DNA of 64,000 nt from a virus (taxonomy: Duplodnaviria; Caudoviricetes), in IMG/VR virus record IMGVR_UViG_3300017814_000114, positions 1 to 64,000 of that record, one strand, 5' to 3'. A program made the position numbers and the translations under genes. How positions within the stretch are numbered: the first letter of the stretch is position 1; every line of letters begins with the position of its first letter. This document shows positions 1 to 64,000 of this stretch, one piece after another. Below the pieces are notes generated by a model, which saw nothing but the letters and a program-made list of their open reading frames with translations, was not told where the DNA came from and made no database searches.

Positions 1-771
1 ATGAAAAAAACCACATATTGGGTAATAGGTATGTTTATCACCGCCTTTGTGTTCAGCATTGGCGTCATGATATACTTCAAATATTTCGAAAAGAGCATCA
101 CCTCCATCTCTGCTAAATTCACAACGATGAATGTAAACAATGTCAAAGTGCTTAAAATAGACGACGGCAATAGCAACAATCATCGAAGTTACTACAATCT
201 GGAAATCGTGTCAGTCAACAATGACAACACAACTAAAATGGCATACCCCAAAGATTGGATAAAGGCAGTACAGAAGGGAGACACTTTAATTTTATCACTT
301 TCCAAAGACGAAAAAAAGCTAGAAGAGTTACACAGCAACTTTCCTAAGTTGGTATTTTCGATTGGACAATCAACCAAAAGCTTCGATTTAATATCAAGCA
401 GATGTATCAGCGACATTACGTTTAAGGGGTTAAAACTAAACCAATGCTCCATAAAGGGAAGTGGAAATTCGTATTCAAATATCACAATCCAAACATGCAC
501 AATCGACAAGTTCGACATAGCAACAGGAGGAAGTATACAAATTCCCGATTCTAAAATAAAGTCTTTACAACTACTTGTAGACAACAGCAAATTAATCAAT
601 GCCACCAAATACAACATTGAAAATTTATATTTAATAGGAAACAACGATAACGACGATGCATCGGAGATAGATTTAACAAAAATCAAACATGTCTATTTAA
701 AGCCTTCCAAAGGCAAATCCATTACGACACGCACCAGTTCAAACTCCGAAATCTATTTAGGAAAAGATTAA
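1..771 (+). CDS. Membrane-anchored hypothetical protein, probably host or remnant-element gene
   Basis: N-terminal hydrophobic helix, beta-rich repetitive C-terminus, followed by a terminator. Confidence 0.6.
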   Translation: MKKTTYWVIGMFITAFVFSIGVMIYFKYFEKSITSISAKFTTMNVNNVKVLKIDDGNSNNHRSYYNLEIVSVNNDNTTKMAYPKDWIKAVQKGDTLILSLSKDEKKLEELHSNFPKLVFSIGQSTKSFDLISSRCISDITFKGLKLNQCSIKGSGNSYSNITIQTCTIDKFDIATGGSIQIPDSKIKSLQLLVDNSKLINATKYNIENLYLIGNNDNDDASEIDLTKIKHVYLKPSKGKSITTRTSSNSEIYLGKD

Positions 772-787
772 TATCAGGATACTACAA

Positions 788-831
788 AAGAAAGAGCGTG
801 AAAACTAAATAAGTTATTCACGCTCTTTCTT
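788..831 (+). terminator. Intrinsic (likely bidirectional) terminator
   Basis: AAGAAAGAGCGTGAA...TTCACGCTCTTTCTT inverted repeat. Confidence 0.75.
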
Positions 832-982
832 CTTATCATAAATCTGGTAAGGAAGTCGCATGACATATAAAAACCAAAATTGCAATTTGCTTAAAATATT
901 TATTGTAAAATTGTTTCGGTTATTTATATCATTATATACTTATATTTATTACCTTTGGGGCACTAAACAATAAATTTACATT

Positions 983-1381
983 ATGAAAAAAGTTTTATTT
1001 GTGATGATGCTCTGCATCATGTGTTCAATCAATTCTTTCGCTCAACAACCTGAACAAAAAGACGGTACTTATCGAGTTTATTGTGAATTAATAGGTACAG
1101 GTAAGTTGTTCAGCAGCAAATTAACAGTAAACCTTGATTTTGGTCAAAAATCTTCATTTTGGACTGGCAATAAAGGAATCTTAGTCGATGACAATGGAAA
1201 ACCGCTAGATTTCAATTCGATGGTTGATGCTATGAATTTCATGGGAAGACTAGATTGGAAATTTGTACAGGCTTATGTCGTTACTACAAGTAATCAAAAT
1301 GTATATCGTTGGTTACTTTACAAAGACGTGAAGAATGATGAAGAGATTCATCAGGGATTCAGAGTTAATGGAGACAAATAA
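983..1381 (+). CDS. Secreted conserved hypothetical protein
   Basis: Signal peptide (..SFA/QQ); TACCTTTG -7 promoter element just upstream. Confidence 0.7.
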   Translation: MKKVLFVMMLCIMCSINSFAQQPEQKDGTYRVYCELIGTGKLFSSKLTVNLDFGQKSSFWTGNKGILVDDNGKPLDFNSMVDAMNFMGRLDWKFVQAYVVTTSNQNVYRWLLYKDVKNDEEIHQGFRVNGDK

Positions 1382-1526
1382 TATCTCTATGTAATTTTGC
1401 TCCTCTTTCCTTTACCGGTCCAAAGAACCTTTTGACATCAGCTTTAGATAAATACACCGCAAAGATCATATGGAGTATTGTTACAGTTTAAAACATAGTC
1501 TAAGGTTCTCTTATACCTTAATTTAT

Positions 1527-1604
1527 GACGGCTGCCTTTCCTTTCATTTTTGTGCCTTAGCATAAATATATGAGTGTCCAGCTCTATAGGGAATGGCAGC
1601 CGTC
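1527..1604 (+). ncRNA. C4/CI-like antisense RNA scaffold, copy A (remnant element)
   Basis: GACGGCTGCC-T-TTCC...GGAA-T-GGCAGCCGTC outer stem, inner hairpin and unpaired segment; same scaffold as 16800-16870 and 36102-36176. Confidence 0.55.
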
Positions 1605-1721
1605 TTTTGCCTTCTAAAAGTTCTAAACGTATAAATTGCAAGAGCAAACAATCTCATTGCTGGGACACAACAAAAATAAATAGAACAAGATTCGATTAGT
1701 TAGAGAGAAAGAGAATAGAAC

Positions 1722-1824
1722 AATTAAAATATTTTGTCCGAAATTTGTCTGACTTGCTTTAAATAAAGAAGCGCAAACAACTACATTCTAGTTATTTACG
1801 CCTTATTTTGTTGCGGAGACTTGA
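1722..1824. repeat. Left att-associated direct repeat (core GTTGCGGAGACTTGA, 1810-1824)
   Basis: Ungapped 103-bp match to 44592-44694 with 12 mismatches; paired GTCCGA-like arm sites and a hairpin; minus strand ...AGTCTCCGCAA resembles a tRNA-Ser 3' end. Confidence 0.85.
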
Positions 1825-1957
1825 ACTATGCAACTATATAATACAAACAGGGCGCACTTTTTTATAACTGATCATTAATCAAATACGTCTTATACATTTT
1901 GTTCATTTAAAATTATGAATGTCTTATATATGAATGAGTTTTAGCTCATATAAATAT

Positions 1958-2326
1958 CTATTTTTTAAGTAGTTTAACCATTTCTTCTAAAGTTTCAATT
2001 CGCTTATCTTTCTCTTCCAGTAGTAATTTGAGAGACTCTATTTGGGCAGAAAGCTCTTGCTCACGTGTGGAATTATTGCAATTCCCCATAACATTTCCAT
2101 TACCATTAATCGCATTTGAACTATGCCCAAAGTGTATATTTCGTAGAAAAAAAATGTCCATAGACATACCAAAAAAGTCCGCAACCTTTTCAAGCCGCCT
2201 AACAGTTGGGTTACCATTAGTCAATTGACTCAACGAATTTTCAGTAGACCCTAAATAACTTAATAAATCTTTTCCTTTAAGATTTCGCTGTTTTAGTAAA
2301 TCCTTGATTACCTGTCCATTATACAT
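1958..2326 (-). CDS. CI-like XRE-family HTH repressor
   Basis: HTH (LSQLTNGNPTVRRLEKVADFFG), C-terminal coiled coil, divergent from the early operon. Confidence 0.8.
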   Translation of the reverse strand: MYNGQVIKDLLKQRNLKGKDLLSYLGSTENSLSQLTNGNPTVRRLEKVADFFGMSMDIFFLRNIHFGHSSNAINGNGNVMGNCNNSTREQELSAQIESLKLLLEEKDKRIETLEEMVKLLKK

Positions 2327-2435
2327 AATAATAAGTTATTTAATCATATTTAACTTGATAAAATCAAAGATATAAAACTTATTTTACAGTTATAAATCAT
2401 ATCTTTGTAGCATAAATTTAATAATTATTATTGTA
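2327..2435. promoter_or_regulatory. Lysis/lysogeny switch of prophage 1, back-to-back promoters
   Basis: TATCTTTG on + (2400-2407) and on - (2365-2372). Confidence 0.65.
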
Positions 2436-2657
2436 ATGGAAGCAAAAAAACAAGCAAAAAAAACTGAATTGAGTATTAATGACTACTATAATAGTCTTGA
2501 TACTAACGAAAAAAAGCGAGCCTTCAGAGAGAAAGTGATAAACACTTTGGACATACAGTTCATGACATTTTATGATAAAATGCGTAAGAGGAATTGGAAT
2601 AAACTTCAAGAGAGTGCCCTAAAACAAATAGTAGAAGAAGATGCAAAGGGCAATTGA
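2436..2657 (+). CDS. Cro-like small DNA-binding protein
   Basis: Position opposite the repressor, small basic helical protein. Confidence 0.6.
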   Translation: MEAKKQAKKTELSINDYYNSLDTNEKKRAFREKVINTLDIQFMTFYDKMRKRNWNKLQESALKQIVEEDAKGN

Positions 2658-3186
2658 GCTTTATAACACTCCTGATGGAAGAGTTTGCATCAAGCCTGAG
2701 AATGACGCCATGTTCATACTAGATGAAAACAAGTGTGACATCATTCAACCCATGCTGGGTAACATTCATAATTTATATCCTGATGCGTTTAAAAAATTAA
2801 GCGAGATTTATTCGAAATCTTCAAGGAACAAAAAATATTATGAGTTCAGAATGGTTCACCGTTTTTGTCGATGCAACTTCGGCAGCTATGACACGCTCCA
2901 AAAAGATATTGATGCGAACGGCGAATGGCACTTAGAGCAAGTGAACTGTCCACTCCGAGGCGAATGCCCGGAAGAAGGTATCATTTGCATGCCGAAACTT
3001 CATACCGTTCTCTCGGATCGGGAATTTGAAGTAGCTAAATTATTAGGCTATATGTCACCTGAAGAAATCAGCGACGAACTACACCTTTCGATCAGAACGG
3101 TATATAACCACATCCAATCAATCAAATTCAGACTTAAACTAAAAACCATCGCACAAATTGCGACATGGTATAAAAACAAGCAATAA
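2641..3186 (+). CDS. LuxR-type C-terminal HTH regulator with Cys-rich N-terminal domain
   Basis: LSDREFEVAKLL...EISDELHLSIRTVYNH; CPLRGEC motif. Confidence 0.85.
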   Translation: MQRAIELYNTPDGRVCIKPENDAMFILDENKCDIIQPMLGNIHNLYPDAFKKLSEIYSKSSRNKKYYEFRMVHRFCRCNFGSYDTLQKDIDANGEWHLEQVNCPLRGECPEEGIICMPKLHTVLSDREFEVAKLLGYMSPEEISDELHLSIRTVYNHIQSIKFRLKLKTIAQIATWYKNKQ

Positions 3187-3189
3187 CCT

Positions 3190-3717
3190 ATGAATACAAA
3201 AATTATCGCAAGAGTAAACAACGTGGATATCCTATCTACAAGTGACGAACAAATGGTAGCTATCAAACCGATTTGTGATGCTTTGGGCATAGACAGAAAA
3301 CGGCAGCAAGATAAGATAAAAGAGCATCCAATATTATCATTAGTTGGGGGCTTATCGCCCCTAACTGGGAAGGATGGTAAAGAGTATGAAATGTTCTGTT
3401 TGCCTTTCAAGTATGTGTTTGGTTGGCTGTTTACTATCAATCCAAATAATGTGGATGAATTGGCTCGCCCGAACTTGATTAAATTCCAAGAGGAATGTTA
3501 CGAAGCTTTATATCGATATTTTGCAGATAAAGCCACATTCGTGGAACAGAAACAGCTGGAAATAGACAAGCAACTCGGCGTTGTCGAAGAGGCAAAAGGA
3601 TATTTCAAAAATGCAAAGAATGTGTTGTTCGATGCAGAAACAAAACTGCAAAAATTACGTAAGTTGACAATGGACGACTTCGATTTCGAAAGAAGGCAAT
3701 TAAAACTTTTCAATTAA
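3190..3717 (+). CDS. Phage antirepressor (P22 AR N-terminal domain)
   Basis: VAIKPICDALGI...DGKEYEMFCLP...FGWLFTINP; paralogue at 50757. Confidence 0.85.
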   Translation: MNTKIIARVNNVDILSTSDEQMVAIKPICDALGIDRKRQQDKIKEHPILSLVGGLSPLTGKDGKEYEMFCLPFKYVFGWLFTINPNNVDELARPNLIKFQEECYEALYRYFADKATFVEQKQLEIDKQLGVVEEAKGYFKNAKNVLFDAETKLQKLRKLTMDDFDFERRQLKLFN

Positions 3718-3741
3718 TTTTCACCCTCTCAAAACCCTATT

Positions 3742-4059
3742 ATGAAAATATATGTTAGCGTGCCAATTCGTGACCGCAAAGGTTCATCAGATATGGAAAA
3801 GAAAATAGCGGCAAAGCAACAAGCCGATGCAATCAAAAAGAAATTGCTCAAAGAGGGACACGAAGTGATAACCCCCTTTGACATAAATCCCATCGATAGC
3901 GATGTTTCCTATGAGGAAGCAATGGGTGAAGATATAAAAGTATTGCTGAAATGCGACGGAATATACAAAGCTTCTGGTTGGGGACATTCCAGAGGTTGCC
4001 AATTCGAAAGCATGGGAGCTCAAATATATAACAAGATCATTATAGAAGAAGAATTATGA
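3742..4059 (+). CDS. DUF4406-like (nucleoside deoxyribosyltransferase-like fold) protein
   Basis: KIYVS...P...CDGIY...GW..SRGC..E. Confidence 0.8.
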   Translation: MKIYVSVPIRDRKGSSDMEKKIAAKQQADAIKKKLLKEGHEVITPFDINPIDSDVSYEEAMGEDIKVLLKCDGIYKASGWGHSRGCQFESMGAQIYNKIIIEEEL

Positions 4060-4325
4060 ATAACATACAAAAATTGCACCCGGTTTCCGAATGGGAAAAG
4101 AAAAGACCGACAAGCGTGTATTATCAACAGATATATTTTACAGATAAATCACATGAGGTCAAACTTGTAAAAGGTACGATCCAAATTATTAGGCGAGTAA
4201 GAAGTATGGGCGTGCCGGTCAATGAGACAGTTTCCAGAAAGGCACACTGGGACGGATACGGCTGTTGCTATGTAGGAACTCACAACAAGCGAAACCGTGA
4301 TTATGATATTCCTTTTAATGACTGA
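4056..4325 (+). CDS. Hypothetical phage protein
   Basis: Coupled ORF in the early operon. Confidence 0.65.
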   Translation: MNNIQKLHPVSEWEKKRPTSVYYQQIYFTDKSHEVKLVKGTIQIIRRVRSMGVPVNETVSRKAHWDGYGCCYVGTHNKRNRDYDIPFND

Positions 4326-4351
4326 TTCACGATAGTCTTAAACTAACTGCA

Positions 4352-7300
4352 ATGATAAGCGAGAATGTAATAGAACAGGTTCTTAACCGCTCCGACATCG
4401 TTGATGTCGTAAGCGGTTTCGTAACCCTCAAAAGAAAAGGACGGCTTTACGAAGCGTGCTGTCCTTTTCACCAAGAAAAAACGCCGTCCTTCAAGGTTGA
4501 TCCCGCCCGTAACACATGGCATTGTTTCGGGGCTTGTTCGGAAGGTGGTAACGTGATCAAGTTCGTGATGAAACACGAAAGCCTTTCTTTCCCGGAAGCG
4601 GTCAAGTGGCTGGCCGCAAAATATGGCATTGCGGTAGAGGAAGAACAGCCGACTGAAGAACAACGGCTTAAAGCGCAAAAGCGGGAATCTCTTTTTATCG
4701 TTAACCAAAGGGTTGCCGAATATTATGCGGATAACATTCTGTCCTCTGCCGGCGATACCGCTCGTAAATATGCCGAAAGTCGCTGGGGTAAGGACCTTGT
4801 CCGAGATATGGGAATCGGCTTCGCTCTCGATGAATGGCAGGGGCTTATCAATTTCGCACAGTCGGCCGGATTGTCTACCGACTTACTGCTTGAACTTAGC
4901 ATTATCAAAAAGAGTGATAAGGGGAAACTGTACGACGTTTACCGCAATAGAGTGATGATACCTATTCGGGACCGGTTTCATAGAGTGATAGGTTTTACCG
5001 CACGGGACATTTCCAATGTAGAGGGTACGGCAAAATACATGAATTCTGCCGAAAGCGATATCTACTCGAAGAGCAAATCGGTTTTCGGAATTGAAACGGC
5101 AATCAGAGAAGCCACCAGGCAAGACAAATTCAATCTTGTCGAGGGAGCTCCGGATGTGATCAGTATGCAGAAAGTCGGAATCTGCAACACCATTGCCTCA
5201 CTCGGATCGGCGTGGACTGCACAACAATTCGAATCACTCAAACGATATGCGACAAAACTTTGTTTTCTTCCGGATGCAGACGAAATCAAGTCTGGAGAAA
5301 AATACGGTACCGGCATAAAAAAAGTAATGGTCAACGGACTGCTGGCCATTCGAAACGGTTTTTCAGTATCAGTTCGGGAGATTCCGCTTGGAAAAGGAAA
5401 TAGTAAGCAAGACCCGGGATCATATATAACCGGGAAACCAATCTATAACGACCTGGAAGAAGAGGACTTTATTACCTGGTATGCCAAATACATCTTCGAT
5501 GATTGCGAGACGACCGACGACAAGAGCAGGGCCATTAATACGATCTGTTCGATGGTGGCTACTCTCAAGGATGACGTCAAAGAAGAGATGTACGTTTCCA
5601 AGCTACAAGATATCTATAAGAACAAAGCTCTTTGGACTACGGCCATGAACCAGGCACGTAAAGAGATTCAAGCTAAAAAGGTATTGAACGACAGCAAAAA
5701 GATAGACCGCGACCTTTATTCGAAATATGGTTTTTTCGAAGACCGCAATGCTTATTACTCCATTACGGAGAAAGGCACGAATTTCCAATGGTCTAATTTT
5801 GTGATGATTCCGATGTTTCACATAAAGGACTCATTAAACCCCAAAAGATTGTACCGGATTAAGAACGTCAACAACCAGGAAGATATCATCGAAATGAAAC
5901 AGGAAGACCTTGTTTCGCTTTCGAAATTCAAGCAAAAGGTTGAGGGGCTGGGAAATTATATTTGGTTGGCCACAGAGAGGGAAATGACCAAACTGAAGAT
6001 GTTTCTGTATGAGCAGACGGAGACTGCCTTAGAAATAACACAGTTGGGATGGCAACGCAAAGGTTTCTTTGCTTATGGCAATGGCGCTTTTGATACGGAC
6101 TGGCATCCGGTTGACGAATACGGTATCGTCAGATTAAAGTCCGGAAACTTTTATTTGCCGGCATCTTCCAAAATCTATCGCGAGGACGTAAAACTCTTCC
6201 AATTCGAACGTCGATTCGTACATTTGAATTATTCTGCGATATCGCTTGGCCAATATGCGGAAAAACTTATCGGAGTATTCGGAAACAACGCCAAAATCGG
6301 ACTGTGCTTCTTACTTGCGACTCTCTTTAGGGATATCATCGTAGGTTATACGAAAAGCTTTCCCATTCTAAATCTATTCGGTCCGAAAGGTTCCGGTAAA
6401 TCGGAGTTGGGACACTCGTTGATGTCTTTCTTCATCAGCGAAAACACACCGCCGAACATTCAGAACGCAACGATCGCAGCAATGGCCGACCTGGTTGCTC
6501 AATGTGCAAACGCTCTCGTACATATCGATGAATATAAGAACTCGATCGATATCGACAAACGGGAATTTTTAAAAGGCTTATGGGATGGTTCGGGACGTTC
6601 CCGCATGAACATGGATCGGGACAAGAAGAGAGAAATAACATCCGTCGATTGCGGAGTGATCTTGTCCGGGCAAGAAATGACAACAGTGGATATCGCTCTG
6701 TTTTCCCGATTGATTTACCTCACATTCAATAAAACGGAATTTTCCTCTTCCGAAAAACAACGGTTCAACGAATTGAAAGAATTACGTAAACTGGGGTTAT
6801 CGCATTTGACTTTACAGTTGCTTCGACATCGGGCCAAAATGGAAGCGGACTATTACAACAATTACAAGCAATGTATGTCGGAACTCAACGAAGCGCTCCG
6901 GGGCGAACAGATTGAAGATCGTATACAGAGGAACTGGGTTATTCCATTAGCTACTTTTCGTACGCTGGAGAGTAGCCTTGACGTTCCCTTTTCTTATAAA
7001 GAGGTGTTTAACATCACTGTCGAGGGCATCAAGACGCAAAACAACGAATGCAAAAGCAATAATGAATTGGCCGGCTTTTGGAATATGGTTTCTTACCTAT
7101 TGCAAAATGGTGAGATATACATAGATAGTGATTACCGTATAGATTATATGGATAAACTGAAGACGAACATTACTCGCGATCAAATGGAATTCAAAAGACC
7201 GAAGCCGATTCTAAGAATGCGAAAGAACAGAATCTTTATGTTATATAAGAAATCGGCCAAACAAGTCGGCGATACGGTTTTACCCACCGAATCACTCAAA

Positions 7301-7594
7301 TTCTATCTTGAAAATTCTAAAGAATATCTCGGCACCATGAATTCAGTAAGGTTCAAGAACATCCAAAAAGGTATCGAAGTTCAAAAGGAAGTACCGGCAT
7401 ACATGGGAACACCAGGTGCAAACTTTCAAAAGACTTCCCAAAACGACCAAGCAATGTGCTTCGATTACGAACTCATAGAGGAACATTACAATATCAATCT
7501 CGAAATAGATACTCCTTATTCCGAAAAGGAAAGAAAGGATCGTGAAGAGGGAGAAATAATTAATATCGATCCTCAAACTAACTTGCCATTTTAG
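4352..7594 (+). CDS. DnaG-like primase (CHC2 zinc finger, Toprim) fused to a P-loop helicase-like domain
   Basis: CPFHQEKTPSF, VEG..DV, DAD, Walker A GPKGSGKS, HIDEY. Confidence 0.92.
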   Translation: MISENVIEQVLNRSDIVDVVSGFVTLKRKGRLYEACCPFHQEKTPSFKVDPARNTWHCFGACSEGGNVIKFVMKHESLSFPEAVKWLAAKYGIAVEEEQPTEEQRLKAQKRESLFIVNQRVAEYYADNILSSAGDTARKYAESRWGKDLVRDMGIGFALDEWQGLINFAQSAGLSTDLLLELSIIKKSDKGKLYDVYRNRVMIPIRDRFHRVIGFTARDISNVEGTAKYMNSAESDIYSKSKSVFGIETAIREATRQDKFNLVEGAPDVISMQKVGICNTIASLGSAWTAQQFESLKRYATKLCFLPDADEIKSGEKYGTGIKKVMVNGLLAIRNGFSVSVREIPLGKGNSKQDPGSYITGKPIYNDLEEEDFITWYAKYIFDDCETTDDKSRAINTICSMVATLKDDVKEEMYVSKLQDIYKNKALWTTAMNQARKEIQAKKVLNDSKKIDRDLYSKYGFFEDRNAYYSITEKGTNFQWSNFVMIPMFHIKDSLNPKRLYRIKNVNNQEDIIEMKQEDLVSLSKFKQKVEGLGNYIWLATEREMTKLKMFLYEQTETALEITQLGWQRKGFFAYGNGAFDTDWHPVDEYGIVRLKSGNFYLPASSKIYREDVKLFQFERRFVHLNYSAISLGQYAEKLIGVFGNNAKIGLCFLLATLFRDIIVGYTKSFPILNLFGPKGSGKSELGHSLMSFFISENTPPNIQNATIAAMADLVAQCANALVHIDEYKNSIDIDKREFLKGLWDGSGRSRMNMDRDKKREITSVDCGVILSGQEMTTVDIALFSRLIYLTFNKTEFSSSEKQRFNELKELRKLGLSHLTLQLLRHRAKMEADYYNNYKQCMSELNEALRGEQIEDRIQRNWVIPLATFRTLESSLDVPFSYKEVFNITVEGIKTQNNECKSNNELAGFWNMVSYLLQNGEIYIDSDYRIDYMDKLKTNITRDQMEFKRPKPILRMRKNRIFMLYKKSAKQVGDTVLPTESLKFYLENSKEYLGTMNSVRFKNIQKGIEVQKEVPAYMGTPGANFQKTSQNDQAMCFDYELIEEHYNINLEIDTPYSEKERKDREEGEIINIDPQTNLPF

Positions 7595-7619
7595 CTTGAG
7601 GCGCTTATCTTGTAGAAGG

Positions 7620-7656
7620 AATGCCGACACTGTGAAGTGCCGGCATTTTTATTTTT
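7620..7656 (+). terminator. Terminator after primase
   Basis: ATGCCG...CGGCAT stem plus T-tract. Confidence 0.7.
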
Positions 7657-7697
7657 ACCAAACCAAAACCGCTCTCACATTTTCGGGTGATTTATTC

Positions 7698-7925
7698 TTC
7701 TACACTTTCTACAACTTCTACATTATTATATATCAATGTTTTAAGTATAAAAAGTATCTTCTATAAGCTTCTACAAATTTCTACAAATGTAGAGAATAAG
7801 AAGAAACTTCTACAAATAGCTACTATTTCTACACTTTTTCTACAAAAAACCCATTTGAATAATTAAGCCAAATCATTGATAATAAGATATATAAATCATT
7901 TGTAGAAAGTGTAGAAGCTGTAGAA
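7698..7925. repeat. Putative replication origin 1 with TTCTACA iterons
   Basis: 8 TTCTACA and 3 TGTAGAA copies; terminal triplets at 9-bp period in inverted orientation; AT-rich. Confidence 0.75.
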
Positions 7926-8019
7926 GGCAAAATACATGTCTCACAAATCAAAAAAATGTAATTGATTTTGCCCCTATTTTCAGTTATATATACTATATTT
8001 GTATCAAAATCAATTATAT

Positions 8020-8556
8020 ATGAATAGTTTTGTTATCTATGTAAAACTAGAGAAGTATTTGTCTCAATGGTTGACCAATGCGTTAGGCTCTCCGGTACGC
8101 TTTCCTGCACAAAGCAATGAGAATGCAGTCATCAGACGCTTTCTTCAGAAACTGCCTAAGGATAAAGCCCCTATTATGGCCTCTGAAGAACTGACACCGA
8201 TCTTTATTCCAGACTCCAAAGCCAAAGACCCACGGTTATTCAATTACTTTGGGCCTCGTGCACAAGAAGCACTGACCGAAGCGATCGAAGATTTGTTTCG
8301 GCGTAATCTCTGGGCAGAACTTGGCGATCTACTTGACGGAACGGTTGGCCTTAACAAGACGATTGCTGCCTGGTGCGAAATGCACGGCATCGATGATGAC
8401 TATTCGGAGACAGTACGCCAAAAATTCTATCGAATTCGTAAGGCTTATACGCAGAAAGGTATCTTTTTAAATTCTTTAACAAGAAAAAGAGAGGATAAGG
8501 AAGCCGATTTTAAACAGACTCGAACAAACCCGAACAGCTATGCACAATTCAGTTAA
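8020..8556 (+). CDS. Conserved phage protein, candidate late-transcription activator
   Basis: Homologue of 52140..52637 at the same position; own TATATTTG promoter element; function is inference. Confidence 0.55.
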   Translation: MNSFVIYVKLEKYLSQWLTNALGSPVRFPAQSNENAVIRRFLQKLPKDKAPIMASEELTPIFIPDSKAKDPRLFNYFGPRAQEALTEAIEDLFRRNLWAELGDLLDGTVGLNKTIAAWCEMHGIDDDYSETVRQKFYRIRKAYTQKGIFLNSLTRKREDKEADFKQTRTNPNSYAQFS

Positions 8557-8956
8557 GTTTATCACCAAATTAGAGGTGATCGATTCGTATAATATCTTAT
8601 CGTTCGATAAGATTGATTCTAATACCGTTCATATCGAAACGGCTAAGAATTTTGAGAAAATAGATACCGTCGGATTGATCCAGGTGGAGACCAGCGAAAA
8701 AATAGAGAATAAAATATGTATAGGTACGACTAAAATAACAGCCACCATTTGCTCGGACATAAACATAGGAAATAGAAAACTCGTATTCCGGTTGACTTCT
8801 GCCGACGGTACCGTATCTTTAGTCGGTTCCAATGAACGACCATACCCGACTGTAACAAAGTCGGATAACAAACCTTCTTCTATCGGTACCGCCATCAAAA
8901 AAACACTGAATATCACCTATACAAATACGAATTCGACGGAATTAGCTTTGATTTAG
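8540..8956 (+). CDS. Hypothetical phage protein
   Basis: Positional homologue of 52758..53078 (GSNERPYP / GDEDYP). Confidence 0.6.
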   Translation: MHNSVKFITKLEVIDSYNILSFDKIDSNTVHIETAKNFEKIDTVGLIQVETSEKIENKICIGTTKITATICSDINIGNRKLVFRLTSADGTVSLVGSNERPYPTVTKSDNKPSSIGTAIKKTLNITYTNTNSTELALI

Positions 8957-8991
8957 GTCTTTTTGTGACTGATTTTTAGCAAGTATTATTG
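8957..8991 (+). promoter_or_regulatory. Late-type promoter GTCTTTT-N20-TATTATTG
   Basis: Fixed-spacing motif shared by six structural operons. Confidence 0.6.
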
Positions 8992-9009
8992 CATAAAAAT
9001 CAATCACAG

Positions 9010-10047
9010 ATGAATTACAATCTTATTATTGACGACATGATCGGAGGTTGGGGCTACTCGAAACAGTATGTCCGTGACCAGTTGGCAGATTGCAAGGGTA
9101 AGCCTGTCAATGTTCTTATTTCTTCTCTCGGCGGAGCGGTCGACCATGCGCTCGATATTCGTCAACAGTTTATTGACCATGGCAACGTGACCGTTTATCT
9201 CAACGGCTTCGTTGCTTCAGCTGCAACCATCATATCGATGGGTGCAAAAACCGTTAAGGCTTCGAAATACTCGATGTATCTCGTGCACAAGTGCTCTAAC
9301 TGGATTACCGAGTGGGGGACCTACAATGCCGACCAGATACAGGAGCTTATCGATAAGCTCAAGAAAAACAAACTGGATAACGACAAGGTAGACCTTATCA
9401 TCGCGAATATGTATGCTGACAAATGCAAGAAGAATGTCAGCGATATCCTCGAGATTTTAAAATCGGCCAACTGGATGACGGCGGAAGAAGCTAAGACTTT
9501 AGGTTTCATTGACGAGATCGTCGAAGATGAAGATGAAATCAAGGTAGATGCCGTACGCTTGAATAGGCTTTGTTGCTCCATGGGGTATCCTGCCATTCCA
9601 CATAAGGATAATGGCGAAAATAATCAGTCAGAAAATCTTTTCAATAAGATCATCAATAAGATCGACAGTCTTGTTCACAAAAAAGAGGAACAGACTACCG
9701 ACCAAAACAACTGTTCCAAAACAATGAATAAAAATTACGTTAAAGTCAACACCATTCTGAATGTAGAGGGCGTGGAGGTTGATAAAGAGGGTAAGGTAAT
9801 GCTTACCGAAGCGCAGATTAAAGCTCTCAATGATCGCATCGATGCACTCGAAGCGGACGCCAAGACAAAGGATGATGACATCGCGGCCAAGCAGACGGAA
9901 ATCGATAATCTGAAAAAAGGACCGGGCGCCGATACGCATACCGTAGAAGGTAACGAAGATGACGACGGTACGGATGGTGACGAAGGCGGAAAAGCCGAAA
10001 AGATCGATGCCAAATCAATGTATAACCAAGTCAAAAACTTTATTTAA
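9010..10047 (+). CDS. ClpP-like prohead protease with C-terminal scaffold region
   Basis: ISSLGG, ASAATII, MYLVH, WMTAEEAKTLGFIDEI. Confidence 0.88.
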   Translation: MNYNLIIDDMIGGWGYSKQYVRDQLADCKGKPVNVLISSLGGAVDHALDIRQQFIDHGNVTVYLNGFVASAATIISMGAKTVKASKYSMYLVHKCSNWITEWGTYNADQIQELIDKLKKNKLDNDKVDLIIANMYADKCKKNVSDILEILKSANWMTAEEAKTLGFIDEIVEDEDEIKVDAVRLNRLCCSMGYPAIPHKDNGENNQSENLFNKIINKIDSLVHKKEEQTTDQNNCSKTMNKNYVKVNTILNVEGVEVDKEGKVMLTEAQIKALNDRIDALEADAKTKDDDIAAKQTEIDNLKKGPGADTHTVEGNEDDDGTDGDEGGKAEKIDAKSMYNQVKNFI

Positions 10048-10048
10048 G

Positions 10049-11020
10049 ATGCCAAATTTTTCTGTAAACATTAACAGCGACGATCTCGCGAAAACCGCGA
10101 AAAAGTATCGCAAAGACTTTTTAATGATGCCGGTCATGGCATTATCAAGAAGTTTGCAATATATGAGTCTCAGACCAGGTATCCGTTACAGTGAAACGGT
10201 CGGCGAATTATCGGGAGACATACAATTCGGGCCATATTCGGAAACAAGGGAGGATAACAGCGAAGTCGTTGTTAATCCGAGAACGCTATACACGTTCTTC
10301 GGCTCGGTAGTGCGCAATTTCTCTCCCAACAAGATTTATCAATCCATGTGGGGCAGTGACATCACCAAAGGTGAAGGGCTCAAAGGTACCGAAATCACTC
10401 GTATGGTCGTCGCTTATCTGTCGGCTCAACTTGGTAAGAACCTTAACAATGTCTTGTTTACGGCTATCCGTAACGACAAAGGTGAGAATTCTACCGACCT
10501 GTTCGACGGTTTCGATACGATCGCGGCTAAAGAATTGGCTGCTAGTAAACTTTCAGCAGCTCTCGGTAATCTTATCACCATCGCAAAGATAGATAAGACA
10601 AATGCGGTAGACACCTTGAAGGCTATTTGCCAGGCTGCCGATGATATGCTTGCTGAAGAGGAGAGTCTGGAGCTTATCGTTCCGCGGCACGTGTTCTATG
10701 ACTATTGCGAGGATTACAAATCGACATCCGCTTCCGTTCCTTACAATAAGGAATATGAGAAATATTATGTGGAAGGCTTCGATAACGTTTCTATTGTTCC
10801 GATGTCGAATAAGAAAAATTCGCCATTTATCCAGTTGACCACTAAAAAGAACCTTCTCGTCGGTGTCAACCAAACCGGTGAAGAGGAAAACATCGAAGTC
10901 GCTCGATTCAAAGCCTTCGTACTTCAGTTTATCGCAACGATGTTCTTCGGGTGCGAATACGAATCCATCTCCAAAGAGAGAATTTTATTTGCCACAATCG
11001 ACGGGAAAACCGCCCTCTAA
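10049..11020 (+). CDS. Major capsid protein (probable)
   Basis: Follows the protease; 323 aa; DLFDGFDTI motif; start moved to ATG 10049. Confidence 0.7.
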   Translation: MPNFSVNINSDDLAKTAKKYRKDFLMMPVMALSRSLQYMSLRPGIRYSETVGELSGDIQFGPYSETREDNSEVVVNPRTLYTFFGSVVRNFSPNKIYQSMWGSDITKGEGLKGTEITRMVVAYLSAQLGKNLNNVLFTAIRNDKGENSTDLFDGFDTIAAKELAASKLSAALGNLITIAKIDKTNAVDTLKAICQAADDMLAEEESLELIVPRHVFYDYCEDYKSTSASVPYNKEYEKYYVEGFDNVSIVPMSNKKNSPFIQLTTKKNLLVGVNQTGEEENIEVARFKAFVLQFIATMFFGCEYESISKERILFATIDGKTAL

Positions 11021-11031
11021 AATCATAACTT

Positions 11032-11658
11032 ATGGCTGAATCTACACCAACTAAAAGCGCCTGCGCATCAATCGGCATCTACAACAGTGCCGACTGGTGT
11101 TCAGGACAAACCACTCTGCCAGGCGTTCGCCGCAGGGTGTACTTTATTCCCAAAGGGGATATTGTAACATGGCCGAAGCTGCCTGTCATAGCAGGTGCCA
11201 AGACAATGGAAGAAATCGCTTCTTACGTCGGCAACTTCGTACTGGCCGCCGACAAGAAATGGCTGCATATCGACGTGCTCGATACCAAGTCGAATGTCGA
11301 ATCCGATTCGCAGGGTGACAAACCTTCACGTACGTTCCTAAACAAACTGACATTGAAACATGCCGGCAAAGACGAAGCCGCTACGGGATTCTGCCGCCAG
11401 GCTAACAGCGACGAGCTGATCTATCTCGTTCAGCAACGTAACGGCAAGTTCCGCGTCGTAGGCTCCGAAGCTTTTGACACCGATACTAAGCCCACACAGA
11501 AGTCGGGTGAAGGCACTACCGGTGAATCGGGTACGGACCTTGCTGTCGAAGCGACAGACGTATGCCCCGCTCCTTTCTATCCAGGTAAAATCGAAACTGA
11601 AAGCGGCGACATTTCCGGTGTTGACGGTTCGGCATGGGTAGAGAAAACCGGATCATAA
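11032..11658 (+). CDS. Probable major tail tube protein
   Basis: Size, beta-rich, position; distant similarity to 56190..57206. Confidence 0.55.
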   Translation: MAESTPTKSACASIGIYNSADWCSGQTTLPGVRRRVYFIPKGDIVTWPKLPVIAGAKTMEEIASYVGNFVLAADKKWLHIDVLDTKSNVESDSQGDKPSRTFLNKLTLKHAGKDEAATGFCRQANSDELIYLVQQRNGKFRVVGSEAFDTDTKPTQKSGEGTTGESGTDLAVEATDVCPAPFYPGKIETESGDISGVDGSAWVEKTGS

Positions 11659-11746
11659 TTTCTTCATGGTATATTAATTTATTAGTAAAATGGTTGGGGG
11701 ACGGCACAAAGCATGCGCTGTCCCTCTTCGCTTAAAATAAAATGTT

Positions 11747-12655
11747 ATGGATAATCAATTGACTGAACAGATAAAGGCTTATCTTGATGCTAAGCCCGAA
11801 GATAGAAACATTCTCCAGGGTGCCGAAATGGTGCTTAAACTCAATCGCAATAAGATTTTGTATCAGAACATTGTGATGAAACCGCAAAAATTCGCAGACA
11901 AAGTCGTTTATGAATTGAATAAGTTCTATGCCATGCGCATGGAACAAAAGACGCTGGAGGATGTTGTACAGATGGACGCCACGGTTATTCCTTCGGCTGC
12001 CGATATTATATCGGAGCATGAAAACATTGCCGAAGGAACGGTCATTTCCACAGATGATGACAAACCGCAAACGGGCACGGTCGCCAACGGACGTCGCGCC
12101 GATCACAACGAACTGCCAGACGAGATCAAAGCGTTATGGGACAAAAACGGCGATATCTATTTCAAAATCAAAGAAACTTTTGAAGAGCTGAAGAAGATGA
12201 ACGCCGCACCGGCTTGCGACCGTTTTGAGAGACTCAATATTCTTTCGGAACTCGATAAGTCATACCGTTCGAATTTTGCAGCATACGACAGCTTCAAAAC
12301 AGATGAACAAAACTTCGACGAAATTCCTGCGGGTGATATTGATCCCGCCGACATTGTCAAAAAGGTCAATGCCGCACGCACGTATCTTTCAAAAAATAAA
12401 TCGAAATTGGCAGAACTGAAGGACTCCGATCCCGATGGTTATGCAAAACTGCTCGCTAAGGTCCAAGAGAAATACGACTACCTCGTTCATTCGAATAACA
12501 ATGTAGAACAAAGCCAGACCGATGAACTCGCCGCTCTGGGTGTTGTTACCGTTTCTACGGTTTCTTCTCCTGCCGATTCCGAAGCTGCCGTTCCGACTTC
12601 GGGTCAGGAAGAAGCCGCTCCGGAAATTACTGCGGAAAATGAACAAGCTAATTGA
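11747..12655 (+). CDS. Hypothetical helical protein, possible assembly chaperone
   Basis: Single-ORF counterpart of the split 57265..58241 pair. Confidence 0.55.
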   Translation: MDNQLTEQIKAYLDAKPEDRNILQGAEMVLKLNRNKILYQNIVMKPQKFADKVVYELNKFYAMRMEQKTLEDVVQMDATVIPSAADIISEHENIAEGTVISTDDDKPQTGTVANGRRADHNELPDEIKALWDKNGDIYFKIKETFEELKKMNAAPACDRFERLNILSELDKSYRSNFAAYDSFKTDEQNFDEIPAGDIDPADIVKKVNAARTYLSKNKSKLAELKDSDPDGYAKLLAKVQEKYDYLVHSNNNVEQSQTDELAALGVVTVSTVSSPADSEAAVPTSGQEEAAPEITAENEQAN

Positions 12656-13133
12656 TGAAGTATTGCGCCCGCTCTCGGATGCGCCTTTGCAGGCCTATCT
12701 TAACGAGCGGGTACAACTTTATGATATTATCGAAAAGATTCTTCTTGAAGTCGGAAAGGCGGATATTTACATATCGACGTTCTCGACTTCAGAGGAATTC
12801 CTTCGACGAATATTCAAACTAAGGACTGCCGGACTGATAAAGTCGGCCACGCTGCTTACCGACCTTAAAGCTTCACGTAAGACATTGAACCTTTATCAGT
12901 TCATTAGCAATGTGTTCGACTGGGTATATCTTTCCGAAAATCATTCCAAAGTTATTCTTATTGAAAATGCACATTGGTTTGTCTCTATCTGTACTTCACA
13001 GAATCAAACCAGGGGCAACCGCTACGAAAGCGGCATGATATCCACTGACCACGCCTTATACGTAGGTCTTTATAATCAGTTCACCAGTATTATTCACAAT
13101 AAAGCTATTTCGATTAATGACCTTCTCCGATGA
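12639..13133 (+). CDS. Phospholipase D-like (HxK) nuclease-domain protein
   Basis: NHSKVILI...TSQNQT...RYE; start at ATG 12639. Confidence 0.7.
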   Translation: MNKLIDEVLRPLSDAPLQAYLNERVQLYDIIEKILLEVGKADIYISTFSTSEEFLRRIFKLRTAGLIKSATLLTDLKASRKTLNLYQFISNVFDWVYLSENHSKVILIENAHWFVSICTSQNQTRGNRYESGMISTDHALYVGLYNQFTSIIHNKAISINDLLR

Positions 13134-13398
13134 AATGCTCAAACAGGTCGGCGATCTATCTGCCTCGCTGACGCCCATCTCTGAAATGGCGGTACTTCTC
13201 GACACAGATGTCGAAGCTCTTCGCGTTGCAATCAGAGACAAATCGACAACAGTATCGAAGGCGTACTATCGCGCAAAAGCTGAAACGAAGCTCAAACTCC
13301 GGAGACAGGAGATTGAGCTTGCCGGCGTCGGTTCTCCGCTAGCCGTTCAGCTGAGTAAGGAATATGTGCTTGAGATGGACTCAGACGAAGACATATAG
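13117..13398 (+). CDS. Small packaging-module protein (terminase small subunit-like HTH)
   Basis: Positional homologue of 59621..59953. Confidence 0.5.
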   Translation: MTFSDEMLKQVGDLSASLTPISEMAVLLDTDVEALRVAIRDKSTTVSKAYYRAKAETKLKLRRQEIELAGVGSPLAVQLSKEYVLEMDSDEDI

Positions 13399-13400
13399 CC

Positions 13401-14027
13401 ATGCCGGTACCAGCAACGATAGATGTATGCCGAAATTATCTCTTCGCCGACAGCGATAAGATGAAAGCTGAAGGTGTCCCGACGGTGATTCAAGAACGCT
13501 TGATTCGCCTTCGGGACATGTATAACTATTGGCTCCAATTTCCTCGCAAGAAAGATATGGAGATTGTGGACGAACTCGGCCGCAGATACGAAATATCCAA
13601 ATCGACTTGCTACGAAGATGTCCGCATTATCAAACAGCTGCTCGGAGACTTTAATCAATCGACGAAAGAATATCATCGGTTGAAGTTTTTACAAATGATC
13701 GAAGAAACTTTCGACGTCGCCAGGCGTGTCAAGGACGCTCGAGCTATGGCTGCCGCATCGAACTATTACGGCAAGTATAACAAGCTTGATAAGGAGGAAG
13801 CCGAAGACAAGGGTTATGATAAGATCGTCGTCCAACCTTTCGAGCCGACCGATGATCCGACAGTCATCGGCATCAAACCTATTCCTAATCTCCGGAATAA
13901 GATTAAATCAAAGATTGAACAATATTGGAGTGACGATATTGAAGACGTGGAATTCGAGGAGATTGAATTCGATGAAGAAAAACTATTCAAACAAGGGGGA
14001 CATCCGGATGAAACAGTATCTCAATGA
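13401..14027 (+). CDS. Probable terminase small subunit-like protein
   Basis: HTH-like RRYEISKSTCYED; directly upstream of the large terminase; homologue 59950..60600. Confidence 0.5.
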   Translation: MPVPATIDVCRNYLFADSDKMKAEGVPTVIQERLIRLRDMYNYWLQFPRKKDMEIVDELGRRYEISKSTCYEDVRIIKQLLGDFNQSTKEYHRLKFLQMIEETFDVARRVKDARAMAAASNYYGKYNKLDKEEAEDKGYDKIVVQPFEPTDDPTVIGIKPIPNLRNKIKSKIEQYWSDDIEDVEFEEIEFDEEKLFKQGGHPDETVSQ

Positions 14028-15615
14028 TCCGCAACAAGAAGTAATGTTCACCGGCGCCAAAGACACCGTCGTCGTCGGTGGACGTGGTATAGGCAAAGGC
14101 CCTATCCATGCGATGTGGAATTTACGGAACATGCAGCGCATGCCCGGTAGTATCACCGGTATTGTCGGTGCCAACGGCAAACGTGTTCTGACCAACACGT
14201 TGCCGTCCATGCTTATACACTGGGAGAACTGGGGCTTTCGGCGCGATCTTCATTGGTGTGTCGGTCACCGCCCGCCCAAGTCTTTCGGTTGGGGCGAGCC
14301 GTTGTTCGAACCCGAGAACTACGATAATATCATTTCTTTCTATAACGGGTCCATCGGTTATATCATCAGCCAGGACAGAAGCGGTACGTCCAACTCACAC
14401 AGCTATGACGCACTCGATATCGATGAAGCCAAGTTTATTGACTTCGAACAGTTGAAAGACGAAACGCTGCCTGCCAATCGAGGCAATAAGCAGCACTTCG
14501 GCCAACATTACTTTCACCATGGTATGTTGATTACTTCCGATATGCCGGTAACGAAGAAAGGCAGCTGGTTCCTCGAGTATGAAAAGAAATGTGATCCCGA
14601 ACTTATATCCACCATTCAAGGTATCATTTTTGAGATATGGAAATCCAAGAAACGTATCAACGAATTACGGACTTCCGGCAAGCCGGTACCCGATTATATG
14701 CGCTCCTATCTTCGAACGCTGAGTCGTGACCTCTGTCGGTTGCGCTCCGTTGCCGTGTTCTATAAGGAGTATTCGAGTATCTGGAATATGCAGGTACTTG
14801 GCGAGAAATATATCAGTGACATGAAGCGGGACCTTCCGCCGCTAACCTTTCAAACGGCTATTCTTTGCAAACGTATAGGCATCACACGCGACGGGTTCTA
14901 TTCGTCCATGCGCCCGCATCACAAATACCAGGCGACGAACTTCTCATATCTCGACAGTCTCGAGTATAAGTTCGATAAACTTCAGGATGATTGTAGCCTT
15001 GCCGATGCCGATGTGGACAGCTCCGCTCCTATCTGTGTGGCTTTCGACTTCAACGCCAATATCAATTGGCTCGTTGCAGGCCAACCGCAAGACGGTAAGC
15101 TGCGCATCTTGAAATCTTTCTTTGTGAAGTATGAACGCAAACTGCCCGAAGTAATAGCGGACTTCTGCAAATACTATCGTCATCAGAAACGCCGTAAGGT
15201 TGTGGTTTATTACGATAGTACGGCACTCGGCAGCAACTATGCCGTCAATACGCAAGACTTTGCCTGGGTTATCGAACATGAGTTTAAGAAACAGGGATGG
15301 GATGTGAAGATGGTCTACATTGGTAAGCCGATGGCACACATGGAGAAGTATTTGCTTATCAATCGAATGTTTGCAGGTCAATGTACGTTGGTTCCTTACT
15401 TCAATGAGCAGAACAACGAAGATTTGCTTATCTCCATTCAGACCGCAGGCGTATACAATGGTGGCAAGGATAAGCGGGGCGAGAAGTTGGCAGAGACTGA
15501 AGACGATAAGCTCGAGAGCAGAACGGACGGCTCCGATGCTTTCGATACGCTTTGTATTGGGTGTGAGAAATTCCCGCAGTATCATTTCAACCTGTTCGTT
15601 ACCTCTTCCATGTAG
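14008..15615 (+). CDS. Terminase large subunit
   Basis: GGRGIGKG Walker A, LDIDEA Walker B, AFDFN and DGSDAFD nuclease motifs; start at ATG 14008. Confidence 0.82.
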   Translation: MKQYLNDPQQEVMFTGAKDTVVVGGRGIGKGPIHAMWNLRNMQRMPGSITGIVGANGKRVLTNTLPSMLIHWENWGFRRDLHWCVGHRPPKSFGWGEPLFEPENYDNIISFYNGSIGYIISQDRSGTSNSHSYDALDIDEAKFIDFEQLKDETLPANRGNKQHFGQHYFHHGMLITSDMPVTKKGSWFLEYEKKCDPELISTIQGIIFEIWKSKKRINELRTSGKPVPDYMRSYLRTLSRDLCRLRSVAVFYKEYSSIWNMQVLGEKYISDMKRDLPPLTFQTAILCKRIGITRDGFYSSMRPHHKYQATNFSYLDSLEYKFDKLQDDCSLADADVDSSAPICVAFDFNANINWLVAGQPQDGKLRILKSFFVKYERKLPEVIADFCKYYRHQKRRKVVVYYDSTALGSNYAVNTQDFAWVIEHEFKKQGWDVKMVYIGKPMAHMEKYLLINRMFAGQCTLVPYFNEQNNEDLLISIQTAGVYNGGKDKRGEKLAETEDDKLESRTDGSDAFDTLCIGCEKFPQYHFNLFVTSSM

Positions 15616-15641
15616 GTTATTGCATCTTTCATTTTCTCATT

Positions 15642-15680
15642 ACCGCACTTCCGATGATCGGGGGTGCGGTCTTTTTTTTT
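15642..15680 (+). terminator. Terminator after terminase
   Basis: ACCGCAC...GTGCGGT plus T-tract. Confidence 0.75.
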
Positions 15681-16049
15681 GGTCGCACGTTTGGGGTTTA
15701 CCATGCGAATGTTAACACCTTTAACATATTCCGCATCGTTTTGAGGCGGTAATGAGATTTCTTGCATAGGGCGGTGGGGGCTCTGCTCCCTGACAAGCGC
15801 AAAATTTGCGCTTTTTTATTTTGTTAGTAGGTTGATATTTAGCACTTTAAGTTTTTGAGCGTCGGAATTTTGAAATTTTCTTGTGTATTTCGAGGTTGTT
15901 TTAAGCATTAATAGGCTCTTTCATAACCGTTTGAGCGCATCAAAAAAACACACACCACTCATCCTTTGCGAATAGTATAGCTCCTTTTTTAAAAAAAAAA
16001 TTCCGCTTCGCGCGATGGCTTGAAGCGGATTGTTTTTAGCCCTGATTAA

Positions 16050-16116
16050 AAAGTATTAAAACGAATACTTTTTTTCTCCAAAAGGTTGCATATAAGTATT
16101 AAAAGTAATACCTTTG
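16050..16116 (+). promoter_or_regulatory. hicAB promoter with two palindromic operators
   Basis: GTATT-N5-AATAC twice; TACCTTTG at 16109-16116. Confidence 0.65.
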
Positions 16117-16139
16117 TTGCGTCAAACGATAACAATACA

Positions 16140-16334
16140 ATGAAAGTTTATAAGGTAAAGGAAGTAATTAAGATGCTAGAAGCCGACGGATGGGTTAATA
16201 ACTATACCAAAGGCGACCATCGACAATTCACGCATCCGTCTAAAAAAGGGAAAGTTACCGTTAGAGGTAAACTAAGTGAAGAATTGAATCAATTTTTATT
16301 AAACAGTATTTGGAAACAAGCAGGATGGAAATAA
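16140..16334 (+). CDS. hicA: HicA-family mRNA interferase toxin
   Basis: LEADGW...KGDHRQFTHPSKKGKVTV...SIWKQAG. Confidence 0.92.
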   Translation: MKVYKVKEVIKMLEADGWVNNYTKGDHRQFTHPSKKGKVTVRGKLSEELNQFLLNSIWKQAGWK

Positions 16335-16358
16335 CTATTCTGTATAAAAAAATAAATT

Positions 16359-16769
16359 ATGGAAACAATAAAGGTATATATTGATTGGATCGATAAAAAT
16401 TTCGGGGCTACGTTAGAAGATAAAGTTCCTGGAGCTGTCGTGGTTACGGACAAAACTTTTGAAGGCATTAAAAATGCAATTGCGTCGACTCTTTCTTTCC
16501 ATATTGAAGGTATGATGAAAGATAAAGAAGAAGTCCCTTCTTGGCTCGTCAATGGCGAATACGTTTTCGAATATATCCTTACGACCGCCGCTCTACTCCA
16601 TCGCAGTGAGGAATATACTTCACTCGCTGCCATCTCCCGCGTTAGTGGTATCAATGAACAATTGTTAAGCCATTACGCTACGGGACTTAAAAAGCCTAGA
16701 GAAAAGCAACGCGAACGTATTATAACAGGATTGCATAAAATAGGTGAGGAATTTTTAAGCGTTGTGTAG
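16359..16769 (+). CDS. hicB: HicB-family antitoxin with C-terminal HTH
   Basis: NFGA...VPGAV...FHIEGM; GINEQLLSHYATGLKKPR; follows hicA. Confidence 0.85.
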   Translation: METIKVYIDWIDKNFGATLEDKVPGAVVVTDKTFEGIKNAIASTLSFHIEGMMKDKEEVPSWLVNGEYVFEYILTTAALLHRSEEYTSLAAISRVSGINEQLLSHYATGLKKPREKQRERIITGLHKIGEEFLSVV

Positions 16770-16799
16770 TTATCGTTTGACAACATAAAGACACAATGT

Positions 16800-16870
16800 A
16801 CGGCTGCCTTCCGCATATTTCACCTCTTCGGAGTTTGATCTAATATTTTGCTACACGGAACGACAGCCGT
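16800..16870 (+). ncRNA. C4/CI-like antisense RNA scaffold, copy B (orphan, behind hicB)
   Basis: ACGGCTGCCTTCCG...CTC-TTCG-GAG...ACACGGAACGACAGCCGT-TTTTCTGT; scaffold nearly identical to copy C, different unpaired segment. Confidence 0.65.
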
Positions 16871-16879
16871 TTTTCTGTT

Positions 16880-16950
16880 TATTTTAGTTTTTAGCTCCAA
16901 ATTAAAATAGTGATTTACGTTATTTTAATTTGGAGCTAAAAATTAAAATA
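16880..16950. repeat. 30-bp inverted repeat with 11-nt spacer
   Basis: TATTTTAGTTTTTAGCTCCAAATTAAAATA / TATTTTAATTTGGAGCTAAAAATTAAAATA, one G-T mismatch. Confidence 0.9.
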
Positions 16951-16975
16951 AGGGTGGAACAATAAGAATATAAAC

Positions 16976-17010
16976 GTCTTTTTATAAACACTATCCTTTT
17001 CTTTCCTTTG
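16976..17010 (+). promoter_or_regulatory. Late-type promoter GTCTTTT-N20-TTCCTTTG
   Basis: Fixed-spacing shared motif. Confidence 0.6.
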
Positions 17011-17023
17011 AACAAAAAAGGAA

Positions 17024-18055
17024 ATGATAGTAGTTACTAAAGACGTTGCCGATTACAATTTCTCTTCCGGTCTGCATGAGATTGCATTTACGACGAATCA
17101 ATCTTATGCCAAGTTCTCGCTACTTTGCGGAACGACTTCTATTCTTTCGGAAAAATACACTCCTGCAGGTGATGGGAGCATTGAAATTCTCGAGATAGAC
17201 CGGCTCATTGAACCATATCTTCGCAGTACTCTCATTGAATCGTTTTCATACACCATAGACGACGGAGATAAAAGTATAAGCCGAAGCTTCAAAGTGCAAT
17301 ATGCCGCTGCCGAATGTTTCTACTCGGCAGCCGATTTCAACGAAATGTATTTCCTCTCGACATTACTTGGCGACAGGTTGACCTCGCCAGGCTACCAAGA
17401 AGCACTTCATCTCATTTTAGTAAAGGCTACCGATGCCTTTGTAGACTGTTCCTATTGGGATGGTTCGACCATCAAATCGAAACGGGTCTCACTCGGTTCG
17501 TTATCGACGCTGAACAGCATCGTAACGCTTGATGTCTCACCCGACCAATTCAAAGATGAAACGATCGGGAAGTTGTTGCGCTATGCTGTTGTCGTTGGGA
17601 AGCGGGAACAAACTTACATTCTAACCGAAACGAAAGATGCCGCTCCGATACTGCTTTTTACAAATTCATTCGGATGCCAAGAATTTCTTTATTGTGTGGG
17701 AACAGTCAATCTCGAGCCCGAATTTACCCGTTCTACAGCTTATGAAAAGGGGTTGTTACGCAACTACGATATTGTCGAAAATCGGGTATTCAAAGCGAAT
17801 ACCGGTCCGCTATCTCCTGGAATGGCGAGTTGGACCGAAGATTTATTTCGTTCCAAAGAGATTTATTTAGTGGTCGGCGGTCTGCCGGGCAAAGAAATCA
17901 CTATCACACAGTCGACGTCGAAACGAAACAACGATCTCGACGACTTGCCTTCTTTTACGTTCGAATACCGATATGCACAACGCAATCACAATATTTTAGA
18001 GATTCCACGTGCCGGACGTGTATTCGATTTCACTTACGATAATACTTTTGAATGA
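17024..18055 (+). CDS. Probable structural protein
   Basis: FTNSFGCQE motif, beta-rich, first gene of the portal operon. Confidence 0.55.
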   Translation: MIVVTKDVADYNFSSGLHEIAFTTNQSYAKFSLLCGTTSILSEKYTPAGDGSIEILEIDRLIEPYLRSTLIESFSYTIDDGDKSISRSFKVQYAAAECFYSAADFNEMYFLSTLLGDRLTSPGYQEALHLILVKATDAFVDCSYWDGSTIKSKRVSLGSLSTLNSIVTLDVSPDQFKDETIGKLLRYAVVVGKREQTYILTETKDAAPILLFTNSFGCQEFLYCVGTVNLEPEFTRSTAYEKGLLRNYDIVENRVFKANTGPLSPGMASWTEDLFRSKEIYLVVGGLPGKEITITQSTSKRNNDLDDLPSFTFEYRYAQRNHNILEIPRAGRVFDFTYDNTFE

Positions 18056-18297
18056 TGGCTAAAAAATTGGTAATACACAAAAAGGATGCCCTGCGGATGC
18101 TCGAGACAGGACAACCGTGCGACCTCAAGGTCTGGAAATTGTCAACGGGCGATATCATCGAATACAAGGGAGTGCGCTGTGCCGGCTCCCATTGGCGGGG
18201 CGGTACTCACAAAATAGCAGTTCCTAGGTCTACCCTGCTACGGGAGTTTCGGGATATAACACTTTTTGAAATTAACGGTTTAGAAATATTCTTATGA
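18052..18297 (+). CDS. Small hypothetical protein upstream of portal
   Basis: Positional homologue of 62588..62902. Confidence 0.6.
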   Translation: MMAKKLVIHKKDALRMLETGQPCDLKVWKLSTGDIIEYKGVRCAGSHWRGGTHKIAVPRSTLLREFRDITLFEINGLEIFL

Positions 18298-19721
18298 GCA
18301 AAAAAGAGTTTAATAATAAGGGAACTTTGAATGAAGGGATGATGCCGAGCGAAATATTTTCAATCGGCACCGATAATGTCACGGCCGAAATGATCGCCGT
18401 TGAATCAAGTGCCGAAATTTTCGATGAAGATGCCGAAGAGATTCAATCGGTATCGATTCCGGGCAATCACCATTGGCGGTACATTCCTTTTGGATCGGAC
18501 AATCAACTGCCGTTCGAAATTATCCGCCTTATCGGTATTGACGAGGTGATGTCGCAAAACAAACTGTTCAATGTATTGACTTGTTTCGGGACAGGCCCCA
18601 AATACATGGATGCCAAATCGGGACAACAGACCAAAGACAAAGACATTCGCCGCTGGACGCTGCAAAACAACCTAGCGGCTTTCATGCTCGAGCAAGCCAC
18701 AGACATGAAATACTTTTTCTTCTGTGTCTCGGTCATTATCTTATCTCGGGACGGATCGCAGATTGTCACGCTCCGACATAAGGAGGCTTGTTATTGCAGA
18801 TTTGAGAGAGCAAACGAGAAAGGCAAAATCGAACATGTGTTTTATGCCAACTGGCGTAAATCTTTTGTTCGTGAAGAGGATATCGAATCGATCCGGTTGC
18901 TTGACGAACATGATCCGCTCGGTGATCTCGAGATCCTGATGGGACGGGCCCCGGGTATGGACGGAAAGAAAAGGATCAGAACTTCGGAACGGAAATTCGC
19001 CGTTCTCGTCCGTTTTCCAACTCCGGGTTGTCAATACTATCCTGTCCCCTATTATACGGCGATCTTTCGGGGAGATTGGTTCGATATCAAGCGTATGATC
19101 GGAATAGGTAAGAAATCGAAGCTGAAGAATCACGCTTCGGTGAAATACCAGGTCGAAGTACACAAAGATTATTGGATGAATCTTTGCGAGCAGGAACATA
19201 TTACCGATCCGGTTCAACAACTCGAGCGTATCAACAAGGAAAAAAAGAATATCAAAGATTTTGTTTCTGGTATCGAGAATAGCGGCAAGGTTTGGATAAC
19301 CGGGTATTATATCGATCCTAACGGCAAAGAGGTACGTATGGTTCGTGTTAATCAGATCGATACGACAAAAGAAGGTGGCGACTGGTCAGAGGATATTCAA
19401 GAGGCTTCTAACATTACTTGTTATGGCGACAACATTCATCCGAATCTTGTCGGTGCCACTCCGGGTAAATCACAGTCGAACAATAGCGGTAGCGACAAAC
19501 GCGAACTATTCACGTTGAAACAATCGCTCGAGATCGCTTTTCATGAACTCATGTATGCGCCGCATAATGTGGTAATCTATTATAACGGTTGGGAAGAAAA
19601 GGTATATCCTGATGTTCCGATCATCAAGTTAACCACACTTGATGAAAACACAGATGCGAAGCAAGTGAGCGTTAAATCGGGTAATAACAATAACAACAAC
19701 GACGATGAAAATAACGATTGA
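18294..19721 (+). CDS. Portal protein (probable)
   Basis: 475 aa; YYPVPYY, SGIENSGK, HPNLVG, SGSDKRE motifs; homologue from 62896. Confidence 0.7.
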   Translation: MSKKEFNNKGTLNEGMMPSEIFSIGTDNVTAEMIAVESSAEIFDEDAEEIQSVSIPGNHHWRYIPFGSDNQLPFEIIRLIGIDEVMSQNKLFNVLTCFGTGPKYMDAKSGQQTKDKDIRRWTLQNNLAAFMLEQATDMKYFFFCVSVIILSRDGSQIVTLRHKEACYCRFERANEKGKIEHVFYANWRKSFVREEDIESIRLLDEHDPLGDLEILMGRAPGMDGKKRIRTSERKFAVLVRFPTPGCQYYPVPYYTAIFRGDWFDIKRMIGIGKKSKLKNHASVKYQVEVHKDYWMNLCEQEHITDPVQQLERINKEKKNIKDFVSGIENSGKVWITGYYIDPNGKEVRMVRVNQIDTTKEGGDWSEDIQEASNITCYGDNIHPNLVGATPGKSQSNNSGSDKRELFTLKQSLEIAFHELMYAPHNVVIYYNGWEEKVYPDVPIIKLTTLDENTDAKQVSVKSGNNNNNNDDENND

Positions 19722-20523
19722 CAAAGACTTCTTTGAAAAAACGATTTTGACGGCGACATCCGCTACGGCTGATGTGTTCGATTCGCTTTGTGATCAAATC
19801 GAAACGGCTGCACTGGATGCTGTTATATTCTTTTTCCCGGTAGAAACAAAAGCCGAGAATTTGAATGAAGAGCTTTTAAAAGAGGTGAAACGGTATATTT
19901 GCTTCAAGACGTTTTACAATGGAATCCCTCTTCTCGACCTGGTGCTCACTCCCACCGGTTTCGGTGTCGTGAGCAATCAGAATTTAGCTCCGGCTTCACG
20001 TGATCGTGTCGATTCTTTGCGCCGTCTCGTCGGCAATTGCCGTGACGAATCGGTTGACAGAGTACTTGAAATGCTCCCTTCACTAAAAGATTGGGGAGAT
20101 ACGATCGTGGCTCGATTCCGAATCGGATCGCTCTTCTATACCGCTCATCAGTTGAGAGACTATGCAGGCAAGCCTGAAGCTTTACGCTCCGATCTTCATC
20201 AATTGGGCCCGGCCATCGCCGAAGCGGAAGAGATTATACAATCGCATATTTCTAAGGAACTTTTCAAGTCGCTTCTTGAAAAAATCAGGAAGAACACTTT
20301 GGCTGATGACGAGATCATCGTCCTGCATGCGCTCCGCCGTGCAGTCGGTTTCTTCATCAACGATAAGCTCCCCGCTTTCCGTCGGGAAATAGACGATGTT
20401 GTGAATGTCATAGAAGATAATCCAGATAAGTTTCCCACTTACAAAGATAGTACGGCATATAAAGTAAAACACTTTGAACATTACCAAAATGATAAAGACG
20501 ATACCACCTACTTTTTCGGCTAA
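19705..20523 (+). CDS. Probable head-tail connector (DUF6712-like)
   Basis: IPLLDLVLTPTGFGVVSNQNLAPAS; follows the portal. Confidence 0.55.
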   Translation: MKITIDKDFFEKTILTATSATADVFDSLCDQIETAALDAVIFFFPVETKAENLNEELLKEVKRYICFKTFYNGIPLLDLVLTPTGFGVVSNQNLAPASRDRVDSLRRLVGNCRDESVDRVLEMLPSLKDWGDTIVARFRIGSLFYTAHQLRDYAGKPEALRSDLHQLGPAIAEAEEIIQSHISKELFKSLLEKIRKNTLADDEIIVLHALRRAVGFFINDKLPAFRREIDDVVNVIEDNPDKFPTYKDSTAYKVKHFEHYQNDKDDTTYFFG

Positions 20524-21277
20524 AAAATTAGAGTTTCATATTCCGGACTGTTGGGAGAAACTCACACAGCAGCAGCTCCGCTATGTCTGTTATGCACTTG
20601 CCAATTATGAAGGACAGAGTGCGAAAGTCTATATTCTCGTTCGCTTGCTCGGACTCGAGGTGCAATACGAGACTGAAAAAGGCTGGTACTGCAAAACGAA
20701 ACTTGCCAGCGGTGACCGCATTTCGTTCACGCTACCGACGTGGCAGATTATGTCGTTCCTCAAAGTCGTAGATTTTGTTGATGTACCGGCGCATGTACCT
20801 GTTTGTTTGTTCCGCATCGGTAAATTGACGGCTGTCGATCCGTTGTTTCATGGTGTTTCTTTTTCCGAGTACCTGCAAATAGAGAACCTTTTTCAAGGGT
20901 ATTTATTTCAGCATGATGATGAGTTTTTGGTTAGAATGGCTCTTCTTATGTATGCCGATAAGTGGGGCAGACACCCGTCTTCACATAAGTTCAAAAAGGA
21001 AGAACTTGTTTCTATCTTCCAATGGTACTACTCACTGAAAACTCGATTTTCCAAAGAGTTCACACATTTCTTTGAACGCATTGACGAGGACAGCGAGCAA
21101 AACGAAGAGGTACCGAATATGATCGAGATTATGAATAATGAAATCAGGGCGCTCACAGGTGGCGATATCACCAAAGAAAATACGGTTCTTGCGATGGATT
21201 GCTGGCGGGCACTTACAGAACTGAATGAGAAAGCCCGCGAAGCAAAAGAATTAAAGAAAAAATATGGACGCAAATAA
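20489..21277 (+). CDS. Hypothetical phage protein
   Basis: P.CWEKLT, ALTGGDITK; coupled ORF; start uncertain. Confidence 0.6.
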   Translation: MIKTIPPTFSAKKLEFHIPDCWEKLTQQQLRYVCYALANYEGQSAKVYILVRLLGLEVQYETEKGWYCKTKLASGDRISFTLPTWQIMSFLKVVDFVDVPAHVPVCLFRIGKLTAVDPLFHGVSFSEYLQIENLFQGYLFQHDDEFLVRMALLMYADKWGRHPSSHKFKKEELVSIFQWYYSLKTRFSKEFTHFFERIDEDSEQNEEVPNMIEIMNNEIRALTGGDITKENTVLAMDCWRALTELNEKAREAKELKKKYGRK

Positions 21278-21761
21278 TCTGTTTGATGCCATCGGTTATT
21301 TCCATAACCTTTGTGCTAAGAATAAACTGGCAAAAAAAAATAACTTCTTTGCCTGCACTTGTGGAGGTATCAATTCGCTGGACGAACTTCTTGGCAACTT
21401 CACCACGCAAAGCGCTTTCTTTGCTGTTGATGACACGAACGACGGCGTTACGAGACGCAATTCAGGCGGATTCTTCAAGCATCGTACTTTTACCGTCTTT
21501 CTGCTGAAGAGGTATAAGTTTGGTGATATGGCCGACCGTCAAAAAACGCTGGATATTTGCCGCCAACTCTTCAGGCAAATTCACTCACGGTTACTTGTCG
21601 ATGCCGACGACGAAAACAATGAACTCACTTATCTCAACACTGATAATGTCATGTCTCGTGAGATTAGCGAATATTTTCTGAACGGCTGTACAGGGCTTTA
21701 CTTTATGATTGATGTTTCCGAACCGGTAGACTTGCAATATAATGCGGACGAATGGGAATGA
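21264..21761 (+). CDS. Hypothetical protein, possible tail completion protein
   Basis: Coupled ORF in the structural operon. Confidence 0.5.
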   Translation: MDANNLFDAIGYFHNLCAKNKLAKKNNFFACTCGGINSLDELLGNFTTQSAFFAVDDTNDGVTRRNSGGFFKHRTFTVFLLKRYKFGDMADRQKTLDICRQLFRQIHSRLLVDADDENNELTYLNTDNVMSREISEYFLNGCTGLYFMIDVSEPVDLQYNADEWE

Positions 21762-22287
21762 CCGGATAAAAGCTTCGGCTGAAGATAGGGAGAAATACAT
21801 CAAGGCATGGCAAGAAATGATGATAACCATTTGGCATGAAAAGATTACACGCCTTCACGTACTTGATACGACACACCTATTCTCAGGCATTAACGGTGCG
21901 GTCATCGGTAGCGGTGGCAGTGTCCAAACCATCATGCACAAATTTCTGGAGTACGGCATTTACCAGGATTGCGGTACCGGACGAGGTTATAAAAAAGGCA
22001 ACGGGGGAAATCTCGAATTTCTCGATCCACTAAACGGCAGAGATGCTCGAGTAGGTAAACACCGCCAGGCGTCCGGAAAAGAAACAAGATATGGCGATCA
22101 CCGTAAACCACGTGAATGGTTTTCACGTTCCTATTTCGCTTCCGTCATGGTACTCAAAGAACAAATAGCCTATATGTACGCCGAAGAATTTACCGGAATC
22201 GTCATCGACGCAATTTCTTCAGCAGATACCAAAAAGAGTACTTCGATGCGTTCCTATCTGTGGGGGCATCACGGGCGGCGTCATTAG
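21742..22287 (+). CDS. Hypothetical protein, possible neck/virion morphogenesis protein
   Basis: DT..L...YGIYQDCGTGRG...RKPREWFSR. Confidence 0.5.
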   Translation: MRTNGNDRIKASAEDREKYIKAWQEMMITIWHEKITRLHVLDTTHLFSGINGAVIGSGGSVQTIMHKFLEYGIYQDCGTGRGYKKGNGGNLEFLDPLNGRDARVGKHRQASGKETRYGDHRKPREWFSRSYFASVMVLKEQIAYMYAEEFTGIVIDAISSADTKKSTSMRSYLWGHHGRRH

Positions 22288-22289
22288 CT

Positions 22290-22324
22290 GTCTTTTTATA
22301 CGAAAAGCTTCCTTTGTTCCTTTG
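22290..22324 (+). promoter_or_regulatory. Late-type promoter GTCTTTT-N20-TTCCTTTG
   Basis: Fixed-spacing shared motif. Confidence 0.6.
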
Positions 22325-22340
22325 GTAAAATTTATAATTT

Positions 22341-25300
22341 ATGGCCGATATTAAAGACGATTTACGCAAAAGAGCGACTGAAGTTAGAGACGAACGAAAA
22401 GCAGGGGCTAATACTGCTTTTCGTCTCGGCTCGTTATTATTGGCTATTATTGACGACAGAGTAGATATCGATGATTTAAGTCGGAATTTTCTAAGTCGTA
22501 CATCCGATGATACGGCATCGGGTATTATCGATTTTATCAAAGGGCTGAAGATAGCAGGCAAATCATTATCCGATATCATCCTTTCGACGGATGAAGCCAG
22601 TGATAGCGACATGAAAGATTCTTCCATCTTGTCGGCATTGAAAGCGGCGGGCATGTTTTTACGGAAGGATAAGGAGGATTCAACCGAATTTCTTGTGAAA
22701 CTACTGGGCGGTATCGTTACGACATTTCTGAAGTCTGACAATTTTGAATCGGGTCAATTCGGTTCTGGGTTTGGCGTTTACAAAAAAGCGGACGGCAAGT
22801 CATATATGGAAGTCGACGAGCTGCTGGTGAGAGTGAAAGCGATCTTTAGCGAACTTGAAATTCGGAAGCTATCGTACGTTGGTGGTAACATTATCTTCTC
22901 GAGTGCGGGTTCGAAGATTGTTCGCGTAGAAGAAACTTCCGACACTTATCGTTGCTATTTCATGGCTGATGACGGAACGACGGCCACAACAAACGGTTTT
23001 GCTGTTGGCGACCAAGCACGCTGTCAGACTTTCAACATCAAGGCGGGCAAATATACAGGTGTAGCGAATAAGTATTATTGGCGGCTCGTTACGGCTGTAG
23101 GGGACGATTATATTGAACTTTCAAAGACAGACTGTGACGGAACGGATATACCTACTGCTGGAGATTCTATCGTCCAAATGGGCAACAGAACGAATACCGC
23201 CAGACAGAATCTGATCGAGATAGTCGTTACCGGTGACGATGCTCCGGCATTCATCGAATATGCGGGCGTGAATGCCTATTCGTTAGAGGGTAAAAGGAAA
23301 ACGGTGCTTTCTCCCAAAGGAGATGAATTCGTTGCCAAATCATTCAAAATATTGGTGAATGATGGTGCCGTACGTATCCCTGCTGATTCTGGCGAATGGA
23401 TTAAAGGCACTCCATGTTCATATTATAATCGCGTATCACACAATGGGTCTTTGTGGCTCTGTATTATTCCTGAAGGAAAAACAACGACCGACGAGCCGAT
23501 GGAAGGTTCGACCTCTTGGCAAAAACAAGTATCCAAAGGCAACGATGGGACTGACGGCAAAGACGGTAATGATGGTGCAACTGGCCCACAAGGTGAAAAG
23601 GGAGATAAAGGAGATACAGGTAGTACAGGAGCTAAAGGTGACAAGGGCGATACCGGCGCACAAGGCATACAAGGGTTACAAGGTTTGCAAGGCGAAAAAG
23701 GTGATCAAGGTATCCCGGGTGTTAAGGGAGATACTGGAGCGCAAGGCTCTAAAGGGGATGCCGGGCAAACGTCTTACTTCCATATCAAATACAGCGATTA
23801 CGCCGACGGCACTAACATGAATGAGAATGGCGGTGCATACATCGGCACATACGTCGATTTCACACAAGCTGATTCTGCCGATAAAACAAATTACACCTGG
23901 GTACTTGTTAAAGGTGCACAAGGGACAAAGGGTGATCAAGGCATTGCGGGGTCAAACGGCGCGAACGGTCAGACGTCTTATCTGCATATAGCCTATGCCG
24001 ATAGTGCGGATGGCAAAACGAATTTCAATCAAGATTCTGGTGCATACATCGGTCAATACGTAGATTTCACGCAAACCGACTCTGCCGATTATACAAAATA
24101 CAATTGGACGCTTATCAAGGGAGCTAAGGGTGATAAAGGGGATACCGGCGCACAAGGCATACAAGGATTACAAGGTATACAGGGTGACAAGGGAGAGCAA
24201 GGTATTCCAGGCACAAAAGGAGACAAAGGAGATGCCGGGCAAACGTCTTACTTCCATGTCAAGTACAGCGATTACGCCGACGGTACCAATATGAATGAAA
24301 ATGGCGGCGCATACATCGGTACATACGTCGACTTCACGCCCGCCGATTCTGCCGACAAGACAAAATACACCTGGGTACTCGTTAAAGGTGCACAAGGCAC
24401 AAAGGGTGATCAAGGTATTGCGGGTGCAAACGGCGCGAATGGGCAGACGTCTTACCTGCATATAGCCTATGCCGATAGTGCAGACGGTAAGACGAACTTC
24501 AACCAAGATTCAGGAGCCTACATCGGTCAATACGTAGATTTCACGCAAACAGATTCTTCCGATTATACAAAATACAATTGGACACTTATTAAGGGAGCTA
24601 AGGGTGATACTGGCGCGACCGGTGCACAAGGTATACAAGGATTGCAAGGTATACAGGGTAACAAAGGTGATCAAGGCATTCCTGGCACAAAAGGAGACAA
24701 AGGAGATACCGGGCAGACTTCATACTTTCATGTCAAATACAGCGATTACGCCGACGGTACCAATATGAATGAAAATGGTGGTGCATACATCGGCACATAC
24801 GTCGACTTCACATCAGCCGATTCTGCCGACAAAACAAAATACACCTGGGTACTCGTCAAAGGTGCACAAGGGACAAAGGGAGAGCAAGGTATTGCGGGGT
24901 CAAACGGCGCGAATGGGCAGACGTCTTACCTGCATATAGCCTATGCCGATAGTGCGGACGGTAAAACGAACTTCAACCAAGATTCTGGCACATACATCGG
25001 CCAATACGTGGATTTCACGCAAACCGACTCTTCCGATTATACGAAATACAATTGGACGCTTATCAAAGGAGCTAAGGGCGACACTGGAGCGCAAGGGAAT
25101 AAAGGCGATACAGGCGCAAAGGGTGATACCGGTGCGACTGGAGAAAAAGGAGCTCAAGGAGTTCAAGGAGAGAAGGGAGATAAAGGAACAGCCGGAAATG
25201 ACGGCTATTCCTGTTCCCTCACGTCCTATTCGACGATGTTGAACTCGGATTCGAACGGTGTGATAGGAAGTCTTGCAGCTGCCGTAACGGTCGTAAAACT

Positions 25301-26945
25301 CTACCAAGGTTCTACGGCTGTTACGCCTGTCATTTCAATTGATTCCGCTTCCAATTGCTCTGCCAGCACTTCGGGACTTAATGTGTCCATTGCGTCCGTA
25401 CCGAATAATACCAAATCGGGATACGTCGATATAAAGATTGTCTATGGTAGTTTTGTCAAGATAGAGCGGTATACGTTTACCGTCGTGGATTATACGGTCG
25501 TCAAAAACTATACGCAGACAATTGTAGGCGATCAAATGACGAGCTATGCAACGAAGGATACTGTCGATGTTCTCGGCAGGACTGTTTCAGATCACACTAC
25601 TGCAATTCGACAGAATTCGGAAGATATTACTTTAAAAGCGTCACAGAAAGATGTTACTGATTTGGGCGGTCGAATGACTTCGGCCGAAGCGAGTATAACA
25701 CCCGATGCAATCAATTTAACCGTCAAATCACAAATAGATAAAGCGGTCGGGAATGCACAGGACGAAATAAAGTCATCCTTTTCTATCGGTGCAGATGGCA
25801 TTTCGATGTTAGGTAAGAAGATCAGCCTTACAGGAATGGTTTCATTCAAATCCCTATCCGATTATAGTGATGTGGACGGACGTATTAAGAGCGCACAGGA
25901 TTCGGCGAATAATGCCAATAACAGCTTAGGTACTCTAACAAAAAGTTTGGGCGATCTCGCCTATAAAAGCCTAGTAGAACAGGCGATGAAAGAGGAAGGC
26001 TTAATAAGCGGTGCTTTTCTGAAGATGAGTTTGATAGACGTTAAAAACGTCGTTGCACAAGGTATCAGTGCCCAAACGATAGATGCCGGTAACGCCACGT
26101 TCAAGAATCTGAATGTCGATACGGTAAAAATGACCAATGCCGATGTGACCGGAAAGATAACGGCGGCGACAGGTGCCATCGGCCTTTTTTCCATTGATGA
26201 CAACGGATTGTATTCTGGTGACCCCACCCAATGGACTACAGCCTCTTATAAACAGAACTTGACATCTGTTATTCCGGGATGTATCAAGATCCAAAAACAA
26301 TACGGATATTTTCAGGCGGGCGATGTTTCCAATATAAAAGTGGGTATAGGTGATGGAGCCGATCCAGGCACAAGTAAATTAAATTCGTCTGCCTGCTTAT
26401 GTTCTGGATATTTTTATCGTCGGATGAACTATAGTATAGACCCATATTATCCCTCAGTTCGAATTATTAGTGATAATGTTATTAATAGAAATGTAGCATT
26501 AGAGTTAACCGGTGGCTTACGTGTACGCGGCGGAATTATGGAGACGGGGAATTTAATGAACGTAATATATAGTAGCTCTACTAGTGTCATAGATTTAAGC
26601 TTTGGAACTTCAATAGTAATAAAAAGTTCTGTTAATAACTTTAGCATATTCCTACCAACATTATCACAGGTGCGTTCACAACTGGGGCTTACTTCATCTG
26701 ATTCTTTTTGTGTTCCCATAAGGATCGGAATAGAGAAAAACAGTTTATATGGAATTTATTTAAAGACGCAAAATAAAGCAAATCCTCCAGCAAGCGATGC
26801 GGAAGGTGGAATGTTGGTAAATAATGATGGTGGAGAATGGCAAAATTCAAACTTAACAATGGCAAAAGGTGATGTTGCTAGATTTTCGCTTACATATACC
26901 CCTTATTCAGGATATTATGCACAACTTGACACGTGGTTTAATTAA
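22341..26945 (+). CDS. Tail fibre / host-specificity protein with collagen-like repeats
   Basis: Gly-X-Y tracts, three 158-aa repeats, coiled-coil stalk, variable C-terminus. Confidence 0.85.
23649..25080 (+). repeat. Three intragenic tandem repeats, 474-bp period
   Basis: ACAGCGATTACGCCGACGG at 23791, 24265 and 24739. Confidence 0.95.
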
Positions 26946-26956
26946 ATAATAAAACA

Positions 26957-27346
26957 ATGAAAGTAAAAGTAAAATTTTTAGCGGAAAAAGAAATCGTTGA
27001 AGATGGAAAAGTCATAAGGACTGAAATAGTGAAAGATGCTTTGCAAATTCTCGATTTGGAAGGCCATAAAGTGGTTTTGACTGAATTTGGGAAAAGCATA
27101 TCAAACTCACTAATCATGGAGCAGATACCTAAAAATATCAGCGACATAATAGAGTATCGCAGATTTATTGAAAGATTACATGACAACAACGGTGAAGAAA
27201 TGGAAATAGATGAAATTTATATCCCTATCATCAAAGATTATGTAAAGAATACACAATCAATGTTGATAGTTAGTGCCGTATATGAGGTGCTTGATAATGC
27301 TGTTATGGAAGCAGAAGGCAAGGAATATGAACCAAATAAAAAATAA
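26957..27346 (+). CDS. Hypothetical protein, possible fibre chaperone
   Basis: Follows the fibre gene; AT-rich. Confidence 0.5.
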   Translation: MKVKVKFLAEKEIVEDGKVIRTEIVKDALQILDLEGHKVVLTEFGKSISNSLIMEQIPKNISDIIEYRRFIERLHDNNGEEMEIDEIYIPIIKDYVKNTQSMLIVSAVYEVLDNAVMEAEGKEYEPNKK

Positions 27347-27351
27347 AGATT

Positions 27352-27648
27352 ATGACAAATTTGATTACAGAAACAAAAGTAGAAACAATCGTTACCGGTT
27401 CTTATGAAACCGATTCGGCCAAGTATGAAATTGAGTACAGATACGTGGGTAAAAAACTGACAGATTGCGCTTGTACGATTAAGGACAAGCAGGGCAAGTA
27501 TCTTGGAAATATGAATTACGGTGACAATGCATCGGCCAACATTGACGACCGCAATACCTTATTTACCCACATAACGGTATTTAATCAGTTGGTCAATGAA
27601 ATTAAAACGAAAGTGGAAGGTACCACAGAAAGTGAGGAGGGCAAATAA
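27352..27648 (+). CDS. Hypothetical protein
   Basis: Coupled ORF. Confidence 0.6.
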   Translation: MTNLITETKVETIVTGSYETDSAKYEIEYRYVGKKLTDCACTIKDKQGKYLGNMNYGDNASANIDDRNTLFTHITVFNQLVNEIKTKVEGTTESEEGK

Positions 27649-28121
27649 TGAAGATGTTATTTATATCGTATCTCCTCACAGGAGAAACATCAAAAATAGC
27701 AATGTGGTTGCTTGTCTCTGCGGTTTTGGCTGTCATTATAAACGTATCAAGTATCTTTGACTTGGTTACCGGCATCAAGGCTAGTAAGCGATTAGGTAAC
27801 TTTAAAACAACATCGTTCGGACTTCGTCAAACTATAAGTAAGGACAGAGACTATATGATGTATTATTTCCTGATGTTCCTGATAGATTGCTGCCTTTCCT
27901 TTTTTGTTGACTTTCCGGTACTTTGTACTCTTTGTGCCATATCAGAGATAATCATAGAGGTTATATCTATCCGGGAGAACATGCACAAAGGACGGACCGA
28001 AACACATGATCCGATCGCCATGATGCAAAGTATTGCCACAGCTTACGGACAAGACAAAGCCGATAAGATTTTCAATATCATCAAACAACAGGAGGAAAAG
28101 AGTAATGAAAATAACGGTTGA
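27648..28121 (+). CDS. Holin
   Basis: Three hydrophobic segments, DLVTGIKAS..TSFGLRQT..K, EVISIREN. Confidence 0.8.
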   Translation: MKMLFISYLLTGETSKIAMWLLVSAVLAVIINVSSIFDLVTGIKASKRLGNFKTTSFGLRQTISKDRDYMMYYFLMFLIDCCLSFFVDFPVLCTLCAISEIIIEVISIRENMHKGRTETHDPIAMMQSIATAYGQDKADKIFNIIKQQEEKSNENNG

Positions 28122-28518
28122 CAGACTTTGGAAAAAAGAGACGTATACCATCGGAAAGATGGCCATTGATGAAAAATACTTCTGCAACACACTTGAAGAT
28201 AAAGTCAGAGACCTTACAAAAGAATCCAAAGTTTTCGGTAGGACGGCCATTCCTGCCGGAACTTACCGAGTGACGATGACTTACTCTCCCAAGTTCAAGC
28301 GAGTAATGCCACTGATTAACGGCGTTCCGCAATTCGAAGCTATCCGCATTCATCCGGGTAACAAGGCTGAAGATACGGAAGGCTGTATTCTTGTTGGCGA
28401 GAATACCGTAATAGGCGGTCTGACAAATTCACGCAAGTGGTCTAATGAGCTGAATAAGCGTATTCAAAATGCGATCGATAAGAAAGAGAATGTATATATA
28501 ACTCTAAAAAACGACTGA
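28105..28518 (+). CDS. DUF5675-family putative endolysin
   Basis: YTIG..FCNTLE..TAIPAGTY..IRIHPGN..DTEGCILVG; follows the holin. Confidence 0.8.
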   Translation: MKITVDRLWKKETYTIGKMAIDEKYFCNTLEDKVRDLTKESKVFGRTAIPAGTYRVTMTYSPKFKRVMPLINGVPQFEAIRIHPGNKAEDTEGCILVGENTVIGGLTNSRKWSNELNKRIQNAIDKKENVYITLKND

Positions 28519-28519
28519 A

Positions 28520-28723
28520 ATGAAAGATTATCAAAAAAGACTTATAGCTGAAGAAAAACAGCTATCGGAGAATGCAAAGAAACTCGAGGATTTTATATTT
28601 GAAAGCCCCGTGTATGAAACTTTAAGTAGGCAGCAACAAAAGCTATCTTGCCAACAACTAGGTGCGATGGAAATGTATTGTCGTATTTTGCGGGAACGAA
28701 TTAAATTAGAAAACATCGAATAA
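28520..28723 (+). CDS. crAss001_48-like small helical protein
   Basis: YQKRL..E..QL...KL..FI...QL.AM..Y..IL.ERI. Confidence 0.65.
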   Translation: MKDYQKRLIAEEKQLSENAKKLEDFIFESPVYETLSRQQQKLSCQQLGAMEMYCRILRERIKLENIE

Positions 28724-28731
28724 TTGATGAT

Positions 28732-29151
28732 ATGAAACGAAAGCAGACGTACATATACACTATCATCCTATTTATGATGTTGCTGACCTCATGTCGATCG
28801 GTTAAGTATGTGCCGGTTGAAAGCGTTCGGACCGAAACGAAGTATATCAATAAGCTGGTGCAAAAGCATGATTCCATCTATTTGCACGATTCTATTTCTT
28901 CGTATATCAAAGGGGATACGGTATTTATGGATAAGTACCAGACGAAGTACGTGAACAAGTATATCTTCGGCACGGACAGTGTCTATTTTAATAAGAACGA
29001 TTCCATACGTGTTCCTTATCCGGTAGAAAAACAGCTCACCAAGTGGCAAAAGGTAGAAATGAATACTGGCAGAATAACGATTATTGCATTGATTGTGTTG
29101 GCTATTTCATCGGGAGTTTATCTTTTTGTGAAGGATAAAATAAGAAAGTAA
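28732..29151 (+). CDS. Lipoprotein with C-terminal TM helix, probable unimolecular spanin
   Basis: Lipobox LLTSC, DSI/DTV repeats, C-terminal TM helix, last gene of the lysis cassette. Confidence 0.65.
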   Translation: MKRKQTYIYTIILFMMLLTSCRSVKYVPVESVRTETKYINKLVQKHDSIYLHDSISSYIKGDTVFMDKYQTKYVNKYIFGTDSVYFNKNDSIRVPYPVEKQLTKWQKVEMNTGRITIIALIVLAISSGVYLFVKDKIRK

Positions 29152-29186
29152 ACCGAGAGGTTGAAGAAATAATTTTAGATTGAGAG

Positions 29187-29230
29187 AAGGAAGTTCCGGA
29201 TAAAATTCTGGCACTTCCTTTATTTATTTT
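29187..29230 (+). terminator. Terminator after lysis cassette
   Basis: AAGGAAGT...ACTTCCTT plus T-rich tail. Confidence 0.65.
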
Positions 29231-29284
29231 CATTGTGCAACAAACAAAAGTTGATTATCTTCGCAGCATCAAAACACAAGTAAT

Positions 29285-29512
29285 ATGGAAACAGCAACAA
29301 AAATGATTATGAGCGACATTCTCTTGGATATCTCTTGGGCAAGACTATCTACAAGATATCTCGGCAAATCACGCTCTTGGCTGCACCAAAAACTAGACGG
29401 TATTAATAGTAACGGTGGCGTCGGAGAATTTTCTGCTGAAGAAAAACAACAGCTCAAAGGTGCTTTATGCGATCTTTCGGAACGTATACGCCAAGCAGCT
29501 GAAAAGATTTAG
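29285..29512 (+). CDS. DUF5053-family HTH protein (antitoxin-like, orphan)
   Basis: ISWARLSTRYLGKSRSWLHQKLDG...FSAEEKQQLKGAL.DLS.RI. Confidence 0.8.
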   Translation: METATKMIMSDILLDISWARLSTRYLGKSRSWLHQKLDGINSNGGVGEFSAEEKQQLKGALCDLSERIRQAAEKI

Positions 29513-29553
29513 GCCTTTCTTTTATATTTTGATTGCCGTTTAGGTCACGGCTT

Positions 29554-29586
29554 TGCTCCGAGTCTTTTATGGATTCGGAGCATTTT
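29554..29586 (+). terminator. Terminator
   Basis: TGCTCCGAGTC...GATTCGGAGCA. Confidence 0.7.
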
Positions 29587-29811
29587 ATCCCTCCTTTTTT
29601 ATCTTAAAAGTCTTTTCTAAAATAAACCTTGCGGTTGGATTAAAGATAGCGATAGAGATTCTTTTACTGAACGAATAATAAGAGGGAAACTGCAAATGTT
29701 ATATTATTAATAATAAATTTTATTGATGTTTTTTATTAATAAAGTTGATTGGAATTGCAATTATATTAATAACTTTGCACAAGAAGTTGAAACAAACAGA
29801 TAATAGAAATT

Positions 29812-30033
29812 ATGGAAAAGGATATCGAACTAAAGAGACAACAGTTGATACAAAAGATTCAAGAAATGCCTGTGTCAAAATCGGATCATCCTTTAAGTAA
29901 GCATGAAGTCTATACTAAAATAATGGAAGCTGGCTATAGACGTGCTTTTGCGACTCCTGAATCAGCAAAAAAATTTCTTCAAAGAGCAGGAGTTTATAAT
30001 TCAAAAGGAGAACTTGCTAAGGGATATAAATAA
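29812..30033 (+). CDS. Small protein coupled to ART gene, putative antitoxin
   Basis: TAATG stop/start overlap; own TAACTTTG promoter element. Confidence 0.55.
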   Translation: MEKDIELKRQQLIQKIQEMPVSKSDHPLSKHEVYTKIMEAGYRRAFATPESAKKFLQRAGVYNSKGELAKGYK

Positions 30034-30902
30034 TGAACGCCGATTTATATTCCAAAAGGCCTAATCTAATTATAGGATTTCATGGGTGTGATCAATCAAT
30101 CGTAGAAAAAGTACTGAATGGAAAAGAGGAATTAAAGAGAAGTACAAACGATTATGATTGGTTAGGAGAAGGAATATATTTTTGGCAGAATAGCCAAGAA
30201 AGAGCTATTCAATATGCTAACGAAGCAAAAGAACGCAAAAATTCAAATATAACAAATCCAGCTGTTATTGGCGCAATTATTGATCTCGGATTATGTCTTG
30301 ACTTATTGGATTATAAGCACTTGCAAGATGTGAAACGTTCTTATGAAGTCTTAAAAGCCGATTCCCAAAATCCCCTCCCCGAAAATAAAATGGAAATTGG
30401 TGGTACAAAAATGCTACGATATTTGGATAAAACCGTAATCCAATCAGTCCATACGGCAAGAAAAGATCAATATCAGAAACTTCAAGAGATGGAAGCACGT
30501 ATTAGAGCTCTCATCTACATGGTTAAATCTTCAAAATATTCTATTGAGGACTATATAGAATGTACTAATGATTTTGTGGATTCACTGAGATCATATAGTG
30601 CCGACACTTTCGAGTCAGATTTCACAGAAGAGAGGAAGAATGCATTCATTAATATAATAACTAATCAAGAGAAGAAGGATGCAATACATATATTAGAGCA
30701 ATGGGCTGATAATATCAAATTAAATTCTTCTTTGGTACAACCATATGATTCTGTAAGAAGTACATTTCTAGAAGGACAAGAGTTATATCCTGATGCCGGA
30801 TTTAGAGAAAAAAATCATATCCAGATTTGTATTCGAAATACAAATTGCATAAAAGGATATTTCTTGCCTAAAGATATGGATGAATGTTATCCTAATCCAT
30901 AA
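30033..30902 (+). CDS. ADP-ribosyltransferase-fold toxin-like protein
   Basis: GFHGC, DWLGEGIYFW, HIQICIRN (H-Y-Q type triad). Confidence 0.7.
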   Translation: MNADLYSKRPNLIIGFHGCDQSIVEKVLNGKEELKRSTNDYDWLGEGIYFWQNSQERAIQYANEAKERKNSNITNPAVIGAIIDLGLCLDLLDYKHLQDVKRSYEVLKADSQNPLPENKMEIGGTKMLRYLDKTVIQSVHTARKDQYQKLQEMEARIRALIYMVKSSKYSIEDYIECTNDFVDSLRSYSADTFESDFTEERKNAFINIITNQEKKDAIHILEQWADNIKLNSSLVQPYDSVRSTFLEGQELYPDAGFREKNHIQICIRNTNCIKGYFLPKDMDECYPNP

Positions 30903-30949
30903 CAAAAACGTGTATCTTCTTTATATCAAAAAATCAAACCTAAAAGACC

Positions 30950-31282
30950 ATGAATAAAATGAAGTATGTAAAACCTGACGATGTGAAATCACCGAAAAAT
31001 CACCTCGAATTAGTACGAGTATTGTATGATGGTAAAGATGACCCAAGTTATTCAATTGCAATAGTCAAATATGACGACGGTGATGAAAGTTATGCAATGA
31101 GATGGAACATCTCTTCTGCTGAATATGATGATCCTGACAAAGTGCAGGGAAAGAAGCTCTGTATCGGTAACCCTGTTTCAAGAGGTTATCCCACATGGTT
31201 TGTACTACCTTTACCTGTTAAAGTTGACGAAGAGGATGATTTTTTAAACCGCTTAAAGAACTTGATGAAAAAAGCAAAATAA
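30950..31282 (+). CDS. Conserved-looking hypothetical protein
   Basis: V.SPK...MRWN...GNPVSRGYPTWFVLP. Confidence 0.65.
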   Translation: MNKMKYVKPDDVKSPKNHLELVRVLYDGKDDPSYSIAIVKYDDGDESYAMRWNISSAEYDDPDKVQGKKLCIGNPVSRGYPTWFVLPLPVKVDEEDDFLNRLKNLMKKAK

Positions 31283-31331
31283 GAGAGTGTAATTAACACA
31301 TCGATTTAATTAAGCTCTTTACCGCAATATC

Positions 31332-31367
31332 AAAAAAGGAACATCGCACGTCGATTGTTCCTCTTTT
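31332..31367. terminator. Bidirectional terminator between convergent genes
   Basis: AGGAACA...TGTTCCT flanked by A and T tracts. Confidence 0.65.
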
Positions 31368-31392
31368 CTAATATGGCTTATAAAAAAGAGAA

Positions 31393-32583
31393 TTATTTTT
31401 TTATATTATTTTTCATATATGCATTGCATATCTTTATCGCCTCTCTCATTTCTTTTACTTCTTCTACTTTTCTCTCTATTTTAGTTTCATTTTCTTTAGA
31501 AATTTCAAGGGCTTTTTTTATAGCGCTTATCAGTTTTTTGAGTTCTTCTTCATCCAAAGAAATTCTTTTAACATCCCAGCTCATTTTATTTGTCATCTTA
31601 GTTGCCATGTTAATTATCTCCTGATGATTACTATACAACAAATCCGCTTTTGCTAATACCTCTTTTATTTCATTAAAATGCTCAATTGGGCAGCCTTCAT
31701 ATTTTATAGAATCAATATCACGAATATAATTATTTTGCTCTTCTATGAGAGTATAAATTTTTTGAATATCTCCTTGATAAAGTCGACTATATTTATAGCC
31801 AATCTTAATCGATATAAATTCTTCGTAAACAAAATTTACATCGATTTCTTCATTTATTAACACTTTATCTATCAATCTGTCAATTGAACTAATTAATTTT
31901 CGCAACGGATTACCTATAATTGCTATTAGTATGTATACAATAGCCATTATCCCCGAAATCACCAAAGAAAATCTAATACTCAACATATAACCCTCAGTAC
32001 GACTAAAATCTAAAATTCCACAAAGTAGCATCAAAGAAGCATACAACAAATAAGGCCAGTTTTTTACATATCCAGCCTCTTGTTTAAATTTATGCCTACA
32101 ATACATTTCCATGCCTTTTAAAGTGATATAACCAGAAAATGCAAAAGATATTATAAAATTAAAAATAAGCGAACTTTCATGTAATGAAGTTGATTTAATA
32201 TCTAATATTTCTAGCAATGGTCTTAGTAATAGATTTGGCCATATATATGAAACAAATAGAAGAGTTGGTATTATGATATCAACTATACCTAAAACTTGTC
32301 CAGATGATTTTACAAACCGATACGGATAATATTCATAGTTCTTTTTTTTATAAAAATCTTTAAATAATAAAAGGCTAAGCAACATCGTACAAAAGCTTCT
32401 TGAAAATAAAAAGATCTCTTGTGGGTTTTTCGTTAACTTATTATTAAATAAATCAATTAGTATCCATAATAAAGTAGCTATTGTCCCAATCAAGGCCCAT
32501 ATAGACCATCCGAAGTCTTTATTTTTCTCTGAGACTCTTTGTCTTTCAGAATATAAAATATTTAGAAGTTCATCCTTTTCCAT
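31393..32583 (-). CDS. Polytopic membrane protein with C-terminal coiled coil
   Basis: About six hydrophobic segments; very AT-rich; inverted relative to the phage. Confidence 0.7.
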   Translation of the reverse strand: MEKDELLNILYSERQRVSEKNKDFGWSIWALIGTIATLLWILIDLFNNKLTKNPQEIFLFSRSFCTMLLSLLLFKDFYKKKNYEYYPYRFVKSSGQVLGIVDIIIPTLLFVSYIWPNLLLRPLLEILDIKSTSLHESSLIFNFIISFAFSGYITLKGMEMYCRHKFKQEAGYVKNWPYLLYASLMLLCGILDFSRTEGYMLSIRFSLVISGIMAIVYILIAIIGNPLRKLISSIDRLIDKVLINEEIDVNFVYEEFISIKIGYKYSRLYQGDIQKIYTLIEEQNNYIRDIDSIKYEGCPIEHFNEIKEVLAKADLLYSNHQEIINMATKMTNKMSWDVKRISLDEEELKKLISAIKKALEISKENETKIERKVEEVKEMREAIKICNAYMKNNIKK

Positions 32584-32793
32584 AAAACATTTTTCTTACA
32601 AAGATATATGTTTCATTTTATTTCAGAATAAAATCCCGCAAAATATAAATTATTAAATCATTAGTGCAAGATCAGTCAAGACAAAACTTTAATCTTATAG
32701 TTTTTACTACACAATCATGAAACCTCTAAATTTTTATAAATTCTTTTTGAAAAGAAATAATTTTCCTCTACATTTGACTTCAAATTTCAATAC

Positions 32794-33858
32794 ATGAAAA
32801 CAAAGTTTACCATCCCATCTAAATTTAGACCATCATTTAAAGGAAAGGTTTATATCATTATAATTCTTTTTTTCAGCCCCTTTATATGCGTCTTTATTAA
32901 TTATAGTACATCATTATATCTTGGTGACCTATACACTTTCGGGATACTAGATCGAAAAGATTTCTTCACGGTATGGATAGCTTTATTTGGAGCAATAGGT
33001 ATTGCAATTAATATATACCAAAATCAAAAGAGGACGGTTAACCAAGACCGACAATTAGAGAATCAAAACAAACAATTACAAAACCAAGAAGAACAACTCA
33101 AAGAGCAAGAGAAGCAAATTGAACTACAAAGTAAATCGCAACGTGATAGTAGATTTTCTAAAGGAATAGAATTATTGGGCAATGACAACGAATCGGCTCG
33201 AGCTGGAGCTGCTTATAGCTTATATTTTTTAGCGAAAGATTATCCAGATGAATTTTCAAAACCAGTATTTGAGATACTATGTTCCCACATCAGAACTCTC
33301 ACCACATCCGAAGAGTATTTAAAGAAACATCCAACAGTATCGAATGAGGTACAAACAATATTAGACTTACTATTTAAAAATCAATCATTATTAGATTGGG
33401 AATCAGAAGAAAACTTTGATGAAGAAAGAATAAGAGACACATTATTTTCTAAGTTTTCTGCGAATCTTCAACATTCAAATTTACAAGGAGCTGATTTAAT
33501 GACAGCAAATTTATACAATGCAAAATTATTCCGCACTAACTTAGCAGGAGCAGAACTTATTGGAGCGTATTTGGAAATGGCCGTTTTATCTAAGACTATA
33601 TTTAGCGGGGCATCATCTTTGGCTATAGCTAATTTAAAAGGAGCCTATTTAGGATCTATTAATTTAAGGGGGGTTAATTTGGAAGGAGCTATTTTGGAAG
33701 GAGCAACCTTAATTCATTTAAAAGAGGTAGATTTATCATTAGTTGATCTGGAAGGAGTAATTATCAGTTCCAGTATGAGACCATCCCTTGAACAAAGTAG
33801 CATCGATTTATCTGGCGTTATTTGGATTGATGACGAAGAACGAAAAAAGAATAATTAA
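32794..33858 (+). CDS. Membrane-anchored pentapeptide-repeat protein
   Basis: Two TM helices, Gln-rich coil, RFSKGIELLG..R.GA.YSL, A(D/N)Lxx repeats. Confidence 0.85.
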   Translation: MKTKFTIPSKFRPSFKGKVYIIIILFFSPFICVFINYSTSLYLGDLYTFGILDRKDFFTVWIALFGAIGIAINIYQNQKRTVNQDRQLENQNKQLQNQEEQLKEQEKQIELQSKSQRDSRFSKGIELLGNDNESARAGAAYSLYFLAKDYPDEFSKPVFEILCSHIRTLTTSEEYLKKHPTVSNEVQTILDLLFKNQSLLDWESEENFDEERIRDTLFSKFSANLQHSNLQGADLMTANLYNAKLFRTNLAGAELIGAYLEMAVLSKTIFSGASSLAIANLKGAYLGSINLRGVNLEGAILEGATLIHLKEVDLSLVDLEGVIISSSMRPSLEQSSIDLSGVIWIDDEERKKNN

Positions 33859-33903
33859 TAAAGCAAATAGCTATAATTTCACTTATACTATAAACACATT
33901 ATC

Positions 33904-34830
33904 ATGGATGATATATTAAAAGAAGTTCATTGTACAGATGCTAAAGATTTTATTTCAAAGTTTTCGTATGGAGGTGAATATTTTCATTTAAGAACTGACA
34001 ATTTCATTTTCAGAGGTGAACCTTCAGATCAATATTCCCTCATACCAAGTTCTTTGCGAGAAGAGAATCGAACAAAAATCGAGGAAATAATAAGGAATCT
34101 CGCTCCTGAATTCTCAAAAGACAATTTTGATTTATCACAAGAATATAATTGTAATCAAATTACTTCAGAATATGCGCTGCTCAACGTATTTTTCCAAAAA
34201 TGTGATTACAACGGTTTATACATTCCTGAGATAAACGATCTTAGGCTTTTAAGAGGACACTACACTTATTTAGCAACAGAAATGGAGAATATAGATGTCT
34301 GGCTACCACTTAAATATATTGAACTCGCAGGTTTAGCTCAACATTATGGAATATATACAAGACTGCTTGATTGGACTCAAGATCTTAATGTCGCTTTATA
34401 TTTTGCAGTATCTGGCTACATGCTAAATAAAACTACCGAGAATCCAGATAACCATCCTAAAAATATAGTAATATGGGCATTAAATACAGAGATTGTAGTA
34501 AATAACAAATCCGATATGCCGGGATTAAAAATTACTGTCCCAAAATATAATAGTAATCCTAATTTATGTGCACAAAAAGGAGTTTTTACCTTGTGGCAAA
34601 CACATAAAAATAACAAGAATCTTACTGATAGAGCCCCTTTAAATAAGTTGATCGAAGAAAATCCTAAGCTTTTAGGAAATGTAAAGAGCGGTAATCCGTT
34701 ATATAAGATATATATTCCAACCCAAGATTACCAAGGACTAAAAACTCATTTAGAGACATCAGGTTATGATTCTTCTAGATTATTTCCTGGATATAGAGGC
34801 GTAGCCAAAAGCCTTTTAAGAAATATTTAA
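33904..34830 (+). CDS. FRG-domain protein
   Basis: IFRGE..L.PS..R, LAQHYG.YTRLLDWT....ALYFA, AQKGVF, LFPG. Confidence 0.9.
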   Translation: MDDILKEVHCTDAKDFISKFSYGGEYFHLRTDNFIFRGEPSDQYSLIPSSLREENRTKIEEIIRNLAPEFSKDNFDLSQEYNCNQITSEYALLNVFFQKCDYNGLYIPEINDLRLLRGHYTYLATEMENIDVWLPLKYIELAGLAQHYGIYTRLLDWTQDLNVALYFAVSGYMLNKTTENPDNHPKNIVIWALNTEIVVNNKSDMPGLKITVPKYNSNPNLCAQKGVFTLWQTHKNNKNLTDRAPLNKLIEENPKLLGNVKSGNPLYKIYIPTQDYQGLKTHLETSGYDSSRLFPGYRGVAKSLLRNI

Positions 34831-34866
34831 ACTGAATATATTTAATCAAATTATAAATGACTAATC

Positions 34867-35895
34867 ATGAAAAATGTTGGCATAGAATTAGTAAATCCAC
34901 AGAAAGGATATGTTGCATTACCCTATACAGATGAACAACTATCGCAATTCATTAAAAGTTTATTGGGTACTCCTCAAACAATCTCTAAAAAAATTGAAGG
35001 CGTTTTTGTTATACAACTAAGTGACATACAAAGTTTTAATGATTTAATTTGCCAAAGAGTCGCACAACAAAATCAGAGTAAACTACTTGAAGTAAAATCA
35101 ACAATCTATTTTTCAGACAAATCAAATATAACACTAAACAGTTATGATGATTTAATTAGTTACTACGAGATAAAACCTCTATTATCAATTGGAATAAGAA
35201 TAACATGGAGTTTTCTAATTAATTTTCCAGATAAAGAAACTCCTGAACGACAAGAAATAGAATTATTTTATTGTGCTAACAAAAGGAAGCTCTTGACAAA
35301 TTCAGATGTTAGCAGTGAAAGCTACTTTAATATTGAAATTAGACATACACAAAGGACATGGGGTGTTGATATTGAGAATATTATTGAAGACCAGATAGAT
35401 TCTATAAAACAAAAAATATCTAAATTTAGATTTTTTGTTAAAAGAAATTCATCAGAAATAGCGTTCTTATTAGTAATGTTCATTTTAATCATATTTTTTC
35501 AAGGATTCTATACAGCAAAAAATAAATACATCACTACACAAAAGGAAGGACTTTACTATTATATTGATCACAACAAAGACATTGGAAAAAAAATAGATTA
35601 CACAATGAAAGAGATAATAATAAACAAAAAGCTAGAGAACAATTATCTAGACAACATATACATAGTCTTAACCATACCAATTCTTCTAGCCATCGGATTA
35701 TGGATTAAGGTAATGGCTTCAAGAATGCCAAAAAGTTTTCTAATATTCAGCCGAAAAAGTTATGACGAATATAATGACTATAAGAAAGTTAAAAATAGAG
35801 ATTGGATAATGTTTTGGATATCTATTATAGTTAGCATACTAGCTGGAATTTTTTCTAATTATCTATATAGTTTCATGATAAACCTATTCAACTAA
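34867..35895 (+). CDS. Hypothetical protein, soluble N-domain plus three C-terminal TM helices
   Basis: Hydrophobicity pattern; AT-rich. Confidence 0.7.
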   Translation: MKNVGIELVNPQKGYVALPYTDEQLSQFIKSLLGTPQTISKKIEGVFVIQLSDIQSFNDLICQRVAQQNQSKLLEVKSTIYFSDKSNITLNSYDDLISYYEIKPLLSIGIRITWSFLINFPDKETPERQEIELFYCANKRKLLTNSDVSSESYFNIEIRHTQRTWGVDIENIIEDQIDSIKQKISKFRFFVKRNSSEIAFLLVMFILIIFFQGFYTAKNKYITTQKEGLYYYIDHNKDIGKKIDYTMKEIIINKKLENNYLDNIYIVLTIPILLAIGLWIKVMASRMPKSFLIFSRKSYDEYNDYKKVKNRDWIMFWISIIVSILAGIFSNYLYSFMINLFN

Positions 35896-36003
35896 TTCAC
35901 AATAAACAGCATCAATATTACTTTTGTAATAGTTATCAACTATTTTCTAATTTTTCTCCCCTTTTCCTTTGCTGTCTCAAATATTCTTTCGATATTTGCC
36001 CCA

Positions 36004-36083
36004 GCTAAACAGTAGTGAAATGTCTTTCACTTCGCAGAGCGCGGTTAATGCTCAACGATTTACGTCGGGCTTTTTTTATGCCC
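36004..36083 (+). promoter_or_regulatory. Leader with antisense target (seqA/a1-like) and attenuator hairpins
   Basis: GCTAAACAGTAGT complementary to the copy C guide; directly after GATATTTG; GGGCTTTTTTTATGCCC hairpin. Confidence 0.6.
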
Positions 36084-36101
36084 CACATACATATAAGCCA
36101 T

Positions 36102-36176
36102 GCGGCTGTCTTCCGGGTATTTTTTTCTCTTCGGAGTGAGATTTACTACTGTTTAGCGACACGGAACGGCAGCCGT
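36102..36176 (+). ncRNA. C4/CI-like antisense immunity RNA, copy C
   Basis: Outer stem, cUUCGg hairpin, guide TTACTACTGTTTAGCG (36143-36158) perfectly complementary to 36190-36205. Confidence 0.75.
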
Positions 36177-36206
36177 TTTTCTGTCGAAACGCTAAACAGT
36201 AGTAAT

Positions 36207-36467
36207 ATGAAAACGAACAATTCCATTGCAGTATTGCAGCCCAAAAGCAGCAATCTCGCACAGATCGTTTCCGGTACCGGGAACAAAATCTTCCAAAAAA
36301 TCAATTCTATTCTACCCGACGAATGCAAAGTGCAGTCCCGTTCCGATGCCTGGTTCGTAGCAGCCACTTTCAGTTTGCTTATTACCATCCCTATTTATTA
36401 CCTTCTACCTATAACCGCCCTATGTGTATACAAAGGCAATCAATTGAGCAGCCATGAAGAGCTTTAA
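36207..36467 (+). CDS. Small membrane protein controlled by the antisense RNA (icd/kil-like position)
   Basis: ATG directly behind the 16-nt target; C-terminal hydrophobic helix. Confidence 0.6.
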   Translation: MKTNNSIAVLQPKSSNLAQIVSGTGNKIFQKINSILPDECKVQSRSDAWFVAATFSLLITIPIYYLLPITALCVYKGNQLSSHEEL

Positions 36468-36705
36468 TGTAGAAGGTGTATTGCTCAACGAAAAATCGTT
36501 GGCCATACTTAGAGACTTGCAAGAGGGTGATAACATCGGTATCGAGTTGTCTTGTCAGCTACTCGACACGACAATATACAATATTGCAAATCCCGACATG
36601 GGGATGTCGGAGCATGAAAGGCTTAGTACCGTTTCGGCTCTATTGGATTTCAAACGTCAGATAAACGAACTCAAAAAAGAGATGAACCATGAAACTACTG
36701 AATAA
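36454..36705 (+). CDS. Hypothetical protein
   Basis: Coupled ORF. Confidence 0.6.
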   Translation: MKSFNVEGVLLNEKSLAILRDLQEGDNIGIELSCQLLDTTIYNIANPDMGMSEHERLSTVSALLDFKRQINELKKEMNHETTE

Positions 36706-36961
36706 TTTGGAAAATACGGAAGGGTTCGACAAGAAAGACCCGAAAAACACAATATTTTGTTCCTATCTGCAAGGCAACCTTCCGGCAGACCTTAGCGATA
36801 AGAACAAGGTACTCAAATCGTCGCAAGACATCGTGGATGACTTGGCCGACATGATAGAAGTCAGCATCAACGAAGTTGCCGATGTACTCGCCAACTCCGG
36901 GTATCTCGTTGTGACCGGAGACGACCATCTGCCACGATGGGCGATGCTACCGGGCAAATAA
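36689..36961 (+). CDS. Hypothetical protein, winged-helix-like
   Basis: KSSQDIVDDLADM.EVS.NEVA..L...GY....P.W. Confidence 0.6.
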   Translation: MKLLNNLENTEGFDKKDPKNTIFCSYLQGNLPADLSDKNKVLKSSQDIVDDLADMIEVSINEVADVLANSGYLVVTGDDHLPRWAMLPGK

Positions 36962-36985
36962 GAAACATTTTTATTACATTTTTTC

Positions 36986-37016
36986 AAGTCGGGGCGTAGT
37001 GATACGGTCCGACTTT
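36986..37016 (+). terminator. Terminator
   Basis: AAGTCGG...CCGACTT. Confidence 0.6.
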
Positions 37017-37039
37017 ATAAAAAACACTATATTTGTAAC

Positions 37040-37135
37040 ATGTTAAGTATACCTATTATGTTTGCAAGCAACGGTTCAGCAGTAGTCATCTTTATTATTT
37101 TGGTACTATGGTACTTGCTTAGCAAGAAGAAATAA
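37040..37135 (+). CDS. 31-aa (or 25-aa from 37058) single-TM peptide, absent from the ORF track
   Basis: MLSIPIMFASNGSAVVIFIILVLWYLLSKKK; TATATTTG at 37028-37035. Confidence 0.55.
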   Translation: MLSIPIMFASNGSAVVIFIILVLWYLLSKKK

Positions 37136-37137
37136 TT

Positions 37138-37172
37138 GTCTTTTAAGCTGTAATTCCACTCTCGTAATTTTG
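37138..37172 (+). promoter_or_regulatory. Late-type promoter GTCTTTT-N20-TAATTTTG
   Basis: Fixed-spacing shared motif. Confidence 0.6.
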
Positions 37173-37197
37173 AGAAAATCTAACAAAATTACGAGGT

Positions 37198-40100
37198 ATG
37201 GCTATTACACAAGAGGCAATTATCAGAATGTCCTTAAACGGACAACAACCTGAAGAGGAGCTGAAGAAACTGACCGAAGCACTGAAAAAGTATGAGACGG
37301 CAAGAGACAAAGCAATCGGCACAGGCGACAAAAAGACCGCACAAGAATATCAAAAGAAGATAAACGGCGTTAACAAAGAGATTCAACTGATTCAGCGGAA
37401 TTGGGTGAATGTCAACCAAGTACTCAACAACTTATCCCTTACCGGAACAAAAGATCTTCACAAAACACTCAAGGCAATTAATAATGAGCTCAATTCGGGC
37501 AGAGTACAGAGAGGCTCTGAAGAATGGGACGCCTATCAGAAGAAACTCAGTATGGTCAATGCGGAGCTTCGAAAGATTAGAGAGGAAGGCGGACAGGTTT
37601 CGAAAAATTCTTTCGAAAGGATAACCGATTTTGCCAATCGGATTTGGGGAGCTTATGTCATCGGGACAAGCGTTTATCAAGGAGTAAACTCATGGATAAA
37701 CGACAAAGTCAACGATTTTGCCAAAATGGAAGAAGCCGAAAGCCAGGTAGTCAAATACACCAACCTGACTAAAAAAGAAGTAGAGGACGTAAACGAAGAT
37801 TTTAAGAAACTGGACACCCGTACCGCTCGAGAACAGCTGAACAGCCTTGCCGGTGATGCCGGTAAATTGGGCATTGACGGCAAGAAGGGCATCGAAGATT
37901 TTGTCGATGCCGGTAACCAAATCAATATTGCACTGGGAGAGGACTTGGGAGCGGATGCTATCAAGAATATCGGTAAGCTCGCCATGATATTCGGCGAGGA
38001 TCAAAGGCTTGGACTTAAAAAGGCGATGCTTTCCACAGGTTCCGCCATCAACTACATCGGACAAAGTTCTTCAGCTGCCGAGCCCTATCTCGCCGACTTC
38101 CTCGGCGAAATGGGTAGTGTTGGCCATCAGGCAAAAATATCACAGGCGAACTTGCTCGGCTATGCGTCTGTTCTTGACCAGAACAAAGTCGAAGCCTCTG
38201 TGGCATCTACCGCTTTTCAACAGCTTACTTTAAAGATGTTTCAAGAGCCTGCCAAATATGCCAAGATTGCGGGCGTGAGCCTCAAAGAATTTAAAACGCT
38301 GTTACAGGTCGATTCCAACAAAGCGATGCTTAGCTTCCTTTCCGGACTGTCCAGAGTAGGAGACCTTACCAAAGCGGCTCCCGTTATCAAATCGCTCGGA
38401 CTTGACGGTCAAAAAGCGGCACAGGTCCTTACTGCCCTCTCGGGAAACATCGGTTTGATTGAACAGGAACAACGCAAGGCAAACCAGGCTTATAACGAAG
38501 CGACTAGCATCACCAAGGAATATAACGTACAGAACAATACCGCACAGGCTCGACTGGAAAAGATGCAAAAGCGGGCTCACGACTTGGCGGTCGAACTCGG
38601 CGGCAAATTATATCCGGGCATGGAATACACGTTTAGAATCGGAAGCAAGCTCGTCAAATTATCATCCGGAGCAATTGATTTTATCAAGGAGAACAGGGTT
38701 GAACTTGCCGCCTTGACACTTGCTTTAAGTGCCTACTATATCAAGGCGAAGTATACGACTGTCGTCAAATCGCTAAGCAATAACCTTCATAAATTAGCCG
38801 CGACATACAAAACGATCGATGCGTTGGCCACCGCTAAAATGGCACGCAACCAAGGGGCGTACAATGCCATACTCAAAGAGAGTGAAATACTTCAGCAAAT
38901 GGGGAAAAAATCACTCGTCAACTACCAGGCAGCAATGTACCTTGTCATTGCCGCCAAAAACATTTTAATAGGTAAATTCAAAGAAGCCAGACTAGCCCTC
39001 AATGCCTTCGGCACCGCTATCAAAACGAATCCCTGGGGAATTGCGATAGCGGCGATTGCCGCCATCGGTTACGGTCTGTACAAATGGTATCAGAACCAAA
39101 AAGAAGCGAACCGGGCGACAGCCGAATTTTACAGTGCGGTATCCAAAGAACGGGGCGAGCTGACGAATCTTTATAATCAGCTGGGAGCGACAAATCAAAA
39201 ATCCAAAATGAGGGCTGAACTTATCAAAGAATTTAATGATAAATTCGGCAAGTACCTCACAAACCTACTGACCGAAAAGAGTACCATCGCCGATATCAAG
39301 AACGCCTACGAACAGGCAACCGTGGCAATGAACGACTACTATGCCCGACAGGTACTCGACAAGGAGACCGGCGATATCATGTCCAAACATGTCAAAGATA
39401 ACGGTGAGCTGCTGCAAGGGGCAGTCGGTGGATTGACAAAAGCGACGGACAACCAAAAAGCGAAAGCATCTCAAATCATCGTCGACGCAATCAACAGTGC
39501 CATTCAGAAATCTCCGAATATTGGCAAAGAAGGGTTGATGAAATCGATTAACGGACAAGTGCAAAAAGGACTGGGGCTGGATTATTCGGGCTTTTGGAAC
39601 TTAATGTATGGAAACTCTGCCGGACGGGATTGGCATGGCAACATCAGTGAACTCATTGACAATATGCAGAAGGATAATCAAAAAGTCATTAACGTTCGCA
39701 ATCAACTTCGCCCATGGATTAAACATGACAGACCGGTTGCACAACAGGAGCAAGTGCAAAACAACACGAATCTCGGAGGCACACCCGATACCGGAACATC
39801 ACTCACCGAAGCGCAACAGAAAAAGATAATGGAGAGAAAGCTGAAACTCATAGAAGCATCCAACGACAAAGAAAAAATAATGAATACCGCCCTATACGCT
39901 GCCGGCAAAGTATCAAAAGAGGAATATGACCTGTTCATGGAAGATAGCGACGAGAAGCTGATAGATGCCAAGATGAAACTCTACCGCAAAGACTCAAAAG
40001 AGTACAATGACCTGCTTTTGCAGAAAACCCAAATGCAAGCGAAACGCAATGAGAGAGACAAAGCAGGCGATATCGAAACCGTCGACCGACAGACAGAACA

Positions 40101-41562
40101 ACAAAAAGAAATGTATCTTAATATGTATACCCAACAGCTGATTGACAAAAAAGGATTCGATACGGCAATGGGAGAATTGGAATATGACACTTTGGAAAAG
40201 AAGCGAAACCTTTATATGAAAGGTTCAAAAGAATATAACGACTACCAGGCACAAATGGATAGCTGGAGCCATAACGACAGATTGCAAAAACTGCAAGAGT
40301 TCGAGCAACGTCTCCAACAGATAAAAGAGTATTCCGAAAAGAAGACGGGTGATGAACTGATGGCCGAAGATATAGCTTTCTGGGATGACTATTATAGCAA
40401 GATAGAAGGCAAAGAAAAAGAGCATCAGGAAATAATCGCCGCTATCCGCGCCCACTACAAACGACAGAAGGGCGAACAAGAAGTCGGGTTCGATGGAAAC
40501 GCCAGGAAAGGAGCACAGCGCGGGCAGGATATATATAACCAGGCCAAAGGCGAAGTAGGAAATCAGGATAATCCGGGAAAAGACAGTATCTGGGATACTC
40601 TCTTTGGCAATGACGCCAAACTTCATTCAAAGGTAAAAGAGAAGATGAAGAACATGGAGGGACAGATGGGCGTGAGTCATCAGGATGTATTAAACGGTAT
40701 GGCCGCCGCCGATGAAGATTACTACAACCAACTTGCCGAGAAAGCCGAAAAAGCTTACCAGGTTGTAGGAGGGTTGATGTCCGCTTACTCTTCCTACGTC
40801 TCGGCAAGCCGTGATGTCGAGGTTGCTAAGACGACTAAAAATTACGACAATCAAATAAAAGCGGCAGGCGAAAACACCACCAAAGGCAAGAAACTTGAAG
40901 AGCAGAAACAAAAAGAAATCGCCAAAATCAAAAACAAGTACAACAAAAAATCCACCAACATACAAATAGCCCAGGCGATAGCGGAAACGGCAGTGTCAGC
41001 ATTAAGAGCTTATGCCGCCGGTTGGAGTATGGGAGCTGCGGGACCGGTTTTAGCTCCGATATTCGCAGGTATTGCAACAGCTTCCGGCATGATACAGGTA
41101 GCAGCCATCAAGAAACAGGCACAGGCCCAGGACGAGGGTTATTACTCGGGCGGTTTCACCCCTTCGGACGCCAACAACAGAAAACCCGTCGGTACCGTAC
41201 ATGCCAATGAGTTTATCGCCAATCATCAAGCCACCGGCAACCCGAATCTTTTACCGGTACTTCGTCTGATCGACCATGCGCAAAAAAATAATACGGTCGG
41301 TTCTCTCACCGCTCAGGATGTGTCTAACACCATCGGCGGAGGAACATCATCGCCCATCAGCACAGGCAACTCGCCCGTCGACGCAATCAACATCAACTTC
41401 GACGCGGTCGCCGTCAGCCTGCAACACAACGCCGAAGTGATCGAAAGACTTCAGCAACAGCTCGAAGGCGGTATCGAATCGTATGTCACCATTGACGGCG
41501 AACATGGGTTCGAACGGCAATACAACCATTACAAGAAACTACAATCCAATAAATCACGCTGA
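37198..41562 (+). CDS. Tail tape measure protein
   Basis: 1454 aa, helical, TP901-type TMP core, NPWG, C-terminal GYYSGGFT...G.VHANEF. Confidence 0.92.
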   Translation: MAITQEAIIRMSLNGQQPEEELKKLTEALKKYETARDKAIGTGDKKTAQEYQKKINGVNKEIQLIQRNWVNVNQVLNNLSLTGTKDLHKTLKAINNELNSGRVQRGSEEWDAYQKKLSMVNAELRKIREEGGQVSKNSFERITDFANRIWGAYVIGTSVYQGVNSWINDKVNDFAKMEEAESQVVKYTNLTKKEVEDVNEDFKKLDTRTAREQLNSLAGDAGKLGIDGKKGIEDFVDAGNQINIALGEDLGADAIKNIGKLAMIFGEDQRLGLKKAMLSTGSAINYIGQSSSAAEPYLADFLGEMGSVGHQAKISQANLLGYASVLDQNKVEASVASTAFQQLTLKMFQEPAKYAKIAGVSLKEFKTLLQVDSNKAMLSFLSGLSRVGDLTKAAPVIKSLGLDGQKAAQVLTALSGNIGLIEQEQRKANQAYNEATSITKEYNVQNNTAQARLEKMQKRAHDLAVELGGKLYPGMEYTFRIGSKLVKLSSGAIDFIKENRVELAALTLALSAYYIKAKYTTVVKSLSNNLHKLAATYKTIDALATAKMARNQGAYNAILKESEILQQMGKKSLVNYQAAMYLVIAAKNILIGKFKEARLALNAFGTAIKTNPWGIAIAAIAAIGYGLYKWYQNQKEANRATAEFYSAVSKERGELTNLYNQLGATNQKSKMRAELIKEFNDKFGKYLTNLLTEKSTIADIKNAYEQATVAMNDYYARQVLDKETGDIMSKHVKDNGELLQGAVGGLTKATDNQKAKASQIIVDAINSAIQKSPNIGKEGLMKSINGQVQKGLGLDYSGFWNLMYGNSAGRDWHGNISELIDNMQKDNQKVINVRNQLRPWIKHDRPVAQQEQVQNNTNLGGTPDTGTSLTEAQQKKIMERKLKLIEASNDKEKIMNTALYAAGKVSKEEYDLFMEDSDEKLIDAKMKLYRKDSKEYNDLLLQKTQMQAKRNERDKAGDIETVDRQTEQQKEMYLNMYTQQLIDKKGFDTAMGELEYDTLEKKRNLYMKGSKEYNDYQAQMDSWSHNDRLQKLQEFEQRLQQIKEYSEKKTGDELMAEDIAFWDDYYSKIEGKEKEHQEIIAAIRAHYKRQKGEQEVGFDGNARKGAQRGQDIYNQAKGEVGNQDNPGKDSIWDTLFGNDAKLHSKVKEKMKNMEGQMGVSHQDVLNGMAAADEDYYNQLAEKAEKAYQVVGGLMSAYSSYVSASRDVEVAKTTKNYDNQIKAAGENTTKGKKLEEQKQKEIAKIKNKYNKKSTNIQIAQAIAETAVSALRAYAAGWSMGAAGPVLAPIFAGIATASGMIQVAAIKKQAQAQDEGYYSGGFTPSDANNRKPVGTVHANEFIANHQATGNPNLLPVLRLIDHAQKNNTVGSLTAQDVSNTIGGGTSSPISTGNSPVDAININFDAVAVSLQHNAEVIERLQQQLEGGIESYVTIDGEHGFERQYNHYKKLQSNKSR

Positions 41563-41564
41563 TT

Positions 41565-43385
41565 ATGACAGAGTTATTCATCAACAATAAAAGAATAGAT
41601 TTAAATGATTCAATCAGTATCAAACTGGTGGACGAGAATAGTTATTTCACCGACTCGAGCAAGTACACGTATGACGTCGATGTACCGTTGAGAGGAAATG
41701 CGAATAACCTGAAAATACTCGGCAATCTGCAAAGGCTCGACGTCAACAAAGCCATTGTCAAAATGCCGGCAAGAATCATAGCGAACAACCAAAAAATAAT
41801 TGACGGTACCGCAACGGTCACATCCGTCTCCGAGGATAAGATAAAAATACAGATTCTATCGGGTAACGCCGAACTCAACTTCTTGTCGAAATACGAAAAG
41901 CAGTACATCGATGAATTGAAATTGGGCTATGCGAAAAGAGCTGATGGGGTAACCTTTTCAAACGATGAAGAAGTATGGAAATACGTACAGACGATGAGCG
42001 AAGATGACCGGTTCAAATTTCTGTACGGCAAATATGGAGATGCGAATTACGTATTCTTTCCAGCTTACAAAAATGATTTCGACGCCTGCTATAACAATTC
42101 GGGGTATCTCGATTGGGGTGAGACGGGCAATTACAGAGTGACGCTACATCGGTGTTATTGGCACGAAACGGCACAAAGATTCGAATGGGTAGACAGCATT
42201 AACGGAAGATTGGCCGCACAGCCTTATTTCTGTTATATCATCCGCCTTATTTTCGAAAAATTGGGCTATACTCTGGCGGAGAACCAGATAGAAAACACCC
42301 CGCTTAAAAACATTTTCATTGCCAATGCCATTAATATTTCAGACTTCGGGCAATGTCTCCCACATTGGACCATCAGCGAGTTCATGACACACGTCGAGCA
42401 CTTTTTCGGGGTGATCTTCCGTATTGATGATGCCGACAAGAGAGTCCGGATTATTGCACGGAATTCTTTCTATACCGCGGAGAATACGGAATACGTAGAT
42501 AAGGTACTGAACGAATATACGGTCTCGAGCGATGCCGACGAAACGAAAGATTTGTCCGACAGCAATCTTTCATATTCCTTCAGCAACAACGATCCTTATC
42601 TCAAAGTGGATGAAGACATCATCAGCAAAGCGCAGAAAAAAGAATTTGCAAACGATGCGGAACTGTCCGCCTTCTGGAACTCGACGACAGACGAGAACAA
42701 ATGTATCTATCTCTATTGTACAGAGGGTAAACAATACATTGATTACATGATAAAAAACGGGAATAAGGAATCGCACAGCCTAAAAGAGATGAATCAATTT
42801 CGAAATCTGGTGAGAAACGAGAGTTCTGATAGTTCGGCCATCGAATTAAAGATTGTTCCTGTTGCCATGATGTTGGCACATCAGATTTGGGACAATTACC
42901 ATAGTGAAAGATTCGAGTGCCCGGTTATGGCACCGTCCGACTTCAGTTATGACACGGCATCTATCAACATGCAAAATTTGATAGCGGGAAACGGTGGTAC
43001 GGAGAAATCACAAGACATTATCGAGGTGGCAATGAATGACGGCATCAAACAGATGGTCACTCCCGAAGGTAGCAAATTTTATTATCCGTATCCTTTCGTC
43101 AGAACTTACGATGAACTCAAAGGAGAAAACAACAGGGGTTTTTCTTTTGAACTGAATCAAATCAAAGGCAGGACAACCATGTACGACACCGTGTTCGGGC
43201 TATTGAATAAAATCAATACGAAATCGGAATATTGCATCAAATTCATATCCGATAAAATGCCCAACGTCATGAAACGATTTATTATCAATAACAAAGCGTT
43301 CATTTGCGAAAAGATAGAATACAAAATCGATGCCAAGGGAATCGGCAAAGAAAAGACGGGGTACTTCTATGAAGCGGATTCATAA
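41565..43385 (+). CDS. Minor tail / baseplate-hub-like protein
   Basis: ENSYF..SSKYTY.V.VP...N..ILG...R; follows TMP. Confidence 0.6.
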   Translation: MTELFINNKRIDLNDSISIKLVDENSYFTDSSKYTYDVDVPLRGNANNLKILGNLQRLDVNKAIVKMPARIIANNQKIIDGTATVTSVSEDKIKIQILSGNAELNFLSKYEKQYIDELKLGYAKRADGVTFSNDEEVWKYVQTMSEDDRFKFLYGKYGDANYVFFPAYKNDFDACYNNSGYLDWGETGNYRVTLHRCYWHETAQRFEWVDSINGRLAAQPYFCYIIRLIFEKLGYTLAENQIENTPLKNIFIANAINISDFGQCLPHWTISEFMTHVEHFFGVIFRIDDADKRVRIIARNSFYTAENTEYVDKVLNEYTVSSDADETKDLSDSNLSYSFSNNDPYLKVDEDIISKAQKKEFANDAELSAFWNSTTDENKCIYLYCTEGKQYIDYMIKNGNKESHSLKEMNQFRNLVRNESSDSSAIELKIVPVAMMLAHQIWDNYHSERFECPVMAPSDFSYDTASINMQNLIAGNGGTEKSQDIIEVAMNDGIKQMVTPEGSKFYYPYPFVRTYDELKGENNRGFSFELNQIKGRTTMYDTVFGLLNKINTKSEYCIKFISDKMPNVMKRFIINNKAFICEKIEYKIDAKGIGKEKTGYFYEADS

Positions 43386-44546
43386 GGCACCATCAAAATG
43401 CTTTGTCTCTTCGTGCACGGTCAGCGCATCCCCTTTTAAGTATTTGTTTGTAGTCGTAATGTCCGCATGACGTGCCTGATCTCTGGCTATGACGATGCCT
43501 TCGGCATTGGCCAAATCTCTGATGCCCGAATCTTTCAAGGAATAGAACTGAAGATTGGCAGGAAAATGAAGAGCCTTTCGTACTTTTATAAAAGCCTCTC
43601 GAAAGATACGCGAATCGGCTTTTTCCTCGCTCGGTCTGAAGTCGCGCCCGAACAGATAACAAGTAGACGGTTTGGTCAGTGCATCAAGTTCTATCAACAG
43701 ACGGCAAATCCCATCATTAAGCCCTACCATACCATCGCGACGGTTCTTCGATATTGTTGAAGAGATAAATACCTTTTGCTCCTTCAGGTTGATATCCCCT
43801 ATCCTGATATTGGATAATTCATCGGGACGAATAAAAGTATAGTATTCCATTTGACAGGCAAGCAAATAATTTTTGCTTTTCTTTTCAAGATAATTCCGGA
43901 GAGCCTGAAGCTGTTCATGAGTGAGGGCACTGCGGAACTTCTGGTTTTCCGGCAGAGTTTTTATGTTTTCACACGGATTTGTCAATAGGAATCTCTTTTC
44001 AAGCAACCACGAACAAAAGGCCGACAACCAGGTGCGATAATTATTCCGTGTTCGGGCCGAAGCATCACGGTCAAGTAAGATGTAATCGAGAAAATCGGAG
44101 ATAAACGCCTGGTCAAACTGATACATATATATCACTGGTTGATAGCAACTGCCATTATATTCGCACAACATTTTGATGCGAGATTTGTAATCGATCGAAG
44201 TCTTATATTTCATCACGGAAGTAGCCAACAATTTATCGATGTATTTCATGTATATATCAATGACTTCGGCAAGTTTATAATACTGCCTGTTCGACAAAAC
44301 CTCAGCCCACGGATTCCAACCTTGGCGCAGACGGTTAGTTGCATTAACGATGATTTCGGTCGCTCTTTTTCTTCTTTCCGATTTACTGGGAATCGAATCG
44401 AGCATATATCTCTTACGACGCATTTTACCTTCCGCCGGGTCCCAGCAGAAAAAATCAACATACCAATTTTTCTTTGTGTGAAGTTTCGGAAGTGTGTAAG
44501 TCACGATCTCGAATAACGAGCTTCTTTTCCTGTTTTTTGAAAACAT
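43380..44546 (-). CDS. int: Tyrosine integrase
   Basis: FIRPDEL, SKN, YSLKDSG (variant HxxR), QARHA..TTNKY; adjacent to att. Confidence 0.93.
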   Translation of the reverse strand: MFSKNRKRSSLFEIVTYTLPKLHTKKNWYVDFFCWDPAEGKMRRKRYMLDSIPSKSERRKRATEIIVNATNRLRQGWNPWAEVLSNRQYYKLAEVIDIYMKYIDKLLATSVMKYKTSIDYKSRIKMLCEYNGSCYQPVIYMYQFDQAFISDFLDYILLDRDASARTRNNYRTWLSAFCSWLLEKRFLLTNPCENIKTLPENQKFRSALTHEQLQALRNYLEKKSKNYLLACQMEYYTFIRPDELSNIRIGDINLKEQKVFISSTISKNRRDGMVGLNDGICRLLIELDALTKPSTCYLFGRDFRPSEEKADSRIFREAFIKVRKALHFPANLQFYSLKDSGIRDLANAEGIVIARDQARHADITTTNKYLKGDALTVHEETKHFDGAL

Positions 44547-44591
44547 TTTTTTTACGTTTTTAAGAGTAAAAACGTATATGTTCAACAATCA

Positions 44592-44794
44592 AATTAAAAT
44601 TTTTCGTCCGAAATTCGTCCGACTTGCTTTAGACGAAGAAGCGTAAACAACTACCTTTTAGTTATTTACGCCCTATTTAGTTGCGGAGACTTGACGTGCA
44701 ACAAAACATCGGGACATGATTCACAGCTAAAAATCAGCCAGATACAATTTCAAAAAACAGTTAATAATAATATTTTCGTCCGAAATCCGTCCGA
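44592..44794. repeat. att junction between prophages 1 and 2 (core 44680-44694) with arm-type repeats on both sides
   Basis: TTTTCGTCCGAAATTCGTCCGA (44601-44622) and TTTTCGTCCGAAATCCGTCCGA (44773-44794). Confidence 0.85.
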
Positions 44795-44834
44795 GACAAA
44801 AGCAAATAAAAAATAGAAATTAAATATTTTTTAA

Positions 44835-45239
44835 TTAATCATTCACACCCTTCCTCTCTCGAAGGGTAATATTCTCCATCGCCATCTTTTTATATTTGTC
44901 AATCGCTTCATAAAGATCTTGACGAAGCTTAGCGTTCTCAATACGTAGTTCTTCGTTATCTTTTGCAAGAGAAACATACAGCTTTTGATAATAATTTTCT
45001 GATTTAAGCACAGAATCTCCTACATCTTCAGATTCAAGACGGAATATTTCCCCTTCTCCCGTTACCAGCCAGGTAGAATTCACTTCCGGGAATCTTGCTA
45101 AAATTTTAGCAAGCACATCACTACCAATACCCTTCTCAGACATCGTAGTACCCCATCCGGGCGACATGCCAATTGCCATTGAAAATCCCCTCATACTTAA
45201 ATTGAGGGCAGCAGCTAACTGCATCATTCTTTCCTTCAT
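44835..45239 (-). CDS. CI-like HTH repressor
   Basis: IGSDVLAKILARFPEVNSTWLVTGEG, C-terminal coiled coil. Confidence 0.8.
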   Translation of the reverse strand: MKERMMQLAAALNLSMRGFSMAIGMSPGWGTTMSEKGIGSDVLAKILARFPEVNSTWLVTGEGEIFRLESEDVGDSVLKSENYYQKLYVSLAKDNEELRIENAKLRQDLYEAIDKYKKMAMENITLRERKGVND

Positions 45240-45241
45240 GG

Positions 45242-45345
45242 TAAAATTTTAATTAAATGATTAAAATATTAATTCTATTACTTGTTTATGACTAAAATAT
45301 TAATTACGTTTGCAAAGTATTTAATAATCCAATGCAACAAAGTTA
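45242..45345. promoter_or_regulatory. Switch region of prophage 2: three operators, face-to-face promoters
   Basis: TAAAATWTTAATT at 45242, 45262, 45293; TACGTTTG on + (45305-45312); TAACTTTG on - (45338-45345). Confidence 0.6.
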
Positions 45346-45361
45346 ATAAAATCAATCAATT

Positions 45362-45604
45362 ATGGCAATACCACATTTTCGTTATTCGTTTGCAGCAGGC
45401 ATGAAAAAATTAAAAGTTGAAGATGCCAAAGCAGTTAAAGAAGCTCTTTATAGCTATCTTGGCTGTTCTGCCGAATCAGAATTCAGCAGAAAAAAAAGAT
45501 CGTATAGAGATATGCCACATCATGTGTATCAACAAATATCAAAAATACTAGGAGAACATGGAGTGATGAGTGATGATATTTGGAAAATAACTCCTTGTGA
45601 ATAA
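45362..45604 (+). CDS. Cro-like protein
   Basis: Position and size. Confidence 0.55.
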   Translation: MAIPHFRYSFAAGMKKLKVEDAKAVKEALYSYLGCSAESEFSRKKRSYRDMPHHVYQQISKILGEHGVMSDDIWKITPCE

Positions 45605-45972
45605 TGAAACTTGATGCTAAACTAACCCCTAGGGAAAAGGATGTAGCAGAATTTATCGGATTCGGTTATTCTATAAAAGAGACAGCTGATGCGCTTAATA
45701 TTTCATTTGAGACAGTAAAAGTCATCATGAAACGCATATATGAAAAAGTTGGAATACAGAAATCTACAGAGCTATCAAAATACTGCTATTGCAAAAGATT
45801 CGGACTACCACTATCACAATGCGAGCCTGCACGTCGTTTCATCGCTGGGTGTTTTTTAGCTCTATTCCTTTTTTCAATCTTTACACAATCAGATTACCAA
45901 ATATTTCGCCGGAGCCGTTCTGGACGTCGCTGTGAAACCGAAGTTAGAATCAGAGAAAAATTAGAGAACTAA
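45604..45972 (+). CDS. LuxR-type HTH protein with C-terminal hydrophobic segment
   Basis: LTPREKDVAEFI..G.SIKETADALNISFETVK. Confidence 0.85.
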   Translation: MKLDAKLTPREKDVAEFIGFGYSIKETADALNISFETVKVIMKRIYEKVGIQKSTELSKYCYCKRFGLPLSQCEPARRFIAGCFLALFLFSIFTQSDYQIFRRSRSGRRCETEVRIREKLEN

Positions 45973-45985
45973 ATACAAAAAAATC

Positions 45986-46333
45986 ATGGATCAAAAATTA
46001 ATAGACGCATTCGAACAGAAAATCACTGTTACAAACAGTGCGATGCAAAGTGTAACCATCTTCCAAATGTCAGAAAAGACCTTCTCACTTTATTGTAATT
46101 TCTGTCCCTCATCCTTTCCATCTTTTATTGAGATGCTCGATCATTACACGAAAAATTCGATCGTTATACCCACTGAAATTGAGGAAATACAAAATTGCCC
46201 AGAGTCTGGTACCGGAGTCGTGAAAATATCTTCTTACAACCCATTCACAGCCATTATTTACGCACTCCGTTCGATTGTTGGCCAACAGCCAAAATCAATC
46301 ATTAATAAGGGGAACAATCATGCCAGCCGGTGA
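45986..46333 (+). CDS. Hypothetical protein
   Basis: ORF in the early operon. Confidence 0.6.
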   Translation: MDQKLIDAFEQKITVTNSAMQSVTIFQMSEKTFSLYCNFCPSSFPSFIEMLDHYTKNSIVIPTEIEEIQNCPESGTGVVKISSYNPFTAIIYALRSIVGQQPKSIINKGNNHASR

Positions 46334-46718
46334 AATGTGGACTGCAGCTCAAGACAAGCTGCTCCGGGAAGAACTAGCAAAAGGGACACATATAAAGACG
46401 TTAGCACCCCGACTAGGTAAATCAGCTAAGGCCATCTATCTGTACTGCTATCGCCATTATATACCTATGAAAACCCAGTGCAAAAATCCAATCATGAGAA
46501 AGATACTTGAAGTCAAGTTTGGTGACATTGAACTATTCCACCCAAATCGAGCCTTTTTCGACCGCACTGGAATATCTCAAAAACGATGGGCAGAGTTAGC
46601 ATTTGGATATAGCCAGCCATCTGAAGAAGAAGTAAAACATGTGGTTAAAGCTATCAACTATGATGTTAACGACGCTCTTAAATTTTTTGATGCATTACAA
46701 TTACCTTTATTTGAATAA
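46320..46718 (+). CDS. Double-HTH-like hypothetical protein
   Basis: WT...D..L...LA..LGKS..AI; GISQKRW.EL..G; start at ATG 46320. Confidence 0.6.
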   Translation: MPAGEMWTAAQDKLLREELAKGTHIKTLAPRLGKSAKAIYLYCYRHYIPMKTQCKNPIMRKILEVKFGDIELFHPNRAFFDRTGISQKRWAELAFGYSQPSEEEVKHVVKAINYDVNDALKFFDALQLPLFE

Positions 46719-46721
46719 CTC

Positions 46722-49700
46722 ATGAGTCAAATACCTCAAGATACTATAGACCGGATCCAAGGAGCCGCCGATATCGTAAAGGTCATCGGGAAAGACGTTG
46801 CACTCAAGAAACAAGGGGTCAACTACGTTGGTTTGTGCCCCTTTCACAATGAGAAAACGCCATCGTTCACGGTTTCACCGGCACGTGGTATCTATAAATG
46901 CTTCAGCTGTGGTGAAGGTGGAAATGTCATTAGCTATCTACAAAAAGCTAATGGAATGTCTTTCCCCGAAGCAGTTCGCGAGCTCGGCAAACAGTACGGC
47001 ATTGATGTTCCTAATGTCGAGTTAACAAACGAACAACGTATATCACAACAGGAAAAAGAATCAGCCCGAATAGCGATTGAAGAGGCGCATAACCTCTTTT
47101 GCTGGAACTTAAAGCGAAGCCCAGAAGGAAACGAATACTTGTCCGATCGAAATATTAAACCTGCGATCGTTGAACAGTTCGGACTGGGTTTCGCTTTTTC
47201 ATCTAATGAATTAAGTAAACGGATGGTGCAAAAAGGATATAATCCGAAGCACCTGATCACATGTGGAGTGTCATACATGGACGACCAGCACACATTGCAT
47301 GATTTCTTTTATAATCGCATTATCTTCCCCTTTTATGACCACCTGGGCAATGTAATAGGTTTCGACGGACGAGATATCCGACCAATACCTGCAGACAAAT
47401 CGAAACCATATATAAAATATAAAAATACTGGAGACACAATCCTATTCAAAAAAGGATCATGCTTATATGGACTATACCAGGCAAGAAAGTCAATTATACA
47501 GAAAGACAAAGTATATATTGTCGAAGGGCAGATGGATGTATTGCAATCATTTCAGTCCGGACTTACTAACGTGGTCGCATCAAGTGGATGTGCATTCGAT
47601 GAGCGCCAACGTCGTCTCATTCACAACATTACTTCAAACGTCGTATTACTGCTTGACGGAGATGATGCAGGCATCAAAAGCGCTATTGATAAGATTCCGA
47701 AGTTTGTCAAAGATGAGTTCGTCGTAAAGTGTGTTCTTCTTCCTGTAGGAAAAGATCCAGATGATATGGCGAAAATCAAAGGCATGGATTTTCCAAAATG
47801 GGTTGAAGAAAAAGAGACTTCTTATATAGACTTCCTTGGACATACGTTGTTCGATCCAGCGGATGACGAATATCGGAAACTTGCAAAGACCAAAACGGTA
47901 CTCGCCATCATCATGACAGAGAAAGAAGCGATTATCCGCGAAAAATTGATGGGGGAACTCTATAGCTTCACTGGTTACTCGCTTGAACAACTCAATCAGC
48001 TTACAGGCTCTATCCAGACTCCAGAAGAGCCCGAACACTTTCAACCGGGTTTCTACGGTACTGAATTTATTAAGGAGTATATTGAAAAAGAAGAAAAGAT
48101 CATACACCTTACACCTGATTTTCACCGCTTTCAAACTAATATAGGCGAAAAGCAACCATGGCTCTTCTATTATGGACTTCCAAGTCAAGGCGAAATTCAA
48201 AACTTAATGCAGTTAGCAGATCGTGTCATTGTTCACAGCCCCGATATGCAATGTGATGGACGAAGTGAAAATTCGGACTGTAAGCTCATGAAAGAGATGT
48301 TTAAATTCGGGCTCACTGTTGATGTAATGGACAACTCCGAAGTTCCTGTCGGTTTTCTCTTCTTTTACATTAGCTGGTACGGCGACCGCATCAGAAAGGA
48401 CTCACCTACTCCAGAAGTAAAGAATGAATATATCACCCGTTGCGCCGAAATGATATCATACGCACGCGAATCTATTCAGACCATCAATATGGAAGCATGG
48501 GCAAAGATTCTCGATTTGAAAACGACCGCACTAAAAGATGTTCTAAAGCCTTTCAATAGCGAGCGTAAATCTCGACGAAAGATAGAACGCGAACGCGGAG
48601 ATATATTCAACGATCTTATGTACGTCGACGAAAGTAATATTCCCGACTACGTACTGCAAAACGAAGAATACAAAAAAATGCTAGACCGATTCAATTTTTA
48701 TCCTTTACTGAACAATGACGGAATACCGGTCTCATATATGTTCAAGACAGATAATACATCTTACCACCGTGTCAGTGATTTTTATATGGAACCTCTTTTT
48801 CATGTATACAGTACTAACGATGAGGAAAACAGACGTATACTACGTCTCAACTCGCTATACGATAAAAAGCCGAAGTATGTAGAATGGCCATCTACAACCT
48901 TCGTCAAACTCACAGAGATACAAAAGAAGCTCGTATGCCTAGATGGTGGATACAACTTTGAGAATGGTACAGCCGTTGATTACAATCGGATATGGACCTA
49001 TATGTCTCACAAATTCCCAGCGTGTACACAGATAAAAGTATATGGACAGCAGGAAGAAGGATGCTTTTTATTTTCAAACGCGATTTTGCACCAAGTAGAC
49101 AATGAATGGCAATTCGAATTTTGTGATGACCTCGGTCTCATGCGCGATGGTGATACCCTATTCTATTCACCTGCCTTCTCAAAGATTAATCTGGGACGTA
49201 AAGACAACGACCAATTTGAACAGGAACGATTTCTCGCATACACCGATACTCCAGCAAAAAAGCGTACCACTTTCGAACACTGGGCGTCACTAATGAACGA
49301 AGTCTACCAAATCAACGATAATGGAAAGTGGGCGATCATTTTTGCGATCATGTGTGCATTTCGGTCAGACATTCATCCGCTTATGAATAGAACTTTCACT
49401 TCACTCTTTTTTGTCGGGCCAACAGAGTCCGGAAAGACTCAGATCGCTGTGTCCATACGTTCACTATTCATCCGCCCCGAAGCCCCGGCATTCAACTTGA
49501 CTTCCGGAACTGACGCGGCATTTTTTTCTATACTTGAGAAATTCCGTGATGTACCTCAGATATACGAGGAATATAATGATGAAATGATATCAGACGCCAA
49601 ATTTCAAGGGCTTAAGGACGTTACCTATGATTCAAACGGTAAACAAAAGCGCAAATCAGCCACCACAAACGATATTGAGACGTCAAAGGTTAATGCTCCG

Positions 49701-50666
49701 GTAATAATACTCGGTCAGGAAGTTCCACAAAAAGACGATAATGCGCTAACCAATCGTGTCATTTTATGCGAAGTACCAAAATCGCCAAAGCTCCGCGAGG
49801 AACATGCAGTGGAAATTTTTCAAGAATTAAAAGATTACGAACGTGCCGGTCTATCTTACCTGCTCGTTGATATACTAAAACTTCGTCCTCTTATCCGAGA
49901 ACACTTTTCAGAAGTATGGAAACGTACCTCAAGAGAGCTCCAACAGAGATTGGAGTCTATTACTGGCAGCAAGAGCGGAGATCAGGCACGTATAACCAAC
50001 ACAGTTTCAATGTTTGTTACGACTTTAAAAATCGTCGAGAACTATGCCCCTCACATTAAATTGCCATTCACCGTCGAAGAATTTATACCAATTGCTGTCG
50101 AAAAGATCCGTTCACAGGTAGACATGATCATAAAGACTGATAAACTGGCCACATTCTTTAATACGATCGACTATCTGCTTGATAAAGGTACCGTTAAATA
50201 TGGACGCGATTACAAGATCGTCCGCCCTGGACGGAATATCAAGCTTAAAGACAGTCAAGAATACGTATTACCGAGCACTGACACTAGCATTATTTACATG
50301 CGACTTTCTACTCTGCATAGCATCTATTCTTCAGCGATCGGTACAAAAGAAGCTTTTACCCTCGGAACTATTCAACAAAATCTACGATCTAGTCCCGCTT
50401 ATATAGGAATGGTTGACAGCACAAAGTTTCATTACATGGAAGCCAAAGAAGTACCGGCAAGCCAAGCCTATCAAAACGACAACGCAACACCTGGAGCAAA
50501 GCCGAACATGACACTCACGCGTATCATGGTGCCCGTTGAACGGTCTTATTCTGCGATGGTACTCAACTACGACGTTCTAAAAGGACTCATAGGAATCAAT
50601 CTCGATCGCGAAAATGAAGGAGGGAACAATACTCTGGTGGAAAAAGAACCACCATTACCATTCTGA
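46722..50666 (+). CDS. DnaG-like primase-helicase
   Basis: GLCPFHNEKTPSF, VEGQMDV, DGDDAG, KDPDD, Walker A GPTESGKT. Confidence 0.92.
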   Translation: MSQIPQDTIDRIQGAADIVKVIGKDVALKKQGVNYVGLCPFHNEKTPSFTVSPARGIYKCFSCGEGGNVISYLQKANGMSFPEAVRELGKQYGIDVPNVELTNEQRISQQEKESARIAIEEAHNLFCWNLKRSPEGNEYLSDRNIKPAIVEQFGLGFAFSSNELSKRMVQKGYNPKHLITCGVSYMDDQHTLHDFFYNRIIFPFYDHLGNVIGFDGRDIRPIPADKSKPYIKYKNTGDTILFKKGSCLYGLYQARKSIIQKDKVYIVEGQMDVLQSFQSGLTNVVASSGCAFDERQRRLIHNITSNVVLLLDGDDAGIKSAIDKIPKFVKDEFVVKCVLLPVGKDPDDMAKIKGMDFPKWVEEKETSYIDFLGHTLFDPADDEYRKLAKTKTVLAIIMTEKEAIIREKLMGELYSFTGYSLEQLNQLTGSIQTPEEPEHFQPGFYGTEFIKEYIEKEEKIIHLTPDFHRFQTNIGEKQPWLFYYGLPSQGEIQNLMQLADRVIVHSPDMQCDGRSENSDCKLMKEMFKFGLTVDVMDNSEVPVGFLFFYISWYGDRIRKDSPTPEVKNEYITRCAEMISYARESIQTINMEAWAKILDLKTTALKDVLKPFNSERKSRRKIERERGDIFNDLMYVDESNIPDYVLQNEEYKKMLDRFNFYPLLNNDGIPVSYMFKTDNTSYHRVSDFYMEPLFHVYSTNDEENRRILRLNSLYDKKPKYVEWPSTTFVKLTEIQKKLVCLDGGYNFENGTAVDYNRIWTYMSHKFPACTQIKVYGQQEEGCFLFSNAILHQVDNEWQFEFCDDLGLMRDGDTLFYSPAFSKINLGRKDNDQFEQERFLAYTDTPAKKRTTFEHWASLMNEVYQINDNGKWAIIFAIMCAFRSDIHPLMNRTFTSLFFVGPTESGKTQIAVSIRSLFIRPEAPAFNLTSGTDAAFFSILEKFRDVPQIYEEYNDEMISDAKFQGLKDVTYDSNGKQKRKSATTNDIETSKVNAPVIILGQEVPQKDDNALTNRVILCEVPKSPKLREEHAVEIFQELKDYERAGLSYLLVDILKLRPLIREHFSEVWKRTSRELQQRLESITGSKSGDQARITNTVSMFVTTLKIVENYAPHIKLPFTVEEFIPIAVEKIRSQVDMIIKTDKLATFFNTIDYLLDKGTVKYGRDYKIVRPGRNIKLKDSQEYVLPSTDTSIIYMRLSTLHSIYSSAIGTKEAFTLGTIQQNLRSSPAYIGMVDSTKFHYMEAKEVPASQAYQNDNATPGAKPNMTLTRIMVPVERSYSAMVLNYDVLKGLIGINLDRENEGGNNTLVEKEPPLPF

Positions 50667-50756
50667 TACGGCAGGATGATTTATTTCCATATTAAAAGAA
50701 AGAACTTAAAAGGTTAGATATGAGCAAAAAATGTTTTATTAAAAAATAGATAAAAT

Positions 50757-51287
50757 ATGAATACCAAAATTATTACGAGAGTAAATGACGTCGATATCGT
50801 ATCGACAAGTGACGAACAATTGGTCGCGATCAAACCGATTTGCGAAGCATTAGGCATTACGGACAGACCGCAACGTGAGAAGATTTCTTCCCATCCGATT
50901 TTATCTTCAGTTGGGACGCTTAGCATCCTAACTGGGAAAGATGGTAAAGAGTATGAAATGTTTTGTTTGCCGTTCAAATATGTGTTTGGTTGGCTATTTA
51001 CTATCAATCCAAATAATGTGGATGAATCGGCTCGCCCGAACTTGATTAAATTCCAAGAGGAATGTTACGAAGCTTTATATCGATATTTTGCAGATAAAGC
51101 CACATTTGTAGAACAGAAACAGCAAGAAATAGACAAGCAACTCGGTATCGTAGAAGAGGCAAAATCTAATTTCAATAAAGCAAAAAGTGTGTTGAGCGAT
51201 GCCGATCAAAGATTACAGAAACTGCGCAAGCTTACCATGGACGATTTCGATTACGAACGCCGTCAACTCAAACTTTTCGAATCTTAA
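50757..51287 (+). CDS. Phage antirepressor (P22 AR N-terminal domain)
   Basis: Near-identical core to 3190..3717. Confidence 0.85.
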   Translation: MNTKIITRVNDVDIVSTSDEQLVAIKPICEALGITDRPQREKISSHPILSSVGTLSILTGKDGKEYEMFCLPFKYVFGWLFTINPNNVDESARPNLIKFQEECYEALYRYFADKATFVEQKQQEIDKQLGIVEEAKSNFNKAKSVLSDADQRLQKLRKLTMDDFDYERRQLKLFES

Positions 51288-51292
51288 ACGTT

Positions 51293-51610
51293 ATGATAGT
51301 CTATGTATGTATTCCCATCAACGGTCGCAAGGGCGGAACGTTGGAGGAAAAGAAGATAGCAGCCAAAAAACAATCTGATTGTATTAAATCAATACTTCAA
51401 GACAAAGGCCATTCTGTCATTACGCCATTTGACATTGTCCCCATCAAAGAAGATATCGACGATGCTGAAGCGCTCGGACGTCGTATAACAGCTCTTCGCA
51501 GATGTGATGCAATTTATAAGGCATCCGGATGGCGCTTTTCGAATGGGTGCCAAGTTGAAAGTGTAACAGCCCAAGTCTATAACATCAAAGTACTAGAGGA
51601 TGAGATATAG
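51293..51610 (+). CDS. DUF4406-like protein
   Basis: Paralogue of 3742..4059. Confidence 0.8.
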   Translation: MIVYVCIPINGRKGGTLEEKKIAAKKQSDCIKSILQDKGHSVITPFDIVPIKEDIDDAEALGRRITALRRCDAIYKASGWRFSNGCQVESVTAQVYNIKVLEDEI

Positions 51611-51667
51611 CTAGTAGGGATACCCACAAGAGTATTATTGAATTTTGATTTTTGTATTAGTTTTTTG

Positions 51668-51701
51668 AATCCTAGGCGTCGCGATGATGTCTAGGATTTT
51701 T
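51668..51701 (+). terminator. Terminator of the early operon
   Basis: AATCCTAGG...CTAGGATT plus T-tract. Confidence 0.7.
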
Positions 51702-51774
51702 CATTCCCCCGATGACCCCCAATTTAACAATTGAAATAAGAATAAGCATGAAAAATATTTTTCAGAAAAACGAG

Positions 51775-52094
51775 CCCAACGGCCCAACGACCCAACGAAA
51801 GAATTATTTTTCAAAATATAATATAATAGTAAATAGTTGATATATAGTATTCTATCATTAATTATATATTCGTTTGGTTTAGTTGGGCGCATTCTTTATA
51901 CGTTGGGCTTCGTTTGGTTCAATAATTTTATGTCCAACGATAGTACAGGCTTACTTGAGATGCTGAACCCAACGAAATGATAAAAAGTTGGGCACGTTCT
52001 GCACTAAATTTTTAGTAAAACATTTTGCTTTCAACTTAAATATTAGTAATTTAGCTAAAATTTTACTACCCGGTTGGGCCGTTGGGCCGTTGGG
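51775..52094. repeat. Putative replication origin 2 with CCCAACG iterons
   Basis: CCCAACG x3 (51775, 51783, 51791), (C/G)GTTGGG x3 (52072, 52080, 52088) and internal variants. Confidence 0.75.
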
Positions 52095-52139
52095 TTCTAA
52101 AAAAACAACTTTTATTTTTCAGATAAAAAAAGAATAGAA

Positions 52140-52637
52140 ATGATTAACACTTGCATTAACATTAAGCCCTATTTGGCTGAGTATATTAAAGGTAAATTTG
52201 GCAATTTATGCGGAGATCCAATCGCATTTCCGGATTCATCCGACTTATATCATATTATATTTGACTTACTTCAAAAAAGACCTGAAGGCAAAAGTCCAGT
52301 AGATACCGGCAATTTACTTATAAATCTTCCCTCTAGACGCATAGGCAAAAAGCCCGAAGTTTATAATTATCTATCTGCTCGAGCACAACGTATGATCGAG
52401 AAAAAAATAAAGCTAATGTTTGACAATGAATTACATGATCGTTTTGAAGAAAACTATAGAGATGCTCATCGCCTTGACAACATAGAAATAGCATTTGGGT
52501 TTATGACCATGTATTCGATAGAGTCCATATCAGAAGATGCACTCCTTAAAAATTATTATAGGTGGAGAGATAACTGTAGAAAGAAAAGTCATCGGAGAAA
52601 GTACCAAAAGAATCAAAAGAATTACTCGAACATTTAA
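52140..52637 (+). CDS. Conserved phage protein, candidate late activator
   Basis: Homologue of 8020..8556. Confidence 0.55.
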   Translation: MINTCINIKPYLAEYIKGKFGNLCGDPIAFPDSSDLYHIIFDLLQKRPEGKSPVDTGNLLINLPSRRIGKKPEVYNYLSARAQRMIEKKIKLMFDNELHDRFEENYRDAHRLDNIEIAFGFMTMYSIESISEDALLKNYYRWRDNCRKKSHRRKYQKNQKNYSNI

Positions 52638-52757
52638 AAACATTAAAAATGAGCATAAAAAAAGAGCCCACCAAATGTCGCTTTTTGTCCAAAATGTATG
52701 ACAAAACAGTCCTATTCGCATCCACAATGTGACTAATACATTAACTGCCAATTAATT

Positions 52758-53078
52758 ATGAAACAATTTTCCCAGATAATTAGAATAATAGAATTGACAT
52801 CATCCAAAGAACTCAACGTTCTTGTCGATCCTTTTATTCTTGAACCAACTCCAGAGACATCTAATCAAGGAACAGCTTATTCCGTTGACCTGAATCTATC
52901 TTCAACCGACGAGATACCTGCAGCATGGGTTGGACGAGAATTCAATGCTCGTATATATATTAATAATGGTGCGATATTATTCGGCGATGAAGACTACCCC
53001 ACTAAGTGCTTAATAAGTCCATATCTTAACCATTATGCCATAAAAATAACCAGCAAACAGCCTTATCCAATAATATAG
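52758..53078 (+). CDS. Hypothetical protein
   Basis: Positional homologue of 8540..8956. Confidence 0.6.
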   Translation: MKQFSQIIRIIELTSSKELNVLVDPFILEPTPETSNQGTAYSVDLNLSSTDEIPAAWVGREFNARIYINNGAILFGDEDYPTKCLISPYLNHYAIKITSKQPYPII

Positions 53079-53079
53079 C

Positions 53080-53114
53080 GTACTTTATCCCACAAAAAGA
53101 GCTGGCTATCTTTG
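53080..53114 (+). promoter_or_regulatory. Late-type promoter GTACTTT-N20-TATCTTTG
   Basis: Same spacing as the prophage 1 motif. Confidence 0.55.
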
Positions 53115-53131
53115 ATAAAAAATAAACGAGG

Positions 53132-54046
53132 ATGGCCAAGACATTATATTTACCTTCTGAATTTTTAAGAGCTAACAATTTATTAGTGACTCGAGAGCAA
53201 TATACTGAGTCACTAATGAATTTTATGCTTTTAGAAGGTAAACTGCCAACATATAAAGACACTATAAAAAGTAGTGTTAAGCGAACTTGTGAATTATCCA
53301 ATAAAGACATTCCTATAGCGATTGATGATTATTCCTCTGCAGAACTCGAGCAGAACACGATCGCCTATTTCTTTATTTCCGGATTTATCACGGCTGACAG
53401 TTGGTGGTGTTTTTCTTCTAAACAATTTGAATCCGAGATTAAAGCCGCAGATGCCAATCCCAATATTAGCGTACATTTTCTTCACATAAGTTCTGGCGGT
53501 GGGGAAGGTTGGTATCTAGATCGATTATCAGAGACACTTAAGTCTTTGACAAAACCCATCTATGTGCTTATCGAGAAGTTATGTGCATCTGCAGCGTACT
53601 ATATCGGCTGTCATGGTACAAAAGTAATGGCCATGACTCAAAATGATCTTATAGGCTGTATTGGCGTTATGACACAAGTGATGGACCCCTCAAAATTCTT
53701 CGAAAACATGGGGATAAAAATCTTCGATTTATATGCGGATCAGTCCGACTTAAAAAACAAAAAATATAACGACATAATCAAAGGGAAGCCAGAGCAATAT
53801 ATCAGTGAAGAACTTAACCCTATGGCTATCCAATTTATTAATGAGGTCCGCTCTTCTCGATCTCCATTCTCTGAGCTGAAAGATAACGATCCGATACTCA
53901 GAGGTGAAACCTATATGGCCAATATCGCAAAAGAAAATGGTCTTATAGATGGTATTATAACTTTAGAAGACGCTCTTAATGATGCCTACCAGATTGGCCT
54001 TAATTCCAACAGTAAAGGAAAGATTTATACCATTTTCAATAATTAA
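53132..54046 (+). CDS. S49-family prohead peptidase
   Basis: ISSGGG, CASAAYYIG, IGCIGV, A..NGLIDGI. Confidence 0.88.
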   Translation: MAKTLYLPSEFLRANNLLVTREQYTESLMNFMLLEGKLPTYKDTIKSSVKRTCELSNKDIPIAIDDYSSAELEQNTIAYFFISGFITADSWWCFSSKQFESEIKAADANPNISVHFLHISSGGGEGWYLDRLSETLKSLTKPIYVLIEKLCASAAYYIGCHGTKVMAMTQNDLIGCIGVMTQVMDPSKFFENMGIKIFDLYADQSDLKNKKYNDIIKGKPEQYISEELNPMAIQFINEVRSSRSPFSELKDNDPILRGETYMANIAKENGLIDGIITLEDALNDAYQIGLNSNSKGKIYTIFNN

Positions 54047-54052
54047 TTTAAA

Positions 54053-56125
54053 ATGAAAACATTAAAAGAAAAAATCTCAGCAATTCTCACATCCCTTGGA
54101 TTCCTAGACAAAGCAAAAGCCGGAACACTGACAAACAGGGAGTGGGAACAAGTAGTCACTGCTTATAAACAGGAGTATAAAACTGAACTTTCTTCGGATA
54201 TGGCTAACGAAGAAAACAATCGCACTAGCAAACAGATTGCAGGCATTCAAAGTATTCTTAACCAAGTCGAAGTTGAGGAAAAGAAAAATGGAGGTTCAAA
54301 AAAAGAAGAAGATCCAGATAAAGGAGAGGATCCTGAAGAAGATCCGGATAAAAAGCCGAATAAAGAAGATTCTTCTAATTCACTCGAAAAAATTTCAGCT
54401 CAAGTTCAGAATGTCGTTAATGAGAACAAAAAGCTGAAAAAACAGATTGAGACAATTGCCACTCAAACAGTTGCTCCAACCCCAAAAGAAGTTATTAACT
54501 TTTCAATTGAAAATATGCCGAACCTGACTACGGAAAAATCGCTCTTTGGTATCGATAATCCGATATTCGATATGAGTAAACGTTATAATAAGTTATCTGC
54601 CAATCCAAAATTGTTGAATGACTTGACCGATCCAACGGAAGAAGACTTTTCCTCTTTCAAATCTGATTATCACAAATATGGTGAATCCCTTCGTAGTCGC
54701 TATAGAAAACTACAAGAAGCTCACCAACTGGACCCGAAGAAATTGGCCGATGGAACTTTCTCACTAGGAACCTCAGCTGTTTCCGGTGACAATCTTGGTA
54801 ATCTCGCAGATCAATATCTCATTCGACGCCAAGATGCTCTTATAGCCCGAATCATTAATCTTCGTACTGTGAATGACCTATTTCCAACTCAGTATGGAAT
54901 TCAGGACAGAGCTGTGTTAATGAACGCCTTCTTTGATTCGGTTTCCCAAGCATACCAAAAAGGCAAAGTGTTCAAAGGTGGCATGAAAATCGAACCTCAA
55001 TTCGGTTATGTTGACGATGCGATGATGAAGGTCTCTTTCGGTTCTATGAAAGAGATCGAAAGAATGTATATCGGATATCTGAATAAAGAGAATTCGGACC
55101 CTATGAAATGGTCGATCATAGAATTCTGCCTTCTGAACATGTATACTCAAATGCAGCAGGAGCAAAACCACCGTCACATTATGGGTATATATAGAAAACC
55201 TGAAATCGGCGTTCCAGGACATTATCTGAATGCAGCAACTGGAGTATATTATACCCTCGCTCGCCTAGTGCATGAACTTTCACTTAAACCAAATGATGAC
55301 GACTCTCTATATTCGTATGATAACACGACTATGCTGGATGTCGTAAAGGAGTTCGTCGACGAAGTTCTATCACAACTTGACGAAAATCAAACGCTAGACG
55401 GGTTCTTTTTATACTTGAATGCTAATCATTATACATGGTGGTTGAAGTGCCTGAGAAAAGAATATGGAAAGGATACAGATTTCACTAATGGACCGAGTGC
55501 TTACTCTGTGACAGTTCCAGATACAAATCTACACATTAAATGGGTGCCTAACCTTGGTCAAGAAAATCTGATGTTCATTCAAGAGCCTGGTAATATCGAA
55601 TTCCTTGAAAACGTAGCAGGTGAAATGTTGAATGCAAAAATGAAAGACGATATGGAAGAAATGCATTCATGGTCGACTTGGAAAGAAGGCTGTGGCGCTT
55701 CCTATGTTGGTCCCAAGTTCACTAGCAAAGAAGATCTTGATGAAAACAACTTTCAACTCCAAAGAATCTTTATGAATCTTCCTGCCGTTAAAGTCCCTGC
55801 TGATTCTACTGCGATTACCGCAGACAAAAATCATCGCTGGTATATAACAGGGAAAAACACAAAGGATACATCTCTTACTTCCATTACCAGTGCCAAACAA
55901 GGAGCTGCGTATATAATCCAGATAGGCGATGCCGCTTTCCCTACCAAAATAGCAAAATCAGGAAGTTTTTCTGAGATTACCGCAGATTTCATTCCTACTA
56001 AAGTCGGTGATTATATAATGGTTGGTTTGAACTCTTCGAATAAGTTTTTCGAGTTCGAGCGTCAAGTGAACGGCATTCGTGCAGTCAACAAGTTGGTTCA
56101 GCCTAACATTCCTGGTGTTCAATAA
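54053..56125 (+). CDS. Major capsid protein with N-terminal scaffold-like region and extra C-terminal domain (probable)
   Basis: Follows the protease; 690 aa; charged coiled N-terminus. Confidence 0.65.
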   Translation: MKTLKEKISAILTSLGFLDKAKAGTLTNREWEQVVTAYKQEYKTELSSDMANEENNRTSKQIAGIQSILNQVEVEEKKNGGSKKEEDPDKGEDPEEDPDKKPNKEDSSNSLEKISAQVQNVVNENKKLKKQIETIATQTVAPTPKEVINFSIENMPNLTTEKSLFGIDNPIFDMSKRYNKLSANPKLLNDLTDPTEEDFSSFKSDYHKYGESLRSRYRKLQEAHQLDPKKLADGTFSLGTSAVSGDNLGNLADQYLIRRQDALIARIINLRTVNDLFPTQYGIQDRAVLMNAFFDSVSQAYQKGKVFKGGMKIEPQFGYVDDAMMKVSFGSMKEIERMYIGYLNKENSDPMKWSIIEFCLLNMYTQMQQEQNHRHIMGIYRKPEIGVPGHYLNAATGVYYTLARLVHELSLKPNDDDSLYSYDNTTMLDVVKEFVDEVLSQLDENQTLDGFFLYLNANHYTWWLKCLRKEYGKDTDFTNGPSAYSVTVPDTNLHIKWVPNLGQENLMFIQEPGNIEFLENVAGEMLNAKMKDDMEEMHSWSTWKEGCGASYVGPKFTSKEDLDENNFQLQRIFMNLPAVKVPADSTAITADKNHRWYITGKNTKDTSLTSITSAKQGAAYIIQIGDAAFPTKIAKSGSFSEITADFIPTKVGDYIMVGLNSSNKFFEFERQVNGIRAVNKLVQPNIPGVQ

Positions 56126-56189
56126 TATTCATTCAAGATAAACGGTAAGTTTATCTCTTATCGTTTATCTTCTTTAATAATAAGTAATT

Positions 56190-57206
56190 ATGAAATCAAA
56201 AAAATCCATTATCAACAGAGCGATTCGTGCATATCGCACTGACCAAAGAAGAGCAATTGAGCACATGAGATCAATGTATTTTTTGCTCTCTGCTGTAGTT
56301 TTTATTATCGCAATTATAGGACTGTTTGCCTGCCCTGATTCTTTATTGGGATGCAACATTGCCGGAGGTACTTCTCTCGCAGTTATGGCAGTGATTGGTA
56401 GTATTGACGATACTGCCGATAAATATACTTCAGGCAGTGATCTCTCTTACCAGGTATATGTTGTAGATGTCAGCCAGATAGATCGTACAAAGGTATTTCC
56501 CTCTCCAAATATTAATAGAGAAGTCGCATCAATACCGATGTTGCCCGGAGAATATATGCATTATTTTGAAGCACATACGATCCCAGAATATGAAAGTTCT
56601 TCCGAAAAAGGAGACATCACAACGACTGGAACTAATACGTTGACTATTGTGATGGGTGGAATGCGTGATAAATTACTCGATTTCCAAGAGGAACACACCG
56701 GAGGTAAATTCATCGTATTCTTTAAGTCAATCCAAACGCAAGGATGGATGATCCTCGGATCATTGGACTCTCCTGTTGTTTTGAAAAAATCTGAGGGAAA
56801 ACATAACAAAGATGGTAGATATATAACATTCACTTTTGAACGTTCTTCTGTCATACAGTATCACCATTATGTCGGGGCATTTATCACGGTTCCTGATATT
56901 GTTAATGCAGCAGATAGTGACACTCTCGCTATTAAACCAGGTGTTGATCAATATCAAATACCTGCCGGTGCAGCTGCGACTTATGCAATTTCTAAAATAT
57001 CCGGTATAACAGAAAGTGATAAAGGGCGCGTAATCACTCTTATAGGTACAGCATCAAGTAACGCTGCTACGATCGCCGACGGTTCTCTTTTTACTCTCGT
57101 TGATGGTACTACTTGGACCGCTAAAGCTGGTAGTAGAATCTCATTGCGAATATTAGACACCAACACCCTCGTAGAAGTTGATGGTAGCCGTGTACAAACA
57201 GCTTAG
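56190..57206 (+). CDS. Probable tail tube protein with N-terminal hydrophobic leader
   Basis: Position after capsid; similarity to 11032..11658; alternative start at 56385. Confidence 0.5.
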   Translation: MKSKKSIINRAIRAYRTDQRRAIEHMRSMYFLLSAVVFIIAIIGLFACPDSLLGCNIAGGTSLAVMAVIGSIDDTADKYTSGSDLSYQVYVVDVSQIDRTKVFPSPNINREVASIPMLPGEYMHYFEAHTIPEYESSSEKGDITTTGTNTLTIVMGGMRDKLLDFQEEHTGGKFIVFFKSIQTQGWMILGSLDSPVVLKKSEGKHNKDGRYITFTFERSSVIQYHHYVGAFITVPDIVNAADSDTLAIKPGVDQYQIPAGAAATYAISKISGITESDKGRVITLIGTASSNAATIADGSLFTLVDGTTWTAKAGSRISLRILDTNTLVEVDGSRVQTA

Positions 57207-57264
57207 TCTATTGTTTAACTACTCCAGCAATCACAAGGTTGCCGGGGTTTAATTATCAACTAAG

Positions 57265-57753
57265 ATGAATTTTAAAGAAAAAAACAAAGCGTATAGAGAC
57301 CTGAAAACTGAACAACACGCTGACGCAGATCTTCATTTGTTATCTCAATTAGACCCTAACAATACGTCAAACCTGAACAAATTCTCTCGTAATCCAAAAT
57401 TCTATTCAGGAGACATTCTATACTCTTTACTTGAGCTAACAGATAGAGATACCATCATCGCCCATAGACGTGAATGGCTTGTAGAGACACAGACTCATGC
57501 AGGCAATGATTCTGAAGTCCCTGCAGATAAGACTGATGGCAACACAGAAGAAGAACAAAAACAGAATCCAACGAACAATAACTCCGAAGTTCCTCCAGAT
57601 ACAACTGAAGACAGTGCAATGGAAAGACAAAAACAGGATCCCGCAGATAACAGTTCCGGAGTTCCTGAGGATCCGGCTGATGACAGCACAGAGAAAGATG
57701 AAGATGCAGATGCTTCATCTGGGAGCGACGAAGAACAAAAAAAAAGGAGTTAA
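57265..57753 (+). CDS. Hypothetical protein, upstream half of the frameshift pair
   Basis: Ends in an A9 run; acidic repeats. Confidence 0.65.
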   Translation: MNFKEKNKAYRDLKTEQHADADLHLLSQLDPNNTSNLNKFSRNPKFYSGDILYSLLELTDRDTIIAHRREWLVETQTHAGNDSEVPADKTDGNTEEEQKQNPTNNNSEVPPDTTEDSAMERQKQDPADNSSGVPEDPADDSTEKDEDADASSGSDEEQKKRS

Positions 57754-58241
57754 AACCACTATTAAAAGAACAGGAATACCCGAATATCAAGTGGGATAAT
57801 CTATCTAACAAAAGTGTTCAGATGGCCACTATTCTTTATAATGACCGAATAAACACTTATAATAGGATGAAGGTTCTCGATACGAAGCTCGACCATCGAC
57901 CTACAATATCTGCAGTAAGTGAAATGGCTGAACTAAGAATCAGGAACCTTCTTTGTTTTAAAGAACTTAGATCCTTAAATGACTCCGGAATATTCTTGTA
58001 TGAACATCCTCTTATTGAGTGCATGTCCGAAAGAGTCGAACTTGAAAAATTGTTCAAAACGAATCCTTCAGAATTCCTTCATAAGTATAAAAGTGCATCA
58101 ACCAGTCTGCGGCGCTATGAAGGATATGTTAAGAAGAAGAGGGAAGGGCACGAAGTGGATGACCGTTCGCATCTTCAATATTACAGAAATCTTATATCCA
58201 CTGTTAAAGACATAATAAGCAATAGTAATGAAAAAAATTGA
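57744..58241 (+). CDS. Downstream half of the frameshift pair (-1 frame; first ATG at 57822)
   Basis: Frame open from 57702 through the A9 run. Confidence 0.6.
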   Translation, partial: KELKPLLKEQEYPNIKWDNLSNKSVQMATILYNDRINTYNRMKVLDTKLDHRPTISAVSEMAELRIRNLLCFKELRSLNDSGIFLYEHPLIECMSERVELEKLFKTNPSEFLHKYKSASTSLRRYEGYVKKKREGHEVDDRSHLQYYRNLISTVKDIISNSNEKN

Positions 58242-59649
58242 AGTATATAATGAGGGACAACTTCCTATAGCCCCGGTAGAATCATTTAAAGAACTACAAG
58301 AAGACTTCAAAATAAGTGATCCAGAAAAAATATTGAAACTGGAAATGCTAATTATCACTAGAGGGTTCAAGTACAGCTTTAAAGTATGGAAGGATCCTGA
58401 TGGAATTATGTGGATTATTGATGCTCATCAACGAAAGAAAGCATTATTGGATCTCAAGAAAAAAGGATATGAAATACCAGATATACCTTACGAACCTATA
58501 CATGCTGCAGATAAAAAAGAAGCGGTAGAAGAAATCGCTGCATATAACTCTCAATTCGCGACCATCAATCCCGATACGATACTATTCCAAAAATATAATA
58601 TTGAAGTTGAGGATCTAGTTCAATTTGGGCTGGGCATAGACTTCTCACATATATCGCAAGCCATTAACGGTACAGAACTCATGCAAGATGTACCGATAGA
58701 ATCAGTACAAGAAGATGACTTTAACTATAATGAAAAACAGAAGGAAAGTCCTATCATTCCGGGGGATATCATACTCATGGGAAATCATCGTCTGATATGT
58801 GCTGATTCAACCAATAAAAAAAACATGGAAAAATTGGTTGATGGATGTCGAATAGATCTGGTGGTGACTGATCCACCATACAATGTGAATTATACCGGAG
58901 GAACGAAGAAACATCTCAAGATACAGAATGATAACATGGAAGAAGAATGCTTTCAAAATTTTCTCCATGCTGCTTTTTCTTCTGCGGATTCCGTCATGAA
59001 AGCTGGAGCAGCTTTTTATATCTGGTATGCTTCGTCACAGAGTCTCAATTTCACAACGGCCATGAAAAAAGCCGGATGGCAACATCGACAACAACTCGTA
59101 TGGAATAAGAATGTATTTATTCTCGGCCGACAAGATTATCAATGGAAACATGAAGTGTGTCTTTACGGATGGAAAGATGGAGCGAGCCATTATTTTATTG
59201 ACACAAGAAATCTCACGACCGTTATAGAGAATGATTACGATATAGATTCGATGAGTGTAGATGCGCTTCGGCAACTTGTTCGCGAGATTATGTATAGCAC
59301 TCCTCCATCGACAGTCATAGATGAGGATAAACCTTTGTTCAACAGAGAACATCCGACGATGAAACCAATTCGATTATTTGCCAGACTTATTCACAATTCG
59401 AGCAAGCAAGGAGAAAATATACTGGACATGTTCGGTGGAAGTGGAACATCTCTGATAGCATCCGAGCAACTGAACCGGAAGTGCTTCATGTCTGAACTTG
59501 ATCCGGTATATTGTGATGTCATCGTTAGACGTTATCACAAAATGTTCCCGGATAAAGATATCATATTGATAAGAGAAGGGCACAGCTTTAGCATAGAAGA
59601 ATCGCATAACATATTGAAGTATGACAGAGAAGAATCTGACATTAAATAA
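58228..59649 (+). CDS. ParB-like domain plus N6/N4 DNA methyltransferase (beta class)
   Basis: IIDAHQR, TDPPYN, HPTMKP, LDMFGGSG, ELDPVYCD. Confidence 0.9.
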   Translation: MKKIEVYNEGQLPIAPVESFKELQEDFKISDPEKILKLEMLIITRGFKYSFKVWKDPDGIMWIIDAHQRKKALLDLKKKGYEIPDIPYEPIHAADKKEAVEEIAAYNSQFATINPDTILFQKYNIEVEDLVQFGLGIDFSHISQAINGTELMQDVPIESVQEDDFNYNEKQKESPIIPGDIILMGNHRLICADSTNKKNMEKLVDGCRIDLVVTDPPYNVNYTGGTKKHLKIQNDNMEEECFQNFLHAAFSSADSVMKAGAAFYIWYASSQSLNFTTAMKKAGWQHRQQLVWNKNVFILGRQDYQWKHEVCLYGWKDGASHYFIDTRNLTTVIENDYDIDSMSVDALRQLVREIMYSTPPSTVIDEDKPLFNREHPTMKPIRLFARLIHNSSKQGENILDMFGGSGTSLIASEQLNRKCFMSELDPVYCDVIVRRYHKMFPDKDIILIREGHSFSIEESHNILKYDREESDIK

Positions 59650-59953
59650 TATCGGCGATAAATATCTCAACCAGGTGAAAAGTTTTGGAGCTCTAGGCTA
59701 TAGTATCGGAAGGATCCTAGAATTGCTTAATCTCCCAGACAGCGAAGCTACGGAACTGAAGTTAAGAATGTCAATGCCGGAAGATATCTACAACAAAGCC
59801 TATAGACAAGGCTGTGCAATCGGTGAATACAATGTAGATGTTGAACTTCATAAACAAGCAGAGAAGGGTGATATTGATAGTATAAAATTGGAAGAAGAGC
59901 GAAACATGATCAAGAAAGAAGATAAACTTAAACGTGAATTATTTGGTGTATGA
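59621..59953 (+). CDS. Small packaging-module protein
   Basis: Homologue of 13117..13398. Confidence 0.5.
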   Translation: MTEKNLTLNNIGDKYLNQVKSFGALGYSIGRILELLNLPDSEATELKLRMSMPEDIYNKAYRQGCAIGEYNVDVELHKQAEKGDIDSIKLEEERNMIKKEDKLKRELFGV

Positions 59954-60600
59954 ATTACCTTGAAGTTCTTAATAATCTCAACCCAGACATCATAGAAAAC
60001 TTCCTTGCCACAGGAAAATCCGTAGGAATACCGGAAGATGTGCAACTGTTTCTGAAGCAAATTCAATGGGCTGCAGAGATATATGAGTATGAAAGAAATA
60101 TTACTCGAGCAGCAAACGAATTACATAGCAAGATACTCGTTTTGCAGCATATGTCAATACCGGTAAGGACCTGCAAGGCCAGAATATATACAGCCCTTCG
60201 TTACTTCAATATCGACAATAATGTTTCTATTAAAATATGGGAAAATAATTTTGCCGACAAATATGAAGATCTCGCCAAGATATGTGCTCTAAAAGGGGAA
60301 TATAAAGCTCAAAAGTTATGCTATGACCAGGCTCTCGAGTGCCGACGTCGAGCTAGTGAAGCGGCCGAAACCGATAAAGATTGGGCTCCGGTATTTCTTA
60401 TTAACGATACTATCCCTATAGAAAAACTTGGATTTAAGAAGAAATCTCTTAAAGAAATCGCACATAAGAGTAATGAAGGATATTATATACACCTCATAGA
60501 ATCTCTACCTATTGAGGATGAAGAAAAAAAACGTCTGCTTTCTGATGCGGATATCGTGGATGCTAATGTGATAGATATCAATGAAGATGATACAGAATAA
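59950..60600 (+). CDS. Probable terminase small subunit-like protein
   Basis: Directly upstream of the large terminase. Confidence 0.5.
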   Translation: MNYLEVLNNLNPDIIENFLATGKSVGIPEDVQLFLKQIQWAAEIYEYERNITRAANELHSKILVLQHMSIPVRTCKARIYTALRYFNIDNNVSIKIWENNFADKYEDLAKICALKGEYKAQKLCYDQALECRRRASEAAETDKDWAPVFLINDTIPIEKLGFKKKSLKEIAHKSNEGYYIHLIESLPIEDEEKKRLLSDADIVDANVIDINEDDTE

Positions 60601-62353
60601 AGAAGAACCTGTTAATATGTATCCTGCCTTCGAAGAATTCTATATGAATCGAATGCAAATCATGGCCAATCTTATCGATCCGAACATCCTGATCTGTGAA
60701 GATGCTCGAGCTGCTGGTAAGACTGAAGGAGTAATGACGCCTCGTATTATAAAAGTTGCGAATGCCATGCCTGGCGAACTAGGGTTCCTGGTTCATAAGA
60801 CATACGTAGCCTTGATGACTAACGTATGGCCGAATATAGCGGCAGCCTTGGCCAGACCGGTACAAGGAGGAACTAGATCCATGCTTCAGTATGGAATAGA
60901 CTATGTCGTTGGTGAGACAAAGATACCTACACACTTCAAAATGCCAAAATATCCAGTCACCTATCCAAAACATAGCATCATCTTTCGTAATGGTTTCCAT
61001 CTCCAGATGGTCAGTTCCGATCAGCCGGAATCAGTTGCAGGTAGAAGTGGTGTACACGCGTTCATAGAAGAGATGAAACACAACAAGGGTGAAAAACTGA
61101 AGAGCCGATTATTCCCTTCACTTCGTGGATCGTCAATGGATGTAAGAGTATGTCCCTATTACCAAGGCATAACCGGAGTAAGTGACACGGCCAGAGTAGA
61201 CCTCGGTGAAGACGATTGGTTCTATGATTATGAAAAAAATGTTGATAAAGATCTGATGGATGAAATCGCAACGGTCGCAACTCATGTGAATCATTATCTT
61301 ATAATATATTATCGTTGTAGATGCGAACAGCCAAAGACAACTGATCCTATACAGATGGAAAAGTTAAGACTAATACAACAGAAGGCTGAAAGACATCTAC
61401 ATATATGGATGCCTCGATTAAATGAGATGAGAAAAGATGCAACGTTCTACATTCGTGCCAGCTCGTTCGTTAACAAAGACGTGCTCGGCCCAAAATTCTT
61501 TAAGACACAGCTTGAAGCACTCGACATGGATGAATTTCTAACTTCTATCTGTGCGATACGCCGTAAATCTGTTGTAAACCGATTCTTTGCGTCGTATAAT
61601 CCGAAAATACATCAATTTTCCGACTCATATATTTATGAATCAATCTTAAAACTGGACCTTAAAGAACGATTCATTCTAACAAGTCATTATCTAAAATGGT
61701 ATGATTGCAGAGATGAGTTGTTATTTGGCTATGACCCGGGACATTTTTCAAGTCTTGTATGTGCGCAAATGAAACCCAGACGCGACGAATTGAGAGTAAT
61801 AAAGGAGTTCACTTGCTATTGGCCTTCCGAGCAACCGGAGTTAGCCAAACAAGTATGGGACTTTTTTGGAGATTCCGAGAAAAACAAACGCATTATCCTA
61901 TACCACGACCGGGCCGCAAACAAGACGAGAGAAGAATATGAACAGATAACGACTGATGCCAGAATGATGAAAAGTGAACTCGAGAGTTATGGCTTCGAAG
62001 TCGCAATCATGAACGAAGGTCAGGCAACCATCTACCATTGGCAACAGTTCAAGTTATTGCAATTTGTCTTCTCAGGACGTAGTCACAGCGTTCCGCACGT
62101 GTTGGTCGATGAAAATGAATGTAAGAACCTTTGCAGCTCTATTATGTTATCACCACGTAAAGATAAAGACGGCCAGGTACAACTTGACAAGACGAGCGAA
62201 AAGAAAGTACCGTTAAAGATGCAAGCGGGACTAACGACACAGCTTGCGAGTGCTTTTATTTATCTGTTGTATGGCCTATTTGGGGATAAAATAGCAGAAA
62301 TCAATCCCGATATACCGGATAATTTGCCGAATAATTTCACTTTCGAGAGCTAA
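60581..62353 (+). CDS. Terminase large subunit
   Basis: ARAAGKT, AFIEEMK, GYDPG; collinear with 14008..15615. Confidence 0.75.
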   Translation: MKMIQNKEEPVNMYPAFEEFYMNRMQIMANLIDPNILICEDARAAGKTEGVMTPRIIKVANAMPGELGFLVHKTYVALMTNVWPNIAAALARPVQGGTRSMLQYGIDYVVGETKIPTHFKMPKYPVTYPKHSIIFRNGFHLQMVSSDQPESVAGRSGVHAFIEEMKHNKGEKLKSRLFPSLRGSSMDVRVCPYYQGITGVSDTARVDLGEDDWFYDYEKNVDKDLMDEIATVATHVNHYLIIYYRCRCEQPKTTDPIQMEKLRLIQQKAERHLHIWMPRLNEMRKDATFYIRASSFVNKDVLGPKFFKTQLEALDMDEFLTSICAIRRKSVVNRFFASYNPKIHQFSDSYIYESILKLDLKERFILTSHYLKWYDCRDELLFGYDPGHFSSLVCAQMKPRRDELRVIKEFTCYWPSEQPELAKQVWDFFGDSEKNKRIILYHDRAANKTREEYEQITTDARMMKSELESYGFEVAIMNEGQATIYHWQQFKLLQFVFSGRSHSVPHVLVDENECKNLCSSIMLSPRKDKDGQVQLDKTSEKKVPLKMQAGLTTQLASAFIYLLYGLFGDKIAEINPDIPDNLPNNFTFES

Positions 62354-62548
62354 TAATTCACGACAATATTTAAATAATTAAAGAAATTGACAACGAAATA
62401 ATAGCTAAATATATGGTAATTAGAAATTTAAGTCTCACACGAAAAATCTCAAAAAATGAAAATCTCTACAATCAACACGCCCCGCTAAGAAAGCGAGCTG
62501 ATGCGCAACCGGTAAAGGTCGTCGGAAATATGACAGACCCCCCGGGGT

Positions 62549-62583
62549 GTCCTTCATAGTGGTCAACAAAAAATCTATTTTCG
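62549..62583 (+). promoter_or_regulatory. Late-type promoter GTCCTTC-N20-TATTTTCG
   Basis: Same spacing, before the portal operon. Confidence 0.5.
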
Positions 62584-62587
62584 CTGT

Positions 62588-62902
62588 ATGGAAATTGAAC
62601 TGAAAGGACTGGATGCGTTGGAACTTGCCAGAGAAATAAGCAAAGTACCAGGGCTTACGTTTAAGATAGCATTCTTCAAGTACTCTCGGACAAAGAACAC
62701 TGCGTCTAAAAGCCTTGAGATAAAAGAAGGGTGCAAAGTACGCGCTCAACTTCCCCAGGAAAGATTCTCTATCGATTCAGATAACTTCTTTCTATTCAGT
62801 GATGCGAATGGGGATCCTAAGATGTGCTATCGATATCTTATCAGATATATGGGGTTTCCACAAGACAATTATAAAATGCATAAAATTAAATGGCTATGGT
62901 AG
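62588..62902 (+). CDS. Small hypothetical protein upstream of portal
   Basis: Positional homologue of 18052..18297. Confidence 0.6.
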   Translation: MEIELKGLDALELAREISKVPGLTFKIAFFKYSRTKNTASKSLEIKEGCKVRAQLPQERFSIDSDNFFLFSDANGDPKMCYRYLIRYMGFPQDNYKMHKIKWLW

Positions 62903-64000
62903 ATAATATAGAAATGATTGGCAGTGTAGGCAACTACATGGATGAACATAATGTGTTTTCGTTCCAATATGGATCTGGTTTCGTTCCCGCAGACACATTT
63001 TTCACGAACACGGTGCCTGGTCTGATGGGACAACAGAGATGGCTTTCCATTCAAGGATACAATGTAGCGATGCGAGGAATGAATAACCTGCAATGCGAAG
63101 AATTGGAGGCTGATATAAAGAAGAATCGCCTTCTACCTAAACTAATCAATAAGCAGTGCACTATGTTATATGGTCATGGGCCTTTTTTATATAAAAGGAC
63201 ATTCGAAAATAATAAGATAAAAAAACAATGGATGGAATTACCAACTGTACAGGACTGGCTCAACTCTTGGGACCGAAATGGCATGGTGAGTAGTTATACA
63301 GATTTTGCGAAGTCGATTATAAAGAACTACTACTATTTTCACGATTTCTTTGTGATGTGGCGTATGATGAAGGGGAAAATCATTGGTAGAATGCCTATCG
63401 CCGGAATGGAATGCCAAGAAAATAAATTTTGTCGGTTGGCCACAATGCGCCAAGATGTAGCGACACAGCTCGTCGGTTACGGCGATTTAGGGCAGGTAGT
63501 ACTCGGTAACTGGGCGTATGGTGCATCGAATTTTAAAGTCTATCCTCGCCTCGATTTGATGGAAGTGGACAATATTAATTATGCCGGTATCTCTCATCAC
63601 AGAGATATGTCGCCTGGTGATGTTTATGGACTCAATGAAACGCACTCCGGAGCACTTCCTTATATTCGTGCATCAAATGAGACCCCCAATTATATTAATT
63701 CGTTCCTGAAGAACTCTCTGGCCGCTAAGATCCACATCATTATACCGAATGCGTGGATTGAATCGAAACGCGCACAGATCAAAGATCTTGTACAAGAAAA
63801 TAAAACGAGAGAAAAAGAAAAAAAGATTCTACTTACTTATAACGACATCGAGATTGGTACCACATTCAAAGAATCACTCGTTATCGAATATATACAGTCA
63901 GAGATGAGAAAATTATCTAAATATCTTTCAGGAGCGGATAACCAAGGCAAAGCATACGCAAGTATCTCCTTCCTTACCGGCCAACAACAGAAAGAACAAC
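62896..64000 (+). CDS. Portal protein, 5' part (truncated by the window; absent from the ORF track)
   Basis: Frame MVDNIEMIG...; NSLAAKIHIIIPNAW and LSGADNQGK align with KNHASVKYQVEVHKDYW and VSGIENSGK of 18294..19721. Confidence 0.7.
   Translation, partial: MVDNIEMIGSVGNYMDEHNVFSFQYGSGFVPADTFFTNTVPGLMGQQRWLSIQGYNVAMRGMNNLQCEELEADIKKNRLLPKLINKQCTMLYGHGPFLYKRTFENNKIKKQWMELPTVQDWLNSWDRNGMVSSYTDFAKSIIKNYYYFHDFFVMWRMMKGKIIGRMPIAGMECQENKFCRLATMRQDVATQLVGYGDLGQVVLGNWAYGASNFKVYPRLDLMEVDNINYAGISHHRDMSPGDVYGLNETHSGALPYIRASNETPNYINSFLKNSLAAKIHIIIPNAWIESKRAQIKDLVQENKTREKEKKILLTYNDIEIGTTFKESLVIEYIQSEMRKLSKYLSGADNQGKAYASISFLTGQQQKEQ

Follow-up and report, generated by a model that had tools for sequence, protein, structure and literature searches.

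A probable new family of c4/CI-like structured antisense RNAs in temperate phages of Bacteroidales

Phages of Proteobacteria are known to use antisense RNAs of the c4/CI type for immunity. In P1 and P7, sequence differences in the pairing segment of the c4 RNA confer phage-specific immunity, and the corresponding Rfam family (RF01695, c4-a1b1 motif) is listed for Proteobacteria and their phages. The CI RNA of satellite phage P4 brings about premature termination of transcription, and RNase P and PNPase are responsible for its maturation; both this RNA and the CA RNA of N15 act in trans. In P22, the antisense RNA sar blocks translation initiation of an antirepressor gene. No description of c4/CI-type immunity in Bacteroidota was found in Rfam 15 or in the literature searched.

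We analysed the first 64,000 nucleotides (hereafter the window) of a 92-kb IMG/VR virus record, IMGVR_UViG_3300017814_000114, and an RNA scaffold found there probably represents an uncatalogued family of structured antisense RNAs, about 75-90 nt long, carried by temperate Bacteroidales phages (gut prophages). Its members resemble c4 in being small structured RNAs in the leader of the operon that they would control, in having complementary sites on the same strand up- and downstream, the downstream one at the start codon of the first ORF, and, in the L011/L041 subfamily, in the presence of an antirepressor (Rha-KilAC) in the operon; differences between pairing segments would, by analogy with P1/P7, give phage-specific immunity. 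Similarly, the succession of a box, an RNA with the complementary box and another box within one leader is that of P4 CI (seqA-seqB-seqC) and N15 CA, which are also made from the leader of the operon that they shut off. With sar, the new RNAs would share the blocking of translation initiation of an antirepressor gene, a known feature of sar that is proposed here for the new family.

The differences are as clear. In the window, no Rfam family attains its gathering threshold, and in 500-nt windows around the three copies no C4-type model, RF01695 included, gives a match even at E<=10, so that membership of the C4 models, a check suggested in a preliminary description of this DNA, was not borne out. 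The new scaffold consists of an 8-9-bp outer stem, a three-way junction, a UNCG hairpin and a helix P4, its pairing segment is one contiguous box of 13-21 nt instead of the two short a/b segments of c4, its 3' end resembles an intrinsic terminator, and its hosts are Bacteroidales. Neither sequence nor model similarity to P4 CI or N15 CA was found, and in the new family the downstream box lies on the start codon, which would point to translational occlusion. Finally, sar is a cis-antisense transcript of the opposite strand, whereas the new RNA is encoded on the same strand as its targets and carries a short programmable segment. Among GenBank phage records, there was only one weak, unannotated match.

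The three loci noticed in the preliminary description (copies A, B and C) are real and lie on the + strand where it had placed them. The outer-stem pattern that it had read, CGGCTGYC-N45-70-GRCAGCCG, occurs three times in the window and not once in 100 shuffles, the cUUCGg hairpin is present in B and C, and the three quoted guide strings match the sequence. A fourth copy (D) was found beyond the window, at 75066-75148 of the same record. All four exhibit the feature set of our covariance model R1, i.e., outer stem, P1b, UNCG-type P3 and P4 hairpin followed by a U-run, with scores of 72.7 (C), 61.6 (D), 60.6 (A) and 55 bits (B), of which A, B and C belong to the seed alignment; an A-like copy outside the seed, in the related genome L253, scores 55.7 bits. 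On the + strand R1 scores amount to 55-73 bits, compared to at most 21 on the minus strand. The copies fold better than their own shuffles (z = -6.3 for A, -3.2 for B and -4.9 for C), with energies of -37.2, -19.2 (weak) and -31.3 kcal/mol, respectively.

Two independent patterns retrieved more than 118 and more than 114 loci from IMG/VR, and all 29 CM-positive genome loci (29/29) come from Bacteroidales. A perfect complement of the variable segment, at least 12 nt long (median 17, range 12-21), is found in 57 of 68 distinct members at most 120 nt downstream of the RNA, ending between -2 and +7 nt from the ATG of the next ORF (box 3), whereas 12 nt are attained in only 1.2% of 4542 pairings of an RNA with the flank of another member. 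Upstream, 40 of the 68 members have a box of 10 nt or more, versus 4.7% of non-cognate pairs. Interior mismatches between guide and box comprise 19 G·U (wobble)-compatible changes, none of the reverse transitions and 3 transversions; such a 19 versus 0 spectrum means that pairing is between RNA and RNA. The constant scaffold with an exchangeable, phage-specific complementary segment in a c4/CI layout, advanced in the preliminary description from three loci, thus holds family-wide.

The helices are conserved as RNA structure. Indeed, 93.1% of cells are paired, versus 29-53% when partners are slid, and 78 cells are changed on both sides, compared to 25.5+/-4.1 in shuffles (0/500), so that the absence of stem covariation, named beforehand as a reason to abandon the proposal, was not encountered. 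Covariation is weak in P2 (medians of -3.3 vs -2.7 kcal/mol, P=0.002). The loop of P3 is mostly UNCG and that of P4 is UAGC, UGGC, UCGC or UGAC. In the outer stem, it is not only the pairing but also the sequence that is strongly conserved, a near-invariance that is partly ascertainment since this stem was part of one search pattern, although a scan with the interior pattern recovered the same stem. The variable segment, originally described as unpaired, does differ between copies but is partly paired: P2 is formed between its 5' part and a 5' segment that varies in concert, and its 3' part makes up the 5' strand and loop of the small conserved hairpin P4.

Copy C has the canonical arrangement:
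36004-36016, + strand: box 1 of C, 13 nt of the leader that are complementary to the guide
36034-36083, + strand: conserved leader element GCAGAGCGCGGTTAATGCTCA and small hairpin (36067-36083), common to D and many members
36101-36181, + strand: copy C antisense RNA, with P1, P1b, P2, P3 with cUUCGg, P4 and U-run (covariance model, 72.7 bits; fold)
36190-36205, + strand: box 3 of C, a 16-nt perfect guide complement ending 1 nt before the ATG
36207-36467, + strand: ORF1 of the C-led operon, 86 aa, a conserved small family with one C-terminal membrane helix (alignment)
37198-41562, + strand: tape-measure gene, downstream of the C-led small ORFs (Pfam PhageMin_Tail; PHROG tape measure)

Copy C has complementary sites on its own strand both up- and downstream of the RNA, which A and B lack, and is a canonical and presumably working copy. 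C and D each have a cognate box 3 beside the start codon of the ORF behind the RNA, that of D with one A·C mismatch. The first regulated gene in C, D and others encodes a conserved small membrane protein, whereas in the commonest subfamily (L011/L041) it encodes an antirepressor with Rha and ANT(KilAC) domains. Pfam, PHROGs and Atlas gave no function for the small ORFs beside the RNAs, including ORF1 of C. The operon of C and D runs on into tail genes, unlike the classical immunity context.

Copy B is found in a different neighborhood:
16086-16769, + strand: hicA/hicB-like cassette, ending 30 nt before B, in the place of the canonical leader (Pfam HicA_toxin, E=4e-17; HicB_lk weak, E=0.036)
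16799-16875, + strand: copy B, decayed (covariance model, 55 bits)
16883-16949, no strand: AT-rich, near-perfect long hairpin between B and the 343-aa gene (sequence)
17024-18055, + strand: 343-aa structural-module gene (homologues in L068 and L088)

In L068 and L088 the homologue of the 343-aa gene is preceded by a canonical RNA and four small ORFs, while B lacks the leader, both boxes and the target-carrying small ORFs of these homologous loci. No leader motif was found at the cassette or at B, no box for B exists within 600 nt, and the longest downstream complement is 7 nt. The long hairpin at 16883-16949 occupies the canonical place of box 3 and the small ORFs; it is kept in L284 and missing in L285. 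The helices of B are damaged, with a C·A mismatch in the P1 outer stem and GCTAC instead of GCGAC in P4, and in these near-identical relatives B is truncated (L285) or absent (L284). We regard B as a decayed relic at a mosaic junction and not as a demonstrated trans-guide. The hicB-like stop is followed after 30 nt by what remains, an 8-bp stem with that single mismatch and then TTTTT, and the truncated relic in L285 retains the stem with a compensatory change and the U-run; B is now probably at most a stem and U-run terminator of the hicAB cassette.

Copy A does not belong to the same phage as the other copies of the window, as it lies outside prophage X:
1527-1608, + strand: copy A, intact structure with divergent P4 and guide (covariance model, 60.6 bits; fold z -6.3)
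1722-1824, no strand: attL of prophage X; 103-nt repeat, coinciding at its right end with the 3' terminus of a minus-strand tRNA-Met (self-BLAST)
43380-44588, minus strand: integrase of prophage X (Pfam Phage_integrase)
44592-44694, no strand: attR of prophage X, also attL of prophage Y (self-BLAST)

The repeats 1722-1824 and 44592-44694 are 88% identical, and both match L253:6736-6839, where a tRNA-Met(CAT) lies on the minus strand at L253:6824-6897. Copy A is on the host side of attL, 120 nt from the attB at tRNA-Met, and the same RNA and flank are found at 94% identity in L253, at an unoccupied site. Three related host genomes retain A-like copies that show a compensatory change in the stem. 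As for a cis target, none was found for A: the longest complement is 9 nt within 600 nt, and 8 nt downstream. The lack of a visible cis target, pointed out at the outset for B, is correct, but A is equally an orphan, which had been missed. A is a host-chromosomal homologue and most simply either a terminator-like relic or a domesticated copy. Two candidate targets were rejected: an identity of 11-14 nt with the start of a phage gene (MSVQP...) at five related loci is in the sense orientation, an 11-mer being expected about once by chance in 2.4 Mb, and an imperfect downstream match (1655-1677) requires a bulge and exhibits no covariation in the A-like copies. Prophage Y contains a 15-nt (61623-61637; P=0.006 vs shuffles) and a 13-nt complement of A, both inside long ORFs. 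No further copy of the exact interior sequences of A and B was found in IMG/VR.

The preliminary description regarded B as a possible guide acting in trans on the operon of competing phages, a form of acquired RNA-guided cross-immunity that could by extension include A. It is indeed chiefly the guide that varies from member to member, and one lysogen harbours codes of different specificity (C vs D); the retention of A-like copies, their stem changed on both sides, in three host genomes and the 15-nt complement in prophage Y would also fit. We nevertheless consider this reading very unlikely. The search for enrichment of orphan-guide matches that had been suggested went against it for B, whose best complement in the two prophages is 11 nt (P=0.76 vs shuffles); its guide matches the boxes of the 65 other members over at most 9 nt, is not found, even when 2 mismatches are allowed, in any of three related host genomes, and as a 17-mer has 8 matches in IMG/VR against about 7 estimated by chance, none in a family leader or beside a start codon. 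To this are added its damaged helices and its truncation or absence in near-identical relatives. The 15-mer of A lies inside a long ORF and not at a start, it is broken in the L253 copy, and the guide of A matches the boxes of other members over at most 9 nt. The idea of orphan guides currently has no support, one being a decaying relic and another host DNA. We also give very little credence to A-type RNAs being domesticated phage immunity RNAs, with which the host would disturb in trans the choice between lysis and lysogeny of phages that use this site, and to orphan scaffolds then serving the host or a prophage as a stock of programmable guides against phages; the context of this reading is the 120-nt distance to the tRNA-Met attB, conservation in three related species (also where the site is unoccupied) and the compensatory stem change. 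An RNAduplex scan of four guides against the 92-kb record gave non-discriminating energies because long loops are allowed, and exact-match statistics were used instead.

Two other readings concern the canonical loci. A purely cis-acting leader switch, in which box 2 (that of the RNA) closes the start site by pairing with box 3 and opens it by pairing with box 1, requires no free trans RNA. All three boxes are on one strand within about 200 nt and are able to pair in cis in a read-through transcript, and when the 221-nt leader of C is folded, box 1-box 2 pairing appears in the minimum-energy structure and box 2-box 3 pairing in the centroid. However, with the conserved GC stem and U-run before box 3, most transcripts would end ahead of that box and a discrete RNA would be set free, a switch would not need so elaborate and conserved a scaffold (P1-P4, UNCG loop), and c4, CI and CA, with the same layout, work in trans, which makes a switch of this kind improbable, if less so than the trans-guides. 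Much harder to believe is that the boxes act as DNA, bound as operators by a repressor that co-evolves with them or used for recombination, the RNA being merely a terminator. A 13-17-bp word that occurs twice in direct and once in inverted orientation would suit operators equally well, and the outer stem is conserved in sequence beyond pairing, but DNA recognition does not predict the one-sided mismatch spectrum, which effectively refutes this reading; P3 and P4 covary, UNCG loops occur on one strand only and R1 scores are 55-73 bits on the + strand against at most 21 on the minus strand.

The explanation that we favour, and hold to be likely, is that RNAs of the new family work like c4 of P1/P7 and CI of P4, with C presumably working, B a relic and A on the host side. 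Transcription of the leader would pass box 1, the conserved leader element and then the RNA, whose 3' end would form at its own 8-9-bp outer stem and U-run. The variable segment, i.e., the 3' strand of P2, the junction and the 5' strand and loop of P4, would pair with box 3, which abuts the AUG of the first ORF, and thereby occlude the translation-initiation region; this pairing may additionally promote termination, and the RNA may also pair with box 1 of the leader. We infer in this manner the action in trans, the repression of translation and the making of the RNA ends. The regulated operon would begin with the Rha-KilAC antirepressor in the commonest subfamily or with a small one-helix membrane protein in others, including C and D. 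As the code differs between phages, tandem prophages with C and D would be hetero-immune.

If this is true, many temperate phages of the dominant human-gut Bacteroidales set their immunity specificity by a 13-21-nt RNA code that is readable from sequence. Bacteroidales mostly initiate translation without Shine-Dalgarno pairing, and these RNAs would show a route to blocking translation in a phylum largely devoid of it, as well as provide a compact programmable repressor for Bacteroides genetics. Metagenomes could then predict immunity groups and compatible poly-lysogens, such as the two tandem prophages with their different codes. In five other records, one copy per phage was observed.

All three RNA loci named in the preliminary description were located in the window as claimed, and the outer-stem pattern that they share occurs three times there versus not once in 100 shuffles. 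The full IMG/VR provirus record extends to 92,051 bp, the window being its first 64 kb. A scan of this record with R1, a covariance model built in this analysis, recovered exactly four copies, all on the + strand, the maximum on the reverse strand being 21 bits:

window 1527-1608, + strand, copy A (R1 60.6 bits)
window 16799-16875, + strand, copy B (R1 55 bits)
window 36101-36181, + strand, copy C (R1 72.7 bits)
genome 75066-75148, + strand, copy D (R1 61.6 bits)

Measured against their own shuffles, copies A and C fold at -37.2 kcal/mol (z -6.3) and -31.3 kcal/mol (z -4.9), and copy B, the weakest of the three, at -19.2 kcal/mol (z -3.2).

The record itself is composite. Self-comparison revealed a 103-nt repeat with one copy at 1722-1824 and the other at 44592-44694, which together with two related integrases (43380-44588 and genome ~90.9-92 kb) indicates two tandem prophages:

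about 1825-44590, prophage X, holding copies B and C
44695 to record end, prophage Y, holding copy D

X and Y are integrated at one and the same tRNA-Met site and carry different antisense codes. The corresponding locus of a Bacteroides MAG (L253), preceded by holB, MTHFR, ABC transporter and GntR genes, is 86-94% identical to window 1-1824, beyond which host genes (TetR, SDR) follow; there, a tRNA-Met(CAT) on the minus strand covers the final 16 nt of the repeat. Copy A is therefore not part of prophage X but stands on the chromosome beyond attL, the prophage end at tRNA-Met, and an A-type RNA is present at the unoccupied attB of L253. This small GTDB genus includes two more species with A-type copies; in one, the outer stem shows a compensatory change from G-C to A-U, and one has a prophage at the site. 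Overall, the A locus was present in three of 301 sampled genomes of the host family.

Single-sequence folds of the RNA are concordant and form a three-way junction, in which the outer stem P1 is lengthened by a CCC/GGG helix (P1b), a variable 5' segment pairs with the 5' part of the guide to form P2, the small hairpin P3 caps P2, and P4 is a hairpin of 4-5 bp. A U-run follows immediately 3' of P1. The loops of P3 are mainly UNCG (UUCG 19, UCCG 6, CUCG 5, UACG 4), and those of P4 are UAGC, UGGC, UCGC or UGAC. Covariation of the stems, on which the preliminary description had made the family depend, is present: on this structure, 73 distinct sequences, with P1 in part determined by the pattern used for the search and with an alignment fitted to P1/P1b, gave 93.1% paired cells versus 29-53% with partners slid, 78 cells changed on both sides versus 25.5+/-4.1 in shuffles, and a covariation score of 0.241 versus 0.156, the last two reached in none of 500 shuffles. 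Support for P2 is weak, with duplex medians of -3.3 kcal/mol for cognate and -2.7 kcal/mol for non-cognate pairs (P=0.002).

Of two independent IMG/VR scans, one used the outer stem and gave more than 118 loci, and the other used an interior motif and gave more than 114. The second recovered the same outer stem, with differences limited to wobble variants and a C-G/U-A switch at one position. All 29 R1-confirmed loci in species-representative genomes belong to Bacteroidales (Bacteroides, Phocaeicola, Mediterranea, Muribaculaceae, Sodaliphilus, Prevotellaceae and Porphyromonadaceae); in other phyla, matches to the pattern alone failed R1. Five other phage records each hold one RNA copy (two of the five estimated 95-100% complete), and GenBank phage records gave a single weak match without annotation. 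The papers searched describe no such RNA for Bacteroidales and assign c4 to Proteobacteria and their phages only. No family of Rfam 15 reached its gathering score in the window, nor did any C4-type model match at E<=10 around copies A, B or C. The suggested C4 membership thus fell at the covariance model test, and the family is not part of RF01695, from which it differs in scaffold, in host phylum, in its single long box and in its terminator-like 3' end. Functionally, the layout is the same as that of c4 and P4 CI.

The idea of a constant scaffold with an exchangeable complementary segment is borne out by the 68 distinct members with full flanks. Of these, 57 have a perfect complement of the guide of at least 12 nt within 120 nt downstream (median 17, maximum 21), versus 1.2% of 4542 non-cognate RNA/flank pairs (median 7). 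This downstream box (box 3) ends -2 to +7 nt relative to the ATG, and in members with shorter perfect matches the duplexes are mostly interrupted. A shorter upstream box (box 1) of at least 10 nt, 70-150 nt upstream, is found in 40 of the 68 versus 4.7% of non-cognate pairs. Copy C illustrates the arrangement:

36004-36016, box 1, 13 nt
36034-36083, leader element and hairpin
36190-36205, box 3 (16 nt), separated by 1 nt from the ATG (36207)
36207-36467, first ORF, member of a ~85-aa protein family, aligned with its homologues

Copy D has a code different from that of copy C, and its box 3 contains one A·C mismatch. A conserved leader element (GCAGAGCGCGGTTAATGCTCA) is located between box 1 and the RNA, as is a small hairpin whose loop is U-rich. 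Both are also seen at genome 75005-75052 and in many loci (e.g., L024, L064, L175, L213), and they may act as a signal for processing or as a site for a protein. Another Bacteroides MAG (L233) carries two full units of leader box, RNA, box 3 and ORF in tandem, 340 nt apart (6751-6832 and 7093-7177), with different codes and with the box of the first unit split 10+7 nt.

These RNAs are probably c4/CI-like antisense immunity RNAs directed at a switch operon. Their code would pair over the start region of its first gene and so block it, with trans action, a translational block and end formation as putative steps. Recognition of the boxes as DNA operators is effectively excluded by their interior mismatches, of which 19 keep a G·U pair, none are reverse transitions and three are transversions, a count from which only identical sequences were removed, so that related ones are not fully independent; such asymmetry is expected of RNA-RNA pairing on this strand, not of DNA recognition. 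In folding, the 221-nt leader of copy C can pair either box 1 with box 2 (the guide) or box 2 with box 3, as a purely cis-acting leader switch would have it, an explanation that we consider rather unlikely.

The preliminary description further proposed that copy B, as an orphan guide, may confer cross-immunity in trans, and copy A could be viewed likewise, no A-type copy having a cis box. Copy A does have perfect complements of 15 nt (61623-61637, P=0.006 versus shuffles) and 13 nt (genome ~77848-77860) in prophage Y. However, the first falls within the long ORF at 60581-62353 and the second within the tape-measure gene, likewise a long ORF, the 15-nt match is absent from the A-type copy of L253, and both are probably due to chance. 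For copy B, the proposal found no support: the longest complement of its guide in X and Y is 11 nt, without enrichment over 1000 dinucleotide shuffles (P=0.76), the boxes of 65 other members match over 9 nt at most, three related host genomes contain no site with up to two mismatches, and a 17-mer of it has eight matches in IMG/VR, about the chance estimate, none located at a start codon or within the leader of a family member.

We interpret copy B as a relic that sits on a mosaic junction and would now serve at most as a terminator. It stands 30 nt downstream of a hicA/hicB-like cassette, with no conserved leader found and no complementary box within 600 nt; its P1 contains a C·A mismatch, and its P4 is mutated. 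At two other loci (L068, L088), a canonical RNA, box 3 and four small ORFs precede a homologue of the 343-aa gene located behind copy B; the window has an AT-rich hairpin instead of these four ORFs. Two relatives, with 343-aa proteins 96-97% identical, were compared: one retains a truncated 69-nt remnant (24 bits), in which the cUUCGg hairpin, a U-run and a stem bearing a compensatory change are preserved, and the other lacks the RNA wholly. The AT-rich hairpin (16883-16949, 67 nt) is near-perfect and is kept in locus L284, not in L285. Two further orphans that lack a cognate box lie elsewhere in the chromosome of the L253 genome (L272, G001:C4:244526-244605) and in an IMG/VR contig (L134); taken together with B and L081, about three of the 68 distinct members with full flanks are clear orphans.

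Regarding the regulated genes, the first ORF of the commonest subfamily (L011/L041, at least 29 loci) encodes an antirepressor with Rha (Pfam E=4e-18) and KilAC (5e-22), the same kind of target as the antirepressor controlled by c4. For copies C and D, as for many other members, the first ORF encodes a conserved protein of 81-91 aa that carries a basic tail and, C-terminally, a single membrane helix, and its position after the RNA recalls that of icd in P1. Proteins of this ~85-aa family, which matched no known family, combine the one membrane helix with a tail that reads CVYKAKK and a motif resembling DCxV..SDxxY. More small ORFs and then structural genes follow in C/D-type loci, with a tape-measure gene downstream of copy C. 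Separate from the RNA-led operon, the early region of both prophages contains a P22_AR_N-type antirepressor gene (window 2641-3717 and 50750-51282), which adjoins a LuxR-type regulator in prophage X. Finally, window 23628-25091 consists of tandem repeats of ~480-990 nt with 81-90% identity, internal to a 1534-aa tail-fibre gene.
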